From an uncultured Gammaproteobacteria bacterium (GTDB lineage: Bacteria; Patescibacteriota; Microgenomatia; CAYQLK01): a stretch of DNA of 64,000 nt. The notes under the pieces were generated by a model. The model was not told where the DNA came from. It ran no database searches and was given only the letters and a program-made list of their open reading frames with translations. The stretch is taken from NCBI GenBank assembly GCA_964445355.1, contig CAYUKQ010000004.1, positions 1,028-65,027 of the forward strand, given 5' to 3'. The translations under genes and the position numbers were made by a program. Of the stretch, positions 1 through 64,000 are shown piece by piece (position 1 is the first letter of the stretch; each line of letters begins with the position of its first letter).

Positions 1-1
1 G

Positions 2-1069
2 AGTATTCATGGTAATTTGACAGTGGTTGGTGATGCGTCTCAAGCGATTTATGCATTTCGGGGTGCAGATTTTAGGAATATTGTTAATTTTGAAAGAGAT
101 TTTAAGGATGTTGAAGTAATCAACCTGGAAGAAAATTACCGTTCGACTAATACTATTTTGTCAGCTGCTAATAGTGTAATCGCACAAAACCGAAGTCACC
201 CGGTCCTAAATCTTTGGACAAAAAACGGCGAGGGAGAATTAATAGGAATAATTCAAGCTCCGGATGAACAAGCGGAAGGAAATATTATTGCTTCAGTCAT
301 TATTAATTCCGGCAGAGACTATAAAGATTTTGCAATATTGTACAGAACTAACGCGCAATCCAGATCGATCGAAGAGTCTTTGATCAAGAACGGTGTGCCT
401 TATAACTTGGTCGGCGGAGTGAGATTCTATGATCGAAAAGAGATCAAAGATGTATTGTCGTATATGAGGATTGTGGCCAACCAGAAAGATCTGGTGGCGA
501 ATACGAGAATAATAAAATTGGGTAAGCGTAAATATCAACTGTTTGTTGCAAGGTTGGGTGAAATTAATGTTGAACTGCCCCCAGCCGAGATACTTTCTTT
601 GGTTTTGGAAATTAGCGGTTATACCGATAGATTCGACGAAAAAGATCCTGAAGATGCTGGACGGGTTGAAAATATTCGAGAACTGGCTTCGGTAGCTGAA
701 AAGTTTGGGAACTTGGATGAGTTTTTGGAAAATGTAGCATTGATGGAATCCGGGTCAGAATCTGACAGGAAAAACCGCAGCGGATCTGAGGTAACATTGA
801 TGACAATACATTCTGCTAAGGGGCTGGAGTTTCCAGTAGTTTTCTTGTCAGGCATGGAGGAAGGGCTATTCCCTCATTCAAGATCACTAATTGATCCGGC
901 GCAACTTGAGGAAGAAAGACGTCTTTGTTATGTAGGCATGACCAGAGCCAAAGAGTTACTGTTTTTGACCTATACTACGAATCGTTTATACTTTGGCGTA
1001 AGAAATAGTAGTGTACCCTCAAGATTTTTAGGCGACCTTCCGGAAGAATTGGTTAAAAATTTTGGCTAA
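2..1069 (+). CDS. UvrD/PcrA-family SF1 DNA helicase, C-terminal portion (5' end lies upstream of the window)
   Basis: The frame is open from base 2. It has helicase motif III (LTVVGDASQAIYAFRGAD) and C-terminal motifs V/VI (TIHSAKGLEFPVVFL, RRLCYVGMTRAKELL). Confidence 0.8.
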   Translation, partial: SIHGNLTVVGDASQAIYAFRGADFRNIVNFERDFKDVEVINLEENYRSTNTILSAANSVIAQNRSHPVLNLWTKNGEGELIGIIQAPDEQAEGNIIASVIINSGRDYKDFAILYRTNAQSRSIEESLIKNGVPYNLVGGVRFYDRKEIKDVLSYMRIVANQKDLVANTRIIKLGKRKYQLFVARLGEINVELPPAEILSLVLEISGYTDRFDEKDPEDAGRVENIRELASVAEKFGNLDEFLENVALMESGSESDRKNRSGSEVTLMTIHSAKGLEFPVVFLSGMEEGLFPHSRSLIDPAQLEEERRLCYVGMTRAKELLFLTYTTNRLYFGVRNSSVPSRFLGDLPEELVKNFG

Positions 1070-1092
1070 ACTTAAATTAGTAGAATTAAATA

Positions 1093-2085
1093 ATGGTAAG
1101 ACTTGCAACCAACAAGGATAAGACGAAGTTTGATAAATTCGCCGGTCACGTGATGCAGTCATGGCAATGGGGTGAATTCAGACAAGAAACTGGTAATCGG
1201 GTAATAAGGATTGTTGAAGAAGTTAAGAACGAGACTAATGTATTTACATTAACGGTTCATTCAATCCCTAAAACAAAATATTTGATCGGGTATATGCCAA
1301 AATCAACCTGGCCAAGTGACGATGTATTGAAATTCCTGCAGGACTTAGCAATGAAAGAAAATATTGCTTTTATTAAGATTGAGCCGGATGTAGAAAAAGA
1401 TAAATTTGAATTAAAAAAAACTAAAGTAAGAATCATCAAAAGCAGAAAGGATATTTTTGCAAAAAGTACATTCATCGTCGACCTTGGCAAGCCGGAAGAA
1501 GAATTATTCAGATCGCTTAATCCAAAGACCAGATACAATGTTCGGCTCGCGCAAAAAAATGCAATCAAGATAATAGTTAACGATGATATTGATGGCTTTG
1601 TAAAACTTCAAAAATTGACCGCCAAAAGGAATGGTTTTTATTTACACCCGGATAGCTATTATAAAAAAGTTTATGCCATGCTAAGTCGTCAAAATATGGC
1701 AAAAATAATTAGCGCTAAATACCAAGGGAAGTTGTTAACTTCTTGGGTTATTTTTCGATTCAAAGATACCTGGTACTACCCTTACGGCGGGTCAAGCTCG
1801 GAGTATCGTAATTTGATGCACTCCAATTTGGTCGCTTGGGAAGCAATTAAGCTGGCGAAGAATGAGGGCGGTAAATATTTTGATATGTGGGGAGCATTAG
1901 GCAAGAATCCAAACGAAAAAGACCCTTGGTATGGTTTTCATCGATTCAAGGCTGGCTACGGTGGTCGCCTGGTCGAGTATCCCGGTGCTTATGATCTGGT
2001 GGTTAACACAAAACTGTACACAATTTTAATAGCATTAGATCAGTTTCGTTGGGTATTACTTAGGTTAAAAAAAAGGGTGAGATAA
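1093..2085 (+). CDS. FemAB-family peptidoglycan interpeptide-bridge aminoacyltransferase
   Basis: 330 aa of typical FemAB/FemX length. The N-terminal Q-W-GEF-like segment and overall composition are FemAB-like. Family recognised by eye. Confidence 0.55.
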   Translation: MVRLATNKDKTKFDKFAGHVMQSWQWGEFRQETGNRVIRIVEEVKNETNVFTLTVHSIPKTKYLIGYMPKSTWPSDDVLKFLQDLAMKENIAFIKIEPDVEKDKFELKKTKVRIIKSRKDIFAKSTFIVDLGKPEEELFRSLNPKTRYNVRLAQKNAIKIIVNDDIDGFVKLQKLTAKRNGFYLHPDSYYKKVYAMLSRQNMAKIISAKYQGKLLTSWVIFRFKDTWYYPYGGSSSEYRNLMHSNLVAWEAIKLAKNEGGKYFDMWGALGKNPNEKDPWYGFHRFKAGYGGRLVEYPGAYDLVVNTKLYTILIALDQFRWVLLRLKKRVR

Positions 2086-2096
2086 ACTTCTCACCC
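2075..2096. terminator. Hairpin GGGTGAGA-taaact-TCTCACCC with an A-run on the plus strand (a T-run on the minus strand); a bidirectional intrinsic terminator candidate
   Basis: The perfect 8-bp inverted repeat is read directly. The femAB stop codon sits in the loop. Read on the minus strand, the stem is followed by TTTTTTTT. Confidence 0.6.
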
Positions 2097-2122
2097 TGTA
2101 GGTATTTGCAACTTAGAACATC

Positions 2123-2707
2123 TCAGCCTACCCGCTTCGGGAGATTTCGGCGACGAGGTTTTGGCTCTACCCGGTATTTCTGCAGGATCCGATCGACCCC
2201 TTCAACCAGTGCGCGCTTTTGGAGCGGTGGCAGGTCGGAAAAGCCGGGAGTGACCAGGGTTTGGTTTGGACGGATCTGTTGAGCGTCACTGTGCCAACCC
2301 GGGTAGTTGTCCAGCTCGTAAGCAAAGACGTCTTCGATCGCTGCGGCGATCTCGTTAATCTTGCTGTCCGGCAGGAGCTTGCGGCGTTCGTAAACAGGCA
2401 CAGGGCGGAAGGTGTTGATACGGCCTTGTGCCATTAGCCTCCAAACGCTCTGAAGCCAGTCAGTGACTTCATCGACGGCTTGTTGACGAGCAGATTGCTC
2501 ACTGGTTACTTTCATGGCAGCAGCGGCTCCACGGTGCGGATGATCTTGTCCTTCTGATCGGGACAGATGCGATCCGGACGCATCGGCATGGGCTGTCGCG
2601 GTGATGTAGGCGCGGTTGATGGTGTGGTTCGGGTCGGTGTTTGCGGTGCAGGCATACGGTTTTTCAACTCTCCTTTTTGGGCTTGTCTTCGATGCCGTCG
2701 CCATCAC
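2123..2707 (-). CDS. hypothetical protein (GC-rich island); the true start may be the internal Met (MKVTSEQ...)
   Basis: 194-aa ORF on the same strand as the 180-aa ORF and overlapping it, with a basic C-terminus (KPRRRNLPKRVG). No family recognised. Confidence 0.35.
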   Translation of the reverse strand: MMATASKTSPKRRVEKPYACTANTDPNHTINRAYITATAHADASGSHLSRSEGQDHPHRGAAAAMKVTSEQSARQQAVDEVTDWLQSVWRLMAQGRINTFRPVPVYERRKLLPDSKINEIAAAIEDVFAYELDNYPGWHSDAQQIRPNQTLVTPGFSDLPPLQKRALVEGVDRILQKYRVEPKPRRRNLPKRVG

Positions 2708-3206
2708 TGAGAAGCTCCCAGGTAGCAGGATCTTTGAGGTGTCTCCCGTCCGAGGCGGTGAACGGACGGTCGTGACTCGGTTTCAGCCAGGGCTGTACGT
2801 CGCGACTATCAGGTATCCCCAAATCGGGGAATTGAAAATCGCGAAGAAGTCTAAAGACTTTTTTGAGTAGCCCGACTCCGATATTGACCGTAGCATCCAT
2901 GCTCATGTCGCCGGTTTTGACCCTGCTCTTGATAAGCCAGAGATCGCGCTCACTGACGAGGAGTTCACGGTATTCGGATTCACATCCTTCGTAGAAGTCC
3001 CCGTTCGGCGGGACAAGCTCGTCGTACAGAAACCCCAGACGATAGAGAAGCGATTGCCATGATGATTCGTCGTCGAGATAGGTGGTCGTGCCACGTTGTG
3101 GCTCGATGTGATGAGAAACCGGGTCAGGTGGGTCGATGTTGTCCACAAGGTGGACTACTTCATAGACGTTGAGAAAAAGTCCTCGGACTTCTTCATTGCT
3201 AGACAC
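2664..3206 (-). CDS. hypothetical protein (GC-rich island, upstream gene of an overlapping pair)
   Basis: 180-aa ORF in a locally GC-rich segment with an acidic, plausible protein composition. It overlaps the downstream ORF by 44 nt. I recognise no family. Confidence 0.35.
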   Translation of the reverse strand: MSSNEEVRGLFLNVYEVVHLVDNIDPPDPVSHHIEPQRGTTTYLDDESSWQSLLYRLGFLYDELVPPNGDFYEGCESEYRELLVSERDLWLIKSRVKTGDMSMDATVNIGVGLLKKVFRLLRDFQFPDLGIPDSRDVQPWLKPSHDRPFTASDGRHLKDPATWELLSDGDGIEDKPKKES

Positions 3207-3309
3207 AGCAGGTCCTCCTTGAAAATATTAGCTTTGATGTTTTGGTTTAAGGTGCCAGAAAAGCGTGAAGCTTATACTGTTGGTCGGAATTATATACCTA
3301 ATATGCAAT

Positions 3310-6198
3310 TTAGGCTAATGAGGCGGGACAAATCTTATTAAATGGACAGTTAGTGCAACTGAATTTGTCGGGTTTTGGTGTAAAGTTTTCTGACTCTACC
3401 CCAGCTTTCACACTATTGATATCTTTGATTGCCGCCTGATAAAGTTTCTCGTCCGGTTTGCGCGAAGCATAAATATTATTTTCGACAAAATACAGCCCGA
3501 TCTCATCAGCGCTGCGATGGAATTTCTCACGATATGCCAAGGCATAAATTCTTAATTGAATCGAGCTATTCACACGCTCTTTTGCTTTTTTGAGATCAAT
3601 ATTTTCTGAAGTTTTGAAATCCATAATGGTGGTCTTACCACCCTGAGTAGTGATCAGATCAAATCGACCGGAAATAACCACGTTTTCGTGAACGAGCGTA
3701 AATTTATCTTCGATAATTAGATTGTCATAAGTAGTGAATTGGTGTTGATCGTAGAAGTTTGAAATTATTGTGTTACCTTTATTGAATATCTCAGACCGAT
3801 TTTGGCTATTGAAAAATCCAACATCTGAAAAATTGTCTTGATAAACTTTTTGCATTTCTTCGAGCGAAATTTGCTTACGTGATTTTTTTGATCGATAGAA
3901 TGCTTCTAGTGATTTGTGAACAGCAGTCCCTAATACCATTGCCCCGGTCTGGCTTTTGGGGAGATTCAAAACATAATTGTACTTATATTGAAGAGGGCAT
4001 GTTAAATAACTATTGATCGAATCTTGGTTGAGTTTAATTAGCCTACCTAAAGACGACTTCGCTGATTTTGTCTGATTAGGGATCAAAGTCAATTGTTCAT
4101 TTGAAGCAAATCGGTTGATCTTTTCAATGGCGTTTAGTTTTGCTGGTACGATCTCTAAATCCTGCTTTCCAAAAGATTCAAGTAAAAATTGTGACGGCTT
4201 CTTGGATCTTGCACCACCATAGTCTTCGGCCCAAGTCAGAAAGAGATGTTTTTTGGCTCTAGTAACCGCAACATAGAAAAGTCTTCTTTCTTCTTGTAGA
4301 TCCGCGAGTCTCGACGATGACTGTGCCTGATTCAGTAATGCTTCAGGAATAATAATTGGCTGGGATTTAGATCTGGTAGGAAAGCGGTCTGAAACTAAAT
4401 TGACAATAAAAACCGCATCAAATTCTAAACCTTTTGAGGAGTGAATGGTTAAGACATTAACCGCTTCAATCGACTGATCAAGAATGGCAGTAGTGGAAAT
4501 ATCACCAGATTCTTCGAGTAGTAGCAGAGTGGTAATGTAGTTAATAACTGAGGGATCAAGAGTTGAGGAAATGAATTCAGAAAGTTTGTCGAAGAATTTT
4601 GAAATGTTTTCAATTCTGCGAATATCTTCAACCTGGTCGGATTTTTGATATTTTTGGAAAATCTTGTGATCAACGATATATATATAGAGTAGTTCAGCAA
4701 CATTTTTTGTTGTTGAAAGGTTTGAATATTTATTAAGATCGTCAATTAATTTTTTAATTTTTTCGAGATTTTTATTGTCGATTTCAAAATCCTTAACTGT
4801 GTCTAATTGGTTTAATAGTGAAAATAATCCAATGTGCCGATTGCGTGAATACGCTGAGATTCTAATCATCAGACTCGCATCGAGGTGATAATAGTCGGAA
4901 ACAGCCAGGTGGTAGATACTTAAATCGTCTTCAAAATTAGCTAGGGATTTGAGAAAAAATATTAGATCCTGTACTTCAGAAGTTTGATATAGCGATGTTG
5001 TGCCGAAGGATTGCACGGGAACTCCAACTGCTTCGAGTGCCCTAATAAAAGGAATGGCGTGATTTGCTGCACGGGACAAAATTGCAATTTGTGAAAAATT
5101 AGTCCCCTGCTTATTAAGTTCCAGAGTTTTTTCAACCACAAGATCTACTTCGTCGGTTAGTGTGGTACCCCGAAGAACTTGAGGTTTATCTGTTGAGATA
5201 TTAGCCGTTGCAACTAATTTTTTGTTTATCCGATTAACATATTCTAGGCGGTCTGGATTGTTGTTTTGAATAACATTGTAGGCCAGGTCAAGTATTTTTT
5301 GATTTGAGCGATAATTTTTGATTAAGACAAATTCTTTGGCTTGGGGATATTTTTTTTTGAAAGATAAAATATTCGAAATTGATGCACCCCTAAATCTATA
5401 TATTGACTGGTCATCGTCTCCAACCACCGTGAGGTTTTGGTGTTTTGAGCTTAGTAAGTTGACCAGGTCGTTTTGTGCACTATTGGTGTCTTGAAACTCA
5501 TCGACAAGAATATATTTGTACATTCTCTGATACCGACTGAGAATTGAAGGGTAATTGTTAAATACTGTTCTGACTATGTAAAGTAAGTCAGAAAAATCAA
5601 CGTAATTACCAAGTCTTTTGAGTTCTTCGTATTTAATAAAACTATTGGCGAGCTCCAAATACTTTAAAGACTCGTCAGAATCTTCGATGGTGTGTGCAAA
5701 ATCCAGAAACTGTTGCGGGTTGATATTTTCTTCTTTGAGATTACTAAAAAGGGAGGTTAAATCTTTCAGAAATTTGAGGGGGTTATTCACAGGTCGGAAA
5801 TAATTAAGATTCAGATCGTAGATCCTCGAACGCAGAAATAATATTTGTTGGTTTTGAGTTAATATCCGGTAATCAGGCGATAAACCGACGTCGTAAGCAA
5901 TGTCGCGCAAAACAGAATCAGCAAATGCATGAAATGTGTATATGGAAATAGAAGAAAAAACATCAGGCAAAAGATCATAAACCCTAAAGTCCATTTCTTC
6001 TGATGCTTTTTCTGTAAAGGTTAGAGCAAGTATCTCCTCGGGAAGAGCGAGTTTTTGATCAATCAGATAGGCAATTTTTCTGGTAATTACTGCAGTCTTG
6101 CCCGTTCCGGCTCCAGCAACGATAAGAATTGGTCCTTGAGTCGTTGTAACTGCTTTTTTTTGCTCAATATTGAGTCCTTTTAGTAAGTCGCGCTTCAT
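3310..6198 (-). CDS. UvrD-like SF1 helicase fused to a C-terminal PD-(D/E)XK nuclease with a Cas4/AddB-type Fe-S cysteine cluster (AddA-like helicase-nuclease)
   Basis: Walker A (AGAGTGKTAV), motif III (VVGDDDQSIYRFRGA) and motifs V/VI (IHSSKGLEFDAVF, VAVTRAKKHLFL) are present. The C-terminus carries C-x2-C-x5-C (CTNCPFNKICP). Confidence 0.8.
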   Translation of the reverse strand: MKRDLLKGLNIEQKKAVTTTQGPILIVAGAGTGKTAVITRKIAYLIDQKLALPEEILALTFTEKASEEMDFRVYDLLPDVFSSISIYTFHAFADSVLRDIAYDVGLSPDYRILTQNQQILFLRSRIYDLNLNYFRPVNNPLKFLKDLTSLFSNLKEENINPQQFLDFAHTIEDSDESLKYLELANSFIKYEELKRLGNYVDFSDLLYIVRTVFNNYPSILSRYQRMYKYILVDEFQDTNSAQNDLVNLLSSKHQNLTVVGDDDQSIYRFRGASISNILSFKKKYPQAKEFVLIKNYRSNQKILDLAYNVIQNNNPDRLEYVNRINKKLVATANISTDKPQVLRGTTLTDEVDLVVEKTLELNKQGTNFSQIAILSRAANHAIPFIRALEAVGVPVQSFGTTSLYQTSEVQDLIFFLKSLANFEDDLSIYHLAVSDYYHLDASLMIRISAYSRNRHIGLFSLLNQLDTVKDFEIDNKNLEKIKKLIDDLNKYSNLSTTKNVAELLYIYIVDHKIFQKYQKSDQVEDIRRIENISKFFDKLSEFISSTLDPSVINYITTLLLLEESGDISTTAILDQSIEAVNVLTIHSSKGLEFDAVFIVNLVSDRFPTRSKSQPIIIPEALLNQAQSSSRLADLQEERRLFYVAVTRAKKHLFLTWAEDYGGARSKKPSQFLLESFGKQDLEIVPAKLNAIEKINRFASNEQLTLIPNQTKSAKSSLGRLIKLNQDSINSYLTCPLQYKYNYVLNLPKSQTGAMVLGTAVHKSLEAFYRSKKSRKQISLEEMQKVYQDNFSDVGFFNSQNRSEIFNKGNTIISNFYDQHQFTTYDNLIIEDKFTLVHENVVISGRFDLITTQGGKTTIMDFKTSENIDLKKAKERVNSSIQLRIYALAYREKFHRSADEIGLYFVENNIYASRKPDEKLYQAAIKDINSVKAGVESENFTPKPDKFSCTNCPFNKICPASLA

Positions 6199-6199
6199 G

Positions 6200-6224
6200 T
6201 GCTACAATCATAACACTAAGAGGA
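6200..6224 (+). promoter_or_regulatory. Extended -10 (TGcTACAAT) plus an AAGAGGA Shine-Dalgarno upstream of rmuC
   Basis: TGCTACAAT is at 6200-6208, AAGAGGA at 6218-6224 and the ATG at 6234. Confidence 0.4.
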
Positions 6225-6233
6225 AAAATACAA

Positions 6234-7343
6234 ATGTTACCCGAAACATTAATTGTAATTATTACCAGTTTTGTACTTGTTGTTGCAGTATTACTTTTGT
6301 TTTTTTGGTTGTTTAAGAAATACTTTCAGCAGAATTTTGAAGTGATTAGCGACAAGGCGATGAATAAAAACGTTAAAAATATTATCGAACTTGCCAAAAG
6401 CGAACTATCAAGTGAAAAAGAGGCAATAAATATTGACTTAAAAAATAAGCAGGACTCAATTGAGAAACTTGTTAAGGGATTACAGCAAGAAATTAATGAT
6501 CGACAAAAAGAAATTCAGCAAATGGAACAAAGCCGCAACAAAAGCTATGGAGATATCACTCGGGCGATCGCTGAGCATCAAAAAATTACTGAGGACTTAA
6601 AAGTCACTACACAAAATTTGGGCAGAGTTTTGTCAAATAATCAATCTAGAGGACAATGGGGTGAGCATATTATTGAAGGACTGCTTGAACAAGCCGGTTT
6701 AATTGAAAATATTCACTTCCTTAGACAATCACCTCTTCCAAACTCTGAGGTTAAGCCGGATATTACTTTACTGCTTCCAGGCAAAAAAGTATTAGCTGTT
6801 GATGTCAAATTTCCATATCAGGCAATACAACGTATGGTTGATGCAGAAGATCAGATTACCAGAGATACTGAGAAAAAAACTTTTAAAAGCGATGTTTCTG
6901 CAAAACTAAAACAGGTTGAAAAATATATCGACACAGAGAAAGGCACACTCGACTATGCAGTGATGTTCGTGCCTAACGAGGCGTTGTTTAGTTTTATTAC
7001 CAAAGAATTCGCAGAAGTAATTAATGAGGCATTCAAAAAAAAGATCTTAATCGTTTCCCCATTCTCTTTTATCCCGATCACAAAAACTGTTTTGGAAATG
7101 CATAAAAGTTTTACTATGGAGAATAGTTTGAGGAATTTGATGGTAATGTTTGCTGATTTTTCCAAACAATGGGGTATGTTCAAAAATGAGTTTGATAAGT
7201 TTGATAAATCAATTAAGTCGCTTCGTGATAATTATGACCAAATAAGTACGACCCGTTTTAAGGAAATGGATCGAAGAGTAAAAAAGATCGAAAGCCACAG
7301 TGTCGGACAGATTGAAAAGGAAGAAATAAAATTAATTGAGTAA
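6234..7343 (+). CDS. rmuC: DNA recombination protein RmuC
   Basis: N-terminal TM helix, a coiled-coil region and a C-terminal RmuC nuclease-like core (GQWGE...VDVKFP...DYAVMFVPNEALF). Confidence 0.75.
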   Translation: MLPETLIVIITSFVLVVAVLLLFFWLFKKYFQQNFEVISDKAMNKNVKNIIELAKSELSSEKEAINIDLKNKQDSIEKLVKGLQQEINDRQKEIQQMEQSRNKSYGDITRAIAEHQKITEDLKVTTQNLGRVLSNNQSRGQWGEHIIEGLLEQAGLIENIHFLRQSPLPNSEVKPDITLLLPGKKVLAVDVKFPYQAIQRMVDAEDQITRDTEKKTFKSDVSAKLKQVEKYIDTEKGTLDYAVMFVPNEALFSFITKEFAEVINEAFKKKILIVSPFSFIPITKTVLEMHKSFTMENSLRNLMVMFADFSKQWGMFKNEFDKFDKSIKSLRDNYDQISTTRFKEMDRRVKKIESHSVGQIEKEEIKLIE

Positions 7344-7374
7344 AATAAAATTAATTCCTTTGTTAAATTAATAA

Positions 7375-7746
7375 ATGAAAAAACCAATTGTTATTATTTG
7401 GCTAATAATATTGTTCAGCTGGTCCGGCGTGATTTGGGTGGCAAACCTTCGTAATGTTGAGGACGAAAAAAACCAAATGCTTCTGTTTGGACTGCTATTG
7501 CCGGCCATGGTTTTTTCTATATCGTTTTTGGTTTTTCTAGTAAGAATTATTCTTAGTCGGGGTCAGGATGAGAGAGTTGTTTATAAATCCAGCTTTTGGT
7601 GGACTTTATTACCAGTAAGTGCAGTATTGATTGGAATGTTTTTAAAAACAAGGCAAATGCTTGATATTGTTTACTTATTTTTACTTACGGGAATTGTGAT
7701 ATCTGGCGGAATGTTTTTAAAATTCAGCCTGAAAAGGGGCCGTTAA
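7375..7746 (+). CDS. small integral membrane protein (hypothetical)
   Basis: 123 aa with four predicted hydrophobic helices. Confidence 0.4.
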   Translation: MKKPIVIIWLIILFSWSGVIWVANLRNVEDEKNQMLLFGLLLPAMVFSISFLVFLVRIILSRGQDERVVYKSSFWWTLLPVSAVLIGMFLKTRQMLDIVYLFLLTGIVISGGMFLKFSLKRGR

Positions 7747-8243
7747 TTTAGCTTACCTTTATTGGATGGCACAATGACAATATCCTCCTGCCATCCATCG
7801 CTATTGGTGTTTAAAATATTGCCAGCATTGTCTGTTACGTGAATATCTAAGGTTATAGATTTGACATCCAATCCTGAAACATCCCATTTATAAACATATG
7901 GTGACTCGGTTAAGGTTGCAAGTTTTTCCCACTGACCTTTCGACTTGTAGAATAATTCAACATTTTTTACCCCACTTTGATCATCTGATGCTTCGACGGT
8001 AATGTTGACAGAGTTGCTATTAATGACGGATCCAGTGATTGGTGTGATTATGCGCCCCTTGGGTGCAGTGACATCTGATTCGGGTGATTTTTGGTTTTTG
8101 TTTATAGCTTGAAAGGTTAAAAATACCGCGAAGGAGAAAATTAGGACCAATACGACCAAACCGGTCAAATTAATATTTCTTTTGTTAACTTTTTGGTTCA
8201 CGGATTCGGGTGTAAGTGATGTTTTTTGTTCACTTGATTTCAT
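7743..8243 (-). CDS. membrane-anchored Ig-like/beta-sandwich domain protein (hypothetical)
   Basis: N-terminal TM anchor followed by a beta-rich extracellular segment. Confidence 0.4.
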   Translation of the reverse strand: MKSSEQKTSLTPESVNQKVNKRNINLTGLVVLVLIFSFAVFLTFQAINKNQKSPESDVTAPKGRIITPITGSVINSNSVNITVEASDDQSGVKNVELFYKSKGQWEKLATLTESPYVYKWDVSGLDVKSITLDIHVTDNAGNILNTNSDGWQEDIVIVPSNKGKLN

Positions 8244-8357
8244 ATTAGTGGAATTATAGTGTGTATTTTATCATTACTTGCAGACATAATTAGTAATGCT
8301 ATAGCAAAATAAAAAATGTGTGTATCTTTTGCTATAATTTGACTTCGAAAAAGCCTA

Positions 8358-10601
8358 ATGAACAAAATTGGATCTCCACAAAAAAAAACTCAACAAAAGC
8401 AAAGGAGACTACACAAAAGTGTTTCTGAAAAAGTCGGATTTGGAATCTTGTGGATTTTTTTTCCCCCTAAAGACAGAGTACTAAGAGGAACACTGTTTAG
8501 GATATCAACATTTGTTTTTTTGGTTCTGGTAGGGGTGTTTTGGTTCATTACAAAAGACTTACCTACAAAAAATCTTGGTGATAGAGATATTGACTTGACT
8601 ACAAAAATTTACGACCGTAACGGCAAGCTTCTTTATAATATATATGCGGACAAAAATAGAACTTTGCTTCCGTTCGATCAAATCCCGCAATATATTAAAG
8701 ATGCTTCAATTGCCATTGAGGATAAAGATTTTTATAAACACAAGGGATTTGATATTTTGGGAGTAATTAGAGCTTCGATGGCGATTGCTTTTAAACAAGA
8801 ACTTCAGGGTGGTTCGACGATTACTCAACAACTCGTTAAAACTGCGTTTCTTACACCAGAAAGAAATCTGACAAGAAAAATTAAGGAGTTGTATTTAGCC
8901 TATCAGGTGGAAAGTAAGTTCAGCAAAAACCAAATCTTAGAAATGTATCTTAATGAAGTGCCGTATGGAGGAACCGCATATGGCATTGAAGCGGCGAGTC
9001 AAACATATTTTGGCAAAAGGGTAACCGAGTTAAACCTTGCCGAGTCGGCACTGATCGCTGGGTTGCCGCAAAGTCCGACAACCTACTCACCTTTTGGAAA
9101 TAATCCTAAGCTAGCAAAACAAAGACAATCCGAAGTCTTAAGGAGAATGCTTGAAGAAAAATTTATCACTCAACAGGAACACGACCAAGCCATATCAGAG
9201 GTGCTTGTCTTTGCCCAGCCAAATATAGATATTAAGGCTCCACATTTTGTCCTCTTCATCAAGGATCAATTGGCACAAAAGTATGGAGAAAAATTGGTTG
9301 AACAGGGTGGATTAAAAGTTACTACCACTCTTGATTTGGATATACAGGAAATGGCTCAGAATACCGTTACTACTGAAGTTGCCAAACTAAAAAACTACAA
9401 TGTTGGTAATGGTGCGGCAATGGTAACCGATCCAAAAACAGGAGAAATTCTTGCTATGGTTGGATCGAGAGATTATTTTGACACCGCAAATGATGGAAAT
9501 GTTAATGTTACAACCTCACTGCGACAACCCGGGTCATCAATTAAACCAATAAATTATGCTGGTGGATTAATGAACGGCCTAACGGCGGGGACAATTATTG
9601 TTGATGGACCTGTTACTTTTAAAGGCAGCCCCCCTTATACACCAAAAAACTACGATGGAAAATTTCATGGAGCAGTTACCTTAAGAAAATCATTAGCTAA
9701 TTCTTATAATATTCCTGCTGTTAAGGTACTCGCTTATAATACTGTGCCATTTATGTTGGAACTGGCACAAAAAATGGGTATTTCAACTTTTGGAGACCCG
9801 TCTAGATATGGTTTGTCTTTAACCCTTGGGGGCGGTGAAGTAAAAATGATTGACATGACGACAGCATTTAGCGCCTTTGCTAATAAAGGTATTACCCACG
9901 AAGCGTATGGAATAATCAAAGTTGAAGATAAGGACGGAAAAGTACTAGAAGAACATAAAAATGATGAGGGAAAGCGAGCAATTCCTGAAGAAATTGCCTT
10001 TATTATTTCTCATATTTTGGCTGATAATCAGGCCCGAGCGGATGCATTTGGCACAAATAGTCAGCTTTATATACCAGGCAAGGTTGTCTCAGTCAAAACA
10101 GGGACGACAGATGATATTAGAGATAACTGGACGATTGGATATACACCATCATATTTGACGGCAGTGTGGGTTGGAAATAACGACAATAAACCATTAAACA
10201 GATCACTAACTTCCGGAGTTACAGGAGCCGCACCAATTTGGAATAAGATAATGAAAAATCTTTTGAAGAACAAAGAAATTGAAAATCTTGTTGCGCCCGA
10301 TAATGTGGTATCAAGAGCGACATGCGTGGGTCCAGGTGAGAAAAAAGATGATGGTACTGTGAGCTGTAAATCACAAATAGAATTTTATGTAAAAGGAACA
10401 GAGCCGAAAAACGAAGATTCCAAATTTGTAAAGGGCGATGTGTGGTTCGACCCAAAAACGAGAAAAATTGTTGCACCAGGAACAGCTGAGGCAGTTGAAA
10501 AAAAGGACGCAGTTGTTGTTACCGACTTTTATCAGCCTGGAGAAGGATATTGTGTAAACTGTATTGAAGAGGAAAAACCTGAAGATCAGGTTCAAAACTA
10601 A
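8358..10601 (+). CDS. class A penicillin-binding protein (bifunctional glycosyltransferase/transpeptidase, PBP1A-type)
   Basis: GT51 motifs (ITQQLVK, RKIKELYLAYQVE...EVPYGG) and transpeptidase motifs (SSIKP, KTGTT), with an N-terminal TM. Confidence 0.85.
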   Translation: MNKIGSPQKKTQQKQRRLHKSVSEKVGFGILWIFFPPKDRVLRGTLFRISTFVFLVLVGVFWFITKDLPTKNLGDRDIDLTTKIYDRNGKLLYNIYADKNRTLLPFDQIPQYIKDASIAIEDKDFYKHKGFDILGVIRASMAIAFKQELQGGSTITQQLVKTAFLTPERNLTRKIKELYLAYQVESKFSKNQILEMYLNEVPYGGTAYGIEAASQTYFGKRVTELNLAESALIAGLPQSPTTYSPFGNNPKLAKQRQSEVLRRMLEEKFITQQEHDQAISEVLVFAQPNIDIKAPHFVLFIKDQLAQKYGEKLVEQGGLKVTTTLDLDIQEMAQNTVTTEVAKLKNYNVGNGAAMVTDPKTGEILAMVGSRDYFDTANDGNVNVTTSLRQPGSSIKPINYAGGLMNGLTAGTIIVDGPVTFKGSPPYTPKNYDGKFHGAVTLRKSLANSYNIPAVKVLAYNTVPFMLELAQKMGISTFGDPSRYGLSLTLGGGEVKMIDMTTAFSAFANKGITHEAYGIIKVEDKDGKVLEEHKNDEGKRAIPEEIAFIISHILADNQARADAFGTNSQLYIPGKVVSVKTGTTDDIRDNWTIGYTPSYLTAVWVGNNDNKPLNRSLTSGVTGAAPIWNKIMKNLLKNKEIENLVAPDNVVSRATCVGPGEKKDDGTVSCKSQIEFYVKGTEPKNEDSKFVKGDVWFDPKTRKIVAPGTAEAVEKKDAVVVTDFYQPGEGYCVNCIEEEKPEDQVQN

Positions 10602-10603
10602 GA

Positions 10604-12007
10604 ATGAATAAAAAATATTATCTGACTACGGCGATTTCTTATGCGAATGGATCGCCACATATTGGCCATATAACTGAGGCTGTAATAGCTGATGTTATTA
10701 CACGTTTTCGAACCAAATATCTTGATCAAAAAGTTTACTTTTTAACGGGAACTGATGAACATGGAGTAAAAATTAAGGAGGCCGCTGAAAAGTCTGGGGA
10801 AAAATATAAAGACTTTGTTGATCGGATTTCTGGTGAATTTAAGGTTGCTTGGGATAGCATGGATATTGATTATTCAAGATTTATCCGGACAACAGATGAG
10901 GATCACGAAGCTAGAGTCATTGATTTTTACAATAAGCTTTATGGAAATAATTACATCGACAAAAGGCAGTATTCTGGACTTTATTGTGTGGGATGTGAGA
11001 AGTTTTATTCTGAAGACGAATTAGTCGAAGGATTGTGTCCTGATCACCAAAAACCTCCGATAAACTACAAAGAAGAAAATTATTTTTTCAAACTGAGTAA
11101 TTTTGAAAAAAAATTAATTACAGAAATAGAGTCGGACAAAATTAGAATTTTGCCGGAAACGAAAAAAAATGAGATCTTGGGAAAATTACGGAAAGGATTA
11201 GAAGACATATCCGTCTCAAGAAATCTTGATTGGGGAATCAAACTTCCATTTGATGACAGTCAAGTTGCTTATGTTTGGGTTGATGCTCTCGTTAACTACC
11301 TTACTTATGGTGAAGCTGAAAATATTTGGCCGGCTGATCTGCATATTATTGGCAAGGATATTTTATGGTTTCATACAGTTATTTGGCCGTCCTTACTGTG
11401 GGCAGCAGGATACGAAGCACCTAGAGGGGTCTATGCTCACGGGTTTTTTACGATTGACGGCAAAAAAATATCAAAATCAATTGGAAATGTAATTACTCCA
11501 TCAGAAATGATCGAAAAACTTGGATCTAGTGACGCTGCCAGGTTTATTTTACTTTCTTCGTTTAGCTTAAAAAATGATGGAGACTTCTCTTGGGAGAAAA
11601 TTTATGACAAATATAACAAGGTTCTGGCTAACGGATTAGGTAATTTTGCTTCAAGACTCGCAAAGCTTGCTTCGGATGCGGAGATTGATTCAATTGAAGA
11701 GCAGAGGCCGGATGAAATTTCAATCAAGAGACTAACGAAACTGATCGAGGATCAGGATATATTTGCGTATTGTGAATATTTAGAACAATTGGTGACAGAA
11801 ATTAATATCGAATTTGATCAAAAATCCCCGTGGAAAAAACAAGGTGAAGAAAAAAAAGAGATACTGACTGAAATAATTAAGAAGTATTTACAAATTGTTG
11901 ATTTGTTCAGTCCACTATTGCCGAATAAGGCAGAAATAATCAAAAGGGCTTTTGTTCAAACGAAAATTAAACCGATTTCTGAGCCCGTTTTTTTAAGAAT
12001 TCAATAA
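10604..12007 (+). CDS. metG: methionyl-tRNA synthetase (short form)
   Basis: HIGH motif (SPHIGH), KISKS (KMSKS-type) and a Zn knuckle (CVGCEKF...CPDH). Confidence 0.85.
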   Translation: MNKKYYLTTAISYANGSPHIGHITEAVIADVITRFRTKYLDQKVYFLTGTDEHGVKIKEAAEKSGEKYKDFVDRISGEFKVAWDSMDIDYSRFIRTTDEDHEARVIDFYNKLYGNNYIDKRQYSGLYCVGCEKFYSEDELVEGLCPDHQKPPINYKEENYFFKLSNFEKKLITEIESDKIRILPETKKNEILGKLRKGLEDISVSRNLDWGIKLPFDDSQVAYVWVDALVNYLTYGEAENIWPADLHIIGKDILWFHTVIWPSLLWAAGYEAPRGVYAHGFFTIDGKKISKSIGNVITPSEMIEKLGSSDAARFILLSSFSLKNDGDFSWEKIYDKYNKVLANGLGNFASRLAKLASDAEIDSIEEQRPDEISIKRLTKLIEDQDIFAYCEYLEQLVTEINIEFDQKSPWKKQGEEKKEILTEIIKKYLQIVDLFSPLLPNKAEIIKRAFVQTKIKPISEPVFLRIQ

Positions 12008-12013
12008 TAGGAA

Positions 12014-12805
12014 GTGTTAATCGATACTCACGCACACCCCGAACAAGCCGATTTTGATAATGATAGAGACAAGGTTATAAAAGATTGTTTTGATAATAAT
12101 CTAGAGGCCATTATTGCGGTTGGAACAACGATCGAAGATTCGGAAAAGACAATTGAATTATCAAACAAATACACCAGAATTTTTCCGACTGTGGGAATGC
12201 ACCCGAACGACGCGGAAATAGAATTAAAGTCAGACTATCAGGAGCGCTTTGAAAGTTTGGTAAGTAAAAACCGAAATAAAATTGTTGCAATTGGCGAGTG
12301 CGGGTTGGATATTTATATAACTAATGACAAAAAAACGGACCCTAACAGTATTAAGGCACAGATAGAGTTATTTGAGTTCCAACTAGCGATTGCGGAAAAA
12401 CACCAGCTCCCGGTAATAATTCATTGTCGTAATGGCTGGAGTGAAATATTTAAGATACTAGATAAATATCGTTTGGTTGGTGGCGTTTTTCATTGCTGGA
12501 CTGGTGGAGTCAATGAGCTGAATGAGGCACAAAAAAGAGGGTTTTTTGTTGCGTTTGGTGGAATATTGACATTTAAAAACGCGGGGGAGGTTTTGGAATC
12601 TGCGAAAATTGCCAATCTTGAACAGGTGGTTTTGGAAACTGATAGCCCATTTTTAGCTCCGGAGGGATTGAGAGGAAGCAGAAATGAACCTAAAAATGTT
12701 AGAATTGTGGCCGAGTTCTTGGCTAAAGTAAGAGGGCTCGAAATAGGTTATATTGAAGATGTAACCAGTCGAAACGCAAAAAGGTTGTTTGGATTAAATA
12801 TATGA
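12014..12805 (+). CDS. tatD: TatD-family metal-dependent deoxyribonuclease/hydrolase
   Basis: N-terminal (I)DTHAHP motif and 263 aa TIM-barrel hydrolase pattern. Confidence 0.8.
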   Translation: MLIDTHAHPEQADFDNDRDKVIKDCFDNNLEAIIAVGTTIEDSEKTIELSNKYTRIFPTVGMHPNDAEIELKSDYQERFESLVSKNRNKIVAIGECGLDIYITNDKKTDPNSIKAQIELFEFQLAIAEKHQLPVIIHCRNGWSEIFKILDKYRLVGGVFHCWTGGVNELNEAQKRGFFVAFGGILTFKNAGEVLESAKIANLEQVVLETDSPFLAPEGLRGSRNEPKNVRIVAEFLAKVRGLEIGYIEDVTSRNAKRLFGLNI

Positions 12806-14301
12806 TTGGAGAATTAATTGCGAATTTTGTCAAAAAGAACGACAAGGCAGTACACAGATCACTGGAGATTTTGCCCGGGGCTTTTAGCTGGACATTAATT
12901 TTATTTCCACTTTGGGGATCATTTTGGGTTCCCCATTATGTTGCCTATTTTGTAATATTGTTCGATATTTTTTGGTTTTATAAATCAGGCACTCTAGCAG
13001 TGACAGTGGTACTTTCGCATATAAAAATTCGTGCAGCCGAGCGATATTCTTGGATGACTGATTTGAAAAAACTTCCGGATTGGAAAAAAATTCATCACGT
13101 AGTAATTATTCCAACATACAAAGAGCCTGAATACACTCTTGAAAGAGGGCTAGATTCAATAGCCGAACAAGACTTGGGACCAAAACATATTACTATTGTG
13201 CTTGCGATGGAAGATCGGGAAAAGGGTGCTTACGAAAAAGGAAATAAGCTCAAGAAAAAATATCAGGGTGTGTTTGCTAATTTTTTTATAACCATACACC
13301 CAGACATTGACGGTGAGGTAAAAGGAAAATCATCTAATGAGGCGTGGGCAGGAAGATGGGTTAAAAAAGAATTAGTCGACAGGCAGGGTATGGACATCGA
13401 ATATATTACGGTAACAAGTAAAGATGCGGATGCAATCATGCATAAAAAATACTACTCGTGTTTAAGCTATAAATTCTTGACTAATAAAGATAGACATTAT
13501 CGATTCTGGCAAGCAGCGATAATGTTTTATTCGAATATTTGGAGAATTCCTGCACCAATTAGAGTGGTTAATACTTTTTGTACTCTGTGGCAGACAGCGC
13601 AATTAATGAGGAAAGATCGAATAATAAATTATTCAACCTATTCTCTTTCGATGAAAATGCTTGATGAGGTTGATTACTGGGATGTTGATGTAATTCCAGA
13701 GGACTACAGACTGTTTTTTAAGGCTTATTTTAGTTTGAATGGAAAAGTAGAAGTCGAACCAATTTTTTTGGGAGTCCACGCAGATGCGGCTGAAGCTAGT
13801 GGATATGTAAGCACAATGGTGAATCAATACGAACAAATGAAGCGCTGGGCATGGGGTGCATCTGATGATGCATATATTATTAAAAACTGGCTGATTAACC
13901 ACCAAATTCCATTCTGGACCAGAACAATGAGGGTAATAAAGGTGCTCGAGGACCATTTTTTGTGGCCTGTTAATTGGTTCGTAATTACACTGGGCGCAAA
14001 TATTCCACTACTTTTAAACCCAGAATTTTCTCAAACTGTTTTAGGAACAAACTTGCCAAAAATTACGTTCGGATTACTAACACTTGCCTGGGTATTTCTC
14101 TTTGTTATGATTGCCGTTGATTTGAGACAAAGACCAAAATCTGATAGACCGATTTCGCCAATAAAAAGGATATTGATGCCTTTGGAATTTATTTTAATGC
14201 CAGTAACCGGTTTGTTTTTTTCGGCGCTTCCTGGACTTGATGCACACACCAGGCTTATGCTTGGTAAATATATAGAATATAGAGTCACAGAGAAAGTCTA
14301 G
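12802..14301 (+). CDS. family-2 processive membrane glycosyltransferase (QxxRW motif)
   Basis: Cytoplasmic GT2-like core (VVIIPTYKEP, DADAIMH), a QMKRW motif and multiple TM helices. Confidence 0.6.
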   Translation: MIGELIANFVKKNDKAVHRSLEILPGAFSWTLILFPLWGSFWVPHYVAYFVILFDIFWFYKSGTLAVTVVLSHIKIRAAERYSWMTDLKKLPDWKKIHHVVIIPTYKEPEYTLERGLDSIAEQDLGPKHITIVLAMEDREKGAYEKGNKLKKKYQGVFANFFITIHPDIDGEVKGKSSNEAWAGRWVKKELVDRQGMDIEYITVTSKDADAIMHKKYYSCLSYKFLTNKDRHYRFWQAAIMFYSNIWRIPAPIRVVNTFCTLWQTAQLMRKDRIINYSTYSLSMKMLDEVDYWDVDVIPEDYRLFFKAYFSLNGKVEVEPIFLGVHADAAEASGYVSTMVNQYEQMKRWAWGASDDAYIIKNWLINHQIPFWTRTMRVIKVLEDHFLWPVNWFVITLGANIPLLLNPEFSQTVLGTNLPKITFGLLTLAWVFLFVMIAVDLRQRPKSDRPISPIKRILMPLEFILMPVTGLFFSALPGLDAHTRLMLGKYIEYRVTEKV

Positions 14302-14354
14302 TTTTTAGGTGTTATATTTAATTAAGAACCTAAAATTCTGTCCGTTTTAGTCAA

Positions 14355-15845
14355 ATGATTAAGCAAAAAAGTTTAACACTTAAGATTGAAATTATCCTAG
14401 TATTTGCCTTGGCGTTAGTGTTTATATTGCGAATTCCTTCATTATTTGAGCCGTTCTGGTACGGTGATGAGGGAATTTTTGCGGCTGTGGGTCATGGAAT
14501 GAATAAGGGTCAGATGCTTTATTCACAAACTTGGGATAACAAACCTCCAATGATCTATATTTATTACAGTTTGATCTTTAGGCTTTTTGGAGAATCGATG
14601 TTTTGGTTGAGACTGGTTACTGCCGTCTGGGTAACACTAACATCGCTTGTTGTCTTTGACATAGTCAGAAGGTTGTGGAGTGACAGAAGGGGTATTTTGG
14701 CGGTATTAGTTTTCGGGATTCTTGCTTCTTTACCAGTAATTGAGGGTAATCTCGCGCTTACAGAAATATTGATGCTACTCCCAACATCAATCGCATTTTG
14801 GTTGATACTTTTGAAGAATAAAGGGTTATTTAAGAATTTTGACGATGTATTTGTTTATTTAACAGCCGGGGCGTTGTTGTGCATTGCGTTTCTTTTTAAA
14901 CAAATGGCTGTGTTTGATGCGGTGGCAGCGGGAATAATAGTTTTGACCATGCAAGAGAAACCAATAAAGCGCGCAACGAGCTTAGTTGTCGGATTCTTGG
15001 GTGTATTTATTGTGGTTGGGTCATATTTTCTGCTAAGAGGAACGTTGGGAGATTTTATTTTTGCCGCCTACACTTATTATTTTATTTATTTGTCTGAAGG
15101 CCCGGGATTGCCGAAGTATTTTATTGTATTTAAAATTCTTCCTGCAGCAATTGCTACCGGTTTTGTCTTCTATCAATTTTTCAAACATAGAAAAATTACG
15201 CTTACCTTGGCAATGTTGATGTGGATATGTTTTGCACTGCTTGGGAGTATTTTTTCCGGAAGGCCCTACGGACATTATCTGGTACAAATGATCCTTCCAA
15301 TTACTCTTTTTTTAGTGTCGCTTACTCGCTGGCAGAAGATGAAAATTTTTGACTTGAGTGTTTCTCTAATAATACTTGCCTCTGGGTTGTATGTGTTAAA
15401 CAAAGCTTTTGGGTTGAACAATTTTCAGGGGGATGTATTAAGAACTAGCTATTATCGTAATTTTATTGATTTTGCTTTAGGTGAAAAGAATTATCGGCAA
15501 TATAGTGATAGTTTTGACCATAATGCGTATAAGCTTAAGAGTGTCTCAGAATATTTGATCGCAAAAGGATCTGCTGACCAATACATATATATTTGGGGGG
15601 ATTATTCTTGGGCTTATGTTCTATCGGATGCAAAGGAATCAAGTAGATATATTACGTCATTCCATGTGCGCGGACTACCAAACGGTGCAGATGAAGTTAT
15701 TAATAGTCTGACAAAAAATAAACCGAAATTTATTGTAAAAACTCCAAACGCTATAGGTGATTTTACTGAACTTGATGAATTCATTGATAAATATAATTAC
15801 CGCTTAATAAACACAGTTGAAGGTTCGGAAATATTTGCTATTTAA
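14355..15845 (+). CDS. GT-C superfamily polytopic glycosyltransferase (ArnT/PMT/arabinosyltransferase-like)
   Basis: About 12 TM helices, an N-terminal loop with an acidic motif (YGDEG) and a C-terminal soluble domain. The architecture is GT-C-like. Confidence 0.5.
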   Translation: MIKQKSLTLKIEIILVFALALVFILRIPSLFEPFWYGDEGIFAAVGHGMNKGQMLYSQTWDNKPPMIYIYYSLIFRLFGESMFWLRLVTAVWVTLTSLVVFDIVRRLWSDRRGILAVLVFGILASLPVIEGNLALTEILMLLPTSIAFWLILLKNKGLFKNFDDVFVYLTAGALLCIAFLFKQMAVFDAVAAGIIVLTMQEKPIKRATSLVVGFLGVFIVVGSYFLLRGTLGDFIFAAYTYYFIYLSEGPGLPKYFIVFKILPAAIATGFVFYQFFKHRKITLTLAMLMWICFALLGSIFSGRPYGHYLVQMILPITLFLVSLTRWQKMKIFDLSVSLIILASGLYVLNKAFGLNNFQGDVLRTSYYRNFIDFALGEKNYRQYSDSFDHNAYKLKSVSEYLIAKGSADQYIYIWGDYSWAYVLSDAKESSRYITSFHVRGLPNGADEVINSLTKNKPKFIVKTPNAIGDFTELDEFIDKYNYRLINTVEGSEIFAI

Positions 15846-15880
15846 GGTTTTTGCTTTAGAATCTATAGGACTATATTTAA

Positions 15881-16288
15881 ATGAAAAAGAAAGAAAAGTT
15901 TGTTCCCAAAAAAAAACACTTCCGACTTAGGGACGTTAGACAGGAATGGGACGAGGTCGATGCGGATAAAATAACTAAGATGGTTTTTATGCTATCGGCT
16001 GCTATATATATAGTGACTTTAGGTTATTTCTTATACAACCGTAAACTACTTCCTCCAGAATTACCGATTTTTTATTCAAAACCATGGGGACAAGAGAGGC
16101 TTGCGCCCTCCGATGCAATATGGATTCCAGTACTGATTGGAATGGCGCTACTGATAATTAATGGTTTTTTGTCTTTAAAAATATTTAGTAAAGAAAAATT
16201 TTTGCAAAAGATATTAGCATGGACCAACCTGGCTACCACGACACTGATTTCTGTAACATTAATTAAAATCATGAGGCTATTTGTATAA
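15881..16288 (+). CDS. small membrane protein (hypothetical)
   Basis: 135 aa with three hydrophobic helices. Confidence 0.35.
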   Translation: MKKKEKFVPKKKHFRLRDVRQEWDEVDADKITKMVFMLSAAIYIVTLGYFLYNRKLLPPELPIFYSKPWGQERLAPSDAIWIPVLIGMALLIINGFLSLKIFSKEKFLQKILAWTNLATTTLISVTLIKIMRLFV

Positions 16289-16290
16289 AA

Positions 16291-17370
16291 ATGTTTGATT
16301 TTATATATTCACCGGTATTCCTAGGCTTTTTATTTGCTTTTTCTATCACACTTGTGACTACACCACTGATAATTAAACTGGCTTTAAGATATGGGTTTGT
16401 TGATGACCCTAAAAAACATAAACATCCTGCAATTCTTCATAAAAAAATTATTCCTAGAGCTGGCGGGCTAGCTATTGGGGTTGGAATAATCCTTTCAATA
16501 CTATTGTTTGTACCAATAAACAAGCAGGTTGTTGGAATAATTATCGGAAGTGTAGTTGCTGTGATTGTCGGGGTATTAGACGATAAGTACGATCTAAACC
16601 CTTACTTAAGATTTTTTAGTAATTTCTTAATTGCCGCGGTGGTTGTACTATCAGGAATTGGAATTTCGTTTGTAACCAACCCATTTGGCGGAGTCATACG
16701 TTTGGATGAATTTATTATTAGATTTAATTTTTTTGGTCCTCACTCGATTGTATTGCTAGCTGATATATTTGCTGTATTTTGGATTGTTTGGGTGATGAAT
16801 ATGTTGAACTGGTCAAAAGGAGTAGACGGACAGTTGGCTGGAATTGCTGCGGTTGGGTTTGTGGTTTTGGGAATCGTTAGCCTTAGGTTTGCAGAAAATG
16901 ACCAATCACAAATTATTGTGGCTGGGTTGGCATTTGTGGCAGCAGGAGCATCGCTGGGATTTTTGCCGTTTAATTGGCACCCAGCGAAAATATTTCCTGG
17001 ATATTCCTCGACCATACTCGGTTTTTTGATTGCTGTCTTGTCGATTATGTCAGGTGCCAAGGTTGCAATCGCGATACTGGCCATGGCAGTTCCACTGCTT
17101 GACGGACTGTTTACTATATTTAGGCGACTACTTATTAAAAAATCTCCATTTTGGGGTGATAAAAAACATTTACATCACCACTTAATGAGACTAGGATGGG
17201 GGCATAGGAAAATTTCTTTGTTTTACTGGTCGGTTTGTGCTATTTTAGGCATAGTAGCGCTGACCACTAGCGGGACCGGAAAGTTGTTTGCTGGATTATT
17301 AGTGTTTTGCATAATAATGGCATCGATTTTGTGGATTAATTTGATTATTTGGTCAAAAGATGATTTGTAA
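16291..17370 (+). CDS. glycosyltransferase family 4 polyprenyl-phosphate sugar-1-phosphate transferase (WecA/MraY family)
   Basis: Polytopic protein with DDxxD-like (VLDDKYD) and characteristic MraY/WecA loop motifs. Confidence 0.75.
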   Translation: MFDFIYSPVFLGFLFAFSITLVTTPLIIKLALRYGFVDDPKKHKHPAILHKKIIPRAGGLAIGVGIILSILLFVPINKQVVGIIIGSVVAVIVGVLDDKYDLNPYLRFFSNFLIAAVVVLSGIGISFVTNPFGGVIRLDEFIIRFNFFGPHSIVLLADIFAVFWIVWVMNMLNWSKGVDGQLAGIAAVGFVVLGIVSLRFAENDQSQIIVAGLAFVAAGASLGFLPFNWHPAKIFPGYSSTILGFLIAVLSIMSGAKVAIAILAMAVPLLDGLFTIFRRLLIKKSPFWGDKKHLHHHLMRLGWGHRKISLFYWSVCAILGIVALTTSGTGKLFAGLLVFCIIMASILWINLIIWSKDDL

Positions 17371-17377
17371 TTAATTT

Positions 17378-18310
17378 ATGTTGTTGGCAATTTTTAAATC
17401 AGTAAGACCGAGACAGTGGTTAAAAAATTTAGCTCTTTTTGCTCCGATATTATTTGAGGGAACTTTGTTTTCAGAAGGAAACATATTACGACTAATTTAC
17501 GCTTTTGTTGTATTTTGTGTTTTAACATCATCCATTTACTTACTCAATGATATTGTTGATGTTGAGCACGACAGACAGCACCCATTTAAGAAATTCCGTC
17601 CGATTGCCAGTGGCAAACTTTCAGTACTAAACGCCTGGATTATTTTAACTTTAGGAATAATTTTTGTGTTGGTTTTTGGGTATATTTTGTCTCCTTATTT
17701 TTTGATAGCTTGTTTACTTTATCTTGCTTTGCAGTTTGCCTATACATTTTATTTGAAACACGTAATTTTATTGGATGTAATGGCAATAGCAGCTGGTTTT
17801 TTACTAAGAGTTTATGCCGGGGCGTTAACAGTAGAGTCACATGTGACGGTATGGTTTTTGTTGGCAGTTCTTTGTTTGTCTTTATTTTTAGCAATTGGTA
17901 AACGAAGATCGGAAAGAACTTTGCTTCTGGGTTCTAAAAAAATAGAGGACGTAAGAAAAACCTTAAAAGGATATCCAAATAGTTTATTGGATGGACTTAC
18001 TATTATGTTTGCCACGGCTACATGGCTATCGTATGCAATGTTTACTTTTTTACAACCACCAGTTTCCGGAGAAGCTAAAGCGACTTTACTTTTTTTGGGT
18101 AACTATTTACCAGAGACACTTACTAATACTTCAAAATGGTTAATGATCACTATTCCGTTTGTTATTTATGGAGTTATGAGATATTTGTATATTATTTATG
18201 AAAAAAAGGAGGGTGAATCCCCGGAGCGCGTAATTCTGTCGGATAAGCCTATTTTAGCGACTGTGGTAATGTGGATTTTGACTTTGCTAGTGATAATTTA
18301 CGCGATCTAA
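17378..18310 (+). CDS. UbiA-family decaprenyl-phosphate phosphoribosyltransferase-like prenyltransferase
   Basis: N-terminal RPRQWLKN and NDIVDVEHDRQHP motifs, as in DPPR synthase-type UbiA enzymes. Confidence 0.7.
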   Translation: MLLAIFKSVRPRQWLKNLALFAPILFEGTLFSEGNILRLIYAFVVFCVLTSSIYLLNDIVDVEHDRQHPFKKFRPIASGKLSVLNAWIILTLGIIFVLVFGYILSPYFLIACLLYLALQFAYTFYLKHVILLDVMAIAAGFLLRVYAGALTVESHVTVWFLLAVLCLSLFLAIGKRRSERTLLLGSKKIEDVRKTLKGYPNSLLDGLTIMFATATWLSYAMFTFLQPPVSGEAKATLLFLGNYLPETLTNTSKWLMITIPFVIYGVMRYLYIIYEKKEGESPERVILSDKPILATVVMWILTLLVIIYAI

Positions 18311-19068
18311 AGACCTTGGACGTACTCGCTCGAAACCCAACCAGTAGTAAGCTCATCGATTTTAATCTGAACAAAGTTGTTATTTAGGTCTAATACTTCA
18401 AACTGCTGTCCAGGTGATACTTGAGATATTTCTGGTGAGTTAATGTCTGGATTTAATCGTACTCTCAAAAAACCAGTCGGACTATCTTTGATAATGATTT
18501 TAGGTAATTCAACTTTTTTTACGTCGTCAACTACTGATAATTGAAAGTTGGCTACAACAGTGTAATTTTGTTGGACATGTACCCTAACTGAGCGCTCGAT
18601 AAAACCATCCTTTTTGACGGAAATCCGATGATCACCCAAAGACAGATTGTCAACGTTTAGCGGACTGTTACCTTTAAAATCTCCATCTACAAAAACATGA
18701 GCCCCTGAAGGTAATGTAATAACCTTTAATCCGTTTTTTCCACTAATTAGACTAACAGTTTCACCTTGAGTTTTTTGTTCAATAGACGAAAGCTGACGAT
18801 TAATAACCGTAAGGGTGTTTGGTAATAATCTTATTTCTTCTGAATATGCACCAGAGTTGGATTGTATTTTGATTTGATATGTCTGATTCGAATCAAGCTG
18901 ATCAGAAAAAAATGGGGTTTGGCCAAAATCGGTTCCATTAATAATTATCTTGGCCTGAGGGTCGCTGGTAATTTGGAGCGACGATTTACTACCAGCTACC
19001 GAGTTACAACCAGTGATAAGCAAAAAAAATGGTAATAGAAAAAAACTGAAATTAATTTTGTAACGCAT
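18307..19068 (-). CDS. PEGA-domain lipoprotein/secreted protein
   Basis: Signal peptide with Cys (LITGC) and a PEGA-like block (LPSGAHVFVDGDFKGNSP...ISVKKDGF). Confidence 0.6.
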   Translation of the reverse strand: MRYKINFSFFLLPFFLLITGCNSVAGSKSSLQITSDPQAKIIINGTDFGQTPFFSDQLDSNQTYQIKIQSNSGAYSEEIRLLPNTLTVINRQLSSIEQKTQGETVSLISGKNGLKVITLPSGAHVFVDGDFKGNSPLNVDNLSLGDHRISVKKDGFIERSVRVHVQQNYTVVANFQLSVVDDVKKVELPKIIIKDSPTGFLRVRLNPDINSPEISQVSPGQQFEVLDLNNNFVQIKIDELTTGWVSSEYVQGL

Positions 19069-19121
19069 GGAAAGTTCGGAATGATTTTACCTAAAAATTA
19101 ATAATTTTGTCAGTCTTAGAA

Positions 19122-19180
19122 TTGACATTTTCTCATTATTGTGATATTATAGGTCACTTAAATCTCCATTTTTAGGAGGT
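19122..19180 (+). promoter_or_regulatory. Sigma70-type promoter for the M23 peptidase gene: TTGACA, a 17-nt spacer, an extended -10 (TGaTATTAT), then an AGGAGG Shine-Dalgarno
   Basis: TTGACA at 19122-19127, TATTAT at 19145-19150 preceded by TGA, AGGAGG at 19174-19179 and the ATG at 19187. Confidence 0.65.
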
Positions 19181-19186
19181 TTTATT

Positions 19187-19942
19187 ATGAAGAAAATAAC
19201 AAATAAAAGGCCCAAAAAGCCTCATTTATCTTTGCCTTGCGAAAGCAGGAGAGCTTTCCAAGGCTTCAAACTACTCCCATTAGTTTTTATTGGTCTGAAA
19301 ATCGCTAAAAAGATCAGACTTACTTTGCCTATAATTATTATGGGTTTTATTAATGTGATATTTAAATACTATAAACAGTTTTTGAAATTCAAATACAAGT
19401 TCAAAACCTTAAAGTATGGGGTGATTGCGATAGTCTTTACCTTAGTATTTGCATTAATTTCTGTAGATCATAGCCAAACCAAAAAACAGGAGACGGTTGA
19501 AACAATTATTGCTACCAGTGAAGAGAGTCATAATTTTGGGCAGATTTCTAGTGAAATTGGATGGGAATCTTGGGATGAAGATTTTGTATTGCCTGTCTCA
19601 GGTTACAAGAGTCAAGGATACCACCGTGGACATAACGGAATAGATTACGCAACTGAAATATACTCCCCTGTTCACCCTATTACTGCCGGTGAGGTTATCC
19701 ATGCCGGATGGGAACAAGGGGGATACGGCATTTCTGTAATTGTGGATCATGGTCATGATTTAGTTGCCAGATATGCACACCTAGCTAATACTAAAGTAAA
19801 AGTTGGCGACAAGATCAGAACCGACGATATTGTTGGTGAAGTTGGATTAACCGGAAGAACGAGTGGTCCTCACGTACACGTGGAAATTTATGATCAAAGC
19901 ATCAATATTAACCCAGAAAACTTTATACCTCTGGTAAAGTAA
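19187..19942 (+). CDS. M23-family (LytM) peptidoglycan endopeptidase
   Basis: HxxxD...HxH motifs (HRGHNGIDY...GPHVHVEIY) with an N-terminal TM. Confidence 0.85.
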   Translation: MKKITNKRPKKPHLSLPCESRRAFQGFKLLPLVFIGLKIAKKIRLTLPIIIMGFINVIFKYYKQFLKFKYKFKTLKYGVIAIVFTLVFALISVDHSQTKKQETVETIIATSEESHNFGQISSEIGWESWDEDFVLPVSGYKSQGYHRGHNGIDYATEIYSPVHPITAGEVIHAGWEQGGYGISVIVDHGHDLVARYAHLANTKVKVGDKIRTDDIVGEVGLTGRTSGPHVHVEIYDQSININPENFIPLVK

Positions 19943-19955
19943 AAACTCAGTATAC

Positions 19956-20480
19956 TTAACGAGGTCTGAGTTTTGGAATTTTGGTCGGATTTTCGGATTT
20001 TTTGACTTTTTTTTTCTCAACAGGAGTATGTTGTGAGAGCTCCTCGTAAAGAACTTTTAGCTTGATAGGATTTGCAACTTTTTCCATAATGATTGCGTGT
20101 TTGTCGTATCCTGCTGTAACAATATCTAAATCTCCTGAATTATATATAAACCTTTCTAAAAACGACTGTTCAACGGTAACATGTGTAATTCGATTGATTG
20201 GCGCTGATGTAATTTTTTTTGAAAAAAGACCTTCAATAATTATGAATCTACGATCAGTAATTGCATAACTAATTTCGTGATTTTTTCTAAGAACCCTGAG
20301 TAATTTAGGCAATCCAACCAATAAAAAGGCAAGCGGGAGCCAAAAAGCGATTTGAATATATAAGTATCTTTGGCTGATACCGCTAAAATACAACACTTCC
20401 TCGTGGGGTGTAAGGTATTTTTTTATTTTTTTTAACTTTTTGCTGCTTGGTTTTTGCAGACCGTACTCTGATAAATTCAT
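19956..20480 (-). CDS. membrane protein with a bacterial PH (YdbS/YdbT-like) domain
   Basis: Two TM helices followed by a bPH-like domain. Confidence 0.45.
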   Translation of the reverse strand: MNLSEYGLQKPSSKKLKKIKKYLTPHEEVLYFSGISQRYLYIQIAFWLPLAFLLVGLPKLLRVLRKNHEISYAITDRRFIIIEGLFSKKITSAPINRITHVTVEQSFLERFIYNSGDLDIVTAGYDKHAIIMEKVANPIKLKVLYEELSQHTPVEKKKVKKSENPTKIPKLRPR

Positions 20481-20531
20481 TATTCTTCATTATAGTATCT
20501 AGCGGTATTTATAAAAAAATTTGGGAGAGAA

Positions 20532-21146
20532 TTAAATTAAACCCGACAGTATAATCGGACCAGGACGAGGATCATTTTCAGTCGTATCTTGACTTAATGA
20601 TTCAAGCGTAACTATGACTGAATCAAAGCCGTAAAAATCTGAATTTGGCAGTGAAAAAGTGAGCGTATAAACACCTAATTCATTTTTTAATACACCAAGC
20701 GGCTGTACAAAAGGGCTTAAATCAATGTTACGCTTGTAAGATAAATTGCCGAAGAATAATCCGTACCTCTCATCAGATTCAGAACTACTTGTTTTCCCCG
20801 GACCACCATTGATACCAGCATCAACCAAATACGCATGAAGCCTAGTATGCTCTGGTAAAACTAAATTTTTAAGATCGACATTAAGCTTGATCTCCCCACC
20901 AACAACATCAACGACCGCTGTTCCAGTAATTCCATCCAGTTTCGTGCTGATTGCCAACGGGGTTTGTGAAAGTATTAGCTCCTTGCCACTGACCGTGTCT
21001 TTGATTGTAATATTTTCTTCTACTGAGATATCAGGTATGCGTGTTTGTGTCAACACATAGCCTGAGGCTATACCGATGCAAAAGAGAACAAAATAAATTA
21101 ATATTTGTGTGGGCGTAATTAGTTTTTGAGATTTTTTCTTAGCCAT
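20532..21146 (-). CDS. membrane-anchored hypothetical protein
   Basis: N-terminal TM and a beta-rich extracytoplasmic part. Confidence 0.35.
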   Translation of the reverse strand: MAKKKSQKLITPTQILIYFVLFCIGIASGYVLTQTRIPDISVEENITIKDTVSGKELILSQTPLAISTKLDGITGTAVVDVVGGEIKLNVDLKNLVLPEHTRLHAYLVDAGINGGPGKTSSSESDERYGLFFGNLSYKRNIDLSPFVQPLGVLKNELGVYTLTFSLPNSDFYGFDSVIVTLESLSQDTTENDPRPGPIILSGLI

Positions 21147-21287
21147 CTACTTGTCTTGGTTAAATTTTAGGGCGTTTATTGTGTAAAGAACTGTTTGCCA
21201 AACAATAATGAATGCAATAAAGGTCACTAACAAAAATATTTGAGTTCGCTAAAAACTAAAGCGCACAGAATCAGTTTATGGCGAAAA

Positions 21288-22916
21288 CTACATTCCCATG
21301 TCGCCCATGCCACCCATTCCAGCCATTGGGTTTTTGGACTCATCGACTGGTTTTTCTGTAACCAAAGCTTCCGTAGTAATCACCATTGTTGCTACAGAGG
21401 TGGCATTCTCAACGGCTGATCTGGTGACCTTTGCCGGGTCAACAATTCCAGAAGTAAGCATTGATTCAAACTGTCCTGACATAACATTGAAGCCAGTGTC
21501 ATCACTTTTTGACTCAATCTCTTTAATCACCCATCCGGCCTCAACACCGGCATTGAGGGCAATCCAACGCAATGGCTCGACAAGAGCAGCTTTGATGATG
21601 TTAATTCCGATCAACTCGTCGTCGTTTGCTGGTTTAAGTTTGCTAAGCGCCTTAGCGGCTCTAACCAGAGTAACACCGCCACCAGGAACAATACCCTCTT
21701 CAAGAGCAGCTTTTGTAGCTTCAACAGCATCCTTGACACGCTCTAGTCGTTCTTTCATTTCGACTTCTGTGGCTGCTCCAACATTAATTACAGCCACACC
21801 GCCGCTAAGTTTGGCAAGTCGCTCTTTGAGTTTTTCTTTATCGAAGTCGTTAGTTGCTCCATCAATCTCTTTTTGAATCGAAGCAATACGTGATTTGACC
21901 GCTGATTTAGCCTGATCAGCCACGATAATTGTAGACTCTTTATCAGATTGAACTTTTTTGGCAAAGCCTAAGTCTTCAGTAGTTGCCGAATCGAGTTTTC
22001 GGCCGAGTTCTTCTGAAATGACTGTTCCGCCGGTGAGGATTGCAATATCTTCAAGCATTGCTTTACGCCTGTCGCCGAATCCTGGGGCTTTGACCGCCAG
22101 AACATTGAAGGTACCACGAAGCTTGTTGAGAACCAACGTTGCTAAGGCCTCCCCTTCTATTTCATCGGCAATGATCACCAGATTTTTGGTGGTTTTGATT
22201 AAATTTTCAAGCATCGGCAGAAGATCGTTAATGGAACTGATCTTATAGTCGGTAATTAATACTGCGGCATCATTGATCTCCGCAAGCATTCTTTCCTGAT
22301 CAGTAACAAAGTACGGCGATGCGTACCCTTTGTCGAATTCCATACCCTCTTTGTATTCAATACCTGTTTCAAGCCCCTTGCTTTCTTCGACAGTCACAAC
22401 ACCATTATTACCTACTTTTTCTAAGGCTTCGGCTACAATATCTCCGATGAAAGGATCGGCGGCGGAAACAGTCGCAACCTGAGCAATCCCCTCTTTACCA
22501 ACTACCGGCTTGGCCATAGATTTGATTTGCTTAATTACAGCATCACGAGCTTTTTCGAGGCCGGATCTGATAGCCATCGGATTACTCCCGGCAGTAACAA
22601 CTTTAAGACCTTCTTTGATGATAGCTTCTGCAAGAACAGTGGCGGTGGTTGTCCCGTCGCCTGCTACATCATTAGTTCGACTGGCTGCTTCCTTGATCAA
22701 CTGGGCCCCCATATTTTCAAAAGGATCGGATAATTCAATTTCCTTTGCCACACTAACACCATCATGAATAACAGAAGGGCCGCCCCATTTCTTATCAAGA
22801 GCAACGTTTCGTCCTTTGGGCCCAAGAGTAGTTTTCACTGCCTTGGCTAATGTTTCTGCACCTTTTAATAGTTTTTCTCTGGCTTCTGCGCCAAAAATGA
22901 TTTCTTTTGCTGCCAT
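21288..22916 (-). CDS. groL: chaperonin GroEL
   Basis: Full-length, highly conserved sequence with a C-terminal GGM repeat ([12 protein letters not shown]). Confidence 0.97.
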
Positions 22917-22920
22917 ATAG

Positions 22921-23220
22921 TTATTTGTTTATTTTTGCCATTAAATCTTCGAACTTGAGTAATGAATACTCTACACCGTCAATTTTTATTTCATTTCCAG
23001 CCCATTTTTTATAAAGCACCATGTCTTTTACATTGACTGGGGATTTTTTTTCTTGCCCATCTTCAAATACAGAATCACCAACTGCCAAGACTTCTCCTTC
23101 TGATGGTTTTTCTGTGTTAGCGGTGTCGGGCAAAATAATACCAGATGTGGTTTTGGTTTGAGATTCTTTTGGTTTGATAAGAATGTAACCGGCAAGCGGT
23201 TTAATTTTTGTTATTTCCAT
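22921..23220 (-). CDS. groS: co-chaperonin GroES
   Basis: 99-aa conserved GroES sequence directly upstream of groL. Confidence 0.95.
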
Positions 23221-23235
23221 AATGTTTTTGAGATT

Positions 23236-23275
23236 TTAGCATTGATATTGTAAAAGTGCTAATTTTTTTTGTCAA
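23236..23275 (-). promoter_or_regulatory. CIRCE-like HrcA operator (TTAGCATTG-N9-AAGTGCTAA) overlapping the groES promoter
   Basis: The inverted repeat at 23236-23262 matches the CIRCE consensus TTAGCACTC-N9-GAGTGCTAA with three mismatches. On the minus strand, TTGACA (complement of 23270-23275) and TACAAT (complement of 23246-23251) are 18 nt apart. Confidence 0.7.
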
Positions 23276-24164
23276 TATTTCGACCAAAGAGTAATTTACG
23301 CTCAGATTCTGTGATTTTTATGTTATGTGCATTTAAAACCTGCTTGAACTTGCGAAGTGTAATTGAATGATAATCGATAGGATGAAAACGTATTTGAGAA
23401 GCGCTCACTTTTTCAATTGTGAGATGTTGCAACATATACAAGTATTGCAAACGAAAAAATAACCAGTCGGTTAATTTTAATAATAGGAAGGTTTTTGGTG
23501 GAATTACTGATTCTAAATCGACACTCATACAAGCATTAGGAAAAATTTTGGATGTCCATTGATTGTTTTTAAGAAATTTTTCATAAGTCTGATTACGATT
23601 AAGCAGGGGGATTATTTGTAATATCTCTCTAGCGTAATAAATGTTTTTGGGCTGAATTAGCGTGTTTGCTTCGTCAATATACATATTCAAGCAAATCTTA
23701 TTATTCACGACTTGTGAGCGACGATTGCGTTTTTGCTTAAAAAACAGTAGGAATAGATTACAAAACAGTCTGGTGATCCAAACAGAGTCTTTTTGGCAAA
23801 TAATAAAAAAATCTATATCTGATTTTTTATCTGGACGTGAGGCTGCTACTGAACCAGAAACCGCGATAAGTCTAATTGTGGGAATAAATTTTAAAACACC
23901 GGTTGCTTGCGTAGCGAAGCTAAGTTTGGAATTTAAAATTTGTTTGTGACTATTAAAATCCGATTTTCGGCTTAATGAATAACGACCGTTTTGCTGATAA
24001 ATCTTACCCGATTTGACTAAGATCTGTAATTTTTTTTCGATTAAGGGCTTGGTGGTTTTTTGGAATATTAACCAGCGATAAACTTCATTAATGGTAAGCG
24101 AGTCGTTAAAAATCTGGGCATAACTGAGAGTAATTAAGATGCATTTGTTTAACATTAAACACAA
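23259..24164 (-). CDS. nucleotidyltransferase-fold protein (Pol-beta superfamily)
   Basis: G[S]x(n)DxD motif (SGSVAASRPDKKSDIDFFI). Confidence 0.45.
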   Translation of the reverse strand: MCLMLNKCILITLSYAQIFNDSLTINEVYRWLIFQKTTKPLIEKKLQILVKSGKIYQQNGRYSLSRKSDFNSHKQILNSKLSFATQATGVLKFIPTIRLIAVSGSVAASRPDKKSDIDFFIICQKDSVWITRLFCNLFLLFFKQKRNRRSQVVNNKICLNMYIDEANTLIQPKNIYYAREILQIIPLLNRNQTYEKFLKNNQWTSKIFPNACMSVDLESVIPPKTFLLLKLTDWLFFRLQYLYMLQHLTIEKVSASQIRFHPIDYHSITLRKFKQVLNAHNIKITESERKLLFGRNIDKKN

Positions 24165-24202
24165 TAATAACTTTTTTTGAGAAATAATTAAGACAAAAAA
24201 AC

Positions 24203-25525
24203 TTACTTACTTCCGAACTGTTCCGACACCTGCTTAAAGCCTTTTGCAAGAGTAATGATCGCTTTGTCAATAGCGGTTCGCGACAAATTACTTGAAATTG
24301 CCTCATCAACAGTTTGAGCCAGGTATGTAATATTCTGATCGTTAATGCCGTTATCAAAAGTGTTTGAGGCGATCGGATAGGATGTAGCCTTAACCATATC
24401 CTGAAGCACTGCACCAACAACCGGGTTGGAAATTACTGATTGTGCCAGATCAACCCTTGAATATGGTTCGCCAAAATCTCTAGATTGTGATTGATATCCA
24501 AAAAGCTTCTGTTGACTTTCGAATGACGAAATAAATTTGAGGAATTTCCAAGCAGCAACCTGTTTGTTTGCGGGAATCAAAGAACTGACACCTTCTGCCC
24601 AATATGATGCCCAGGTTACTTTGCGTTTGGAGTCGCTAGTTAGTTGAGGTACGGTTGTCGATTTGAAGTTCAGTGTGGGATTGGCGGCTTTGATATCAAA
24701 ATATTTCCAAGACGGCGCAAAATAAAAAGCTAAATTACCCTGAGTAAACATAACGCTTGATTTTGGCAGAGTTTCGTTCCAAATATTATTCTGACTGAAG
24801 CTTGAATAAAAAATTACCGCGTCTGTGGCTAAGTTTTTCCCGTCAACTGAAAGACTTTTTTCCAGATCGTTGAATTTGACCTGATTCTGGGCCATAAGCA
24901 AACCAAGAATATCGGAAAAATGATCAACATTACCACTGGTGCCGAGTGCTACTCCAGAGGTGCGAATCTTCCCTTCTTCATCTATGACAGTAATTTGATT
25001 TGCCATTGACCTGAGTTCTTCCCACGTCTGTGGAGGCGAAGCGAATCCTGCGGCTTTGAGAAGGTCTTCATTATAAAAAAGAGTTAAGCCGTCAACTTCA
25101 AGCGGTATACCCACGATACGATTGTTTATAGTTAAATCTTTTGAGGTGATAGGGTAAAATGTTTCCTGAAATTCTTTGGGCGAATAAACATCTGCGGGGA
25201 TTGATGCTAGTTTTTGATTGAACATTGACACCCATGTGTTGTGAAAACGAAAAATGTCTGGACCATTTTCAGTCCCAAGTGATGATGATAATCTTTCGCG
25301 GTAATTGGTTATGTTCTGTCTTGAATAATTAACAGTAATATTCGGATTTGTAGCGTTGAATTCGTCGATCAGCGGCTGGATAACCTGATCATCTTCCCAT
25401 AACCCCCAATAATTCAGGGTGACTGGTTCATTCTGAGACTGAGAAGAACCAAATGGAAGCTTGGAACATCCAGCAAGAAAAACGAGAACCAATAGTGAGG
25501 CGAAAATTCTAGTAATGGACAGCAT
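24203..25525 (-). CDS. ABC transporter extracellular solute-binding protein (family 1, sugar-type), lipoprotein
   Basis: Lipobox (LAGCS) and an SBP_bac_1-like sequence. No permease or ATPase genes are adjacent. Confidence 0.65.
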   Translation of the reverse strand: MLSITRIFASLLVLVFLAGCSKLPFGSSQSQNEPVTLNYWGLWEDDQVIQPLIDEFNATNPNITVNYSRQNITNYRERLSSSLGTENGPDIFRFHNTWVSMFNQKLASIPADVYSPKEFQETFYPITSKDLTINNRIVGIPLEVDGLTLFYNEDLLKAAGFASPPQTWEELRSMANQITVIDEEGKIRTSGVALGTSGNVDHFSDILGLLMAQNQVKFNDLEKSLSVDGKNLATDAVIFYSSFSQNNIWNETLPKSSVMFTQGNLAFYFAPSWKYFDIKAANPTLNFKSTTVPQLTSDSKRKVTWASYWAEGVSSLIPANKQVAAWKFLKFISSFESQQKLFGYQSQSRDFGEPYSRVDLAQSVISNPVVGAVLQDMVKATSYPIASNTFDNGINDQNITYLAQTVDEAISSNLSRTAIDKAIITLAKGFKQVSEQFGSK

Positions 25526-25632
25526 AAAAAATATTCGAAATGATTAGCTTTATGTTAGCATAATTTGAGTTGAAATTTAGGCAAGGAATTACATAAAGTA
25601 CAGCTTTTGAAATACAATTAAGCTACGACAGT

Positions 25633-27435
25633 ATGCTGGTGGAAAATACTAATCAGAGAGTGAAAAAAATAAATAAAAATTTAAAGCAAAAAAATCTAAG
25701 ACTTCAGAAACTTTTGGGTGTTGCGGGCATTGTAGTGTTTTTGAGCCTATTAACAGCTGGTTATTATCTTTTTTTTACTTCGCGGGTGAATTATGGGGTG
25801 AGTTTCATGGGCGAAGATCTGAGTTTTAGGACAAAACGAGAAGTAAAAAATATTATTGGAACAAAATTTGCAGAAATTGAGAATAAAAATATTCGAGTGG
25901 TTTCACAAAAATCATATTTATTTACCCCAAGGCAATTAGGTATTAGTCTAGATGAAAATACAACAACTGAAAAAGCGCTTGATACATTCAAAAAGGGAAA
26001 TATTGTCGATAATATATTGTTACAAATTGCATCAATTCGAAACAAATACAATCTGACGCCGGAACTTAACTGGGATGAGGCCGTTTTCGGAAGATTGATT
26101 GCTGATTTAGAGAAGGATGATACTTCTGACAAATCTAAACAGGCTGAATACAAAGTTGATAATAGTGTTGTAACGGTAATTCCAAGTGTGACCGGATCAG
26201 AAATTGATACTAATGATTTTAAAAATCAACTGAAAAGAGCGATTGAAATATCTGGCGATGTAAATCTAGTAAGAAAGACAAAACAGGTTGATTTTGATAC
26301 GGAAATGGCAGAAAAATTCCTTTCGACCGCAGAAAAAATATCCGGTATTGATATTCAGTTCAAATATGATCTGTATGTCTATAAACTTTCGGGTGAGGAC
26401 TTAATTGAATGGATTGTAATCAGAGAGGGTGAAAATAATGATTTTAAGCTGGAATTAAATGAAAATAAGAAATATCAAGAATTTTTTGAAAAAATTGCCA
26501 AATCAACAGACAGGATGGTTAAAAACCCTGTATTAAAAATTGAGGGCGATCGGGTGGTGGAGTTTGTGCCACCACAAGACGGAAGAGCGCTTGATACCCA
26601 AGAAACGATTGCAAAAGTTTTCAAGCAAATTGAAAAGGTTGGTTCTGATACCAATACAATAAGCGCTGATCTGGTAGTGCGAACAACAAAGCCAGAGGAT
26701 TTTGAAAATAACCAATACGGAATCCGCGAGTTTTTGTCTAGAGGAATATCGGATTTTAGCGGATCTGCTGCTGGAAGAATTCACAACATTAAACTTGCCG
26801 CGTCAAGAATAAACGGGTCTTTAATTGCACCTGGTGAGGAATTTTCGTTCAATAGACAACTTGGGGACGTGTCGGCTTCAACAGGTTATCAAAGTGCTTA
26901 TGTGATAGAGAACGGTAAAACAGTTCTGGGTGATGGTGGCGGAGTGTGCCAAGTATCAACAACGACATTTAGGGCAGCATTAAATGCGGGATTAAAAATT
27001 ACCACCCGATCTCCACATGCTTATAGGGTGGGCTACTATGAAAAATTAGGTTTTAAACCGGGATTAGATGCGGCAATTTATTATCCCAGTCTCGACTTAA
27101 GGTTTGTTAACAATACACCTAAATATATCTTGATTAGTGCTTATGTTTCGGGAACAAGACTGATATTCGATCTCTATGGCACTTCCGACGGTCGTGATGT
27201 AAAAATTTCGGAGCCGGTGGTTAGTAATTTACGCCCGGCACCGGAACCAAAATACCAGGATGACCCTACCCTACCCCGAGGAACAGTAAAACAGGTGGAT
27301 TTTGCGGCAAGTGGTGCAATTGCTAAATTTACACAAACTGTTCGGCTAAATGGTAGTGAAATAATTAATGACTCTTTTTCTTCAAATTACAGGCCATGGC
27401 AGGCAGTTTATCTGGTCGGCACAAAGGACAATTAG
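25633..27435 (+). CDS. VanW-family protein
   Basis: N-terminal TM and a VanW-domain signature (GGGVCQVSTT, RSPHAYRVGYYE). Confidence 0.7.
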   Translation: MLVENTNQRVKKINKNLKQKNLRLQKLLGVAGIVVFLSLLTAGYYLFFTSRVNYGVSFMGEDLSFRTKREVKNIIGTKFAEIENKNIRVVSQKSYLFTPRQLGISLDENTTTEKALDTFKKGNIVDNILLQIASIRNKYNLTPELNWDEAVFGRLIADLEKDDTSDKSKQAEYKVDNSVVTVIPSVTGSEIDTNDFKNQLKRAIEISGDVNLVRKTKQVDFDTEMAEKFLSTAEKISGIDIQFKYDLYVYKLSGEDLIEWIVIREGENNDFKLELNENKKYQEFFEKIAKSTDRMVKNPVLKIEGDRVVEFVPPQDGRALDTQETIAKVFKQIEKVGSDTNTISADLVVRTTKPEDFENNQYGIREFLSRGISDFSGSAAGRIHNIKLAASRINGSLIAPGEEFSFNRQLGDVSASTGYQSAYVIENGKTVLGDGGGVCQVSTTTFRAALNAGLKITTRSPHAYRVGYYEKLGFKPGLDAAIYYPSLDLRFVNNTPKYILISAYVSGTRLIFDLYGTSDGRDVKISEPVVSNLRPAPEPKYQDDPTLPRGTVKQVDFAASGAIAKFTQTVRLNGSEIINDSFSSNYRPWQAVYLVGTKDN

Positions 27436-27466
27436 GTTTGACTTATAGGATTATAATTACTGGAAC

Positions 27467-28012
27467 ATGAAAAAGGACTTGAGCATTGTTTTTGGATTAT
27501 TTGCAATCGTGGCGGCGGTTATTATTTATCAAGGTGCTTCTGGTGGAGCATTACTCCCAGGCAGCAAGAAAACAGCCACTAGTGAGGCAACAATGAATCC
27601 TACCGGGTCACAAGCAGACACCCCGATCAACACAAACCTGGCTACGACACAGGTAAAGATATTGCGATTAAAAGTGGAGGCAGAAGTCGCTGACACAATG
27701 GAAACAAGAGCAATTGGTCTCGGGGGTCGGGAAAGCTTAAGTGATGGACAGGGAATGTTGTTTGTTTTTGATTCGGAAGCGAAACACAGTTTTTGGATGA
27801 AAAATGTGAAGTTTGGGCTGGATATTATTTGGATGGATGGTAACAAAAAGGTTGTACATTTTGTAAAAAATACTTTGCCGGACCATGGAGGCAATCTTGA
27901 AATCTACACTCCCCCACAAAAGGCAAAGTATGTTTTGGAGGTAAATGGAGGTTCGATAGATAAATTTGGAGTAGAATTGGGCAATAAAGCATCTTTTGAT
28001 CTGAAAAAATAA
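27467..28012 (+). CDS. DUF192-family protein
   Basis: Signal/TM followed by a DUF192 core (GMLFVFD...FWMKNV...LDIIWMD). Confidence 0.6.
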   Translation: MKKDLSIVFGLFAIVAAVIIYQGASGGALLPGSKKTATSEATMNPTGSQADTPINTNLATTQVKILRLKVEAEVADTMETRAIGLGGRESLSDGQGMLFVFDSEAKHSFWMKNVKFGLDIIWMDGNKKVVHFVKNTLPDHGGNLEIYTPPQKAKYVLEVNGGSIDKFGVELGNKASFDLKK

Positions 28013-28051
28013 ATACTCCGGAATAAATCTAATCTATAATCAGTCATAAAA

Positions 28052-29038
28052 ATGAGATTACTTGGCATCGAGACCAGTTGCGACGAAACAAGCGCCGCTA
28101 TTGTTGAAAACGGTAAAAAAGTTTTATCAATCGCGACATTGAGTTCACTAAAAAAACAGATCAAATGGGGAGGGATTGTTCCAGAAGTTGCAGCAAGGGA
28201 GCAAGTTGAAGCAATAATTCCCGTGATCGAATTTTGTTTATCAGAATCAAAACTAACTATTGAAGATATTGATGGAGTTGCGGTTACTAACGGACCCGGC
28301 CTTCTTGGCTCTTTGTTGGTGGGTGTAGAAACAGCAAAAACGATCGCAATGGCACACAATAAACCAATCATGGGAGTAGATCACATGAAGGGGCATACTT
28401 ACGCAGTTTATTTGGAAAACAACACACCTCCACCGTTTCCATTTATGGGATTATTGGTTTCCGGAGGCCACACTCAAATTGTCAGCTGTAGAAATCATGA
28501 TGATATAAAAATAATCGGAGAAACCAGAGACGATTCGATCGGTGAGGCGTTTGATAAGGTTGCAAGACTGATCGGATTACCATATCCGGGTGGACCAGAA
28601 ATATCAAAACTGGCAAAAACCGTTAGTCAGACGAGGCTGAAATTACCAAGGCCAATGTTAAACAGTGGTGATTTTGATTTTTCTTTCTCAGGCATTAAAA
28701 CCGAAGTGTCAAAAATAGTTGAATCAAACCAATATTCGAGTGCTGAAATTGCGTATGAATTCCAAGAAGCAGTGACTGATGTGGTGGTTAAAAAATTAAA
28801 AAAAGCTAGTGGAATGTTCGCAATTAACAATATTGTGACTGGTGGCGGAGTTGCAGCAAACGAAAGATTGAGGGAAAAAATAAAAAGTGAATTTACGAAC
28901 ATATTCGAAACGCCACCAGTCTATTGCACGGATAACGGAGCTATGATAGCGGCTTATGCATATTACAATTGGAAGCCCGTGTCCTATCTTCAAATTAAGG
29001 CCGATCCGGGATTGAACTTGGAATATGAACAGTATTAA
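28052..29038 (+). CDS. tsaD: tRNA N6-adenosine threonylcarbamoyltransferase TsaD (Kae1/Gcp)
   Basis: MRLLGIETSCDETS N-terminus and conserved His/Gly motifs. Confidence 0.9.
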   Translation: MRLLGIETSCDETSAAIVENGKKVLSIATLSSLKKQIKWGGIVPEVAAREQVEAIIPVIEFCLSESKLTIEDIDGVAVTNGPGLLGSLLVGVETAKTIAMAHNKPIMGVDHMKGHTYAVYLENNTPPPFPFMGLLVSGGHTQIVSCRNHDDIKIIGETRDDSIGEAFDKVARLIGLPYPGGPEISKLAKTVSQTRLKLPRPMLNSGDFDFSFSGIKTEVSKIVESNQYSSAEIAYEFQEAVTDVVVKKLKKASGMFAINNIVTGGGVAANERLREKIKSEFTNIFETPPVYCTDNGAMIAAYAYYNWKPVSYLQIKADPGLNLEYEQY

Positions 29039-29151
29039 TTGTTTTATCTTGCGTCGCTTAAGCTAAATAGAACGAATTAATGTAAAATTCGGTTAAATTA
29101 TTTGTTGATTGCCATTTTATAGCTTGTATCGACAAAAATAAGTTTTTTTAT

Positions 29152-31299
29152 ATGGAAAAAATTTACGAGCATAAGGAAATTGAAAGTAAAATATATCAGG
29201 AGTGGGAAAATTCGGGGTATTTTAAACCTGAAATAAATAGCGGGGATCCTTTTGTAATTATTATGCCTCCGCCGAATGCAAATGGTTTTATTCATATTGG
29301 ACATGCACGCGGCAATGTGATTCAGGATATTATGGTGCGCTTTGAAAGAATGCGCGGTAAGAGGGCTTTTATTCTTCCCGGAGCTGATCATGCCGGTATC
29401 CAAACGCAGGTTGTTTATGAAAGAGAGTTGGCAAAAAAAGACTTGAGTCGGTACAAGCTGGGTAGAGAAGAGTTTTTTCGGCAGGTTTATGAATTTAGTA
29501 TTAATAATCGCGACAATATGGAAAACCAAATCAGACACTTGGGTGTTAGTTGCGACTGGAGTCGAAAAAAGTTTACTTTGGAGCCGGATGTAACTCGTGT
29601 TGTTTATCAAACTTTTGTCGAAATGTATGAAGATGATTTGATCTATCAAGGCGAAAGGTTGATCAATTGGTGCTTTAGATGTTCAACGGCATTATCGGAT
29701 CTTGAGGTTGAGCACGAGGATAAGACTGACAAGTTGTATTTTGTACGTTATGAAATAGTTGATCCTGGCCTTAATGATCCGAAGTATTTGGTTGTTGCGA
29801 CAGTCAGACCAGAACCAATCATGATCGATACTCATCTGGCAATTAATCCTAAGGATAAGTTAAGAAAAAAATGGATCGGAAAAAAAGTAAAAAATCCCCT
29901 AACCGGAAAGGAGATGGAAATAATTGCTGATGAATTTGTTGATATTAAATTTGGTACTGGAATCGTCAAATTAACCCCTGGTCATGATAAAAACGATTAC
30001 GAGGCCGCAATTAAACATAAACTACCGATTGTGACCGTGATCGGACAAGACGGAAAGTTAAATGACAATGGCGGAAAATATGCAGGAATGAAGATTGCTG
30101 AAGCTAGACGCGAAGTAGTTGAGAATTTAACTGCGAATGGCCTGATAGAAAAAGTTGATGAAAAATATATACACAGTGTTGGAGTCTGCGAAAGATGTAA
30201 ATCGACTGTAGAGCAGCTGATCTCGACCCAGTGGTTTGTGGCGGTTAATAAGCCTGGTAAAAAATCTGGCAAGATCTTTGCGGAGGATGCAATAAAGGCG
30301 GTAAATGATGGCAAAATTAAGTTTGTACAAGCGCGACAAGAAAAAATCTTTAAACACTGGATGAATAATATTCACGACTGGTGTATCAGCAGACAGATAT
30401 GGTGGGGTCATCAAATTCCGGTATGGTATTGTCAGGACTGCAACGACCAATCCCCTATTGTGTCAATTGAAACTCCAAAGACGTGTAACAAGTGTAAATC
30501 AAAAAATCTTATTCAAGACTCAGACACGCTCGACACATGGTTCTCTTCCGGACAATGGCCGTATTCGACTTTGGGATATCCTGATTCAAAGGATTATGAA
30601 AATTTTTATCCGACTAGTGTAATGGAAACTGCATATGACATTATTTTCTTTTGGGTAGCCAGAATGATTATGTTTGGTATTTACAAAACAGGACTTCCAC
30701 CATTTAGCGAGGTTTATTTCCATGGAATAGTTAGAGACGACAAAGGTCAAAAAATGAGTAAATCAAAAGGAAATGTAATTAGTCCGATTGAAGTAGCTGA
30801 GCAGTACGGTGCGGATGCGGTAAGAATGTCGTTAATTTACGGCTCTAACGCGGATAACGATCTGAATTTGGGAATGGATAAAATTCGTGGAATGAGAAAT
30901 TTCACTAATAAAATATGGAATGCTTCCAGATTTGTTTTAGATTTTTACGATGGAGAAAACCACAGTGATGGCAAGAGTCCAAAAACAGAAGGATTCAATG
31001 AGGAAATATTAGAAAAAATTGAGGGTTTGCATGTAAAAATTACTAATAATTTTGAAAATAGAAATTTTACTGCCGCCGCGAACGAGTTGTATGAATTTTT
31101 TTGGCATTACTTTTGTGATGAGTATTTGGAAGAGGCAAAATCTGACAGAGAAAAATTCCAACCGACTTTGGAGTATGTGCTTGGACGACTACTTAAACTT
31201 CTCCACCCTATTACTCCGTATATTACTGAGGAAATTTGGGGGAAGCTCCCCTACTCTGACTCTAAAATTATTATAGAACCATGGCAAAACGTAAAATAA
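29152..31299 (+). CDS. valS: valyl-tRNA synthetase (short, lacking the C-terminal coiled-coil)
   Basis: PPPNANGFIHIGHA (HIGH), GADHAGIQTQ and KMSKSKGNVI. The CP1 editing region is present. Confidence 0.85.
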   Translation: MEKIYEHKEIESKIYQEWENSGYFKPEINSGDPFVIIMPPPNANGFIHIGHARGNVIQDIMVRFERMRGKRAFILPGADHAGIQTQVVYERELAKKDLSRYKLGREEFFRQVYEFSINNRDNMENQIRHLGVSCDWSRKKFTLEPDVTRVVYQTFVEMYEDDLIYQGERLINWCFRCSTALSDLEVEHEDKTDKLYFVRYEIVDPGLNDPKYLVVATVRPEPIMIDTHLAINPKDKLRKKWIGKKVKNPLTGKEMEIIADEFVDIKFGTGIVKLTPGHDKNDYEAAIKHKLPIVTVIGQDGKLNDNGGKYAGMKIAEARREVVENLTANGLIEKVDEKYIHSVGVCERCKSTVEQLISTQWFVAVNKPGKKSGKIFAEDAIKAVNDGKIKFVQARQEKIFKHWMNNIHDWCISRQIWWGHQIPVWYCQDCNDQSPIVSIETPKTCNKCKSKNLIQDSDTLDTWFSSGQWPYSTLGYPDSKDYENFYPTSVMETAYDIIFFWVARMIMFGIYKTGLPPFSEVYFHGIVRDDKGQKMSKSKGNVISPIEVAEQYGADAVRMSLIYGSNADNDLNLGMDKIRGMRNFTNKIWNASRFVLDFYDGENHSDGKSPKTEGFNEEILEKIEGLHVKITNNFENRNFTAAANELYEFFWHYFCDEYLEEAKSDREKFQPTLEYVLGRLLKLLHPITPYITEEIWGKLPYSDSKIIIEPWQNVK

Positions 31300-31826
31300 A
31301 ATATTCCCCGCATTTATTCCCGCATATTCCCCGCATTTATTCCCGCATAATTTTGGTGCTCGTTTTTTTGTTTATAGCTTCACTTTTAATTGAAAAAGGT
31401 AAAGCGTATGGAACAGTAAGTGAGGAAAATATTGAAGGAATTTATGAAAAATTAAAAGAACGCCCAAACTCCGAAATATTACACTATAAGTTAGCGAAGG
31501 CATTGCAAAAAAATGGCAACTTTGAAGAAGCTGTTAGAGAGTTTTTGATCGCGAAAGAGTTAGGGATTCCTGTTAATCTGGTTAATGATGCACTGATTCA
31601 GATTCAGGATTCAAAGGTAACACACTTGAAAATATCTACCGATTTGGAGCGCTGGAAAAAAATTGTTAGTGAAAAGCCCGATTACCGCGACGGATGGTAT
31701 CAGATCGCTTTACTTGAGTGGAGATTATCGAACAACATTGAGGCTAAGAATGCACTTATTAAAGCTTTGGAGTTGGACCCAAATTATGCACCCGCGAGGG
31801 ACTTCTATGCTTATTTGGAATCTTAG
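31281..31826 (+). CDS. membrane-anchored TPR-repeat protein
   Basis: N-terminal TM and TPR-like helical repeats. It overlaps the valS 3' end by 19 nt. Confidence 0.45.
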   Translation: MAKRKIKYSPHLFPHIPRIYSRIILVLVFLFIASLLIEKGKAYGTVSEENIEGIYEKLKERPNSEILHYKLAKALQKNGNFEEAVREFLIAKELGIPVNLVNDALIQIQDSKVTHLKISTDLERWKKIVSEKPDYRDGWYQIALLEWRLSNNIEAKNALIKALELDPNYAPARDFYAYLES

Positions 31827-31847
31827 AGATAGGCTTATTTAAGCAAA

Positions 31848-32534
31848 TTAGTTTTGGTCTGCGGATTCGGAAGTATCCGAGGATTGTTCTTCAACACCCT
31901 CCCCTTCCTCTGCCTTCGATGATTCCTCGGCCGCTTCAGCTTCTGCCTCAGCCTCTGCTTCGACCTCTTCCATTTCTTTGGTTACAAATTCTCCAATTGA
32001 AGCAACAACTAATTCGGCGTCAGATAGAATCTCTATCTTGTCGTTAATCTTAAGGTCTCCAATTGTGATAGTGTCACCAACCTCTTTGAGTGATTCTATG
32101 TTGACTTCAATTTTTTCTGGAAGATCTGCAGGTAAGGCTTCGACCTCAACTTCAGATACCGGAGTAAGCAATAAACCAATTTTGGTTTCTACGGCTGGGG
32201 ATTCGCCGATTACTTCTAATGGGACCTGAACTTTGACCTTTTCCGACAAATTAACTTTATAAAAATCAACATGAAGCATTTTTAAGGTAACTGGGTCTAA
32301 ATGCATACCCTTAACCAACACAGGATAATCTTTTGAACCAATTTTTAGATTGATAATGCCTGTTTCTCCACTTTTATGAAAGATGTTTTTAAATTCTTTT
32401 TCATCGACAGAAATATTCTCTGAATCAATTTTGTGTCCGAAAACGTGTGCAGGAATAATGCCTTGGGAGCGTAGTTTTTTGACTTTTTTGCCAGTTATTT
32501 CACGTGACTGGGCGGTCAGATTTAATTTGTCCAT
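31848..32534 (-). CDS. rplY: 50S ribosomal protein L25/general stress protein Ctc with an acidic low-complexity tail
   Basis: L25/Ctc N- and middle domains, then a C-terminal EAEAEAEAEA...E/S-rich tail. Confidence 0.8.
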   Translation of the reverse strand: MDKLNLTAQSREITGKKVKKLRSQGIIPAHVFGHKIDSENISVDEKEFKNIFHKSGETGIINLKIGSKDYPVLVKGMHLDPVTLKMLHVDFYKVNLSEKVKVQVPLEVIGESPAVETKIGLLLTPVSEVEVEALPADLPEKIEVNIESLKEVGDTITIGDLKINDKIEILSDAELVVASIGEFVTKEMEEVEAEAEAEAEAAEESSKAEEGEGVEEQSSDTSESADQN

Positions 32535-32584
32535 GATTGTTTATTATTATCGGATTGATAATACTAGATTAATTATAGTTGACG

Positions 32585-32620
32585 CGGAAGTATAATGCTA
32601 AGCTGGGTTCGATGTCAAGA
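32585..32620 (-). promoter_or_regulatory. Candidate promoter for rplY (TTGACA, 18 nt, TATACT on the minus strand)
   Basis: Read from the reverse complement of 32585-32620. Confidence 0.4.
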
Positions 32621-32631
32621 AAACTCTATTC

Positions 32632-35361
32632 TTAATGATTAAGAGTAAGCTCGATTTTTTCAGAAGTGTTGGTGTTTTTAATAAATTCGATTTTTTGTTC
32701 TGAAAATAGAATGTCGCTATTTTGAGAGCTGGTGTGAAAAAAGTTTGGGTAATTAAATTCAAAATTCAAATCGATATTATATGTTCCGGCTTGTTTTTGA
32801 TAATAAAAGGAGTAATTGGATGTTTTTTGCGTTATGTCGATACCTTTAGGTTGTGTATAAAGAACATTAAGCGACTTTTCTGAACTAACTGGAATCAGTA
32901 TATTACCTGCAAAAAATGTTAAGACACCATCATCAAACGATTGAAATTGCCCGGTAATATCCTGACTATCCAGAGTAACTTTTTCAAGCTTTGAGCCGCG
33001 TGGAACAAAGATTCTTAAGTAATTTTTATACTCCCCTGCCGGCCAGCTATTACTTGGCGAATTATTAAGGTAATTAATTTTGAGATCAGAAAGAATATTG
33101 CCGTTTTTATCAAGATTAATTTGATAATTAAGCTTTTTTTTAAGATAAGCGTTGGATTTGTTGGCTCCAAGATTAGCATCAACAACCATTAAATAATCTT
33201 GAGTGCCTTGAGCGTCCGGCAAATAATTTTTGCCAGGTATTTTGTTAGCTAAACCTAAAGCGTCGAGCCCATACTCGACTTTTTGGTTAGAAAACGCAAC
33301 CTGCATACTTTGAGTTAATAGTGAGCGATCAATAATTGATAAGAACTCGGGTGTGAGGTATTTGCGGTCAGTCAATAACTGATCAACAAGTTTGCGTGAT
33401 AATAACGAGAAGAAATTTTTCTTTTGTCTTGAACCGGCAAAAAAATTGACTTCTGAGTATTTTTGTCCAAGCTCGACGATATTTTCAGATGTAACTGTTT
33501 CAGAGTAATCCTCTAATGTCACAGGGCCAACATATTCGAGAATTGATTTAATGAATTCCAGATCAATCGCAATTACCCCATCAATATTTTCGCCGGTTTC
33601 TTTGAGATAAAATTCTTTGATCACCGGGTAGTTGTTTTTAAAATCCGGATCCCAGTTAGCATCGCGCAAATACCAACCATCAACACCTAAATGGTCAACC
33701 AGCGGTGCCGGGGCGGGAATCTTTTGCTTTAACTGTCCGTCAATATCATATATGTCTCCAACTTTTAATGAACTGAATTTGCCGTAATTAAAATCCAGTG
33801 TGGAATATGAACCAATAAATCCCCCGCCCGGCCTCAACTCATTGTTATTCAAATTCAGTACAAGATACTTACGCCCTCCATCTGTTCCAATAATTTCAGG
33901 AATTAGCGGTGTTATGATCGAGGCTCTTTGAGAAATCTCATACAAATCTTTGATTTTGTCTTGATAAAGCTGAATTTGATCGCCAGCCGCAAATCTACTT
34001 AATTTTTGCGATTCTAAATATGATAACTGTAAGTTGTTAGATATTACGTTGATTTTGACAGACATTTCGGAGACAAGAGCATCTAATTCACCACCACCTT
34101 TACCCTCTTGGATTGTCTGACTTAGCGAGTTAGTGTTTCTAGCAATATCAACTCCTGAACTAAAAGCTCGTGCAAGATAAACACCACTTAGACTGAAGTG
34201 GTTTATGTCCCCTACTAAGCTAATTTTGTCTGAGATACCGGGAAAAAAATTAATTAATGAATATGCAACCAGATTACGGTTAAATTTTGCCTCAGAGAAT
34301 TTGATTCTTTGCAGAGCCTCATCATATTTTGATTCAATGACTTTGTTTTTGGCGATTTGCAGATCATAGATTGCTGAAAAGGAGTTAAGAACGACAAAAA
34401 TTATTGGGCTAAGTAAAATAATTATTAGACCTATAGCGATGTTAATATAATATTTTTTTTGTGATTTTCGATTATTTATCTTGACTGTTTTTTTGATCGA
34501 TTTTCTTGATTTGCCAGAAATTTCAATCGAACCAATTAGTTGTGCAATTGAGGTTTTGGTATTCCAGTTTATTTTTTGCGAACTTTTTTCAATATTTGCT
34601 TGATTTAGCTTGATGGTTGGATTGAAATAGTTATTGTTAACGAATATCTGAATTCGACGTTTAAATTGTTTGTAAAAGATTTCACGAATTAGTTTGGCAA
34701 TAGAATCAAGCGAAATTGGGGTGTGATTTAGTAATAAAATATTTCGCTTGTTTTTAAAGTCAATTAATGACCTTACTATTCCATAGCTGGCATCGTCAAT
34801 GCTAGTTGGAAAGATATGCTCTTTATGGTTGTTTGGTAGGGTAATTTTGCCGGTTTCGACCGCTTGTAGCAACAAATAATCTAAGATGCTTTTATAGTTC
34901 TGGTAGTTTTGTGAGTACAAAAACCCGACACGAATAATGCTTGCTTTAATTTTTTTTAATTTGATCAGACTATTTGTTCTCTCAATGGGATAGATAGGGT
35001 CGTAAGCATTTTCGGTTACGTAACGAAAATTTTTGGGATAAATAACTTTGCTGTTACTTATTTTTAAATCAAGAAACGGGTCGATATTTACCACTACTAA
35101 TATTGGCACTTGCAATAAAAGAGCAAGCTCAATGAACTCTTCAAATTGAATTTTCACGCGATTTTGCTGTTTATTTTTGCCGTCTAAATGATAAATAAAC
35201 AGCAAATGTGAAGGAGTAAATGAGGTTGAACTTGTTAATGATTGAAAATCGTATCCATCGTATCCAGCATCAGCGAGCTTAGTTAAAACATTGGATTTTA
35301 ATTCGGAGTTTGGACCCGAAACAAGGATTTTGTGGTAATTCAAAAGATTTTCTTGAGGCAT
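32632..35361 (-). CDS. large membrane protein: cytoplasmic Rossmann-like N-domain, a central TM, then a large extracytoplasmic domain (DUF4012-like; hypothetical)
   Basis: 909 aa with one clear TM (YYINIAIGLIIILLSPIIFVVL). Family assignment is tentative. Confidence 0.4.
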   Translation of the reverse strand: MPQENLLNYHKILVSGPNSELKSNVLTKLADAGYDGYDFQSLTSSTSFTPSHLLFIYHLDGKNKQQNRVKIQFEEFIELALLLQVPILVVVNIDPFLDLKISNSKVIYPKNFRYVTENAYDPIYPIERTNSLIKLKKIKASIIRVGFLYSQNYQNYKSILDYLLLQAVETGKITLPNNHKEHIFPTSIDDASYGIVRSLIDFKNKRNILLLNHTPISLDSIAKLIREIFYKQFKRRIQIFVNNNYFNPTIKLNQANIEKSSQKINWNTKTSIAQLIGSIEISGKSRKSIKKTVKINNRKSQKKYYINIAIGLIIILLSPIIFVVLNSFSAIYDLQIAKNKVIESKYDEALQRIKFSEAKFNRNLVAYSLINFFPGISDKISLVGDINHFSLSGVYLARAFSSGVDIARNTNSLSQTIQEGKGGGELDALVSEMSVKINVISNNLQLSYLESQKLSRFAAGDQIQLYQDKIKDLYEISQRASIITPLIPEIIGTDGGRKYLVLNLNNNELRPGGGFIGSYSTLDFNYGKFSSLKVGDIYDIDGQLKQKIPAPAPLVDHLGVDGWYLRDANWDPDFKNNYPVIKEFYLKETGENIDGVIAIDLEFIKSILEYVGPVTLEDYSETVTSENIVELGQKYSEVNFFAGSRQKKNFFSLLSRKLVDQLLTDRKYLTPEFLSIIDRSLLTQSMQVAFSNQKVEYGLDALGLANKIPGKNYLPDAQGTQDYLMVVDANLGANKSNAYLKKKLNYQINLDKNGNILSDLKINYLNNSPSNSWPAGEYKNYLRIFVPRGSKLEKVTLDSQDITGQFQSFDDGVLTFFAGNILIPVSSEKSLNVLYTQPKGIDITQKTSNYSFYYQKQAGTYNIDLNFEFNYPNFFHTSSQNSDILFSEQKIEFIKNTNTSEKIELTLNH

Positions 35362-35495
35362 TGAAGCAAAGTTTAAAAGAATCTTGACTAAGAAGCAATT
35401 ATGTAGTTATCAACAGAAGTAGATTTGAATTATAACGATGTGAAAACAAAAAATAATGAACAAAACTAACTTCTAAAGTGGGTTTGTGAGGAAAT

Positions 35496-35987
35496 TTAAC
35501 GGATGTACCTTAGTGAGAATATTGAAAGAAGACTTAAAACAGTAAAGGAAAATAACGAAACAAAAAATATTTTTAGATAATTCGGCTCGACGAGTAATGT
35601 TACTGAATCGCTTGCTGCCGGAAGTAGTTCAATATTTGAATTTATTTTTCTTAATTGAGTCATAACTTTGGGTTCTAAGTTTTGAAATTTGCTTTTTGAT
35701 TCTTGGATGTCTGGGCTGCTGGTTTTGAGTTCGATCACATTGACTGTTTTGTCAGCGGCAATAATTACCGGCTTATCAAGCCCTATATCTTGATTAAAGT
35801 CGGGGGAGTTAATGATTACAGTTAGTGTTTTTTCTAAATTATCAACATTAGATTTTTGCTGTGAAATTGAGTAGGTTTTGGAGGTTAGATAGTGTTTTGG
35901 ATTCTGATAGACATATCCGAGTGCAGAGATAATGATAATTATGAAAATAACTGAGATTGTTATTTTTTCGCTATTGAGTAATTTCAC
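35496..35987 (-). CDS. membrane-associated hypothetical protein
   Basis: N- and C-terminal hydrophobic helices, with a 4-nt overlap with rnhA. Confidence 0.35.
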   Translation of the reverse strand: MKLLNSEKITISVIFIIIIISALGYVYQNPKHYLTSKTYSISQQKSNVDNLEKTLTVIINSPDFNQDIGLDKPVIIAADKTVNVIELKTSSPDIQESKSKFQNLEPKVMTQLRKINSNIELLPAASDSVTLLVEPNYLKIFFVSLFSFTVLSLLSIFSLRYIR

Positions 35988-36400
35988 GGTGTTTGATTGT
36001 CGAGTACAAGATTTGCTTGAGTGTCAGCCTCGTGATTCAGTTCACGTGGAATGTGTTGATAAGTAACGCGAGCAAACATGTTTTCTAATTGTTTAATTTT
36101 AATAAAGAAATCTCGAAGATTTGTGTTTTTAATTTTATACCTTCCGGATAGTTGTTCGACTGCAAGTTTGGAGTCAAGTTTAAAATTGAGAGTGGTCTGA
36201 TTACAGTTACTGTCGAGCATAACGACTTTTTCAAACGCTTCAATAATTGCAGAATACTCAGCTGTGTTATTGGTTGCGACACCGAGAAAACTGCCTCCTG
36301 AAAATATGGTTTCGTGAGAATTTTTAATTACAAACCCTGTTGATGCCGGTCCGGGATTTCCCCGACTTGCACCGTCAGTAAAAATTGTTAGCTCTGTCAT
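35984..36400 (-). CDS. rnhA: ribonuclease HI
   Basis: TDGASRGNPGPA...NNTAEY...HIPRELNHEAD catalytic motifs. Confidence 0.85.
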   Translation of the reverse strand: MTELTIFTDGASRGNPGPASTGFVIKNSHETIFSGGSFLGVATNNTAEYSAIIEAFEKVVMLDSNCNQTTLNFKLDSKLAVEQLSGRYKIKNTNLRDFFIKIKQLENMFARVTYQHIPRELNHEADTQANLVLDNQTP

Positions 36401-37641
36401 TTTTTTAATTGTTTGAAAAGTATAAGCGAACTGAGTAAAAGTATCATCATTTCACTAATTACCGTAATGTAGGCAGACGAAACGGCGCCGAATTGGGGAA
36501 TAAAAATTAGGTTGGCCAGAAAATTTAACAATCCAACTATTAAGTAAATAATACTAAGTATTTTTTGCCTGTTAAAGGTTACCAAAAGCCACATAACAAT
36601 AGCTGATAAAAAGAAGAATGGATAACCGAAAGAAAGAATTTTTAGTAATTTAATTGACGGATCAAAATTACTACCAGAGATAATCGTAATAATGATATTT
36701 GAAGTGAAAATAAAAAATATTGAAATAAAAATTGAAATTGTTCCGAGTAACAACGCAGATTTGTTAAATATTCGTTTTAGGTTGTTTTGGTTATCAAGAT
36801 TTTTGAGAAAAACAGGGAAGAGCGAGTTTGAAAAAAATATTGGAATGACTAATACTGTTTCAAAGATCCGGTAAGCTAACCCGTAATATCCAACTTCTTC
36901 GGGTGAACGTAGCAGTCCGAGAAGAATTGTGTCGATACGAAAGTAAATTAAATTTATGACCAGGGTTATTCCTAGAGATACTGAACTAACTGATAGTTTT
37001 TTGGAATAAGTTTGGTCGAACTTTGGCGATGGTTGAAATCCAATCCGGTTTAATAATCGATATGCAATTAAAAAGAGTACGGCGTTTGAAAATGTGTAGG
37101 CCAAGACTAATAAATAAAGATTTTTGAATGGAATAACAACCACAATTAGAATTAAGCTGGCAAGGCTGGAAATAATTGTGGCAACTGAAGACAGGTCGTA
37201 TCTTAATTCTTTTTGAAAAACCGCGTTGAGTGTATTAAATAAACCTTGGAAAAATATAGTAAAAGAAGCCAGAAAAATTCCAAATTTGACTCCCTGACTA
37301 AATCCGCTTCCATCATTTCCATTGTAAGGGAGGGGGAGGGCTAAAAGAATACAAAAACCAGTTAGAAGCCCGGAAGTAACAATTCTTAGGGCGAAGAATT
37401 TATTGAAGTCTCTTTTAAAATTTTCTTGCGCGGTCTGTTTTAAAAAAGTTGCGTTAAATCCAAAATCTGCGATTAAGTAAAAAACCGAAACAAAGGACAT
37501 TATTTTGACAAATTCACCATACTCAAAGACAGATAATTGCCGGGTAATTAACGCGGTAACAAATAAAGATACGGACACAGTAGCCGTCTTGGCAATTATT
37601 TGATAAATCGTATTTTTTGAAACTTCTTTGAGATTAGACAT
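36397..37641 (-). CDS. polysaccharide/oligosaccharide flippase (Wzx/MOP superfamily)
   Basis: 414 aa with about 12 TM helices and a MOP flippase-like N-terminus. Confidence 0.6.
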   Translation of the reverse strand: MSNLKEVSKNTIYQIIAKTATVSVSLFVTALITRQLSVFEYGEFVKIMSFVSVFYLIADFGFNATFLKQTAQENFKRDFNKFFALRIVTSGLLTGFCILLALPLPYNGNDGSGFSQGVKFGIFLASFTIFFQGLFNTLNAVFQKELRYDLSSVATIISSLASLILIVVVIPFKNLYLLVLAYTFSNAVLFLIAYRLLNRIGFQPSPKFDQTYSKKLSVSSVSLGITLVINLIYFRIDTILLGLLRSPEEVGYYGLAYRIFETVLVIPIFFSNSLFPVFLKNLDNQNNLKRIFNKSALLLGTISIFISIFFIFTSNIIITIISGSNFDPSIKLLKILSFGYPFFFLSAIVMWLLVTFNRQKILSIIYLIVGLLNFLANLIFIPQFGAVSSAYITVISEMMILLLSSLILFKQLKK

Positions 37642-38987
37642 TAATCCAAGTCTAGCATTTTATTTAAGGCCAAAATCAATCCGATTAATACTCCGAACAG
37701 ATATATTGCCTGAAAACTAGTCATAAAATAATGATCAACCATTAATCCGTAACTATAAATAACCACTAAGGGGAGAATTAGTTCTCTTCCTGTATGAGAC
37801 TTAAATATTGCCGGCAGGCGCGTAATTAATGGCAGAGTCAGATAAAGAATGAAGATAAAAAATATAATTCCATATTCTGCAAGGAAAAGTATAAAAAAGT
37901 TATGAGGAGGCTGAAAAAGGCGTAAATTAAACCCTTTAAAAAAATATTCTTGAGCAGAAAGAAGATAATTGCCGGGACCTACTCCAAAGAAAAAATGGTC
38001 GATAAATACTTTTATACCAATAAGGTTAAGCTCAATTCGTTCGGTAATTGATTTTGATTCGGGTGTGAGATTAGTAAAAATGTAGAAGGGTATTACTACA
38101 GCTAGAGCTAGAAAGATCAATATTATTGTCTGTGATTTAAGTTTTAGTTTTATGAACCTAAGAACCAAAACAGACAAAAACATTAGAATTCCTGCTCTGG
38201 AAAAAGCTGTGAACATGGCAATAAGCAAAAGAAGAAGTGTGAATAAATAAAATAACTTTGTTAAATGATTTTTGACTGAGCGAAAGATAAAAAGTAAATA
38301 GACAATTGAACTTATTAAGACCAAACTGAAAATGTTGGGATGGGGGGATGTGCCGTAAGCTCTAAGGAAACTAAAATTCCCTATCTGGCCGAGTGCAATA
38401 TTTGGAGTAAGGGAGTTAAAAAAGTACGATCCAATTATCGAAATATTAGGGGATACGCCGGAGAAAAATTGAATTAGGCCGATAATACTCGAAATAACTG
38501 AGCCGGATATTAATCCAAGGGAAAATAATTTAACTAGGTTGCTAAAGTTTTTGGGGGATGTTGATGACAAACGAAACACAACCGTAATCAGGGTTATGAA
38601 AAAAAATAGTCGAATCAGGCTAAAAAAATATAAAGTCTTGTTTAAAGATTCAAGATACCAGATCAAAATAAAGGCAATCAGAATAATTGACCTTGCGATG
38701 ATTTTCCCGGTGGGATAGGGAATAAACAATTTATATTCACGTGTAAATATTATGATTAAAAAAATAGCTAGAAGTAGATCTGAGGCTCGAATATAAAAAA
38801 TGAAATAGTCTGTCAAAAAACCAAAAATGTAAGCTTGTGACAAGTCAAGCTTATACCCGGTTTGAAAACTGAGACTGAGTCCAAAAAGAAATAAGGTCAG
38901 TGAGTATAAAAGGCTGAAAAAATTATGCCTTGGGAGAGACAATAAGTTTGCGGAAACGGCCTTCACCTTCGGATTTTGTTTCAACAT
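37641..38987 (-). CDS. O-antigen ligase/polymerase-like (Wzy/WaaL family) membrane protein
   Basis: Polytopic protein with a central large periplasmic-loop architecture. The annotated start overlaps jag by 65 nt, so the true start is probably downstream. Confidence 0.45.
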   Translation of the reverse strand: MLKQNPKVKAVSANLLSLPRHNFFSLLYSLTLFLFGLSLSFQTGYKLDLSQAYIFGFLTDYFIFYIRASDLLLAIFLIIIFTREYKLFIPYPTGKIIARSIILIAFILIWYLESLNKTLYFFSLIRLFFFITLITVVFRLSSTSPKNFSNLVKLFSLGLISGSVISSIIGLIQFFSGVSPNISIIGSYFFNSLTPNIALGQIGNFSFLRAYGTSPHPNIFSLVLISSIVYLLFIFRSVKNHLTKLFYLFTLLLLLIAMFTAFSRAGILMFLSVLVLRFIKLKLKSQTIILIFLALAVVIPFYIFTNLTPESKSITERIELNLIGIKVFIDHFFFGVGPGNYLLSAQEYFFKGFNLRLFQPPHNFFILFLAEYGIIFFIFILYLTLPLITRLPAIFKSHTGRELILPLVVIYSYGLMVDHYFMTSFQAIYLFGVLIGLILALNKMLDLD

Positions 38988-39390
38988 CGGGATTGTTTTC
39001 TAGGGTAAGGTGAATTACTCTGCGTTCAAACGGCTTAAGATTGGAGAGACTTTGTGGTTTGTTGGAAAATTTTACTTTTTGGACAACTTTGGCCGCTAAC
39101 TCTTTTAGTTCTGATTCGCGGTTGGTTTTCCAATTGTCAACATCAACAACAATATCCGGCAACTCTTCGCCCGGAAAAAGTTTGAAGATTGTTGTGTGAA
39201 GGATTGTTTGTAGAGAGTCTAAATTCTCACCGTGTCGTCCAATAAGCAAACTAGAGTCTGAACTATCAATATTAAATCTCAAAGATCCATCTTCTTGAGC
39301 GACAGAGGATATTTCTGCGGTAATGTTTAATCTAGATAAGATTTTTTCAAGCTGATCAAGGACCTTGTCCTCAAGATTATTTTTTGTCAT
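38923..39390 (-). CDS. jag: Jag/KhpB RNA-binding protein (KH + R3H domains)
   Basis: KH-like (LLIGRHGENLDSLQ) and R3H (FERRVIHLTLENNPDVET) motifs, conserved downstream of yidC. Confidence 0.8.
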   Translation of the reverse strand: MTKNNLEDKVLDQLEKILSRLNITAEISSVAQEDGSLRFNIDSSDSSLLIGRHGENLDSLQTILHTTIFKLFPGEELPDIVVDVDNWKTNRESELKELAAKVVQKVKFSNKPQSLSNLKPFERRVIHLTLENNPDVETKSEGEGRFRKLIVSPKA

Positions 39391-40213
39391 TGTTGTTTTT
39401 TTCTAAGAAGGGTAGCCAGTCTACCAAAGATCCCCACCCAGATACAAGATACTGCTGAATAATACCAACAACAGAGAAAGTGTTCCAATAAAGAGATAGG
39501 CCGATGGGAAGAGTATAGGAGAAGTAACCAATTAGTAGTGGAAGGATAAAAATCATCTGGCTTTGGGTTTGAGCTAATGTGTCAGCAAAATCCTCTTTGC
39601 TGTTCTTATCTTTTTTGACAGCTTTTTTATCGGTTTTTGCTAATGCCATTTTCGACTGTAACATTTGAAATAAGGCGGTCAATACTGGGACAAGAAGCAA
39701 TAGCACTCCAGCGGTTTGCCACTCGGACGGCTTGGTGTTGAGATGGATATTAAAAAATGAAGTGTCAAGCGGTGAAGTTAGGTGAAGGAATTTAAAATAT
39801 AGAACTTGGTTAAGCTTGTTAATAATTTCTCCGCTACCATCAGAGGACACCAACTGATTAAGTACTTGATACAGAGCGAAGAATATTGGGATTTGAACCA
39901 ACAAGGTAAGGCACCCGGTTGCCGGATTAACTCCATGAGCTTTGTAAAGTTCGGACTGTTTTTGAGCGTGCAGAGTTTTGTCTTTGCCGTGTTTTTTCTT
40001 GAGATCATCGAGGTGCGGTTTGAGCTCGGCCATTTTTTTGGTTTGGTGAAGTTGTTTGCCGGTGAGCGGCCAAACCAGCATGCGAATAAGTAATGTTAGG
40101 GCAAGAATAGCAAAGGCAAGAGGGTAAGGAAAATTCGCAGCCTCAAACAATTTGTAAAAGAAAACCGCGATATTTAGGATCGGATGTATGAGGATTTGGT
40201 TAATAATGTCCAT
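39377..40213 (-). CDS. yidC: membrane protein insertase YidC/Oxa1 family (short Gram-positive type)
   Basis: Conserved YidC core helices and the synteny rnpA-yidD-yidC-jag. Confidence 0.85.
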   Translation of the reverse strand: MDIINQILIHPILNIAVFFYKLFEAANFPYPLAFAILALTLLIRMLVWPLTGKQLHQTKKMAELKPHLDDLKKKHGKDKTLHAQKQSELYKAHGVNPATGCLTLLVQIPIFFALYQVLNQLVSSDGSGEIINKLNQVLYFKFLHLTSPLDTSFFNIHLNTKPSEWQTAGVLLLLVPVLTALFQMLQSKMALAKTDKKAVKKDKNSKEDFADTLAQTQSQMIFILPLLIGYFSYTLPIGLSLYWNTFSVVGIIQQYLVSGWGSLVDWLPFLEKNNNDKK

Positions 40214-40524
40214 TATTTATTTGGCTTTAATAATTTGTATGGCGAATATGATAACTGATGTTTGTTTTTTTTGCTTATTTTGATTGCAGGATCATAACCA
40301 CCAGCAGAGAAGGGGTTACAAGATAACACACGTTTAGTGATCGCCGGAATAGATCGCAGACCGTTAATTTCTAACGATTCGATCGCATAATCTGAACAGG
40401 TAGGAGTGTATCGGCAAACACGATGTGTAAAAAAAATTTTAAAGAAAGAGTGATCGGGCGAAATACTAAGCTGATAGATACGAATGATTGATATTAGTAT
40501 TTTTTTTGAATACTTTGAGCGCAT
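40213..40524 (-). CDS. yidD: membrane protein insertion efficiency factor YidD
   Basis: Conserved Cys motifs (CRYTPTCSDYA...CNPF..GGYDP). Confidence 0.85.
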   Translation of the reverse strand: MRSKYSKKILISIIRIYQLSISPDHSFFKIFFTHRVCRYTPTCSDYAIESLEINGLRSIPAITKRVLSCNPFSAGGYDPAIKISKKNKHQLSYSPYKLLKPNK

Positions 40525-40530
40525 GGGTGT

Positions 40531-40839
40531 TTAAAAATTTAGAAGTATTTTAGAAATCTCTGGTTTGATATCGTTTTGACTAAACTTGGAAAGGTTTGAC
40601 TTTACTAAGATCGCAATTTCTTTTGGGGAACTAATCGTTTGATTCAGCTCCATAAAACATGAAGCGACCAGCCTTCTCGTCCGGTTACGGTCAACAGCGA
40701 GCGGACATGTTTTTTTGGAGATAGTAATGATTATTTTTGTTTTGTCTGCAGGACGATAATTAACAATGAAATTTGCAGTGGAGAGTGAGTGGGGGTAATT
40801 ACGGGAAAATTTCTTTATGCTCAAAGAGCGAGGGATCAT
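40531..40839 (-). CDS. rnpA: ribonuclease P protein component
   Basis: RnpA-like basic sequence with the RNR motif (AVDRNRTRR). Confidence 0.8.
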   Translation of the reverse strand: MIPRSLSIKKFSRNYPHSLSTANFIVNYRPADKTKIIITISKKTCPLAVDRNRTRRLVASCFMELNQTISSPKEIAILVKSNLSKFSQNDIKPEISKILLNF

Positions 40840-40997
40840 TATTTGTGATTAATAACCTTAACAGTTAATGATTTGCGTCCTTTTCTGCGACGTGCCGAAA
40901 GAACCGCACGACCCGCGCGTGTAAGAGAACGCTTAAGAAATCCGTGCTTTCTGGCTCGTTTCTTCTTTTTTGGTTGATATGTTCTTTTGGTTGCCAT
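40839..40997 (-). CDS. rpmH: 50S ribosomal protein L34 (not in the supplied ORF track because it is under 60 aa)
   Basis: Hand translation of the minus strand gives [52 protein letters not shown]. Its stop overlaps the rnpA start by 1 nt. Confidence 0.85.
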
Positions 40998-41057
40998 AGT
41001 TTTGCGTGGGGAATTATATGCGCTAAATACTACCTAATGCAAGCACAAAAAAATGGT

Positions 41058-41156
41058 TTTCCACATGCAACCAAATGCTTGACGATGTGTGGATAAATGC
41101 AATATATTCATATGGCGTTTAAGTGGAAATCAAAACTGTTTGCCCAGTTATTCACG
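41058..41156. promoter_or_regulatory. DnaA-box cluster upstream of dnaA (origin/autoregulatory region)
   Basis: TGTGGATAA at 41088-41096 is a perfect reverse box. TTTTCCACA at 41058-41066 and TTATTCACG at 41148-41156 are near-consensus. Confidence 0.6.
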
Positions 41157-41209
41157 AAAACAAAACACCTCCAAACAAACTATTGGTTGTAGACAAAAAG
41201 ATTAAATCA

Positions 41210-42586
41210 ATGGAGATTGATTCAAAAAAACTTTGGAGCGATGTATTAAAGGATATTAGATCAGAGTTGTCGCCGGCAAACTTCCGGACGTGGTTTAGTG
41301 CAACAAAACTTGAAGTGGTCGATTCTGGGGATGACAAATTCGATTTTAAGGTTTTGGTTTTAAATAATTTTGTTCGCGAGCAAATACAAGCCAGATATTC
41401 CGATCAGATAAAAGACAGAATAGCGAGCAGGTTGAATGATGATGCTTTTAGTTTAACTGTAGAGGTGGGAAGTGATATTAAGGTAAACAAAGGTGAAGAA
41501 AAAAAGGTATCTGAGGAGGTATTTATTCATGAGAATGTAATACAAGAGATAAAGGTCGGTTGGGGTACGGTTAATAATCTGAATCCGAATTTCACGTTTG
41601 AAAAGTTTGTGGTCGGTAACTCGAACAATCTGGCGTTTGCGGCCGCTCAGGCCGTTTCGCAGAGCCCAGGAAGTGTCTATAACCCATTCTTTATTTATGG
41701 CGGAGTTGGGGTTGGGAAAACACACTTAATGCAAGCGGTGGCGAATAGAATATTAGAGAGTAATCCCGGAGTGAGGGTTATTTATACAACTTGCGAAAAA
41801 TTTACAAACGAATTCATTGAATCTATTTCGTCTAAAAACGCGAAAAGTTTTAGGGAAAAGTTCAGACGCAACGATGTCTTAATGATCGACGATATACAAT
41901 TCTTGAGCGGTAAAGAGTCAACCCAAGAGGAATTTTTTCACACCTTTAACGAATTATACGGTGGAGGAAAACAGATCATCCTTACTTCCGACAGACACCC
42001 GTCTTCACTTGGAAAAATTGAGGATAGATTAGTATCAAGGTTTTTGGGTGGTCTAACAGTAGATATTGGTAACCCCGATTTTGAAATGAGGGTAGCGATC
42101 ATTAATCAAAAAATAAAAGCTAAAAGCCTAAATTTGTCTCCTGAAATTGTGGATATCATCGCCTCAAAAGTGGATAAAAACACCAGAGAGCTCGAAGGAG
42201 TGTTGACAGGTATCATTTCCCTGGCTTCACTCAAAGGTCAGGATATAGATGTGGATATCGTTAAAAAATTCTTTGGAATCCAAAACGAAACAAGGAGAAC
42301 GAAGCCGATTACCCCAAGAAGAGTAATATCGGTCGTGGGTAGTAAAACCAAAATTTCTACAGGTGATATTTTAGGTAAGAACAGGCAGAAGGATCTAGTT
42401 ATGGCCAGGCAGATAGTAATGTATTTACTCAGGGAGGAATTTAAGTTTTCTCTGGTATCAATAGGTGAGTCGCTTGGAGGAAGGGACCATACAACAATCA
42501 TGCATGGAGTAGAGAAGATAAAATCAGATATTAAGTCGGATGTTAATTTAAGAGAATTGGTTTTAGATATAAATAACACCTTATGA
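41210..42586 (+). CDS. dnaA: chromosomal replication initiator DnaA
   Basis: Canonical N-terminus (MEIDSKKLWSDVLKDIRSEL), Walker A (GGVGVGKTHL) and a C-terminal DNA-binding domain. The ORF-track start at 41123 is a GTG that adds 29 aa and covers a DnaA-box-like site, so the ATG at 41210 is preferred. Confidence 0.9.
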   Translation: MEIDSKKLWSDVLKDIRSELSPANFRTWFSATKLEVVDSGDDKFDFKVLVLNNFVREQIQARYSDQIKDRIASRLNDDAFSLTVEVGSDIKVNKGEEKKVSEEVFIHENVIQEIKVGWGTVNNLNPNFTFEKFVVGNSNNLAFAAAQAVSQSPGSVYNPFFIYGGVGVGKTHLMQAVANRILESNPGVRVIYTTCEKFTNEFIESISSKNAKSFREKFRRNDVLMIDDIQFLSGKESTQEEFFHTFNELYGGGKQIILTSDRHPSSLGKIEDRLVSRFLGGLTVDIGNPDFEMRVAIINQKIKAKSLNLSPEIVDIIASKVDKNTRELEGVLTGIISLASLKGQDIDVDIVKKFFGIQNETRRTKPITPRRVISVVGSKTKISTGDILGKNRQKDLVMARQIVMYLLREEFKFSLVSIGESLGGRDHTTIMHGVEKIKSDIKSDVNLRELVLDINNTL

Positions 42587-42831
42587 GTTGTACACAACTA
42601 TCTATGGATTATCCACAATTTTATCCACATAAGTTAATTGTTTTTACAGACAAAATAAACCCAAAAATAAGAATAAACTTATGGGGTATAATTTAATATT
42701 AGATTATTGTAATAGTACGATGTTAATTTTCGACAGTTATTTTATGCCTGATTTACACGTGAAATTACACATATCTACAGAGTATATTACTAACGATTAC
42801 TGTTTAAATAAATAAAAAATAATTAAAACAT
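42587..42831. promoter_or_regulatory. oriC candidate: dnaA-dnaN intergenic region with two perfect direct DnaA boxes and an AT-rich unwinding region
   Basis: TTATCCACA at 42609-42617 and 42621-42629, followed by about 200 nt that are very AT-rich. Confidence 0.7.
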
Positions 42832-43962
42832 ATGACACAAACAAAGATAGGTTTTTCAGTTAAACAGGAAAATTTCGTTCAAGCTCTACAATTAGTTCTG
42901 AGGGTTGTTACTTCAAAAATAACCTTACCGATACTTAATAATTTTTTGATCGAAGTTGAGTCAGGGAAAATTATTGTGTCATCAACGAATCTTGATGTAG
43001 CAATATCAGTTACAGTTACTGCAACAAATACCCAAATTGGGAAAATTGCCGTACCAGGGAAGATATTAAATGATCTTGTTTCAACACTTAACCCAGGTGA
43101 TCTTGAACTCGAGGTGGTTGACGGAATCGGATCTTTAGTTTCGGGAAAATTTGCCGCAAAAATTAATACCGCCCCCGTTGATGATTATCCAGTGATCCCT
43201 TCAGAATCAGGTGAAGCTAGGGTGGAAATTCCATCAAAATTATTATCTTCGACGATAAACCGGGTTGAGTTTGCGGCTGCGCTTGATGAATCCAGACCGA
43301 TTTTGGCAGGGGTATTGTTTGATTTGTCGGAAAAAGGGATTGAATTGGTAGCGACGGACGGATACAGATTATCTCACGCAAAATTCGAAGGTGATTTTGA
43401 AAGCAGTCCGATTAGAGTTGTTATTCCAGCAAGAACGCTTCAGGAGGTATCAAAGATCTCTGTGTTGGGTGATATGGTTGGTGTTTGGTTGTCGGAGAAT
43501 GATAAACAGGTGGTTTTTAAGGTTGGTAATGTAAAAGTTGTTTCTAGGATAATCGAGGGTGAATATCCGAACTGGAGAAAGATCGTTCCTGAGTCATTTA
43601 CTACAAAGATGTTGGTTGATAGAGATGATTTTGCAAAAGCACTTACTCAAGCTGCGGTTTTTGCTAAGGAATCGGGTAATGTTGTGAAAATAAGTCTTGG
43701 TGAAGGATTAGGTATGGTGGTCTCTTCTGTTTCGAGAGAGTTGGGAGAAGAGAAAAACGAGATCGAGGGAGAGATGACTGGTCCGGCAGGTGAAATAGCA
43801 TTTAATTGGCGGTATTTGAATGATTTTTTGAGTGTTTGTTCATCGGAAAAGTTTAATCTGGAGATGTTGGAAAGTTTGAAGCCTGGAAAATTTACTTTTG
43901 ATAAAGACGAATCTGGTATTGAATTTATGCATATCATTATGCCTGTTAGACTACAGGAGTAA
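42832..43962 (+). CDS. dnaN: DNA polymerase III beta sliding clamp
   Basis: 376 aa with a conserved N-terminus (FSVKQENFVQALQLV) and three-domain length. Confidence 0.9.
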   Translation: MTQTKIGFSVKQENFVQALQLVLRVVTSKITLPILNNFLIEVESGKIIVSSTNLDVAISVTVTATNTQIGKIAVPGKILNDLVSTLNPGDLELEVVDGIGSLVSGKFAAKINTAPVDDYPVIPSESGEARVEIPSKLLSSTINRVEFAAALDESRPILAGVLFDLSEKGIELVATDGYRLSHAKFEGDFESSPIRVVIPARTLQEVSKISVLGDMVGVWLSENDKQVVFKVGNVKVVSRIIEGEYPNWRKIVPESFTTKMLVDRDDFAKALTQAAVFAKESGNVVKISLGEGLGMVVSSVSRELGEEKNEIEGEMTGPAGEIAFNWRYLNDFLSVCSSEKFNLEMLESLKPGKFTFDKDESGIEFMHIIMPVRLQE

Positions 43963-43973
43963 AAATAGATTTT

Positions 43974-44294
43974 TTGGGTCGTATGGCGGGTTTTGAAAAA
44001 GTAGATAGTCTGATTAAGCAGTTTCGTTTTAATAGCACCGAAAAACGGGCATTGGGGGCCTTACAGGTGGTTTCTAAATCTCAACCGGTGGTTGATAAAT
44101 GGGTAAAAAATAAATACGGAGAAAAAATCGTGGTTAGAGTGTCGCAGTTTAATGACGGAAAATTAGTGTTACTGGTAGGTAATGTTGTGGAGTTGGTTGA
44201 AATAAGAAAAAATGCTGAAGGGTTAAGAAGAAGGTTGAATCGAGTTTTATCAAGTAATTTGATCAAATCGATCACGGTGCGAGTGGAAAGATAA
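43974..44294 (+). CDS. DUF721-family protein (DciA-like, dnaN-associated)
   Basis: 106 aa in the typical position after dnaN, with a DUF721-like pattern (GKLVLLVGNVVELVEIR...LRRRLN). Confidence 0.5.
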   Translation: MGRMAGFEKVDSLIKQFRFNSTEKRALGALQVVSKSQPVVDKWVKNKYGEKIVVRVSQFNDGKLVLLVGNVVELVEIRKNAEGLRRRLNRVLSSNLIKSITVRVER

Positions 44295-44297
44295 AGT

Positions 44298-45314
44298 TTA
44301 GTTTGTTGCTTCTACGTTCAGAGTGATAAGGTATTCCTGATTATCTTTAGAGATTGCTGTGCCTGAGAATGTAAAGAAAGGGTAAATAGTTTGAGGGTTT
44401 TTGGTGGTTGGAAAAAAGTAGCTTGTTTGGACAGAAGTGATATTGATGTTTTTGTAGTTACTTGTGTAATAAGCTTCCTCCTCGTCTTTTGTTCCAGATA
44501 ATTTACGGATCTGTGTAATTGTGGATTGGTTTTTAGCTAGTTTGCTTACGGCTTGTTCCAGAGAAATTAACTGGACAGTGGTAGTGGGATTGTAGGTGAA
44601 TACAACAAGCGAAAAGCTGGTAATTGATCCTGATTTGTCGAAAGTAATTGAACCAACCGATGTGTTTGGGGTACGGTCTGTGGCCAAAAAAACCGTTTCG
44701 TGTTTGGTGGTAATGTCAAAACTGATCGTGTCAGCCAGATCAAAACTATCGACTGTTTGATCATTAAGATTGGTCGAGCGATAAAATTGCGGCGCAGAAA
44801 GTTGTAAGTTGGAATTATTACCCACTTTATTTAAGGTGTTTTGAGCTTGATCGGTAATTAGTTCTAGGGTAGAGATTTGCTGGTTGGTTTGGGGGTTGCG
44901 GTAAGTAATAGTAAGATCGTCGATCGTTAATGTTCTGTTTTGGTTAATGTAAACTTTTCGAGTGCCAAGGTCTGTTTGGAGTTCGCGAAAATCTGCTGGG
45001 TCGAAGTTGAACATATTTGCAATATTGTCGGAAGCGATTGGGGTTTTGGTAATCGATAATATTCCTAATGATTTCGGTGGAGTGTAACTGTAGACATCTG
45101 GGTCGATTTGGTATTTTTGTGGTTTATTTGCAAAGGGATCATTAACTGGTTTCGATGATTCAGGAATTGAACTGGTTTTGGTTGGTTCGGGCTTAGTTGG
45201 TTGAGTGTTTGGGTTGAATATTAAATAAAGAAAAATAAAGATTATTAGAAAGACACCAAAAAAGATAAATATCCAAAAATTCTTTAGTTTAGCCCTAAGT
45301 TGTGTAAGCGTCAT
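44298..45314 (-). CDS. membrane-anchored extracytoplasmic protein (hypothetical; last gene of the T4SS-like block)
   Basis: N-terminal TM followed by a T/N/Q-rich, beta-rich domain. Confidence 0.4.
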   Translation of the reverse strand: MTLTQLRAKLKNFWIFIFFGVFLIIFIFLYLIFNPNTQPTKPEPTKTSSIPESSKPVNDPFANKPQKYQIDPDVYSYTPPKSLGILSITKTPIASDNIANMFNFDPADFRELQTDLGTRKVYINQNRTLTIDDLTITYRNPQTNQQISTLELITDQAQNTLNKVGNNSNLQLSAPQFYRSTNLNDQTVDSFDLADTISFDITTKHETVFLATDRTPNTSVGSITFDKSGSITSFSLVVFTYNPTTTVQLISLEQAVSKLAKNQSTITQIRKLSGTKDEEEAYYTSNYKNINITSVQTSYFFPTTKNPQTIYPFFTFSGTAISKDNQEYLITLNVEATN

Positions 45315-45320
45315 ATATTT

Positions 45321-48300
45321 TTAGTTTACTGCAGCGCAACTGCCTGAACACCCCCGGACATCGACAGGAATGTATGGCGGCTCCATTCGGAGGCCTCGAA
45401 ATTCATAGTGAAGATGTGTGCCTCTAACATCAGGAGGAAGTATATATCCCGTGAATCCCTCATAACCAACTATTTGACCTTTAGTTATTACGGCTCCGAC
45501 TTCGATGCCTGGGCCAAACGAATCCATATGACCATAGATTGCTCTGAAGGATGTGCCGTTGCAGGTACCGCTTAGGATGACTGTTAAGCCGGTTCGGCCG
45601 GTGATCGGATGGTTACCAGCCGGATCTGTGTATTTATACTCAACAACTCCATTAAACGTGGCCAGTAAGCTATCGGTGTAGAAAGTAGCAACATCTATGG
45701 CTTCGAGAGATGAGTGTGAAACCAACCCTCCCGGTCCTTGTGTGACATTGCCTGATCCAGCCGCGGGCCAGCCCGACGGACAGTCTCCGGCGGGTGTGCC
45801 AATAAAGACTGATGAAAGGTCGTTTGCAGAGGAAGAAACCGAGTTGGTAAATCCTCCTCCAGGTGCCGGGATGGGGATTATGTTGGGGTCAAATGATTTA
45901 AAACTGATTGAAAATTTATTACTAATACTTGAGTCCTGAAAAATTGTCTCGTTCGGAATTGGAAGATCGTATGAAATACTGGCTGTTTGATTTGGATTGA
46001 GAGTGGTTGGACAGTTGATGGTTGGGCTGGTTAGGTTGCGAATATTTCCGGATTTAGTTACGTGGGTGATTGTATCAGTGCAGACAATATCGTAGATGGG
46101 TTGGTTTTGGGCACTAATATTGACAGTGTAGGTGACGGTTTGGGGAAGATCCGAATTTTCTAGTTTGATGGTTTTAGCGGGTCCGAGAGATTTAGCGTTA
46201 ACGCTGGCAAGCTTTTGAATTTGTATGTAAGTGTTTGATGTTTCACCTTCTGTAGCGTCACCAGGTAAAACGATTTGTTCCGGAAGGCTTGGGTTGGTAA
46301 ATAAAGCAGAAGAGACTGTGCTGTAGCTTAATATGGAAAATGTGGTAATACTCCCAACTGTGGCGGTCGGGATCAGGACAGCAGGGTTGGTTGCTACACC
46401 TACAAGTGCGTTAGTGCCACTGCTAACAAGTCCACCAATTGCTGATGCACCAGGAATTCCGCTAATAAAACCACCGACGGCCCCCGCAGCAGACCAGGTA
46501 AACGATGCAGCTGCTGCACCCGCCGACCAAATCGCTGAGGCTGCACCAGTGGCCCACCCTGAAACTGCCCCCCAAATCTTGGGAAGGTAAAACATAAGAT
46601 TATTAACAACTGTGGCGTAACCGGGGAAGTGGTTATAAAGCCAGACAGATGCTGTTCCACCAAGGAAACCGCCGATTAATGCACCTACTGGCCCACCGAG
46701 CGCGAACCCGATCGCTGCACCAACAGCGAATCCAACCGCAAAAGCGACGATGTTGGCAAGTATCCAAAGAAGGAACATGTAAGCGAGGAAAGCGAGGGTT
46801 GCGAGAATATAGGCGATCTGTTTTTTGTATTTTGCTGCCAGCATTAACCCGGCCTGCACAAGCAGCGAAATACCTCCGGTGCCAGCGCCGACGGCTGCAG
46901 AAATACCCAGTTTTGCTCCAACTTTTAGTGCGCCTTTTTTAGCAAATCCTTTGAGTTTGCCTTTGGCCCGACCGGCTGAAAATTTTTGTGAGAAGGAGAA
47001 AAATGATTTTTTTGGTATAAAATTGGCCGATCGAGTGATGGTTTGTCCGGCGGGGCTTTGAGAATAGTATGAACGGGAAAAATTACCCATTCTCCATACA
47101 GAATGTTTTTTGGGGGCATTAAACTCTGGAATCTGTTCATATAATTCCAGTTCGTCAGAGTAGTTTTTTAGGAGAATGGATTGACCAACGCTTATAGATT
47201 CCTGCTCATTTATTTCCCGAATCGATCTGGACAAAAAGGATCTTCTCTCTGGATTAGGGTTAAGACTTGCGGACAAAAACTCTTCATAACTTTGCTGTTG
47301 TCTTTTAGGATTATCCATGAGCGAGGCAAATGCGTGATTTTCGGCGGCGGTGATTTCTGAAGATTCAGCCTGATATTGTCCTTGAGAGTAAATATTGACA
47401 GGCTGAAGAATTTCGTGACTGACGACATCGGTAACGAAGCGGGGGGCTGCTAAGGTAAGAAGTGTTTTGTCGTCAAGTTTTGAGTCGAGGTGTTTGAGGT
47501 AATTCTGGTAGCTGTTTTCTTCTGCGGAGCGAAGATTCTGAAGGAGACTTTGTGGGTTAAGAGGGATGTTCTTATCAAAATCTTCCTGTGTGTTTTGAAT
47601 GATTTGATTGGCAATGTTGGGTAGGTATATTTGGTGAATTGCTTCAGAGATAATTTGTTTGTTTTTTGCTGTAGCTGTTTCCGGGTTGATTTTTAATCCA
47701 GTGTCGATTGCTTTGTCGATGATTTGTGAGTGTGTTGATGGAGATGATTGGGGATCGGCTAGTGTGGAGATTAGGAGAATTTGTGATGCGGTATTGGCTT
47801 GGGTTACCGCTGGATGATTGGTTTCAGATACTTGGTCGACTGCGACTAAAAAGTCATCAGACTTGGTCAATTTTTTGGCGCCGTCTGTGGTCTCGGGTTC
47901 TTTGAGCGAATGTTCGTAGATTTCCGACGCCAAAACGGGCGACAATTCCTGGTAGTCGGCTGTGTGAGTGGAATAAATGATCTGGGTCGCGACATTGTTG
48001 GCGATTTTTCCAGCGATACGTTGTTGGTTGGCTGCGTCGATTTTGGCCTTGAACAGCGTGGCTGAGATGGCTGGTGATTGGATAAGTTGAGTGATGGCGT
48101 TGGTGAGTTCGGTGTGTGTGAGTGTGACTGTATCCTCGAGTTTTTTAGTTGTGGATCTGGTCGAACTTGATGAAGGTTTTGGATTAGCTGGCTCACCAGA
48201 TTGTTTTGAGGGTGATTTGGAGCTATTGTTGGGCAGGGTAATAATTCGAGTGGTCGTTTGGGGTAAGGTAATGGGTTGCTGGATCGGTAGGGGGGCGGTT

Positions 48301-48836
48301 GGGTTTACTGATTGAGGTGTTTGGGTCGTGGGGATTGGATTAGTAATCTTAATTGTTTTTGGTAGTTCGATAGGGGTGGGAGGGGTTTGGTTATTTTGTC
48401 GAATTTGTTTAATAGCGTTGTCGACTTCTTCAATAACCCCAGCGCTGCTAAGTGTGCGTGTTTGGGTTGGAGAATCCGGGTTTTGGAGTTTGTGAATAAT
48501 AGGAATGACAGATTGGTTGGTTAGTTCAAACTCTTTTAGATTGGCTTGAATTAGGGTGGTAAAGATTTGTTTAAGGACAAGGATGTTTTGGCCGATGTTT
48601 ATAATTTCGTATTTGTCGGCAATATTCTGGATAGTGATTAGCGTTTGTTCATAGCTTGCGTCTGGGAATAAATCTTTGAATTGTTCGTTAAACTCTTTCT
48701 CGCTTGGGAAGCGGGGTGGTTGACCGTCTTTGGGTGATTTTTCAAAAAAATCTAAAACCCAATCAGCTAAACGAAATTGGAGTAATTGGTCAATGGCGGT
48801 TTTGGGTTTGGATGGTTCAACCTGACTTGTTGACAT
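45321..48836 (-). CDS. giant polytopic membrane protein with a C-terminal M23/LytM peptidase domain (PrgK-like T4SS-associated cell-wall hydrolase candidate)
   Basis: 1171 aa with a P/T/Q-rich N-terminus and a central Gly/Ala-rich multi-TM region. The C-terminus has HxxxD...HLHYE (GYEGFTGY...GTHLHYEF). Confidence 0.6.
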   Translation of the reverse strand: MSTSQVEPSKPKTAIDQLLQFRLADWVLDFFEKSPKDGQPPRFPSEKEFNEQFKDLFPDASYEQTLITIQNIADKYEIINIGQNILVLKQIFTTLIQANLKEFELTNQSVIPIIHKLQNPDSPTQTRTLSSAGVIEEVDNAIKQIRQNNQTPPTPIELPKTIKITNPIPTTQTPQSVNPTAPLPIQQPITLPQTTTRIITLPNNSSKSPSKQSGEPANPKPSSSSTRSTTKKLEDTVTLTHTELTNAITQLIQSPAISATLFKAKIDAANQQRIAGKIANNVATQIIYSTHTADYQELSPVLASEIYEHSLKEPETTDGAKKLTKSDDFLVAVDQVSETNHPAVTQANTASQILLISTLADPQSSPSTHSQIIDKAIDTGLKINPETATAKNKQIISEAIHQIYLPNIANQIIQNTQEDFDKNIPLNPQSLLQNLRSAEENSYQNYLKHLDSKLDDKTLLTLAAPRFVTDVVSHEILQPVNIYSQGQYQAESSEITAAENHAFASLMDNPKRQQQSYEEFLSASLNPNPERRSFLSRSIREINEQESISVGQSILLKNYSDELELYEQIPEFNAPKKHSVWRMGNFSRSYYSQSPAGQTITRSANFIPKKSFFSFSQKFSAGRAKGKLKGFAKKGALKVGAKLGISAAVGAGTGGISLLVQAGLMLAAKYKKQIAYILATLAFLAYMFLLWILANIVAFAVGFAVGAAIGFALGGPVGALIGGFLGGTASVWLYNHFPGYATVVNNLMFYLPKIWGAVSGWATGAASAIWSAGAAAASFTWSAAGAVGGFISGIPGASAIGGLVSSGTNALVGVATNPAVLIPTATVGSITTFSILSYSTVSSALFTNPSLPEQIVLPGDATEGETSNTYIQIQKLASVNAKSLGPAKTIKLENSDLPQTVTYTVNISAQNQPIYDIVCTDTITHVTKSGNIRNLTSPTINCPTTLNPNQTASISYDLPIPNETIFQDSSISNKFSISFKSFDPNIIPIPAPGGGFTNSVSSSANDLSSVFIGTPAGDCPSGWPAAGSGNVTQGPGGLVSHSSLEAIDVATFYTDSLLATFNGVVEYKYTDPAGNHPITGRTGLTVILSGTCNGTSFRAIYGHMDSFGPGIEVGAVITKGQIVGYEGFTGYILPPDVRGTHLHYEFRGLRMEPPYIPVDVRGCSGSCAAVN

Positions 48837-48896
48837 TATTAACTAATAATAAACCTTGTTAGGCGAAATATTCCGAGGCTGTTTAACATAAGCGAG

Positions 48897-50759
48897 TTAC
48901 TGAATTATTTCCTGTGTGGCAGAAATTGGTTGCGAGTTGGTCTGATCTGTATCGGTTTGTGTAGTGCCGTCTATTTGGTTGGCAAGAATATCCTTAGGAT
49001 TGGACGTGACAAGCTTGTCTTCGTTTGGTGAGGCAATAACGCGCATTGCCACGTGTGAGCTACCGGCGAAAAACAATCCTTCACCAACGTCGGCACCGAG
49101 CAATAGGTGTTTTTCCCCATCAGTTAGGTAAAAGACTTCTGCAAGCTTGTCGATTGCCGCCGCAGACTGTTTGAGTAGTATTTGAATACTTGAGTTGGTA
49201 ACAATCGCCTTTCCGTATTCAGTACTGAGGAAGTCTTCGACATCCTGAGTAATGGTTGTTAATCCAAGGTAGTATTTGCGTGCACGCTTGGCGATCGAAT
49301 ACATAAAACTCGCGGAATCCGGATATTGCATCATGTACCAAGCCTCGTCGACGATGAGAATGCGTCGTTTTAGGTCTCTTTTTACTCTGGTCCAGATAAA
49401 ATCAAGAATAATGTACATGGCGATTGGGCGAAGTTCGGCTTCGAGGTTTTTGATCCCAAATACAGTAAAAGTATTACGTAGGTCCATATTAGAATATTGG
49501 TCAAAAATTCCAACCAAAGATCCTTTGACAAATTTTTCAATTCTTTCTGCAAGTGTTTTGGCTTGTGGTTCTTCCATGCCGATTAATACTTTGTATAAGT
49601 CTTCCATTAGCGGAGGTTGAAGTGTTTGTGTTTGAGGACTGTCAGCAACGATACCTTTGTTTTTGTAGGTTTGGACAAGTGCCCGATCCAGGATTGCGTC
49701 TTCGGTGGCGGATAGCTGTCCCATAATGACGCGGAATAAGCCGTGCAGTGAGAGGATTTTGAGTCCTAGTTCGTTTTCTTCTTCGTACGTTCCTGAGAGG
49801 TCGAAGGGGTTGATCTTGGTGTCGGACTTGAAATCGAAACTGATATATTCTCCGCCGATGGCGTTGCAGAGATTTTTGTACTCTTCTTCAGGGTCAATAA
49901 TGATGATTTCTGTGCCGAACATTAAATATCTTAAAGCTTCGAGTTTGGTCATGTAGGATTTTCCACCTCCGGATTTGGCAAAAACGACGGTGTTAGCGTT
50001 TTCTAGACTGAAACGATCAAAGATGATGAGTGAACCGTTGTGTTCATTAAGTCCATACATGATCCCCTCGTTGCTGGTTAAAGAGCTTGAAGTGAAAGGA
50101 AAGGTTGTTGCCAGTGAGGTGGTATCCATGTTGCGAGTAACAAGTAGTTTGTCGTGACCGTAAGGCAGGGTTGTTTTGAAGCCATCTTCCTGTTGTAGTG
50201 TGGCGTGTTTGGAGATAACTAAAATAGAACCTAACAGACTCTCAACCTGTTTAGTAATATTTACCAATTCCTCTTTGGTTTCTGCAGGGATGGTGATGTA
50301 GAGTCCAAATTGGAAGAATTTTTCTGCACCTTTGGCGATATTCTGCTGGAAGGTTCGAGCGTCATCAAGTGTAACCTCAAGGTTTGGGTCAATGATCTTG
50401 CCGCGCTGGACGTCCGTGGAGATCGTGGCTTCCATTTCGCCGATTTTGCGCTTCATGTCCTGAAGAACGGCTTGTGCGTCAACCGGATAGTGAAACATTG
50501 ATATTTCGAGTGTGTGGTTGAAATTGATTAATGGAGAGAGCCAGTTGGCGCCGACATAGCGCGGATAGCCAATTATAAAGAGTGTTTTGAAGTATGTTTC
50601 ACCAATTTTGATGAAGTCAAAGTCGACTTCAATGGCTGGTGGTGCAATGATATCGCGAACAGAAACCGTACCTTGCGCGACAGCTTTGGCTTGTGCTGAG
50701 ACTAATTCGGGAGCATTTTGAGGTGATTGGTTGGGATTTTTTTTGCCGAATAGTTTCAT
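48897..50759 (-). CDS. VirB4/TrsE/PrgJ-family type IV secretion ATPase
   Basis: KIGETYFKTLFIIGYPRYV...WLSPLINFNHTLEISMF is VirB4 N-region-like. Walker A (FAKSGGGKSY) and Walker B (ILIVDEAW) are present. Confidence 0.8.
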   Translation of the reverse strand: MKLFGKKNPNQSPQNAPELVSAQAKAVAQGTVSVRDIIAPPAIEVDFDFIKIGETYFKTLFIIGYPRYVGANWLSPLINFNHTLEISMFHYPVDAQAVLQDMKRKIGEMEATISTDVQRGKIIDPNLEVTLDDARTFQQNIAKGAEKFFQFGLYITIPAETKEELVNITKQVESLLGSILVISKHATLQQEDGFKTTLPYGHDKLLVTRNMDTTSLATTFPFTSSSLTSNEGIMYGLNEHNGSLIIFDRFSLENANTVVFAKSGGGKSYMTKLEALRYLMFGTEIIIIDPEEEYKNLCNAIGGEYISFDFKSDTKINPFDLSGTYEEENELGLKILSLHGLFRVIMGQLSATEDAILDRALVQTYKNKGIVADSPQTQTLQPPLMEDLYKVLIGMEEPQAKTLAERIEKFVKGSLVGIFDQYSNMDLRNTFTVFGIKNLEAELRPIAMYIILDFIWTRVKRDLKRRILIVDEAWYMMQYPDSASFMYSIAKRARKYYLGLTTITQDVEDFLSTEYGKAIVTNSSIQILLKQSAAAIDKLAEVFYLTDGEKHLLLGADVGEGLFFAGSSHVAMRVIASPNEDKLVTSNPKDILANQIDGTTQTDTDQTNSQPISATQEIIQ

Positions 50760-50766
50760 AGTTTGT

Positions 50767-51765
50767 TTAGCTTGTCGGAGATTTTAAGGCGTCTAAGGCT
50801 TTTAGAATATCAGGATCGATTGTTTCATTAGAGCTGGATGTGGGTGGTGTCTGACTAATAGCTGTGTTGCTGGTCGGTACTTGTTGGGGTGCCAAGTTGA
50901 AGGTTGATTGGTTGGCTATTGGTGAGTAGATTGTTTGGGTCGGTTCGGTTGGAGCCTGGTTGATTTGGGTAGTTTGAGGTTGTACTGGGGGGATATTTTG
51001 TATTGCCGGTTGTGGCTGATCAACAATTGGTTGTGCTGGGATGGTTGGGTTTTGGGTAATGGCAGCAGGTTGTGTAGGAAGTTCTTCGATCGGAGCTGAG
51101 ACTGCAGGCGTGACGATTGGTGTGGTGTAAGAGCCGGCCGCCTCGGTAATTTTTTGCAGACCGACCTCGCTAGGATTATAAATGTCGAAATACAATTCGA
51201 TAAGCTCTTGGGTGGTAAGCTGAAGTGTTTTGATGCCGAGTCTGCCAAATTGTTGGAATAAATGATCGCGTTTGGGATAGAGGTTGGTTTTGACGGTTTC
51301 GATATAAGTTTGCATATGGTTGCTGTCACGCTGGATGTTGCCGAGTGCGGCTCCTTTTACTCCGAGTTCAAGCGGATTAAATGGGATAATGACATAAAAT
51401 TTTTTTTCCAAAACGTTGTTTTGTTTAACAATTCCCTGGATGAACTGTAAGTATTCGTAAATTTGGCGTTTAATGTCTGGGTTGGCCTGGTGCGCTTCGG
51501 CTTGAGTAATAAGTTGGATGTAGGCGCTAAGATCGATTTTTTTGCTACGAATAACAATTTGTGTGGTGAAGTTTAGCGAGTTAAGCAGTCCCGCGTAAGA
51601 ATAAATAATCGAGTCCTGCTCATCGACCGAGAGTAGTTGAAAGTTGACGGCTGCGGTTTGGATGACGATGGCTGCTGAATTGTCCTTCAGAATTACAACA
51701 TCATCGCGAATATCAACAATCTCTAGATGTTCCTGGGTTGATGATTTAATCGGGGCAGATTTCAT
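50767..51765 (-). CDS. VirB4 N-terminal-domain-like protein with a P/Q/T-rich tail (possible split VirB4 partner)
   Basis: HLEIVDIRDDVVILKDNSAAIVIQTAAVNFQLLSVDEQ resembles the extreme N-terminus of Gram-positive VirB4/TraE proteins. Only 7 nt separate it from the ATPase gene. Confidence 0.45.
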   Translation of the reverse strand: MKSAPIKSSTQEHLEIVDIRDDVVILKDNSAAIVIQTAAVNFQLLSVDEQDSIIYSYAGLLNSLNFTTQIVIRSKKIDLSAYIQLITQAEAHQANPDIKRQIYEYLQFIQGIVKQNNVLEKKFYVIIPFNPLELGVKGAALGNIQRDSNHMQTYIETVKTNLYPKRDHLFQQFGRLGIKTLQLTTQELIELYFDIYNPSEVGLQKITEAAGSYTTPIVTPAVSAPIEELPTQPAAITQNPTIPAQPIVDQPQPAIQNIPPVQPQTTQINQAPTEPTQTIYSPIANQSTFNLAPQQVPTSNTAISQTPPTSSSNETIDPDILKALDALKSPTS

Positions 51766-51767
51766 GA

Positions 51768-53768
51768 TTAGGATGGTAAGTTTTTAGCTTTTATGGCAAA
51801 CGGATCGAGAAGTTTACCATGTGTTTCGAAGGCAATTGTATCAAAGTTTAGGCCTTCGAAATCGGTCTGAATTGTGTAGGTACCGTTGGGGAGCGGGGTG
51901 ACAGAGATAAATTGACCCAGGCCGTTGGTCTTGAATGCCCGAACAGGTTTGCCGGTGTGATCATAAACAGAAATCAGTGCGCCTTCGACCAGTCCGCCGT
52001 GATTGTCGTAGACAACACCATTGGGGGTGTTGGGGTGTTCGGAAAGATTGATTTTGACTTCGGCTTTGGGTGCTTGCTGGGCTTGGTTTTTTTGGTAGTT
52101 AAAAGGCTGAACGATACTGGCGTGCTTAGGGGCGGGATTGGAATCGGTTTGTACAGGAGCGGTTTGGGGTTGATCTTTGGGTTTTTCGACTAAATTTGGA
52201 CTTGGGGGGGCGATGAAATCCTTTGATGATTTTTGTTCAACCCGACCGGCTTTTAAGGGTTCAAAATCTTTAACTTTTTTGATTTGTTCAATAGCTATTC
52301 CCCCAGCGACCTTGATCGGTTGAATTGAAGGTGCAGTTTGGGGTTCGGTTTGCTCGAAGCGTTTTTTTAGTTCGCTGCTTACGTCGAATTGTCTCTCTCC
52401 TAGGATCGGTAGACGCGGTTTGGAGAAGTCGGGTGGACGATTTTTTAGTTTGCGAATCCTGGTATCGCCAATTCCTTGAAGGAATTGGAGCTCTCGACCA
52501 GGAATCATAATGACATTGTCACCAAAGTTAATATCGGAGGCGATTTGAGCTGAGATCGAAATTTGGCTATTAAGAGCAGAAAAATTGCTGGAGGGGTGCG
52601 GAGAAACGGTTGTTTTTTTGCCGAGGTTGGGGAGTAGGTGTTTTTGAAAAAGATCGGGAGTTGAGGTGTTGATACTTGATTCGGAGAGGTCTTTGTTTTT
52701 TTTGAATTCTTCCCAAGCTTGGGAAAATTTCTGCTGTTCTTGCTCGATACTGGCTTGTTGTTTAAGTATTTCAGCTTCTTTGGTTTTGATTTCTTCCTCA
52801 ATTTTTTTCTGAGCTTGTAGAACTTGGTCTAGTTCAGCAAGTTTTTGTTTGGAATCTTCGATCGTTTTGGCCCCATGCTGATTCGGGGCAGTGTTAGCGT
52901 GTTGGCTGTAGGGTAAGATTTTGGTATCAATATTAGGATTTTGCTGTGGTGACACACTGACGGTTGTGTTTTCGGGTCTTTTACTGATTATGATTTGAGG
53001 AGGAGTGGTCGGGTTTTTGTCAGATAATTGCTTGCTGAGCAGATCTAATTTTTTCTGTTTTTCTTCTTCGAGTTTTATCTTGGTTGTTTCAAGCTCTTTT
53101 TGTTTTTGGATCAAGGCTAATTCTTGCGCCTTAATCTCTTCAGCTTTGGCTTGAAGCTGAGACGATTTTGGTGCAGCTTGAATCGTGGCGTGTTTCTCCT
53201 TGATAGGGGCTTGGTAGGGGGAATAGGGGTTGAGTTGGTTGGCAAGTTGGTTTTGGGGCGGGATAGAAGACAATGGTGCGATAGTGGAGGCAAGATTACT
53301 GATTTCGGTTAGGTATTGGTTCTCTTGTTGGTCGAGAGAGTTGGTCGATTGAGTATGCGATTGTTTCGATAACAGTGTTTGTAAATCAGCGCGACTGAGT
53401 CGATTACCGGATAGTGTTTGTATGGCCGGATTAACAGGCGCGGGTTTTAGGAAATTAGCTTCAAGAAAGTAAGGAACGTGATTATCCTTGATCCAAATTC
53501 TCTGTGTAGGTCTGCTGATTGATCGGATAAAAGCTACGATCCATTTGTCTAGCGGTCTGCCCTGCAGTGGTACGGCGGCAAAAGTTATTCCGCCGATTAC
53601 AAAGATAGCGGCTATTGGGTAAGCGACGGTTTTTGGAAGAGGTGAAAAGTAGAAAATTGCAGCAATAATTCCTCCAAAAGCAACATAAATGAATTGGCGA
53701 ATGGTAAATGGCCCAAAAAGTTTGAACTCAAAAGTGGTTATATTTTGCGGTACGGCATGCTCTTCCAT
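51768..53768 (-). CDS. PrgI/VirB3-like two-TM N-terminus fused to a coiled-coil/low-complexity region and a C-terminal beta-sandwich domain
   Basis: TEFKLFGPFTIRQFIYVAFGGIIAAIFYF is PrgI-family-like. The middle is a Q/K/E-rich coiled coil and the C-terminus is prealbumin-like (GTYTIQTDFEG). Confidence 0.55.
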   Translation of the reverse strand: MEEHAVPQNITTFEFKLFGPFTIRQFIYVAFGGIIAAIFYFSPLPKTVAYPIAAIFVIGGITFAAVPLQGRPLDKWIVAFIRSISRPTQRIWIKDNHVPYFLEANFLKPAPVNPAIQTLSGNRLSRADLQTLLSKQSHTQSTNSLDQQENQYLTEISNLASTIAPLSSIPPQNQLANQLNPYSPYQAPIKEKHATIQAAPKSSQLQAKAEEIKAQELALIQKQKELETTKIKLEEEKQKKLDLLSKQLSDKNPTTPPQIIISKRPENTTVSVSPQQNPNIDTKILPYSQHANTAPNQHGAKTIEDSKQKLAELDQVLQAQKKIEEEIKTKEAEILKQQASIEQEQQKFSQAWEEFKKNKDLSESSINTSTPDLFQKHLLPNLGKKTTVSPHPSSNFSALNSQISISAQIASDINFGDNVIMIPGRELQFLQGIGDTRIRKLKNRPPDFSKPRLPILGERQFDVSSELKKRFEQTEPQTAPSIQPIKVAGGIAIEQIKKVKDFEPLKAGRVEQKSSKDFIAPPSPNLVEKPKDQPQTAPVQTDSNPAPKHASIVQPFNYQKNQAQQAPKAEVKINLSEHPNTPNGVVYDNHGGLVEGALISVYDHTGKPVRAFKTNGLGQFISVTPLPNGTYTIQTDFEGLNFDTIAFETHGKLLDPFAIKAKNLPS

Positions 53769-54028
53769 GGTTATGGATTTTTAAGATTTTGCCTGCAAAA
53801 TTGTATGTTTGAGGTATTAAAAGTAGGGCAGGCTTATCTGGTTTTGGATTGTAGCAGAAAAAAATATAGGTTGCAGTGAAAAAAAGTGCGTGAAATTTTT
53901 GAGGCTAAATTAAATTGAATTTATTCGGCTAAATACTAATTTTTTGTGTCATGATAACGAAGCTAAATAAAATAACTATGGGATTACTAATTAAGGCTAA
54001 TAATGATATAATGGGGTATAGTTAATTT

Positions 54029-56311
54029 ATGCCAGACACAGAGCGACATACAATTAGTCTAGAAGACCAGGCGAGGGTTGAAAATCAACCCTTGGCGAGT
54101 ACGCAAGCCGAGGCTCAATTGTTTGAAATTATCGATAGAACCATGGGGGTTGAGCCGCAGAATTCGGCGCAAACTGAGTACATAGAACAGGTTGGTTATA
54201 TACGAGAATTGAACGCGCTTGAGTCAGAACTGGCTGGTGTACCTCAAGAACAAGTGGAATTGCGAAGGCAACTTGAGGCCAGGAGAAATGAATTGCGGAC
54301 AAATCTTGAGGTAATGGTTAGGACGGAAAAGGACAAGGAAAGATATGTTGATGTGAGTTTGAGGCTGTTTACGAGGCTTCAAACACAAAAAGAAACAGCT
54401 TTGCTTACTGTTAAAACATTTACCGGATTGAGACCTAATGCTAATGAAATTATGGGGCCGATCAATGGTTTTCGAGACAGGATTGAGTCCTTAAGAAAAG
54501 AAGGTGATCCAGGTTCTCAAGAACGAAAAGATGCGGAACTAAAAGCTGCAGCTTTGGAGTATGAGTTCAGTAAAGTCAGAGCGGAGGTTGAAGAGGCAAT
54601 TAAGAATTATAATCCCGTAAGGTCGTTGAGGTTGAATGCTTTGACGGAATTAGAATTAGCGGAAGATCAGCGTGTGGCTAGGGACAATCCGCAGATCAGA
54701 GAATTGTTAAAAATTCTTAACGATCCTGAGCTGAGCCAGAGATTTGGTAAAGAAGTGGAAGATTTTAGAGATGAATATAACGCTTTGGTGCGAATTCACA
54801 ATTTTGCGGTTGCGGGGAGAGGTAAGGGGGCGGTTGAAATTACTACTGCTTTGGGTGAGTTAGATCAGGCTGCGCTGGTAGAGCTATTTGGGGCAGATGA
54901 ATTGAGACAGGATATTATTGGTGCGTATATTGTTGATCGGAATGTTTTTTCAAGATTAGACGGTTTGATTTTGAATCAAGATGAGGCAGAAGCTGTTCTT
55001 GAGGAGACTACAGTGTTAGGGAACAACAAGCGAACTTTTGTGCGGACTAGTGTGCCTGATCCGAATAATCCCGACAGAGAGATTGATTTGGAGACACTGT
55101 ATCGAACCACAAGCTCGGAAGCTGAAAAGAAAGCATTAATAGATAGATACGCAGATAAACTAACAGGTGGATATAAGACAAAAAAGGCCTGGGAAAAGAA
55201 GTATGTTGATGATGTGTTGAGTGCGGAATTTTTTACAGAGGAACAGAAGAGTGATTTTAGAAGGCGTGAGGGTATCGATGAGAGTGTGGCTGATGCTGGA
55301 TTAATTGCAATGATTGAGGCTAGTTATGAGTACAAGTCCAGAAAAATAATTTTAGGACAGCATTTGGATAATATGGTTGGTTTTTTAGAAACGACCGTCG
55401 CTCCAATGGCTATTAAGCCGATTAAAGTTAAAACGCTCGAACCCTTGAAGAATGGGGGTACAGAGGCTTATATATTCGCCGGCAAGTATAAGGATAATCC
55501 TTTGGTTAAAGCCAGATATCCGCAGGATGTGCTTGAGTCGGGCGGTAAGGTGAATTCGAGAATTATCGATATAACAAACCCAATATTTGATAAAGGGTTT
55601 TATAAATACACCGATCCAGGATTTAAGTTGATGACGGAGATTTTTAAAATGGAAGAACCAACTGTTGACCAGGGGCAGGATAAGGTTGTGGCTTGGCTGG
55701 ACGGTTTTAAGTCTGCCGATGTGTTGAGTAGGATTCGAGAGAATCCTGAAATAGTGAATAAATTAAAAGACGATGTTTATAAAGATGCGGTTACGGTGCA
55801 ATCGTCGGAGATGTATGACAAGTTCGAAGCTTTTCAGAGAGAACCCAGTGAAGAGTCGGCAAAGGCGCTGATGGCGAGTTATTTTTCTAAAACCCCTGAG
55901 GATCGGCGCAGTTTTAATATGGATGTAATTGAGGCACTACTGAAGTACAAAATGAAGATTAATGGTATTTATGCCTTTAAGGATTTCAATGAGCGAGGAA
56001 ATTGGGGAGCAAGAAGGGCCGAAGATTATATTAAGAAAGCCAGGGAAGCGGGGCTAATCGGGTTAAGGGAAGAAAATGAGTTGATGCGACGAATTTTTAC
56101 GGGAGCTTCACTGCCAATTGGTTTTGGTAGGAGAATTCAGATTACTCCAGGAGGGCGGTTCGGTAAGGAAGTTTTTAGTAAACCTTTGGAGTTTGCTGGG
56201 GCATATACGAAGGAAGTTTTTGGGATTAAAAATATTATGAGTACAGGAAAGAGTTGGCTCAAGACTTTGTTTAATGAAAGTGTGTCCCAGATCAAGTCTG
56301 ATTTGAAATAA
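54029..56311 (+). CDS. large soluble charged protein of unknown function, on the opposite strand inside the T4SS-like block
   Basis: 760 aa with no TM or signal peptide. No family recognised. Confidence 0.4.
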   Translation: MPDTERHTISLEDQARVENQPLASTQAEAQLFEIIDRTMGVEPQNSAQTEYIEQVGYIRELNALESELAGVPQEQVELRRQLEARRNELRTNLEVMVRTEKDKERYVDVSLRLFTRLQTQKETALLTVKTFTGLRPNANEIMGPINGFRDRIESLRKEGDPGSQERKDAELKAAALEYEFSKVRAEVEEAIKNYNPVRSLRLNALTELELAEDQRVARDNPQIRELLKILNDPELSQRFGKEVEDFRDEYNALVRIHNFAVAGRGKGAVEITTALGELDQAALVELFGADELRQDIIGAYIVDRNVFSRLDGLILNQDEAEAVLEETTVLGNNKRTFVRTSVPDPNNPDREIDLETLYRTTSSEAEKKALIDRYADKLTGGYKTKKAWEKKYVDDVLSAEFFTEEQKSDFRRREGIDESVADAGLIAMIEASYEYKSRKIILGQHLDNMVGFLETTVAPMAIKPIKVKTLEPLKNGGTEAYIFAGKYKDNPLVKARYPQDVLESGGKVNSRIIDITNPIFDKGFYKYTDPGFKLMTEIFKMEEPTVDQGQDKVVAWLDGFKSADVLSRIRENPEIVNKLKDDVYKDAVTVQSSEMYDKFEAFQREPSEESAKALMASYFSKTPEDRRSFNMDVIEALLKYKMKINGIYAFKDFNERGNWGARRAEDYIKKAREAGLIGLREENELMRRIFTGASLPIGFGRRIQITPGGRFGKEVFSKPLEFAGAYTKEVFGIKNIMSTGKSWLKTLFNESVSQIKSDLK

Positions 56312-56335
56312 CTCCAAAAAGATTAAATTATTTCC

Positions 56336-58045
56336 TTATCTTCGATTTTCGTATGGGTTAGCGGTACGGTTGTTTTGCTGGGCGGCTCTTTGTGGGGTCG
56401 TGGTTGGTCCGGCTGGCCCCGGCCTACCTGGAGTGATCGGACTTGAAGCTCCTTCCTGACGGGACAGTCGGTCATATCTGCGCTGAGCACTCCATGGGTT
56501 GAAGGTATTGTTGAGTTTTTCCTGTCCAAAATCATTTACTCTGGTTTTGGCGCGACTAGCAGCACCATTGAAAGGTTGTCTGGCCATTCCCCATCCTGCG
56601 CCAGCGACGGCGCCAGCAGCACCGCCAATTGTTCCGCCAAGTCCACCGCCTTTGACTTTGAAGGCGTCTTGAGCGATCTTGGCTGCTGAAGGGATACCTA
56701 AGAGGATGCCAATACCAATAAGCGACTTAAGTGCGTTAGCGCCGTCTTCGTCAGTGAAGCCGCCCAGAAGTGGGGCATTCCAACCGTCGCCTTCAGTAAT
56801 TGTGGCTTCACCGGAGGTAATGCGGTCTTTGCCAACACCCATAAAATATGCAGCAAAAATAATCATCAGAATTGTAATAACAAAGGTAGCAAGTTGAGCG
56901 GCGATGTTGCGGATCCATGGACCAAAACCCGGCATGTTTGGCAGTACGCCGATACCGATCATGAGTGGACCAAAGATGGTGTAGAAAAAGACTTTTACGT
57001 AAGCGATCAGAAGCATGAAGAAGATACGGAAGGTTGCAACCAGCATCATAATGCCGATGACGGCGACGGCGAGCGCAGAAAGAATTTTGGAACTGAATTT
57101 TTCGATCAAGTCTGGCAAGCCGAATTGATCGATCGCTCCGCTGATAATGTCATCATTACTATTAAATATCCCGGAAATGTTTTTCAAAAAGAGATCTTTG
57201 AGCATAAAAGTAAAGACATTTCCTTCGTAATAAATATGATTAGAGTCGGCTTTGGCTACATTTTCGCTAGAGAGGATTTGGATCATGATGGCGATAAAAA
57301 AATTCATAAGATCGATCATTAGACCGACGATGGCATAGCTGAAGGTAATTAGAATTAAGCTAATAATGATTTTCGGAAGGACGGCTTGGATCGAAGCAAC
57401 GGAATTTGAGTTAAGGCGTTGTCTAAAAATGATCATGAAACCAATAATGATGAAAAAGATGACGTATAGAAGTAGGGTAAGGTTGCGAAAAGTGGTCCAA
57501 AGCGCTTGAGTTGGTTTCAGTCCGTCGTAGCCGCTTTGGGCGGCTAAAGTTTCTCCGGTGATTTTGGATTTGATATCCGCAATATATTGAACCCCAGAGG
57601 CTGGTTCTTCGGTATAAAGCAGAGAAATACTTTTCATTAAAAACGGTATTGCGGCGGCAGGTTGACAGTCGGTGGCGCCTGAGTTGATACATTCAAGTTC
57701 TTCATCGGTAGCCGGCAAGCCAGTGATTTGGCGGTTAATGCCGTAAGCGAGGTTATCCATTAGTCCGAGATTGAATTTTTGAAGGTTTACATCCTCTTCA
57801 TCAAGGGCATTTTTGTACTGACAGATAGATTGTTGGTAGGGCTGGACGGTTTTACCTACGCCCTGTTGGGGGTTTGAGATCGCGGAGCTGTCTGGACCGG
57901 CTGGAGCTGCGGATCCGGAGTCGGTTTCACATTCAAAAGGATCTTCTACTTGGGCTTGGGCGTTTTTGAGGCTGAAAAAGACGGTAAAAAGGGTGAATAT
58001 TGCAATGGTGGACAGGACAAGCTTAAGTCGCATTAGTTTAGGCAA
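56336..58045 (-). CDS. VirB6/TrbL-like polytopic type IV secretion channel protein
   Basis: Signal peptide, about 6 TM helices and a C-terminal Gly/Pro-rich tail, next to VirB4-like genes. Confidence 0.55.
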   Translation of the reverse strand: MPKLMRLKLVLSTIAIFTLFTVFFSLKNAQAQVEDPFECETDSGSAAPAGPDSSAISNPQQGVGKTVQPYQQSICQYKNALDEEDVNLQKFNLGLMDNLAYGINRQITGLPATDEELECINSGATDCQPAAAIPFLMKSISLLYTEEPASGVQYIADIKSKITGETLAAQSGYDGLKPTQALWTTFRNLTLLLYVIFFIIIGFMIIFRQRLNSNSVASIQAVLPKIIISLILITFSYAIVGLMIDLMNFFIAIMIQILSSENVAKADSNHIYYEGNVFTFMLKDLFLKNISGIFNSNDDIISGAIDQFGLPDLIEKFSSKILSALAVAVIGIMMLVATFRIFFMLLIAYVKVFFYTIFGPLMIGIGVLPNMPGFGPWIRNIAAQLATFVITILMIIFAAYFMGVGKDRITSGEATITEGDGWNAPLLGGFTDEDGANALKSLIGIGILLGIPSAAKIAQDAFKVKGGGLGGTIGGAAGAVAGAGWGMARQPFNGAASRAKTRVNDFGQEKLNNTFNPWSAQRRYDRLSRQEGASSPITPGRPGPAGPTTTPQRAAQQNNRTANPYENRR

Positions 58046-58088
58046 GTATAGTTAGTATTTTATGCTTAATTAGTACTGATTTGCAAAA

Positions 58089-59273
58089 CTATTCCTTGCG
58101 AACCTCAATATCTCGTGGGGTGATTGTGCGCAGAATAATTTCTTTGGCTGTTTGAACACCACCTAGATATCCGGCCCAAACCTGATTGCTGGAGCCAAAA
58201 CCTTTAAGTCTGGTTGAGGCAGTGTCGGAAAATTCGCCTGAATTATGCTGGTTCCAGAAGTCCCCAGGACCAAATAATCTTAGACCGCCTGATTTTTTGC
58301 GAACAAGCGACTTCCATACAACATCAACGTAAGGAATTCGTGAGGAAATAAGTGAGCCGTTTTTGGTGAACTGTACAGATTCAGCAGCAGAGCCGGAGGC
58401 AGTGTAGAGGATAATATATTCCTCTCCCGGACCTTCACGACCTTCAGGTTTGGCAGGATCGGGGTTGAAATCTTTGGATTCTTTGACCAGGTCGTTAGGT
58501 GTAGTGACTTGCTGTAGTATCTGTGAAAGTGCAGCAAGTCTCGCAACTGAAGGTACGCCAATCAATAGATCCCTGCCTGGCTGACAAGACTCCGATTTGT
58601 CTTGATTGTCCGAGGTTGAAGAGATACAACCACGAGATGTCCAGTTGGTGACCAGAGGAAATTTTGCCCAGTACCTTCCCCATGTTTGATTCCAGGTTTC
58701 GTTTGATACTCCACCCTCAAGTCCCGGAGGTTGGGGTTTGCCCCAGGCGTCATAAAGATCTTTGATCGTTCGATAGTGTTGTCCGCAGTAGTCACCGTAT
58801 TCAGCAGCAGCTTCTTCGAGTTTGGTTGTGCCGTTTTTGGAAAGCTGATAAATAGTTTCAACGTATTTTTGTCTTAATAGATCGATGTTATTTTTGGGAA
58901 GGACTTTGATGAGTGGGCCGTTAAAATTGTTAAGCTCGTTGTTGGTGAGTTTTGAGAGGTCGGTTTTGCGATGTGAGTCGGTTTGAAACTTGCCTTCTAG
59001 ATAATTAGCCATTGAGCGCGCAAAAGGCAGAACAGGCTTATTGACTACAGCAGATACCCCCGAGGCGTTGACGACTGCACGTGGAGGCTGGTAGTCGTTT
59101 TCTGATTTGTTTTCGAGCTCATTCCAGCTAGGTATTTGATAAGTTGGGTTAGTACTATCCGGTGGCGCAGGTTGAGTACAAATTTTTGGTGGTGCCGCAA
59201 AAGTGTTTTTTGGAAGGAAAAAGAGTGTACTAGTTAAGCTTAGACAAAGACTTAGGCAGAAAAGTTTTTTCAT
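58089..59273 (-). CDS. secreted Cys-containing protein (hypothetical T4SS-associated)
   Basis: Signal peptide (LTSTLFFLPKNTFA) and several Cys residues. No family recognised. Confidence 0.4.
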   Translation of the reverse strand: MKKLFCLSLCLSLTSTLFFLPKNTFAAPPKICTQPAPPDSTNPTYQIPSWNELENKSENDYQPPRAVVNASGVSAVVNKPVLPFARSMANYLEGKFQTDSHRKTDLSKLTNNELNNFNGPLIKVLPKNNIDLLRQKYVETIYQLSKNGTTKLEEAAAEYGDYCGQHYRTIKDLYDAWGKPQPPGLEGGVSNETWNQTWGRYWAKFPLVTNWTSRGCISSTSDNQDKSESCQPGRDLLIGVPSVARLAALSQILQQVTTPNDLVKESKDFNPDPAKPEGREGPGEEYIILYTASGSAAESVQFTKNGSLISSRIPYVDVVWKSLVRKKSGGLRLFGPGDFWNQHNSGEFSDTASTRLKGFGSSNQVWAGYLGGVQTAKEIILRTITPRDIEVRKE

Positions 59274-59292
59274 TAAAATTCGTCACAAGGTT

Positions 59293-59706
59293 TTAGATGT
59301 TGCATAGGGTACCTGCCGGAGTGTAGTTGAGCAGGTTGATGCCTGTTACTAATTCAAGCGATTTGAAGATGGCATATACAAGCAAGAGGACCACGACTCC
59401 GATGAGTGCGGTTGTGATTGCGCCGCGAGCTTGGCCGGCGCCACCTGGATTACCGAAGGAGAAAATATATTTGTACCCAGCGTAAATGAGCATCAGGAAA
59501 AAAGCGATCCCTGCGGCCGGGGCAATGATCTTGATCGTTTTGGCGACGATCCCGAGCAAATCACAAAGCTGCGATGGGGTTTCGCTATCGCTACCGCCTC
59601 CTCCGGGTGGACCGCCACCTCCGGTACTGGCGGCGAAGGCTGTTTGACTAACTAAAAGCAGTAAGAGGACATAAACAATTGTGATTGAGAGCGCTCGATA
59701 TTTCAT
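59293..59706 (-). CDS. pilin-like small membrane protein, paralog 1 (signal peptide plus two-TM hairpin)
   Basis: Signal peptide, a Gly-rich segment and two TM helices separated by the loop FSFGNPGGAGQARGAI. Confidence 0.5.
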   Translation of the reverse strand: MKYRALSITIVYVLLLLLVSQTAFAASTGGGGPPGGGGSDSETPSQLCDLLGIVAKTIKIIAPAAGIAFFLMLIYAGYKYIFSFGNPGGAGQARGAITTALIGVVVLLLVYAIFKSLELVTGINLLNYTPAGTLCNI

Positions 59707-59821
59707 AAAAACTAACTCTTATTAAGAATGATACCAATAACTAATGACTTAAATCCAAAACAATACCGGTCGGGAACGAAATCCGTCCAGACCGATATGT
59801 TTTTTGGGAGTAAAACAATTA

Positions 59822-60202
59822 CTAATTTCCAAGAGTAGGAATAGTAAAGTTGTCTCCAGTAATAATGCTGACTCCGAGAATAGCTTGGACAAGCATAATT
59901 AAGGCTAAGGCCAAAACTACAACCACCAAACCTACGAGTGCGTGGATTACTTGCTGTCTGGCGGCGTTGACTTTTCCTGGATCACCACTTGAGAGGATCC
60001 ACTTGATACCACCAATGAGTAACCAAATAAAAGCAATAAGGAATGCGGCAAAAATAATAGCTTTAATGACGAAACTTAGGATCGCGCCAGGTTCGGCGAC
60101 GTTAACGCTGTATGGGTTGAGGTTGATTTCGTCTGCTAAGACGTTGCTTGTCGCGGCAATTGTGCCAGCGACTGACGAGGCTGCGGCAATTAACTTTTTT
60201 AT
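59822..60202 (-). pseudogene. pilin-like paralog 2 with ATA at the expected start codon (non-canonical start or point-mutated pseudogene)
   Basis: Hand translation gives (I)KKLIAAASSVAGTIAATSNVLADE...LIGGIKWILSSGDPGKVNAARQQVIHALVGLVVVVLALALI...GN*. It has the conserved loop motif and a signal-peptide-like N-terminus but no ATG, GTG or TTG. The SD (AAAGGGGGTGA) sits 9 nt upstream of ATA. It is absent from the ORF track for this reason. Confidence 0.4.
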
Positions 60203-60226
60203 AACGACTCACCCCCTTTCAAGGTT

Positions 60227-60676
60227 TTAAAACGGAAGCGTTGGGTTTGTAATTGATCCCGCGTCGAGAGTGAAGACCTTTTCGACCAGGGTCAGGATCG
60301 AGAATGCGAGAATGATAACTACCAGTCCGACGATTGCGTAAACGATCTTTTTTTGAGCGGCGGCGGTTTTGTTTGGCTCGCCGTTACTGGTAATGTAGTT
60401 GATTCCGCCGATTAACAGCCAGATAAAAGCCATAAGGAATCCGGCAAAAATCAGAATCTTAATGAAAAAAGTAATTAGCGTCCCGACTTGGGATGCCTCT
60501 GTGGGAATACCGGCAGGCGGACAAATCTCACCGAGCGGGTTGTCGCTCGATCCTTGTGATCCGGTCGTGCATGCAGCGATCACGTTGACACTCGAAATAA
60601 TTAACATTGCGATTAAGCCTGGGAAGATAATAGCTAAGTGTTTGAGATTGTGTTGTAGTGATCTGAGCTGTTTCAT
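60227..60676 (-). CDS. pilin-like small membrane protein, paralog 3
   Basis: Loop motif LIGGINYITSNGEPNKTAAAQKKIVYAIVGLVVII. Confidence 0.5.
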   Translation of the reverse strand: MKQLRSLQHNLKHLAIIFPGLIAMLIISSVNVIAACTTGSQGSSDNPLGEICPPAGIPTEASQVGTLITFFIKILIFAGFLMAFIWLLIGGINYITSNGEPNKTAAAQKKIVYAIVGLVVIILAFSILTLVEKVFTLDAGSITNPTLPF

Positions 60677-60677
60677 T

Positions 60678-61100
60678 TTAAAGGTTGGGGTTATTGATAA
60701 ATAGTGCCTGTACTGTATACATTATCACAAAGGTCAGGATCATCACGACCATACCAACCACAGCAAAAGTAATGTTTTTGCGTGCGTCAGCGGCTTTGTT
60801 TGGGTCACCACCTGAGGTGATGAATTTGATACCGCCGATCACAATATAGACTAGGGTAAAAATCGCACCGAGACTAAAAATAATACCCAGAGCGACCGTG
60901 CCAATATCACCAACTGATTGAAAAGTTTCGGCTGGCTGGAATTCTTCGTTGATGTCCAGCCCCATAAGGCTAAGCGCTGAAGTGGGGATAATGGCGGTGG
61001 TCAAGATTTTTTTAAGTAACATAAACGTTAAGCACTGATTGGGAAATAAATGCTGTGATTGCCCAAGCAATGCAGATAATAATAAGACCGATAACTGCAT
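60678..61100 (-). CDS. pilin-like small membrane protein, paralog 4 (true start probably the internal Met, MLLKK...)
   Basis: Loop motif VIGGIKFITSGGDPNKAADARKNITFAVVGMVVMIL. The annotated start overlaps paralog 5. Confidence 0.5.
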   Translation of the reverse strand: MQLSVLLLSALLGQSQHLFPNQCLTFMLLKKILTTAIIPTSALSLMGLDINEEFQPAETFQSVGDIGTVALGIIFSLGAIFTLVYIVIGGIKFITSGGDPNKAADARKNITFAVVGMVVMILTFVIMYTVQALFINNPNL

Positions 61101-61344
61101 TGATAATCATGGATTTTCCTCCAGAAACACTGTTGGGGTTGCCGCCGCTAATAATGATGCGAAAAGCACCGATCGCAATCAGAATAATTGACACCAGAAA
61201 GGCAAATGGGAATAAAAAATAGACCATCGCGTTACTGATAAAACCGCCAATTGAGTTAACAGCCCCGGTTTCGTCAGAAGTAATAGGGTTGCCTACTCCA
61301 GAGTTGCCGAGTTGGATGGCGATGTGTTTGAGTTCGTTGATCAT
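61012..61344 (-). CDS. pilin-like small membrane protein, paralog 5 (no obvious signal peptide)
   Basis: Loop motif AIGAFRIIISGGNPNSVSGGKSMIINAVIGLIIICIA. Confidence 0.45.
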   Translation of the reverse strand: MINELKHIAIQLGNSGVGNPITSDETGAVNSIGGFISNAMVYFLFPFAFLVSIILIAIGAFRIIISGGNPNSVSGGKSMIINAVIGLIIICIAWAITAFISQSVLNVYVT

Positions 61345-61350
61345 AGACAG

Positions 61351-61959
61351 TTATGGGGTTGGGTCATAAATATCTGACTGACTTTCGATACCGGGCAGAT
61401 TAAGGATGTTGGCACCGATTATTTCGAGGATAGATACAGCGAAGACAATAAACAATAGTCCTGAGATGGCAGAGATGATCATTTCACGGCCCTGGTTGAT
61501 TTTGGTAGGGTTGCCTGCAGAGGCGACGATTTGGACTGCACCAAAGCCAGCGAGAATAAAAGCAATAACTGCGGCGATCGAGATTGAGACTAGGAGAATT
61601 GTGGTAACGGTTTGCCCGCCACTATCACTAACGTCGAACTCTAAGATTCCTCCAATAGAACAGGTTGGTTTGCAGGGAATCGAGGAGTCTCCGCCAGACC
61701 CACCGCCAGTGGTTTCTCCGCTTCCTACACCTGCACCGCCAGCAAGGGCAGTTTCGCATGAAGCTTGTGAGCTGTAGTGAGGAAGATCACCTCCGAACGA
61801 GGCAGAAATACATTGAACTGTGCCGCCGACGTTACGAATAAACCAATAGGTGGCTGCATTGACCTCATTTGGTTTTTGATTAAGAGAGGAAAACAATAAA
61901 TTAGCAAGGACAAATATTGCCAGGATGAATGTTTTTCTGAACAGTTTAGTTTTGGGCAT
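61351..61959 (-). CDS. pilin-like membrane protein, paralog 6, with an extra Cys-containing extracellular domain
   Basis: Signal peptide, a 100-aa Cys/Gly-rich domain, then the conserved hairpin GFGAVQIVASAGNPTKINQGREMIISAISGLLFIVFA. Confidence 0.5.
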   Translation of the reverse strand: MPKTKLFRKTFILAIFVLANLLFSSLNQKPNEVNAATYWFIRNVGGTVQCISASFGGDLPHYSSQASCETALAGGAGVGSGETTGGGSGGDSSIPCKPTCSIGGILEFDVSDSGGQTVTTILLVSISIAAVIAFILAGFGAVQIVASAGNPTKINQGREMIISAISGLLFIVFAVSILEIIGANILNLPGIESQSDIYDPTP

Positions 61960-61977
61960 AGAAGGTATAATTTAACA

Positions 61978-63708
61978 ATGACAAAGTTCCCTGCCTGCAG
62001 TCAAGTTTTATTCAAACACTCAAAGCTATTCTTGATAAGTATTGTAATTACCGCGCAGATTTTTAGTCTGGTGTCAGTGAAAGTTGTATGGGGTTTGGAT
62101 TTAAATAATAGTGATGAAATCGCCAAGGAAATAGAGAAGCTGAGCAAAGATCTTAAAGCGAGTCAGGACGCAACAGTGCCTTTGGAGCAGAAGCTTAAGA
62201 GTTTGAATACCCAGATCACATCGATCCAGGGGAAAATTAATAAGTTCACGGCGGATATCAATAATGCGGAGAAACAAATTAAACAAAAAGAGGCTGATTT
62301 GGAAAAGCAAAAGGCGATTTTGGCTGCAACCGTGAGAAGTTATTACATTAAGACTTTTGTGGATACACCTTTATTAACATTGCTTTCTTCTAATAATGCG
62401 ACGGATGTAACAAGAGAGCTGACATTTAGAAGTAAGACGACAGATAGAGATAAAAATTTGATTGTAACGATCACTGGAGATATTAATGGTCTGAAAAAAG
62501 ATAAAGAGGATTTGGCAAAGGAAAAAACCAAGCTGGCCGGATTGCAGGTGTCTTTGAATAAAGAGGCTGATTTTTATGCCAAAGAGGTGGCAGGAGCAAA
62601 GAAATATCAAACCGATCTATCAAATCAAATCGCTTCATTGACCGCCAGACAGAACGAAATTATTGCCAGTAAGAGTGGTACATTCACTACCGGTGTTGGT
62701 GATGTGCCACTAGCAGATGATCCAAATGCAAGTGTGAACTTTAACCCCGGATTCTCAAAAGCATTTGCGGCATTTTCATTCGGCGCTTACACACATCGCA
62801 AAGGAATGAGTCAATATGGAGCTAAAGGCAGAGCTGATGCCGGTCAAAATTTTAAGACGATTTTAAGTAAATATTACGGCAAGGAGCCGAATGGTAAGGA
62901 TACCGGGGGAAACATTAAAGTATCTGGATATGGTGAGATGGATTTTGAAACAAAGTATTTGTATGGAATTGCGGAAATGCCCTCGAGTTTTCCAGAAGAG
63001 GCGTTAAAGGCGCAAGCGGTGGCAGCTAGAACTTATGCTTACCGGTATAAGAAGGATGGTTTGGAAATCTGCACGACCGAAGCTTGTCAGGTGTTTAATA
63101 AATCCAAGTCTGATAGTCCGCCGGATAAGTGGAAGAAGGCGGTGGATGATACTAAAGGACAAGTTATTGAAGATGTGGTGACGTATTACTCTTCAACAAC
63201 TGGTGGTTATTTGACGACCTCAGGCTGGGATACCGGTTGTGGTTCAAAAGATTGTTGGACAGGTGATGCTTTTGAAAAAAAAGCTAACAGTCCGTGGTTT
63301 TATAAAGCTTGGTATACGCAAAGTTATTCGGTTAGCTCAGATAAGTGCGGTAAGAGTAACCCTTGGCTGAATAACGAGGAGTTCTCGGATATTTTGAATG
63401 GGTATTTGCTGATCAATAATAATCACCCGGATTCCGGTAGAGTGACACCCGTGTCTTCCTGCTGGGGCGGATCACCTTTGTCGATGTCAGAGATGAGGGA
63501 GAGGGCCGGTCAGTATGGAGGAGCGTTCACTGCAGTTAATTCGGTGTCGGTAAGTTATTCAAATGACGGTTCTACGGCTAGTGTTACGATCAATAGTAAC
63601 CGAGGAACTGATACGATTTCAGGGTCAAAGTTCAAAGAGGCGTTTAATCTTAGGGCCCCGGGTTGGATTTCGATAAAATCTCCATTGTTTAATATCGAAG
63701 TAAAGTAA
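61978..63708 (+). CDS. SpoIID/LytB-domain protein with an N-terminal TM and coiled-coil
   Basis: N-terminal coiled coil and C-terminal SpoIID/LytB motifs (HRKGMSQYGAKGRA, AQAVAARTYA, YYSSTTGGY). Confidence 0.65.
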   Translation: MTKFPACSQVLFKHSKLFLISIVITAQIFSLVSVKVVWGLDLNNSDEIAKEIEKLSKDLKASQDATVPLEQKLKSLNTQITSIQGKINKFTADINNAEKQIKQKEADLEKQKAILAATVRSYYIKTFVDTPLLTLLSSNNATDVTRELTFRSKTTDRDKNLIVTITGDINGLKKDKEDLAKEKTKLAGLQVSLNKEADFYAKEVAGAKKYQTDLSNQIASLTARQNEIIASKSGTFTTGVGDVPLADDPNASVNFNPGFSKAFAAFSFGAYTHRKGMSQYGAKGRADAGQNFKTILSKYYGKEPNGKDTGGNIKVSGYGEMDFETKYLYGIAEMPSSFPEEALKAQAVAARTYAYRYKKDGLEICTTEACQVFNKSKSDSPPDKWKKAVDDTKGQVIEDVVTYYSSTTGGYLTTSGWDTGCGSKDCWTGDAFEKKANSPWFYKAWYTQSYSVSSDKCGKSNPWLNNEEFSDILNGYLLINNNHPDSGRVTPVSSCWGGSPLSMSEMRERAGQYGGAFTAVNSVSVSYSNDGSTASVTINSNRGTDTISGSKFKEAFNLRAPGWISIKSPLFNIEVK

Positions 63709-63761
63709 AGAGCCTGTTGGAGGTTGGATGATTTTGGGTATAGAATAGGCTCTAAGGAAAA

Positions 63762-64000
63762 ATGTTTAATTCTTATTTTGAAAATCCGTCAGGTATATCC
63801 TTCGAAGGGCAGGAGCCCGGAGAAAAAGTGATCCTTTTTCTTAGGCAGCATTTTGTGGTCTTGATCGCGCCGTTCGTGACATTACTGGTGATGGCCTTGG
63901 TGCCGTTTTTGTTTTTTGGAGGAGTGGCGCTATTAGAGGCGGATATTACCTCGATAATTGGTCCAGGATATTGGGTGGTGGCAACGTTGTTGTGGTACTT
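63762..64000 (+). CDS. membrane protein, N-terminal fragment (continues past the window end)
   Basis: ATG at 63762. MFNSYFENPSG...VILFLRQHFVVLIAPFV is hydrophobic. The frame is open to the window end. Confidence 0.4.
   Translation, partial: MFNSYFENPSGISFEGQEPGEKVILFLRQHFVVLIAPFVTLLVMALVPFLFFGGVALLEADITSIIGPGYWVVATLLWY

Follow-up and report, generated by a model that had tools for sequence, protein, structure and literature searches.

A GC-rich three-cistron operon of probable bacteriophage origin in Curtissbacteria-like bacteria

A GC-rich island near one end of the window (the whole 64-kb stretch of DNA that was analysed) is very probably a self-contained three-cistron operon that came from bacteriophages. 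It would have entered the genome, between convergent helicase-nuclease and FemAB genes, in an ancestor of one Curtissbacteria-like (CPR/Patescibacteria) subclade, and would since have been passed down with its flanks under purifying selection, with some recombination inside. The best overall reading, that of a domesticated phage accessory module possibly active in phage–host conflict, we place only slightly above even, a compromise between its two parts. The features on which the argument depends are as follows.

1093-2085, plus strand: FemAB-family gene, one neighbour of the island.
2074..2097, no strand assigned: hairpin and T-run found by terminator scan, an ancestral bidirectional terminator common to the cassette and the convergent FemAB gene.
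2099..3309, minus strand: complete inserted cassette of ~1.2 kb (putative promoter region plus cistrons A-X-B), delimited by the L022 empty site, aligned terminators and the GC profile.
2123-2515, minus strand: gene B, 130 aa, predicted all-helical, uncharacterised family.
2512..2515, minus strand: ATGA overlap of X stop and B start, read from the sequence; it permits translational coupling.
2512-2655, minus strand: gene X, 47 aa, MPAPQTPTRTTPSTAPTSPRQPMPMRPDRICPDQKDKIIRTVEPLLP.
2664-3206, minus strand: gene A, 180 aa, acidic (pI 4.7), uncharacterised family.
2668..2675, minus strand: Shine-Dalgarno sequence of X, AAGGAGAG, within the last codons of A.
3213..3219, minus strand: Shine-Dalgarno sequence of A, AGGAGGA, conserved as AAGGAGGA, 6-7 nt before the start codon in all lineages.
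3289..3294, minus strand: -10-like hexamer TATAAT upstream of A, within the invariant TTAGGTATATAATT.
3310-6198, minus strand: UvrD/PD-(D/E)XK helicase-nuclease gene, the other neighbour of the island.

The island is set apart by its base composition. Positions 2123-3206 have a GC content of 0.552, compared with 0.391 for the remainder of the 64-kb window, and the 1-kb interval starting at 2101 has the highest value of all 64 kb (0.554, ~3.7 SD over the mean of 0.393; SD 0.043). Synonymous sites share in the shift: GC3 is 0.58-0.62 in the island genes and 0.32-0.39 in the flanking genes of the window. The abrupt compositional change claimed by a sequence-only reading of this DNA is thus borne out, as is the position between femAB and the helicase-nuclease gene. 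The cassette extends from the helicase-nuclease stop codon to the ancestral terminator. That reading had also marked one edge of the island by a hairpin terminator; the hairpin and its T-run are real but do not belong to the acquired DNA, since the empty site of L022 has a homologous hairpin too. A homologue also follows B in L009.

The island had been described as two overlapping minus-strand ORFs of 180 and 194 aa, but it contains three minus-strand cistrons, A, X and B. The 180-aa ORF is a real gene. The 194-aa ORF is an over-extended version of B, because relatives carry stop codons in its N-terminal 64 codons and all homologues begin at an internal ATG, with the sequence MKVT; gene B is therefore 130 aa long and the reported 44-nt overlap is an artefact. 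Gene X, which had been missed, fills the stretch between A and B in a different frame. This is also an annotation pitfall: taking the longest ORF produced a spurious 194-aa protein and concealed a real 47-aa gene.

Purifying selection acts on A, X and B alike in every lineage (dN/dS 0.03-0.27), with third codon positions dominating the changes. Gene A, which starts with GTG in the window and with ATG in relatives, has a dN/dS of 0.10-0.15 and mostly third-position substitutions; gene B has a dN/dS of 0.10-0.17, belongs to a family of 104 clusters and carries the conserved motifs DPFYxR, YPGYH..AQ and A.VQGIDRI. In all Curtissbacteria lineages the X frame is conserved and uninterrupted, and it shows synonymous changes (dN/dS 0.03-0.27). 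X was found at every phage-type locus examined, and was called as a gene of 47 aa in the P0141 contig. Its N-terminal half is rich in Pro and Thr and its C-terminal half holds a conserved motif, X being about 47-52 aa long and ending ...DPxK[LI]CPxQKxx[IL]xRxxAPxLP-stop. An 8-nt gap separates A from X in the window; X overlaps the 3' end of A out of frame in L025, L026, L037, L039 and others. At the X/B junction, CCATGA is invariant in all Curtissbacteria lineages. AF2 models gave a pLDDT of 58.5 for A and 63.5 for B. The repeated strand–helix pattern in the model of A raised the idea of an internal duplication, which was rejected (hhalign probability 0.4%). The first protein is acidic, as had been noted, but the basic C-terminus ascribed to the second is lineage-specific rather than general, the phage versions being acidic with a pI of about 4.7.

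All three cistrons have their own Shine-Dalgarno sequence. For X, every lineage has GGAG or GGAGG 7-14 nt before the conserved ATG, and in Curtissbacteria a plausible GGAG lies 11 nt upstream of B. Upstream of A, the TATAAT hexamer is invariant in 12/12 aligned cassette-bearing sequences, with no good -35 element nearby; a consensus scanner called no full sigma-70 promoter, and the promoter role of this region is therefore presumptive.

The same junctions occur in at least eight diverged Curtissbacteria-like lineages, assembled independently from dozens of samples. The gene order RmuC, helicase, A-X-B, FemAB, UvrD is identical in L001-L021 and L025, again from many samples, and a single cassette homologue was indexed in 56 blocks of the collection. 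L022, a more distant relative, represents the empty site: its helicase (60% identity) and FemAB (73% identity) genes converge, with stops ~15 nt apart and no cassette between them. We regard gain in the cassette-bearing clade as very likely, though L022 may instead have lost the cassette. Within the clade, identity of the cassette follows that of its flanks (window compared with L005: A 0.67 and B 0.70; helicase 0.74 and FemAB 0.71) and the Curtissbacteria B copies are monophyletic, which together argue for vertical inheritance. The ORFs are intact across 35-80% protein identity, and the cassette is syntenically stable at one position across the clade, with no patchiness in its distribution.

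Profile searches revealed the A-X-B module in tailed-phage contigs with a GC content of 43-66%, the search with A finding 48 representatives. In L026 (GC 0.505), the genes for DNA polymerase A, Dam and RNR with an intein are accompanied by A, X, B (matched by hhalign, E 2.5e-21) and tail-fibre-like genes. In L037 the order is DUF5681, membrane protein, A, X, B and then the large terminase (phrog_38, E 1.8e-84), and in both L037 and L038 the B stop overlaps the start of the large terminase gene, no small terminase being recognised there. L041 carries tape measure, Amidase_2, a TM protein, X and B, and the late block of the P0141 contig closes with three genes, of 145, 47 and 120 aa. L039 is a further phage-like contig with the module, which is also found on short GC-rich contigs. 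The module lies at the ends of late/packaging operons, beside the large terminase in one case and after an endolysin in another. Its content varies: in L034 the slot of B, after A-X, is taken by an Acb2/Tad1 hairpin protein (PF24729; E 5.4e-11, above the curated cutoff), and in L029 a GIY-YIG-like ORF lies between X and B. No relatives were found in IMG/VR or, by tblastn, in GenBank phages, so that it is the genes carried by four or five metagenomic contigs that support the assignment to phages.

The sequence-only reading had offered a horizontally acquired cassette among its explanations, and this is supported by the L022 empty site together with the occurrence of the same module in phage contigs, whose GC range brackets that of the island. 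Its suggestion of a phage remnant holds for the origin but not for a decaying prophage fragment: the genes are under purifying selection and the flanks in all lineages are RmuC, helicase-nuclease, FemAB and UvrD, with no structural, integrase, repressor or other phage gene beside the cassette. No integrase or transposase was found among the window ORFs, and a search of the cassette edges for flanking direct repeats, att sites or target-site duplications gave only short repeats at chance level. It had further set a foreign origin against ordinary core genes with similar local GC in relatives; relatives do carry the same genes at similar local GC, but these are clade-specific accessory genes rather than core genes.

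Searches of Pfam, NCBIfam, PHROG and PADLOC with the window proteins and 32 A and 43 B homologues gave no family match for A, X or B. Single sequences and deep profiles matched the PDB at chance level only (CypD, E 1.7; Nrd1, E 0.13), and no HTH, DNA-binding or other regulator domain was detected in A or X. A literature search returned no paper on an A-X-B module or on Curtissbacteria phages.

In phages, A-X-B would be an accessory unit at the ends of late/packaging operons, with X as its constant element and with A (upstream) and B (downstream, tightly coupled to X) as exchangeable partners. Acb2 and Tad1 are immune-signal sponges (PMC12393519, PMC12043709), and anti-defence genes cluster together in phage diversity hotspots (bioRxiv 10.1101/2025.06.06.658234). 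Since an Acb2/Tad1-type sponge gene can fill the slot of B, the module would most plausibly act in phage–host conflict (counter-defence or exclusion). X would then be a small partner or regulator made together with the downstream cargo protein, and the bacterial copy would be domesticated and serve the same conflict. We put forward a conflict-related function only tentatively. The counter-defence link is a positional replacement in one sublineage (L034/L035), and B is no homologue of Acb2/Tad1: PF24729 matched none of the 43 B members, and alignment of the B profile with the Acb2/Tad1-like protein of L034 gave an hhalign probability of 0.8%. There were also no matches to PADLOC defence models, and retention of a phage counter-defence module by a bacterium would be hard to explain. 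More doubtful still is the full form of this idea, in which A-X-B would be an undescribed, widespread-but-rare phage module whose micro-gene X either marks and controls an interchangeable counter-defence cargo or serves as its partner (the cargo being B or an Acb2/Tad1-like sponge), B would be a new anti-defence family, and a CPR bacterium would have domesticated the unit, with selection actively keeping its foreign GC-rich codons.

Among known systems, A-X-B resembles phage morons and hotspot accessory cassettes in being compact, with its own promoter-like element and terminator. As with morons, its composition is unlike that of the surrounding DNA, it sits in phage contigs at late/packaging operon ends by lysis or terminase genes, and its genes can be exchanged (X is followed by either B or an Acb2/Tad1-like gene, and L029 has the homing-endonuclease-like insertion). 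Unlike a moron, the window copy lies in a cellular chromosome with no surrounding prophage and is stably inherited through a whole clade, and A, X and B belong to no described moron or anti-defence family. Anti-defence loci with a companion gene (anti-CRISPR with aca; Acb2/Tad1) are similar in that a small gene, X, usually with A, lies beside a variable cargo slot; however, X and A differ from aca markers in having no detectable HTH or regulator domain, and B is not homologous to the Acb2/Tad1 cargo. The Rz/Rz1 spanins also bear comparison, X being small, Pro-rich, with one conserved Cys, and in another frame that overlaps the 3' end of the upstream gene ('overlapped'; the window arrangement of A and X is 'separated'), and the module of L041 comes after an endolysin and a small membrane protein. 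In contrast to spanins, A lacks a transmembrane segment (its highest 19-residue Kyte-Doolittle value is 0.95), and neither a signal peptide nor a lipobox is present in X (highest value -0.45), whose Cys stands in the context R-I-C or K-L-C with polar residues before it. A spanin identity for A/X was rejected on these grounds. By the usual description, CPR bacteria have no outer membrane.

An alternative role for X, compatible with the phage-origin model and differing from it only in this respect, is that of a regulatory leader (upstream ORF) rather than a stable protein partner. The ~22 conserved C-terminal residues, ending Pro-x-Leu-Pro-stop, would act in the ribosome tunnel or in termination–reinitiation and so set translation of the next gene. 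X is the sole constant element, followed by B at most loci but by another gene in L034, and it ends 0-12 nt from the downstream start in the loci read (with ATGA in Curtissbacteria). Conservation is confined to its C-terminal half, the compositionally biased N-terminal half overlapping the tail of A out of frame in phages, and in L026 no Shine-Dalgarno sequence is obvious in the short stretch read before B. However, coupling of X and B is not strictly required in Curtissbacteria, since B has its own plausible GGAG there; no hairpin sequestering the B start was supported (folding z-score of 2480-2700, +0.40); and the invariant Cys and several conserved charged residues look closer to a binding peptide than to known arrest motifs. 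We consider the leader role unlikely.

The toxin–antitoxin or abortive-infection module that the sequence-only reading had suggested, in which B, for instance, would be the toxin and X (or A) its antitoxin, is also quite unlikely. As in type II systems, the genes of the cassette are short and point the same way, the stop of a small gene overlapping by 4 nt the start of one of ~130 aa, and the locus is an accessory one that was horizontally acquired; the invariant polar residues E67 and H75 of B, with Y42, R44 and D108, could form an active site. Yet there are three genes instead of two, and neither toxin, antitoxin nor defence families were matched in Pfam, NCBIfam or PADLOC, even by divergent members. 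A and X have no detected DNA-binding domain, the locus holds a single syntenic position throughout the clade and is not patchy, and the native context of the phage copies is the late/packaging operon.

A puzzle left by the phage-origin model is that synonymous-site GC is far above that of the host despite saturated divergence, and the model does not account for this lasting high GC3. Across all lineages GC3 is 0.50-0.65 in the cassette and 0.25-0.39 in host genes, and it is 0.60-0.61 in the cassette of the more divergent L025. Expression-linked codon bias was rejected as the cause, because the genes for S20, TIM and thioredoxin resemble the flanks; RNA or mRNA structure was rejected because the cassette has no Rfam match and folds like shuffled controls. 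A recent transfer, not yet ameliorated and with nothing maintaining the GC, would fit with the GC-rich phage relatives (0.49-0.66 for most) and with the slight differences in island GC3 among lineages, but we consider it improbable. The cassette, present in L025 too, is older than the separation of lineages in which synonymous divergence of the flanking genes has reached saturation (pS 0.70-0.84). Polarised synonymous changes in the cassette are near balance (GC>AT 118, AT>GC 99), where decay to the host value would give ~2.8:1, and, per site, GC>AT changes occur at roughly half the rate seen in the flanks. The GC3 excess spans all degenerate codon classes and is absent from S20, TIM and thioredoxin.

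A role in DNA packaging has little to recommend it: on that proposal B, together with A and X, would assist packaging, for example as a divergent small terminase, and the copy in the chromosome would be what is left of a packaging module. In L037/L038, B occupies the usual place of a small terminase, and it is small and predicted to be helical. However, B shows no similarity to known small terminases in sequence or fold, it has no terminase neighbour in L026, L039, L041 or the P0141 contig, a sponge-type gene takes its place in L034, and a lone packaging subunit would be under selection in a cell where it has no obvious role. Finally, although composition jumps abruptly at both edges and a GC-rich island in an AT-rich genome often proves to be a structured RNA, an assembly or contamination chimera (a further suggestion of the sequence-only reading) or a non-coding RNA is effectively refuted by the recurrence of both junctions in independent assemblies of diverged lineages, by the clear codon periodicity of substitutions in ORFs that stay intact, by the lack of any Rfam match at gathering threshold or even at E<=1, and by folding no different from that of shuffled controls (z = 0.40, -0.09, 0.07).

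If the phage-module reading is correct, three uncharacterised families would join the phage accessory genes, one of them a conserved, overlapping micro-ORF usually overlooked by gene callers. The positional link to Acb2/Tad1-type genes would provide a testable lead, with B as counter-defence cargo and X as locus marker, and X would be a new guilt-by-association marker for anti-defence genes. Long retention of a phage-derived operon by a reduced CPR genome, with few genes to spare, would imply a useful function. The synonymous GC of the cassette, ~20-30 points over that of the host despite saturated divergence, would be an unusual exception to amelioration, and its persistence could inform on synonymous-site selection in CPR bacteria.

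The GC content of 2123-3206 is 0.552, against 0.391 elsewhere in the 64 kb, and the highest 1-kb value anywhere in the window (0.554, about 3.7 SD over the mean of 0.393) starts at 2101, so that the abrupt GC-rich island described in the sequence-only reading is real. The step is sharp at both borders (around 2100-2125 and around 3200), and the second-highest region of the window reaches 0.49 at most. GC at third codon positions (GC3) is 0.58-0.62 in the island genes, compared with 0.32-0.39 in the adjoining ones. The neighbours on either side are also those that had been named:

1093-2085, plus strand: FemAB-family gene
3310-6198, minus strand: UvrD-helicase/PD-(D/E)XK nuclease gene

The internal structure of the island needed correction. 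In place of two overlapping ORFs, there are three minus-strand cistrons, designated A, X and B, with a hairpin downstream:

2664-3206, minus strand: gene A, 180 aa, acidic, with AGGAGGA 5' of its start
2512-2655, minus strand: gene X, 47 aa (MPAPQTPTRTTPSTAPTSPRQPMPMRPDRICPDQKDKIIRTVEPLLP), in the third frame, within the ~150 nt separating A and B
2123-2515, minus strand: gene B, 130 aa, from an internal 'MKVT' ATG
2074-2097: hairpin and T-run, downstream of the cassette

The acidic first ORF stands as originally given; its start codon is GTG in the window and ATG in relatives, and an invariant -10-like TTAGGTATATAATT lies 5' of it. The 194-aa second ORF arises spuriously from the longest-ORF rule, since its first 64 codons are interrupted by stop codons in L001 and L005 (two Curtissbacteria-type loci) and all B homologs start at the internal MKVT, leaving a gene B of 130 aa. 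The same over-extended ORF appears as a gene call in a 99%-identical strain (P0006, ENA, 193 aa). No gene X was returned among the public gene calls for Curtissbacteria loci, and L016 and L017 have a 49-aa gene annotated on the opposite strand in its place. The last ~24 nt of the helicase gene and the few bases that follow (ATTTGTCCCGCCTCATTAGCCTAAAT; window 3310-3335) are almost invariant across cassette-bearing lineages, at synonymous positions too (one T/C difference, in L005-L007), and differ in L022, a relative lacking the cassette. These bases may belong to the promoter region of the cassette.

Among seven distinct Curtissbacteria-type sequences, substitutions in each of the A, X and B frames fall chiefly at third codon positions; for X, the differences per codon position between the window and L001 are 0.06, 0.04 and 0.45. 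Values of dN/dS (Nei-Gojobori) are 0.10-0.15 for A, 0.03-0.27 for X and 0.10-0.17 for B, and X has its own Shine-Dalgarno sequence. These results show that the cassette is an autonomous operon of three protein-coding genes, in which the X stop codon overlaps the B start (ATGA). A structured RNA is ruled out by the lack of any Rfam match in the island, even at E<=1, and by folding energies equal to those of dinucleotide shuffles (z = 0.40, -0.09 and 0.07). Across the whole 64 kb, ARAGORN found no tRNA gene and no Rfam family reached its gathering threshold.

A homolog search in a 5.8-billion-protein database returned five clusters for A and eight for B, one of which carries the name Candidatus Curtissbacteria. 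The gene order RmuC, helicase-nuclease, A-X-B, FemAB, UvrD, thioredoxin, TIM is identical in every contig fetched for these homologs, and each cassette-bearing contig has a cassette GC of 0.47-0.59 over a background of 0.36-0.39. These contigs, up to 90 kb long with one locus on a 660-kb contig, come from many unrelated samples; a single A homolog appears in 56 indexed blocks. An assembly or contamination chimera is rejected on these comparative grounds, and that the island is either a chimera or an RNA seems next to impossible.

L022 is a more distantly related lineage (60% identity in the helicase, 73% in FemAB) and lacks the cassette. At this empty site, the ~15 nt between the convergent helicase and FemAB genes contain a hairpin terminator, a homolog of that following B. 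Thus the perfect hairpin noted at the island edge is present but ancestral, and the cassette was inserted between the helicase stop codon and the terminator. Neither an integrase nor flanking repeats were found at the cassette. An extra AT-rich gene of 677 aa, missing from the window and with no Pfam or PADLOC match, lies between B and FemAB in L005 (11101-13134, minus strand), L006-L008 and L025 (9112-11145), which indicates that the helicase/FemAB slot took insertions more than once. The MAG contig records of L019-L022 bear the title 'uncultured Gammaproteobacteria bacterium', probably a default or wrong taxon given their Curtissbacteria-type gene content and synteny.

A profile of A run against 1.84 billion representatives (E<=1e-3) matched 48 proteins, all unnamed and metagenomic, and a diverse B profile reached 104 clusters. 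The long contigs among them have a gene context that looks like that of tailed phages:

L026, GC 0.505: DNA polymerase A, Dam, RNR with intein, then A-X-B facing tail-fibre-like genes
L037/L038, GC 0.575: DUF5681 protein, membrane protein, A-X-B, large terminase
L041, GC 0.43: tape measure, Amidase_2 endolysin, small membrane protein, Cys-peptidase-like protein, X-B
Contig of protein P0141: a late block ending in genes of 145, 47 and 120 aa, which adjoin a cI-like repressor

The module also occurs on short contigs (GC 0.49-0.66). B of L026 matches the window B profile at an hhalign E of 2.5e-21; in L037/L038 the large terminase is phrog_38 (E 1.8e-84), and the B stop overlaps its start. No relatives of the module were found in GenBank phages or IMG/VR, so the phage assignment rests on gene content. 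Together with the empty site in L022, these contigs bear out the suggestion of horizontal acquisition. The cassette is shown to have come out of a pool of phage-type genes, to have entered the chromosome at a single site and to have been retained by purifying selection. In one phage sublineage a DUF5681 protein is kept 5' of A-X (L037 8861-9511, L034 71-538, L032 3-464; 40-44% identity); such a protein was retrieved when the structural proteome of Salmonella phage STGO-35-1 was analysed (PMC8954984).

Protein identities between the window and L005 are 0.67 for A and 0.70 for B, tracking those of the flanks (helicase 0.74, FemAB 0.71), and in a neighbour-joining tree the Curtissbacteria B copies group as a single clade. 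Both fit one ancient acquisition. The cassette evolves faster than the flanking genes, whose dN/dS is 0.02-0.06. L025 has flanks as near to the window as those of L005, yet its A and B are 38% and 52% identical. L009 and L018 share A and FemAB at 99% identity and B at 88% (dS 0.59), and between L009 and L016 dS is 2.8 for FemAB, 0.44 for B and 0.29 for X. The L009 comparisons suggest that recombination swaps cassette parts among lineages.

Something maintains the high GC of the cassette. In every lineage its GC3 is 0.50-0.65 and that of the flanks 0.25-0.39, with the excess present at four-fold sites and in both two-fold classes. Outgroup-polarised synonymous third-position changes in the cassette are near balance (118 GC>AT, 99 AT>GC), where decay to the host value would give ~2.8:1, and the flanks have roughly twice the per-site GC>AT rate; parsimony being biased in saturated AT-rich data, these counts are indicative only. 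A GC content merely un-ameliorated after recent transfer is improbable, contradicted as it is by this near-balance and by synonymous divergence that is saturated in the deep lineages (pS 0.70-0.84) with cassette GC3 still high. The excess is absent from S20, TIM and thioredoxin, and is therefore not the expression-linked codon bias of the host. Selection on synonymous sites and recurrent conversion from a GC-rich pool are candidates for its upkeep.

The last ~19 kb of the window also rise in GC (0.43-0.49, against 0.33-0.40 before). Within 44298-58045, for which this was noted, conjugation or type IV secretion-type proteins are encoded, several other large ORFs have no Pfam match, and the region may be a second, larger acquisition:

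45321-48836: 1171-aa protein with M23 peptidase domain
48897-50759: TraG/VirB4-like P-loop ATPase
51768-53768: PrgI-family protein

Functional clues for A-X-B come from gene context. X is the constant element of the module, found in all module-bearing long and short contigs at 47-52 aa. It opens with MP..., continues through a stretch rich in Pro and Thr and closes with DPxK[LI]CPxQKxx[IL]xRxxAPxLP-stop; in phages it begins within the 3' end of A, in a different frame. L041 has X-B without A, and an unrelated Cys-rich ORF (9716-9880) lies where A is expected. A-X occurs without B in L032, L034 and L035. In L034 the place of B is taken by an Acb2/Tad1 hairpin-domain protein starting 12 nt past the X stop (PF24729, E 5.4e-11, 43 bits, cutoff 27). 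Acb2 and Tad1 are phage sponges for cyclic-nucleotide immune signals (PMC12393519, PMC12043709), and anti-defence genes have been reported together in phage diversity hotspots (bioRxiv 10.1101/2025.06.06.658234). B as itself an Acb2/Tad1 relative is ruled out (hhalign probability 0.8%). Between X and B, L029 (1457-1950) carries a GIY-YIG-like ORF (IYGLADPISGDIRYIGKS...; Pfam E 0.0099, under cutoff) that looks like a free-standing homing endonuclease, and some B homologs are fused to a C-terminal YHS/TRASH-type Cys-rich domain (PF04945, E 1.5e-10; L030 497-1102, P0150), a hint that they may bind a metal or ligand. The insertion and the fusions are signs of an exchangeable accessory locus. Small Cys-rich, zinc-ribbon-like ORFs (CxxC...CxxC) lie directly 3' of B in L031 (964-1188) and L036 (719-946). 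Within B, E67, H75, Y42, R44 and D108 show little or no variation and lie in Pro/Gly-rich loops; this conservation suggests a binding pocket or active site.

We tentatively propose that the module acts in phage-host conflict, where B would be the cargo protein and X, together with A, a small partner or regulator. That X serves as a translational leader rather than a protein partner is unlikely, and would be compatible with this model. A toxin-antitoxin or Abi module is slightly less likely again, being without homology and at odds with the stable synteny. A role as packaging accessory or small terminase is very doubtful, since terminase adjacency is limited to one phage type. X resembles Rz/Rz1 spanins in being small, Pro-rich and Cys-containing, in overlapping its upstream neighbour and in sometimes lying beside an endolysin; however, A-X lacks a transmembrane segment, signal peptide and lipobox, and as these are defining features the spanin reading was rejected.

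The cassette is thus a true, reproducible feature whose origin can now be given. Accessory cassettes that derive from phages and have become fixed in bacterial chromosomes are already known as a kind; the new details here are the families of the three proteins, the overlapping and conserved micro-gene, and a foreign GC content that has been maintained for a long time. More speculatively still than the role proposed here, X may mark a new class of counter-defence locus and B a new anti-defence family, which a CPR bacterium would have domesticated.

Follow-up and report, generated by a model that had tools for sequence, protein, structure and literature searches.

[quoted passage not shown] In the window, by which is meant the whole 64-kb stretch of DNA that was analysed, the block spans positions 44298–63708 and contains 15 genes, 13 of which are on the minus strand, in line with the original prediction of at least ten consecutive and mostly co-directional genes for T4SS-like parts and envelope proteins. 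The organism is a Curtissbacteria-like member of the Microgenomatia, and the block is very probably a chromosomal, vertically inherited Patescibacteria T4SS that descends from conjugation systems of monoderm bacteria (MPF-FATA). Such a system is already in the literature, having been defined in Southlakia epibionticum ML1 as SEML1_0006-0019 (Wang et al. 2023, Cell, PMC10633639), surveyed for its gene set, pilin arrays, lack of a relaxase and proximity to dnaA with the Microgenomatia explicitly included (Quinonero-Coronel et al. 2025, Microb Genom, PMC12102498), and reviewed (PMC12857230). The present block is, in this regard, an ordinary member, to which are added here a structure-based VirB6 candidate for the Microgenomatia, a strongly conserved sixth pilin with an AUA/AUU start and a strand-asymmetric GC excess.

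Three adjacent genes, all on the minus strand, encode the ATPase and two of its partners. The first (48897–50759) encodes a VirB4-family ATPase of 620 aa, with Pfam matches to P-loop_TraG (1.6e-30) and AAA_10, a match to the VirB4 structure 4ag5 in the PDB (3.8e-49) and both Walker motifs (A, AKSGGGKS; B, ILIVDE). It scores 402 bits against the NCBIfam profile conju_CD1110 (cutoff 325), the alignment covering positions 175–733 of 752, such that the protein is without the first ~175 positions of a full-length CD1110-type VirB4. Directly upstream of VirB4, here and in 77 of about 80–85 loci, is the gene of a TrsD-like protein (50767–51765; 332 aa), a separately encoded VirB4 N-domain with a P/Q/T-rich tail, which matches NCBIfam TrsD (1.7e-5, positions 14–199 of 201), VirB4_plasma (4e-6, positions 113–279) and CD1110 (positions 13–124), and whose ortholog in the related locus L083 matches PF26593, TraC-like. 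The third gene (51768–53768) encodes a PrgI/VirB3-like membrane protein of 666 aa, with a PrgI domain at residues 6–91 (Pfam, 1.4e-10; 42 bits, the cutoff being 27) and two TM-like segments (21–39 and 48–66). After the domain comes a long coiled-coil and low-complexity extension and, at the end, a CarboxypepD_reg-like domain, the score of which (7.9e-5, 23.4 bits) is under Pfam's gathering score of 32.3 bits. PrgI-like ORFs upstream of TrsD–VirB4 are found in about 70 loci, with a median length of 282 aa and of 654–679 aa in the present lineage. All three genes had been predicted in these terms, and the HMM searches confirm the assignments, as they do those of the M23 peptidase and the pilins described below.

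The ranking of VirB4 across profiles, with CD1110 (402 bits) above the Mollicutes ICE VirB4 (258), F-type TraC (181) and VirB4_CagE (119), favours the monoderm conjugation types. Its nearest homologs are all Patescibacteria, with 55–90% identity (90% to L001, 55–76% across Patescibacteria), and the named ones among more than 8000 homologs are Curtissbacteria, Roizmanbacteria or Patescibacteria, while the best relatives on plasmids, all from Bacillota or Actinomycetota, are 30–38% identical. Score ranking and nearest neighbours together would place the protein in a Patescibacteria clade nested within MPF-FATA. With the MPF-FATA systems of monoderm bacteria (CTn2/CD1110 type, pCF10 Prg/Pcf and pGO1 Trs), the block shares a VirB4 that passes the CD1110 cutoff, homologs of PrgI and TrsD, and the absence of outer-membrane core components. 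It differs in having no relaxase, T4CP, oriT or integrase, in its split-off VirB4 N-domain, in a VirB4 identity to these systems of at most 38%, in being a core chromosomal locus conserved across a phylum and in its VirB2-like pilins, which reviews describe as missing from these Gram-positive systems (PMC12857230). There is also a likeness to the ICEs of Mollicutes (Mbov_0395, pilin-like; Mbov_0397, VirB4), in that VirB4 scores 258 bits against VirB4_plasma, the TrsD-like protein matches the N-terminal region of that family and the first pilin weakly matches the Mbov_0395 family in NCBIfam (1.7e-4); however, all of these scores are under the family cutoffs, and in Mollicutes the genes are carried on mobile ICEs.

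The homology of VirB4, PrgI and TrsD to conjugation proteins of Gram-positive elements, along with a GC content above that of the upstream 40 kb, could be taken to mean that the block is an ICE, or the remnant of an ICE or integrated plasmid, inserted next to dnaN, with its relaxase, coupling protein and integrase either lost or outside the window. This reading is most improbable. As had been predicted, no relaxase, VirD4/PcfC-type coupling ATPase (T4CP) or integrase is present among all ORFs of at least 120 aa in the 64-kb window, and no oriT-like or notable inverted repeats were found in it; moreover, scanning the window for tRNAs and Rfam families gave no matches, such that a tRNA target is also absent. 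(A promoter and terminator consensus scan of 44–64 kb returned fewer sites than in shuffled sequence and is hence uninformative.) A relaxase and coupling protein immediately beyond the window had been named as the finding that would make the block an ordinary ICE. Judged from L083, a 93% identical relative, there is no relaxase, coupling protein, integrase or oriT-like repeat in the ~6 kb past the SpoIID gene, or ~5.7 kb past the window end, this DNA carrying only non-mobility genes (bPH, PRTase-like, NHL-repeat and SmpB); exact matches to the SpoIID protein itself gave contigs of only 3.3–3.6 kb. A coupling protein may be encoded elsewhere in the genome, most genomes of Patescibacteria having VirD4-like genes, as a rule at a distance from virB4 (PMC12102498).

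The genomic setting argues further against insertion of an ICE. Upstream, within 41088–44294 on the plus strand, are dnaA (41123–42586), dnaN (42832–43962) and a small DciA-like ORF (43974–44294), and perfect DnaA boxes occur in the window just three times, at 41088, 42609 and 42621. The block had been said to start right after dnaN and a DUF721 gene; dnaN does adjoin it, but the DUF721/DciA label of the small ORF is weak (E 0.099). Among 80 related loci, dnaA or dnaN is near virB4 in 25, the order dnaN-dnaA-yidC is found beside virB4 in 21, and PrgI-TrsD-VirB4 is colinear in every locus long enough to show it. L001, L003, L004 and L083–85 carry the full block in the same order, and the block beside dnaN-dnaA is conserved in close relatives, being colinear in every one recovered, with no variable presence among them. 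This colinearity next to dnaA across many Microgenomatia, a VirB4 better conserved than DnaA (90% against 80% identity to L001) and a best plasmid VirB4 of just 38% identity all speak against an ICE, as do the monophyly of the Patescibacteria VirB4 clade and the rarity of inter-class transfer (PMC12102498).

The GC content is indeed raised, as had been judged by eye, windowed values being 0.41–0.46 from ~44 kb on (0.42–0.46 from 45 kb) versus 0.33–0.39 over most of the 40 kb upstream, where ~1–4 kb and the groEL gene are higher exceptions. The step is common to L001, L003, L004 and L006, the GC of VirB4 exceeds that of its locus in 75 of the 80 loci, and the tetranucleotide signature of the block correlates with that of the upstream DNA at r = 0.90. 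The signature is native and the step ancestral, and recent horizontal acquisition is rejected as the cause of the step on these two grounds. A codon preference behind the high GC3 is also rejected, since the bias follows the DNA strand and not the codon, with C-ending codons enriched in minus-strand genes and G-ending codons in plus-strand genes. Because the locus is conserved, its GC rise is common to relatives and its tetranucleotide composition is native, the block is a core locus of vertical descent and not an ICE. Since this conserved core locus has neither a relaxase nor a coupling protein joined to it, the machine most likely does not conjugate DNA. A non-conjugative role was what the original prediction had proposed, and HMM, structure and synteny tests, as well as published work (PMC10633639, PMC12102498, PMC12857230), agree with it.

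Beyond VirB4 and its partners, the membrane and wall components vary in how firmly they can be assigned. The product of 56336–58045 (minus strand; 569 aa), predicted to be a VirB6/TrbL-like polytopic protein, is polytopic, and the best solved-structure matches of its AF2 model are TrwI/VirB6 and DotA, but it has no HMM match. An exhaustive profile search reveals a large family, in which, among the best 150 matches listed, no sequence bridge leads to TrbL/VirB6, and the family profile found nothing among PDB sequences. By similarity of predicted fold alone, the protein may be put forward as a VirB6 candidate. In this respect the block recalls the Gram-negative VirB/D4 system of R388 (Trw) and Dot/Icm, with VirB2-type pilins of two hydrophobic helices, a VirB6-like model that superposes best on TrwI/VirB6 and DotA, and a TrwK/VirB4 match in the PDB search (1.8e-5). 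It is unlike them in that VirB5, VirB7, VirB9, VirB10, VirB11 and VirD4 are all absent and in its monoderm envelope.

Immediately downstream of virB4 lies the gene of the predicted giant membrane protein with an M23 peptidase (45321–48836, minus strand; 1171 aa), the domain being C-terminal (Pfam Peptidase_M23, 6.1e-8, residues 1045–1147); the protein also has a hydrophobic stretch rich in Gly and Ala at ~640–830, and its HLH motif is at 1141. The gene is colinear in L001–L004, L006, L008 and L010. As a large membrane-anchored protein with an M23/LytM-type domain, it resembles PrgK of MPF-FATA systems, and it is a candidate for the cell-wall hydrolase of the machine, in a PrgK/VirB1 role. In Southlakia, an essential peptidase adjoins virB4 (PMC12102498, PMC10633639). 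At the other end of the block, on the plus strand and divergent from the pilin array, 61978–63708 encodes a SpoIID/LytB-domain wall enzyme of 576 aa with an N-terminal TM and a coiled coil (Pfam SpoIID, 1.3e-20; TIGR02669, 1.2e-27); its position is kept in L082–L084, and it may be either a part of the machine or a mere neighbour.

Three further products have no family match. The last gene of the virB4 operon (44298–45314, minus strand) encodes a single-pass membrane protein of 338 aa (TM-like segment, 15–33), with no Pfam, NCBIfam or PDB sequence match, including a search of the PDB with a profile of its nine-sequence family, and with homologs at the same position in L001–L004, L006, L008, L010, L011 and L024. 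No sequence match to a VirB8-like component (PrgL/TraM/TcpC) was found in the block, and by its position alone the 338-aa protein might be a candidate for one. A secreted protein of 394 aa with an N-terminal signal-like segment is encoded at 58089–59273 (minus strand), flanked by the pilin array and the VirB6-like gene; it has no family or PDB match and is limited to close relatives (78–83% identity). Finally, on the opposite, plus strand between the two T4SS operons, 54029–56311 encodes a soluble, all-helical protein of 760 aa with no Pfam or NCBIfam match. Its lineage is narrow, with only 19 homolog clusters, and it holds the same place in L001, L003, L004 and L083–85; compared with the PDB, its AF2 model (pLDDT 67) gave no meaningful fold match, the hits being all generic helical repeats (best probability 0.21, top-ranked 0.11).

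The six paralogous pilin-like genes of the original prediction are all VirB2-like pilins on the minus strand, five of the ORFs matching T4SS_pilin (PF18895), three of them above the Pfam gathering score of 26.6 bits; identity to the first pilin is 18–27%. Pilin 1 (59293–59706; 137 aa; 8.7e-7) has a signal segment and two hydrophobic helices. Pilin 3 (60227–60676; 149 aa; 1.4e-7) is followed by pilin 4 (60678–61100; 4.1e-7), the longest ORF of which is 140 aa, although its start is likely at 61022, giving about 114 aa, the length at which its L083 ortholog is called. Pilin 5 (61012–61344; 110 aa; 5.7e-5, 23.5 bits) is below the cutoff and aligns with its paralogs, and pilin 6 (61351–61959; 202 aa), which has an extended, Gly-rich N-terminal portion and matches weakly (0.004, 17.6 bits), has in common with them an S-G-(N/D)-P motif that separates two hydrophobic helices. 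The remaining gene, pilin 2 (59822–60202; 126 codons), aligns with the other pilins and is missing from ORF lists because it has no ATG, GTG or TTG start; its first codon is ATA (ATT in a relative), with the SD-like AAAGGGGGTGA 6 nt before it, and the gene was skipped by gene callers in L083 and L084. It is the best conserved of the six (85–91%), with a dN/dS of 0.009 against L083 (29 synonymous changes and one non-synonymous). For this gene, a sequencing error or slippage in the A-run is rejected, given the dN/dS, the same frame in three further assemblies (L001, L003 and L083, which come from different samples as far as sources are on record) and the A-run of L083, which is broken (ATTAAAAAG).

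With six pilin paralogs, one under very strong purifying selection, it could be supposed that the apparatus serves pilus assembly and adhesion only, VirB4, VirB3 and VirB6 building a VirB2-like fibre for attachment to the host, with nothing translocated. VirB4 is known to drive pilin extraction (cited in PMC12102498), and there is no substrate-recruiting T4CP nearby. Against this, type IV pili already serve adhesion in Patescibacteria (PMC12857230, PMC12206443), what is predicted to be a VirB6/DotA-like channel subunit is kept, and no pilus has yet been seen for a Patescibacteria T4SS; an attachment device alone is, on balance, unlikely.

A machine dedicated to DNA import, bringing host or environmental DNA into a cell unable to make nucleotides, is a further reading, and one we hold to be quite improbable. 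Its models are the archaeal Ced and Helicobacter ComB systems, T4SS-derived machines that, like the present block, have neither relaxase nor T4CP. VirB4 does match CedB (2e-10) and CedD (3e-6), but weakly and far below the cutoffs (39.9 bits against 700 and 26 against 600, respectively), and neither a CedA-like component nor ComB-specific parts turned up among the general family matches of the block's proteins. The PRTase-like gene a few kb past SpoIID in L083, matched only to the Pribosyltran/PRTase domain, might at a guess resemble ComF. It has been proposed that DNA or other macromolecules of the host are taken in (PMC12102498); however, deletion of comEC in Southlakia ends competence and not viability, while the T4SS is still essential (PMC10633639, PMC12857230). 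Since Southlakia is viable without comEC, the essentiality of the T4SS is not explained by ComEC-dependent DNA uptake.

Common to the published Patescibacteria T4SSs and the present block are VirB4, the TrsD-like and PrgI/VirB3 proteins, VirB6 (here a candidate), a peptidase encoded beside virB4, divergent VirB2-like pilins in an array (PF18895; 18–27% identity to the first here, ~25% on average in PMC12102498), the absence of a relaxase and of a nearby T4CP, and a chromosomal position beside dnaA, dnaN, rnpA and rpmH. The differences are a PrgI-like protein of 666 aa versus a median of 282 aa, a VirB6 candidate too divergent for HMMs and found by fold (VirB6 being scarce in Microgenomatia according to PMC12102498), the lineage-specific 760-aa gene between the two operons and the AUA/AUU start of one pilin gene. 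With respect to Southlakia in particular, the class there is Saccharimonadia and the T4SS phenotype is known, whereas the present Microgenomatia block is known from its genes alone. Southlakia, a distant relative, cannot do without its T4SS and pilin genes, and it is the one organism in which this essentiality, and a need for the system in host-dependent growth, has been demonstrated (PMC10633639).

For the role of the machine, we infer a contact-dependent, non-conjugative conduit or pilus; that a pilus exists, what is carried and in which direction are proposals on the same footing. VirB4 and the TrsD-like N-domain would dock on a membrane platform of the PrgI/VirB3-like and VirB6-like proteins, which would power the extraction of VirB2-like pilins exported by Sec and their polymerisation into a conduit or pilus, for which the M23 peptidase, and possibly also the SpoIID-type enzyme, would open the cell wall. 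Most likely, the machine would link the bacterium to a host cell in a contact-dependent manner, for exchange of protein or other macromolecules or for attachment. A more specific proposal, and a rather doubtful one, is that the six pilins form a single heteromeric VirB2-type pilus or conduit of fixed stoichiometry in a monoderm cell, and are not interchangeable host-range variants, with pilin 2 deliberately translated at a low level from AUA/AUU as a minor, priming or tip subunit, and with the machine acting as an import conduit for host macromolecules.

Because an AUA/AUU-start pilin is missed by standard gene callers, published counts of pilins per array may be underestimates. Few machines have been shown to be indispensable to the epibiotic life of these ultrasmall bacteria, and the Patescibacteria T4SS is one of them; the block described here is one more member of that system, offering a clean Microgenomatia example with a full parts list and a fold-based candidate for VirB6.

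The T4SS-like block between 44298 and 63708 comprises 15 genes, 13 of them on the minus strand, with dnaA, dnaN and a weak DciA-like ORF (Pfam search) directly to its left. Most of the T4SS part labels given in the original prediction were borne out by family searches. In this regard, the 620-aa VirB4 ATPase (48897-50759, minus strand), with AKSGGGKS as its Walker A and ILIVDE as its Walker B motif, matches Pfam P-loop_TraG (1.6e-30), AAA_10 and DUF87, scores 402 bits against the NCBIfam 'VirB4-like conjugal transfer ATPase, CD1110 family', above the curated cutoff of 325, and matches the solved Thermoanaerobacter VirB4 (4ag5) at 3.8e-49. It covers only positions 175-733 of the 752-position CD1110 profile; on the profile alignments, the N-terminal stretch that it lacks comes from the gene just upstream, which encodes a 332-aa TrsD-like protein (50767-51765, minus strand; TrsD 1.7e-5). 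This protein matches positions 13-124 of the same profile and Mollicutes VirB4 at positions 113-279 (4e-6), and its ortholog in L083, a 93%-identical relative, carries PF26593 (TraC-like). The adjoining 666-aa PrgI/VirB3-like protein (51768-53768, minus strand) has an N-terminal PrgI domain (1.4e-10) with two TM-like segments within it, and Pfam also places a C-terminal M23 peptidase domain in a membrane protein of 1171 aa (45321-48836, minus strand). At the far end of the block lies a SpoIID/LytB-domain protein (61978-63708; Pfam and NCBIfam searches).

At 666 aa the PrgI-like protein is long, the median across 70 related loci being 282 aa; its extension is coiled-coil and P/Q-rich, with a weak match to a CarboxypepD_reg-like beta-sandwich at the C-terminus (7.9e-5; 23.4 bits, below the Pfam gathering score of 32.3 bits). 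Given two TM segments, the extension is expected on the same membrane side as the N-terminus, and VirB3 topology, if it holds here, would put it in the cytoplasm, an unexpected place for a beta-sandwich domain.

The VirB6 candidate is a polytopic protein of 569 aa (56336-58045), for which sequence searches of Pfam, NCBIfam and the PDB were negative, even with a 50-sequence profile. Its AlphaFold2 model, built from that 50-sequence alignment (mean pLDDT 72.8; 85-95 in the membrane core), best matches TrwI/VirB6 and DotA among solved structures, and the protein is accepted here as VirB6-like on grounds of predicted fold, without sequence support. It belongs to a large family, of 7194 clusters at 50% identity (E <= 1e-3), which sits downstream of the pilin array where pilins are in range, for example in the related loci L013 and L020. 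VirB6 homologs have been described as scarce in Microgenomatia, with extreme divergence suspected (PMC12102498), and this protein offers a plausible answer to that scarcity. A VirB8-like component has not been found by surveys in most Patescibacteria; by position and topology, a candidate is the 338-aa single-pass membrane protein (44298-45314, minus strand) that closes the virB4 operon, which is kept at that operon end in Curtissbacteria-like loci (L006, L008, L010, L011 and L024) and has no sequence match to any solved structure. Between the two T4SS operons, on the opposite strand, is a soluble, all-helical protein of 760 aa (54029-56311, plus strand) with neither family nor fold match, whose homologs form only 19 protein clusters, all of them from close relatives that have the gene at this site. 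Its role could be that of a substrate or regulator specific to the lineage, or the gene may be an unrelated insert. A 394-aa secreted protein is also confined to close relatives.

Between 59293 and 61959 lie five ORFs with a match to the Pfam T4SS_pilin family PF18895, and the count of six pilins proposed from the sequence is reached with a 126-codon frame, pilin 2 (59822-60202, minus strand), which lies inside the gap 59707-60226 and aligns with the other pilins. This frame, which opens 24 nt past the stop of the preceding pilin, contains no ATG, GTG or TTG start; instead, a Shine-Dalgarno-like AAAGGGGGTGA (60212-60222) is followed after 6 nt by ATA. The same ATA is found in L001 and L003, two MAGs from different samples, and in L083 the codon is ATT and the A-run is broken. 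Sequencing error or slippage is thereby disfavoured, and the comparison argues for translation of pilin 2 by near-cognate initiation. Compared with L083, the window's frame shows 29 synonymous changes and 1 non-synonymous change (dN/dS 0.009), and at 85-91% against relatives pilin 2 is better conserved than any other in the array. Gene callers overlooked it both in L083 and in the related contig L084; pilin-array counts in publications may therefore be underestimates. Pilin 1 (59293-59706, minus strand) has a weak, below-cutoff NCBIfam match (1.7e-4) to Mbov_0395, a 'pilin-like conjugal transfer protein' of Mycoplasma ICEs, a hint that VirB2-like pilins are perhaps not wholly missing from monoderm (MPF-FATA) systems, against the usual statement.

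A Pfam scan of every ORF of at least 120 aa across the 64 kb found no relaxase, VirD4/TcpA-type coupling protein or integrase, in agreement with what had been read by eye, as is the search for oriT-like repeats: the only two inverted repeats in the block are short, imperfect and within coding sequence. Neither tRNA genes nor Rfam families were found in the window. Its remaining genes have mostly conserved cellular functions (UvrD/AddA-type helicases, PBP1, MetRS, another class I tRNA synthetase, GroEL, TsaD, YidC/YidD, a Jag-like protein, L25 and polysaccharide genes), several ORFs having no assignment. In L083, what follows SpoIID over about 6 kb is bPH-like, DUF5657, PRTase-like, NHL-repeat and SmpB genes, none of them for mobility. 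The phosphoribosyltransferase-domain protein there (2225-2899, minus strand, about 3.2-3.8 kb past SpoIID) has weak Pribosyltran/PRTase matches only; comF has been reported near the T4SS in class ABY1 (PMC12102498). Upstream, further envelope genes within 18307-19942, 25633-27435 and 32632-35361 encode a PEGA+SH3 protein, a small M23 peptidase (19187-19942; the second such enzyme in the window), a VanW/PG_binding_4 protein and a 909-aa DUF4012 protein, and an RNase H-like RVT_3 gene occupies 35984-36400.

Comparison with relatives places the block among the core loci of its lineage. Databases list more than 8000 homologs of VirB4, the named ones being Candidatus Curtissbacteria, Roizmanbacteria or 'Patescibacteria group'. 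Across 80 related loci, TrsD-VirB4 occurs in 77 and the PrgI-like gene as well in about 70; the order PrgI-like/TrsD-like/VirB4 is kept wherever the locus reaches far enough, the rest ending at a contig edge. Either dnaA or dnaN is near virB4 in 25 of the 80, and the order virB4, dnaN, dnaA is found in 21 Microgenomatia-type loci, with yidC beyond where the locus is long enough. The synteny comparison originally proposed finds the complete block, plus-strand 760-aa gene included, colinear in L001, L003, L004 and L083-85. Identity to L001 is 90% for VirB4, vs 80% for DnaA, 84% for DnaN and 84% for YidC, and the best plasmid VirB4 (PLSDB) is only 38% identical, the top matches all being from Bacillota or Actinomycetota. 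Conserved synteny, VirB4 identity above that of DnaA and such distant plasmid relatives are the marks of an old core locus that was inherited vertically and descends from monoderm conjugation machinery. Many MAG records with this CPR-type locus, L001-L004 among them, are titled 'uncultured Gammaproteobacteria bacterium' or 'Pseudomonadales'; as judged from gene content, the dnaA-dnaN-T4SS synteny and 87-90% VirB4 identity to the window show these to be Patescibacteria, and the titles look like placeholders or mislabels.

The GC rise noted by eye is real, at 0.41-0.46 from about 44 kb on, while most of the preceding 40 kb is at 0.33-0.39, with GC3 at 0.37-0.54 in the block vs 0.30-0.39 upstream (yidC 0.43). 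Recent transfer as its source is ruled out by the relatives, where the step at the dnaN border is common to L001, L003, L004 and L006, and by a native tetranucleotide signature: normalised for base composition, block and upstream 44 kb correlate at r = 0.90, and single 4-kb windows of the block span the same range as upstream windows. VirB4 GC exceeds that of its locus in 75 of the 80 loci. The excess is strand-asymmetric and almost all of it is additional plus-strand G, which rises from 0.211 to 0.268, C staying flat (0.163 to 0.169). Four-fold-site GC skew on the plus strand increases from +0.22 to the left of dnaA to +0.44 on its right, in genes of either orientation; the block's proteins are richer in P, Q, T, S, A and G. 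The perfect DnaA boxes of the window number only three (41088, 42609 and 42621) and flank dnaA, yet the skew keeps its sign there. Should replication be the source of the skew, transcription of the minus-strand T4SS genes would run head-on to the fork and oriC may lie away from dnaA.

The block is an accurate rediscovery of a kind of system already known, since its gene set and position match two published accounts. Southlakia epibionticum has an essential T4SS cluster (SEML1_0006-0019) of Gram-positive-like make-up, with an essential pilin array and without recognisable coupling protein or relaxase, for which protein export or another non-conjugative role was suggested (Wang et al. 2023, PMC10633639); the present block shares its Gram-positive-like parts, its pilin array and the lack of a relaxase or nearby coupling protein. 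In a survey of 3,035 Patescibacteria genomes, VirB4 was found in 2,417 as a monophyletic clade nested in MPF-FATA; TrsD, PrgI/VirB3, VirB6 and VirB2-like pilins were widespread, the pilins in arrays of 2-11 with about 25% mutual identity, commonest in Microgenomatia and Saccharimonadia; M23-containing hydrolases were present near virB4, relaxases were nearly missing, T4CP genes were seldom near virB4, and dnaA, dnaN, rnpA and rpmH were abundant near it in Paceibacteria and Microgenomatia (Quinonero-Coronel et al. 2025, PMC12102498). A 2025 FEMS review places the system in the T4SS superfamily as an established newcomer (PMC12857230), and no later structural or functional work on it was found in the literature searched.

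Component identities and order, conservation and the lack of mobility genes in the block are directly established. With no relaxase, no nearby T4CP and its standing as a core locus across the phylum, this is not conjugation machinery; the original non-ICE, non-conjugative reading is supported by the same lack of mobility genes and core-locus conservation, and an ICE remnant is very unlikely. From what is known of T4SSs, VirB4 and its split N-domain would sit on a VirB3/VirB6 membrane platform, where VirB4 would drive pilin extraction and polymerisation, and possibly the passage of substrates, and the M23 enzyme, possibly also the SpoIID enzyme, would open the cell wall. A pilus that serves adhesion and nothing else is unlikely, and import of DNA is rather improbable. 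A contact-dependent conduit is most likely, and the system may serve protein export to a host, import of host macromolecules, or adhesion only.

Follow-up and report, generated by a model that had tools for sequence, protein, structure and literature searches.

A predicted wall-hydrolase subunit with a glycine-zipper-like membrane block in an origin-proximal T4SS cluster assigned to Microgenomatia

Gram-positive T4SSs have cell-wall hydrolases that are anchored in the membrane, and one of these, PrgK, binds PrgL, the product of the next gene (PMC11323569). TraG, TcpG, CwlT and VirB1, wall hydrolases encoded in T4SS clusters, are needed for transfer (PMC12102498, PMC11323569). In Candidatus Southlakia epibionticum the T4SS adjoins dnaA and is essential (PMC10633639); there SEML1_0007, an 1113-aa protein encoded directly after VirB4, is essential by Tn-seq and ends in a peptidase fold (PMC10633639 Tables S1/S2), and it has been proposed to substitute for VirB1 (PMC12102498). 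A gene set of VirB4, PrgI, a TrsD-like protein and an array of VirB2-like pilins beside dnaA/dnaN identifies the Patescibacterial (MPF-FATA-like) T4SS locus (PMC12102498, PMC10633639). Here we analyse a 64,000-nucleotide stretch of DNA (the window) and consider it likely that a 1171-aa protein encoded there is the dedicated cell-wall hydrolase subunit, in the PrgK/VirB1 position, of a chromosomal, origin-proximal, Gram-positive-type T4SS in a Microgenomatia Patescibacterium, a functional assignment that rests on homology and synteny.

All four components of that gene set are present in the window, next to dnaA/dnaN, and the cluster is a chromosomal, origin-proximal, Gram-positive-type (MPF-FATA-like) T4SS. 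Its VirB4 shares 70-76% identity with proteins of Curtissbacteria and Roizmanbacteria, and one orthologue of the 1171-aa protein is named from Candidatus Curtissbacteria; judged from its sequence, the DNA comes from a Curtissbacteria-like Patescibacterium of the Microgenomatia. The genes of the cluster are as follows.

44298-45314, minus strand: 338-aa single-pass membrane protein, candidate partner of the M23 head, starting 6 nt past the stop of the 1171-aa ORF
45321-48836, minus strand: whole target ORF, 1171 aa, ATG start, stop codon at 45321-45323
48897-50759, minus strand: VirB4-like ATPase (CD1110 family), 620 aa, directly upstream of the target (NF045971, E 3.7e-120, above cut-off; P-loop_TraG and AAA_10)
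50767-51765, minus strand: TraC-like/TrsD-like ORF, 332 aa, a detached N-terminal part of VirB4
51768-53768, minus strand: PrgI (VirB3-like) fusion protein, 666 aa (PF12666, E 1.4e-10)
56336-58045, minus strand: polytopic membrane protein, 569 aa, about 6-8 hydrophobic segments, candidate divergent VirB6-like subunit
59293-61959, minus strand: array of five T4SS pilin-like ORFs (PF18895; E 8.7e-7, 1.4e-7 and 4.1e-7 above cut-off, 5.7e-5 and 0.004 below)

The gaps that flank the target gene, 60 bp from VirB4 on the same strand and 6 nt to the gene for the 338-aa protein, are of operon type. With a CD1110-family VirB4 at this distance, and with the target, VirB4, the TraC/TrsD-like ORF, PrgI and the five pilin-like ORFs forming a minus-strand run, the likeness to PrgK/VirB1-type wall-opening enzymes proposed in an initial annotation is strongly supported. 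The cluster order is common to loci L001-L003, L006, L007, L011 and L016; in L010, L015 and L017 the gene is inverted yet still lies within the cluster. These loci span genomes whose DnaN proteins are only 37-42% identical. At all 13 loci examined, three rearranged ones among them, the gene remained linked to VirB4 or the cluster. The TraC-like/TrsD-like part and VirB4 are fused in L006 (860 aa). A homologous gene for a protein of 331-357 aa follows every M23 gene examined; the 338-aa protein of the window had no Pfam or PDB sequence match and no detectable VirB8-like signature. The 569-aa polytopic protein likewise had no Pfam match, and its position is conserved in L002, L003 and L007.

The 1171-aa reading frame initially annotated at 45321-48836 was borne out, being an uninterrupted minus-strand ORF with an ATG start and no internal stops. 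Orthologues formed nine 90%-identity clusters (57-100% identity, query coverage 99-100%), the same gene was found at full length at four genome loci, and the distant relatives in L006, L007, L011 and L016 retained the succession N-terminus, TM block, beta-domain, M23. That two ORFs were fused by a frameshift or in assembly is therefore an extremely improbable account of this architecture, and we rejected it on the conservation of the orthologues over their full length; they are collinear and come from independent assemblies, and the more distant relatives share the same domain order. Antisense ORFs had been put down to the G+C-rich Gly/Ala codons, which is reasonable: the ORFs at 46333-46942 coincide with the Gly/Ala block, where GC is 0.52 against 0.39 for the window, and in L002/L003 the orthologous genes carry their other-frame or antisense ORFs (at least 100 aa) at different positions. 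The protein has four main parts, namely an N-terminal region (aa 1-642), the Gly/Ala block, an Ig-like beta-sandwich and the M23 domain; its segments, all encoded on the minus strand, are listed below.

48507-48836, minus strand: aa 1-110, conserved N-terminal helical domain, predicted cytoplasmic (invariant columns, AlphaFold helices)
48141-48506, minus strand: aa 111-232, P/T/S/Q-rich disordered variable linker (composition, indels, pLDDT)
47112-48140, minus strand: aa 233-575, conserved all-alpha domain (orthologue conservation and AlphaFold)
46911-47111, minus strand: aa 576-642, juxtamembrane segment rich in K/R, predicted to face the cytoplasm (charge count)
46299-46910, minus strand: aa 643-846, nearly charge-free Gly/Ala-rich (glycine-zipper-like) membrane block (composition, GxxxG count)
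45801-46298, minus strand: aa 847-1012, acidic linker and Ig-like beta-sandwich spacer, predicted extracytoplasmic (pLDDT, Foldseek)
45324-45800, minus strand: aa 1013-1171, M23 zinc metallopeptidase domain (Pfam, Foldseek, family profile)
45714-45716, 45693-45695, 45528-45530 and 45408-45416, minus strand: key M23 codons for H1041, D1048, H1103 and H1141+H1143, respectively

The region ahead of the membrane block (aa 1-642) is mostly alpha-helical and predicted to be cytoplasmic, and no signal-peptide-like hydrophobic segment was found at its N-terminus. It had been described as a P/T/Q-rich stretch of about 550 aa, which holds only for aa ~111-232 (T 18%, P 14%, S 11%), where orthologues show indels and poor conservation and pLDDT below 50 across aa 103-231 predicts disorder; aa 1-110 and 233-575, by contrast, are conserved and predicted to be alpha-helical. 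In the orthologue alignment the invariant columns of aa 1-110 include DQLLQFRLADW, IQNIAD.Y and IGQNI, the AlphaFold helices there have pLDDT of about 65-80, and the N-terminus of the distant relative L008_1207 is weakly similar (E 4e-4). For aa 233-575 Foldseek gave no PDB fold match (best E 0.69).

Within the 204-aa membrane block, G and A make up 35% of residues, and the only charged residues are K669, K671, K672 and K753, with no D or E. The Gly/Ala block with GxxxG-like repeats noted initially was confirmed: it has 12 GxxxG motifs, whereas shuffles that preserve its composition have 4.5 ± 1.8, a fraction of 0.0002 of them attaining 12. Gly-zipper_Omp (PF13488) was matched by 7 of 51 relatives and Gly-zipper_YMGG (PF13441) by 5 of 51; the target itself matched no Pfam glycine-zipper model at E ≤ 0.1. 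The block is conserved family-wide and reaches about 300 aa in some members. That it is far larger than the membrane part of PrgK also proved correct, PrgK having a single helix (PMC11323569). Of the 'many TM helices' first proposed, the hydrophobic block is present but its helices cannot be reliably counted: in the Kyte-Doolittle profile only aa 672-727 are strongly hydrophobic, several other stretches being weaker, and AlphaFold models aa 659-759 with moderate and aa 759-864 with low confidence. The hydrophobic block, a charge asymmetry across it (16 K/R ahead, with 5 D/E, in aa 560-642, and an acidic stretch behind) and the J-domains within the N-terminal region of three relatives support a predicted topology with the N-terminus in and the C-terminus out, as do the cysteines conserved in the C-terminal domains.

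Beyond the membrane, the AlphaFold model has pLDDT mostly above 90 for aa ~869-1171. Foldseek matched the spacer to pilus chaperones, the CPE0147 adhesin repeat and RhoGDI-type sandwiches, and DUF7507 was matched in 7 of 51 relatives. An M23 peptidase at the C-terminus was found by three routes. Pfam Peptidase_M23 (PF01551) covered aa 1045-1147 (E 6.1e-8, 33.2 bits against a gathering score of 28.7) and was matched by 51 of 51 relatives (best E 1.7e-25); among solved structures the family profile found ShyA (E 8.8e-25) and also Csd1/2, zoocin A, lysostaphin and LytM; and Foldseek gave probability 1.00 for Csd3, ShyA, EnpA, lysostaphin and LytM, with target-normalised TM-scores of 0.6-0.7 against M23 catalytic domains (EnpA, lysostaphin, LytM, StM23). 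The active site had been called canonical, and for HLHYE (aa 1141-1145) this stands, whereas the first zinc motif is H1041-x6-D1048 in place of the HxxxD that marks active LytM/M23B enzymes. In alignments of 96 and 51 diverse relatives, D1048, H1103, H1141 and H1143 never vary, conservation of H1041 is 90% or higher, and D1048 aligns with the motif Asp of solved M23 enzymes. Family-wide the His-to-Asp distance is 7 in 80 of 151 sequences and otherwise 5-20, never 4. The long spacing of the M23A enzyme LasA (His23/Asp36) indicates that such spacing need not abolish zinc binding. CPxGWP, TQGP, GxCxG and C-terminal cysteines are further conserved features of the family. Fold and catalytic residues are in place, with H1041 as a candidate zinc ligand, and peptidoglycan endopeptidase activity is predicted. 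No SLT/lysozyme-like, muramidase, CHAP or NlpC/P60 domain was present in the target (Pfam at E ≤ 0.1 gave M23 only, NCBIfam nothing relevant); M23 is, by domain search, its sole recognizable enzymatic head, and the absence of SLT/lysozyme, CHAP and NlpC-P60 domains makes the target a functional analogue of VirB1 and not a homologue. The lack of a muramidase/SLT domain, by which VirB1 is defined and in which the activity of PrgK resides, counts against the wall-hydrolase assignment, as does the departure from HxxxD.

The module of TM block, beta-domain and M23 recurred in 245 representatives at E ≤ 1e-10, and short secreted M23 proteins occur among family members. Heads other than M23 were also found, namely an HExxH head in L008 and one lacking a class assignment; the L008 and L011 proteins, with HExxH and M23 heads, are 36% identical over about 1030 aa.

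We propose that the target would insert in the membrane with its N-terminus in the cytoplasm, where the 640-aa helical region could dock to the VirB4/TraC-like ATPase complex. The block of about 200 aa would serve as anchor, probably as an oligomer or packed on other T4SS membrane subunits, and the Ig-like sandwich would position the zinc M23 endopeptidase on the outside, a few nanometres from the membrane. There the head may cut peptidoglycan peptide cross-links locally, and this opening of the wall would let the T4SS channel and VirB2-like pilus be assembled or pass through. The scaffold appears to be modular, carrying hydrolase-like heads that vary among relatives, and the ~340-aa single-pass protein that accompanies the M23 head likely serves as its partner for targeting or regulation, a counterpart of PrgL beside PrgK. 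As a 200-aa block and a 640-aa cytoplasmic region exceed the needs of an anchor, the protein probably has a role beyond wall cutting.

One alternative is a role in translocation itself, with the glycine-zipper block oligomerizing into a channel, VirB6-like or replacing VirB6, fused to a hydrolase. The charge-free block with its significant GxxxG periodicity, its conservation and length across the family and the glycine-zipper Pfam matches in relatives speak for this, as does the scarcity of VirB6 homologues in Microgenomatia (PMC12102498), which such a subunit, if real, would help to explain. We nevertheless regard it as unlikely: no VirB6/TrbL or PrgH match was found for the target in Pfam or NCBIfam (the sole NCBIfam match was far below the model's cut-off) or for the 51 relatives in Pfam, the block had no PDB sequence or fold match, the 569-aa polytopic protein encoded separately in the cluster qualifies equally well as VirB6, and the short, secreted M23 proteins among the family members lack the block. 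With AlphaFold confidence limited there, a very distant VirB6/TrbL relationship of the block may still exist. The heads might also act on host peptidoglycan at the contact between epibiont and host, and be exchanged to suit host wall chemistry; this is compatible with the wall-hydrolase assignment, and we regard it, too, as unlikely. It would fit the essentiality of the T4SS for epibiotic growth of S. epibionticum, the differing heads on a homologous scaffold (HExxH in L008, M23 in L011, M15-like reported for SEML1_0007) and faster divergence at short distance, the L002 protein being 67% identical to the target when DnaN is 84% identical. At larger distances, however, divergence is unexceptional and similar for the two proteins (27-32% against 37-42% for DnaN), and the tether of only ~170 residues (linker plus one Ig-like domain) leads one to expect reach into the cell's own wall only, unless the head is released; the target showed neither a cleavage site nor a secretion signal.

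Two further readings keep the hydrolase fold and change its use. An inactive LytM-type regulator of another hydrolase, like the LytM domains of PrgK, EnvC, NlpD and DipM, is suggested by the non-canonical HxxxD, by the degenerate LytM domain of PrgK and by Foldseek matches to the LytM domains of DipM and EnvC. We judge it improbable, as degenerate LytM domains lose His and Asp, whereas here, in the relatives sampled, four residues are invariant and H1041 is conserved to at least 90%; moreover, the family profile fitted active enzymes far better than EnvC (ShyA as above; EnvC E 1.6e-5), and no second hydrolase domain was found in the protein or in adjacent genes of the window. A housekeeping wall endopeptidase of growth or division, near T4SS genes and the replication origin by chance, would suit the ubiquity of M23 enzymes and the generic NCBI name of a close orthologue ('peptidoglycan DD-metalloendopeptidase family protein'); it is made highly improbable by the linkage kept through rearrangement, by the operon-type gaps and by the position of the S. 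epibionticum equivalent in an essential T4SS block. The assignment as dedicated T4SS wall hydrolase is thus the one we prefer.

Among known systems, PrgK (Enterococcus faecalis pCF10, DELTA-class) is likewise the hydrolase of a monoderm MPF-FATA T4SS; its N-terminal part is intracellular, and its hydrolase domains, a LytM/M23 fold among them, lie outside the cell beyond a membrane anchor (PMC11323569). PrgK combines one TM helix with three heads (LytM, muramidase, CHAP), of which the LytM domain is without HxxxD/HxH and metal and the muramidase holds the activity; compared by description, the target differs in its 204-aa Gly-zipper block, 640-aa N-terminal region, Ig-like spacer and single M23 head. 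The pCF10 operon order prgI-prgJ(virB4)-prgK-prgL parallels PrgI, VirB4, target and 338-aa protein here, placing the last in the position of PrgL. SEML1_0007 (strain ML1, Saccharimonadia) is a counterpart by position, size and zinc-peptidase-type C-terminal fold, although its head is assigned to the Hedgehog/DD-peptidase (M15-like) group and the next gene encodes a lysozyme plus Cys-protease protein in place of the 338-aa single-pass protein.

The M23B peptidases ShyA, Csd3, lysostaphin, LytM, EnpA and zoocin A share the fold, and their Asp, mid-domain His and HxH align with those of the target family, which differs in a His-to-Asp distance of mostly at least 7 against 4 and in fusion to a polytopic membrane scaffold. 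TraG (pIP501), TcpG (pCW3), CwlT (ICEBs1) and VirB1 belong to the same role class of T4SS-encoded wall hydrolases (PMC12102498, PMC11323569) but combine a lytic transglycosylase or muramidase with CHAP or NlpC/P60, none of which is detectable in the target. Proteins of B. cereus pBFI_1 (WP_001995962.1) and Gordonia p1 (WP_298810409.1) carry an M23 module in a large protein beside T4SS genes; their annotation as members of NlpC/P60 or transglycosylase families implies extra heads, and they are only 28-31% identical to the target in M23. Phage tape-measure or ejection proteins (BFVD and PDB matches) are also long, with a C-terminal M23 that opens the wall for a translocation device, but only M23 aligns (about 130-150 columns) and the TM block alone matches nothing, so that the resemblance is one of analogy. 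Set beside these systems, the target would be an unusual form of a known wall-opening helper and not a new type of system; new are the wide family of the module, the alternative heads on a common scaffold and the ~340-aa companion encoded after the M23 gene.

The 1171-aa target ORF (45321–48836, − strand) starts with ATG and has 0 internal stops along its 1171 codons. Among 5.8 billion proteins searched, nine 90%-identity clusters matched it, each at 57–100% identity and 99–100% query coverage, and their alignment with the target was collinear from the first residue through the last. The full-length gene was also present in four independent genome assemblies. The ORF is genuine: a frameshift or a fusion of two ORFs, considered in the initial annotation, is ruled out by full-length, collinear orthologues that span the whole protein.

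One orthologue-cluster member, MBP6979622.1, is from Candidatus Curtissbacteria, and the VirB4 of the window is 70–76% identical to Curtissbacteria and Roizmanbacteria proteins. Judged by such protein relatives, the source organism is a Microgenomatia relative, Curtissbacteria-like Patescibacteria. We treat the Gammaproteobacteria label as a placeholder, as the named protein relatives are from Curtissbacteria and Roizmanbacteria and the locus has the published Patescibacterial layout. Gene content and protein relatives also indicate Patescibacteria (Microgenomatia, Curtissbacteria-like) for the genomes of L002–L005, one contig of which is 660 kb; L002–L017 are loci in other genomes that hold target orthologues or scaffold relatives.

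The target starts 60 bp past a CD1110-family VirB4 ATPase (NF045971, E 3.7e-120), and a single-pass membrane protein of 338 aa, its candidate partner, starts 6 nt beyond the target stop codon. Downstream of the target lie a DciA-like ORF, dnaN, dnaA and yidC.

Genes around the target in the window
61978–63708, + strand: SpoIID-domain protein, 576 aa, adjoining the pilin array
59293–61959, − strand: five tandem T4SS_pilin-like ORFs (Pfam T4SS_pilin)
58089–59273, − strand: 394-aa protein, no family assignment
56336–58045, − strand: polytopic protein, 569 aa, no family assignment; possible divergent VirB6
54029–56311, + strand (opposite): 760-aa soluble protein inside the cluster, no family assignment
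51768–53768, − strand: PrgI (VirB3-like) fusion protein, 666 aa, with PrgI domain
50767–51765, − strand: TraC/TrsD-like ORF, 332 aa, upstream of VirB4
48897–50759, − strand: VirB4 ATPase, 620 aa (NF045971)
44298–45314, − strand: candidate partner, 338 aa, single-pass, directly after the target
43974–44294, + strand: DciA-like ORF, 106 aa, between the T4SS cluster and dnaN
42832–43962, + strand: dnaN, downstream of the target

Patescibacterial T4SS clusters are described as MPF-FATA-like, adjoining dnaA and carrying VirB2-like pilin arrays, and most are reported to be without a relaxase (PMC12102498). The window cluster has this layout, and no relaxase or coupling-protein family was found among the window ORFs scanned. 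Southlakia epibionticum requires its T4SS cluster for epibiotic growth (PMC10633639).

The pilin-array ORFs are small, with two or three helices, and their T4SS_pilin matches lie above the cut-off for three and below it for two; the five-ORF array is similar to the pilin array reported to be essential in Saccharibacteria. VirB4 is split in the window (332-aa TraC/TrsD-like ORF and 620-aa ATPase) and is one 860-aa protein at L006:2083–4665. The genes for the 569-aa, 394-aa and 760-aa proteins are conserved, those for the 569-aa and 760-aa proteins keeping their positions in L002, L003 and L007. The PrgI domain takes up only the first ~90 aa of the 666-aa protein, the C-terminus of which gave sub-threshold matches to CarboxypepD_reg and T9SS-sorting-type beta-sandwich models. 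At the cluster edge, the 576-aa protein combines a SpoIID domain (lytic transglycosylase type) with a coiled coil at its N-terminus and represents another wall-remodelling gene. The DciA-like match is weak in the window (E 0.099), and orthologues in L010, L011 and L017 have precomputed PF05258 hits. Scans of the 64 kb window found no tRNA, tmRNA or rRNA, nor any Rfam family that reached its gathering threshold; along the window, cumulative GC skew climbs steadily although dnaA and dnaN lie at ~41–44 kb.

A family member was found within a T4SS cluster in all 13 loci examined. The gene lies directly after VirB4 in the window, L002, L003, L006, L007, L008, L009, L011, L012 and L016, and is inverted, yet still between the cluster and dnaN, in L010, L015 and L017. 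The genomes of these loci are deeply diverged: across them, identity is 37–42% for DnaN, 27–32% for the target family and 61–75% for VirB4. An ‘exceptionally fast’ evolution of the target was therefore tempered, its long-range identity being near that of DnaN; VirB4 is the unusually conserved protein, far above the replication clamp. The slot after VirB4 is occupied by a widespread, diverging family with a conserved membrane and Ig-like scaffold.

Across 1.84 billion representatives, an exhaustive profile search found 842 matches at E<=1e-3 (245 at E<=1e-10), 149 of which were listed and re-scored locally. Among those listed, matches beyond close orthologues begin only from profile position ~600 on, in the membrane block, beta-domain and M23. 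On re-scoring, 38 of the 149 match from the membrane block on, 77 from the beta-domain on and 34 in M23 only, some of these last being short secreted forms. The N-terminal regions of relatives are lineage-specific and vary from ~40 to ~700 aa. Three relatives (P0019, P0036 and P0136) carry a J-domain there, at aa ~110–190, which argues that the N-terminal side is cytoplasmic and hints at Hsp70 recruitment. These J-domains are canonical DnaJ domains with an HPD motif, N-terminal to the membrane block.

The N-terminal ~550 aa of the target had been described as P/T/Q-rich throughout. This holds for aa ~111–232, which are P/T/S/Q-rich, variable in length among orthologues and predicted to be disordered, and fails for aa 1–110 and 233–575, which are well conserved and alpha-helical by prediction. 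An AlphaFold model of the N-terminal 640 aa had a mean pLDDT of 56, from an alignment of 9 sequences only, and Foldseek found no fold match for it in the PDB (best E 0.69).

The central block is as Gly/Ala-rich and as full of GxxxG-like repeats as first noticed. Between aa 643 and 846 the only charged residues are K669, K671, K672 and K753, with 0 acidic residues; the 83 residues preceding the block carry 16 K/R, and an acidic stretch comes after it. Gly and Ala make up 35% of the block, where GxxxG is found 12 times; when the same residues are shuffled, the count is 4.5 +/- 1.8. Pfam glycine-zipper models were matched by 7 and 5 of 51 relatives; for the target itself, the block had no Pfam match, an NCBIfam match only far below cut-off and no PDB sequence match. 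Weak profile matches of the family to tape-measure proteins, huntingtin, FtsY and IF-2 were treated as compositional because they fall in a low-complexity Gly/Ala/Lys region. An analogy with phage tape-measure proteins was also rejected, as BFVD matches span the M23 domain only. Antisense ORFs at 46333–46942 coincide exactly with the membrane block, where GC is 0.52 (0.39 for the whole window), and in the orthologous genes of L002 and L003 the other-frame and antisense ORFs (of at least 100 aa) lie at different positions; as suspected from the outset, they are by-products of composition.

That the protein ends in an M23 peptidase was confirmed in three ways. Pfam Peptidase_M23 scores above its gathering score in the C-terminus; a 96-member family profile matched solved M23 enzymes (ShyA, 8.8e-25; also Csd1/2, NMB0315, zoocin A, lysostaphin and LytM); and in an AlphaFold model of aa 600–1171, built on the 96-member family alignment and with pLDDT >90 across aa ~869–1171, Foldseek matched the last ~160 residues to the catalytic domains of M23 enzymes, at probability 1.00 and with a target-normalised TM-score of 0.6–0.7. 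The ~130 residues before M23 matched beta-sandwiches with an Ig-like fold, such as those of pilus chaperones, adhesin repeats and RhoGDI.

Alignments of 96 and of 51 diverse members show D1048, H1103, H1141, H1143 and Y1144 to be invariant and H1041 to be at least 90% conserved. The active site, called canonical in the initial annotation, departs from that in spacing: the first zinc motif is H-x6-D (HSSLEAID), and the Asp follows the His at a distance of 7 in 80 of 151 family sequences, otherwise of 5–20, and at the canonical 4 in none. A similarly long His–Asp spacing is found in the M23A enzyme LasA. From residue conservation, the target M23 is apparently active, though its motif is atypical. 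Degenerate LytM domains, for example the one in PrgK, the E. faecalis pCF10 wall hydrolase, show the reverse conservation pattern, their His and Asp residues being missing (PMC11323569).

The enzymatic head appears, from sequence comparison, to be exchangeable on a common scaffold among closely related genomes. Outside the head, the 1207-aa L008 protein shares 36% identity with the 1131-aa L011 protein over ~1030 residues (E 1e-164), and the C-terminal head is M23 in L011, L016 and the window and an HExxH domain in L008 and L012 (HEMGH, HESGH), with a sub-threshold match to YgjP-like metallopeptidases in L008 (E 0.01). The L009 scaffold has a third, Cys-rich head that gave no match in family searches, and two genes further along a separate gene encodes a 179-aa M23 of the same subfamily. 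A word-indexed search with a profile of the beta-domain alone, aimed at a census of head types, gave one match. SEML1_0007, the positional counterpart in S. epibionticum, is reported to have an M15-like (Hedgehog/DD-peptidase) head (PMC10633639).

Scaffold genes and the genes that follow them
L008:9924–13547: scaffold with HExxH head; following gene 13547–14143
L012:9131–12280: scaffold with HExxH head; following gene 12282–12851
L011:9016–12411: scaffold with M23 head; following gene 12411–13466
L009:9963–11966 and 12625–13164: scaffold and separate M23 gene
Window 44298–45314 (− strand), L002:13447–14493 and L010:1343–2374: further genes after M23

Head type and following gene co-vary. A homologous single-pass protein of 331–357 aa is encoded next, on the same strand, after each of the 11 M23 genes, the pair staying together even when inverted relative to VirB4, and both HExxH genes are followed by homologous 189–198-aa proteins (43% identical). 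Neither partner family had a Pfam model above cut-off, and the 338-aa family had no PDB sequence match; a VirB8-like identity for the 338-aa protein was dropped, having no Pfam or PDB sequence support.

These analyses establish that the C-terminus has an M23 fold in which the catalytic residues are conserved; they also establish an Ig-like spacer, a long, almost charge-free block of glycine-zipper type, a helical and conserved N-terminal region, and linkage to the T4SS at every locus examined. The topology would be N-in, C-out, given no signal peptide, K/R before the block, an acidic segment after it, the J-domains of relatives and the conservation of ectodomain cysteines. The M23 domain would then cut peptidoglycan cross-links locally, making a passage for channel and pilus as proposed for PrgK, TraG, TcpG, CwlT and VirB1; the cytoplasmic region may dock to the ATPase complex, and the 338-aa partner may have a targeting or regulatory role, by analogy with PrgL, the product of the gene next to prgK. 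We consider this mechanism of a T4SS wall hydrolase, taken whole, to be probable.

The enzyme may, additionally or instead, attack the host wall. Profile surveys report VirB6 homologues to be scarce in Microgenomatia and, for most classes of Patescibacteria, VirB1 homologues with poor linkage to virB4 (PMC12102498). In a class so short of VirB6, the membrane block may contribute to the translocon. An inactive LytM-type regulator is unlikely because the catalytic residues are conserved, and a housekeeping wall enzyme is unlikely because of the T4SS linkage. A joint reading would make the target a core channel-associated subunit of an essential T4SS, in which the glycine-zipper block adds to or replaces a VirB6-type pore and an exchangeable head (M23, HExxH, M15-like or others) fits the host wall and breaches it at the contact site, every head type having a small partner protein to itself. 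We regard this as a long shot; if true, it would describe a modular host-entry device, helping to set host range in obligate epibionts.

Much of bacterial diversity belongs to Patescibacteria, and in the one tractable species the origin-proximal T4SS is essential for living on a host. For the wall hydrolase proposed here, the catalytic residues, head swaps and partner protein are concrete targets for testing wall opening, and head type could serve as a marker for correlation with the wall type of the host. The gene class is known, because M23 modules already occur in T4SS hydrolases of monoderm plasmids and publications already describe a ‘peptidase homologue’ that follows virB4 in Patescibacteria and is essential (PMC12102498, PMC10633639). 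Our finding refines a known theme and defines no new class of system. In the literature searched we found no description of the scaffold architecture, the H-x(6-11)-D M23 subfamily, head swapping or head–partner linkage. The likeness to PrgK/VirB1-type wall-opening enzymes proposed at the outset is supported by the M23 head and the VirB4-adjacent T4SS cluster. Pfam found no SLT, muramidase, CHAP or NlpC-P60 domain in the target, and its M23 belongs to an atypical subfamily of the M23 family. The target would work like PrgK without, by domain content, being a homologue of PrgK or VirB1: its anchor is polytopic whereas that of PrgK is a single helix, and its M23 is apparently active whereas that of PrgK is degenerate.
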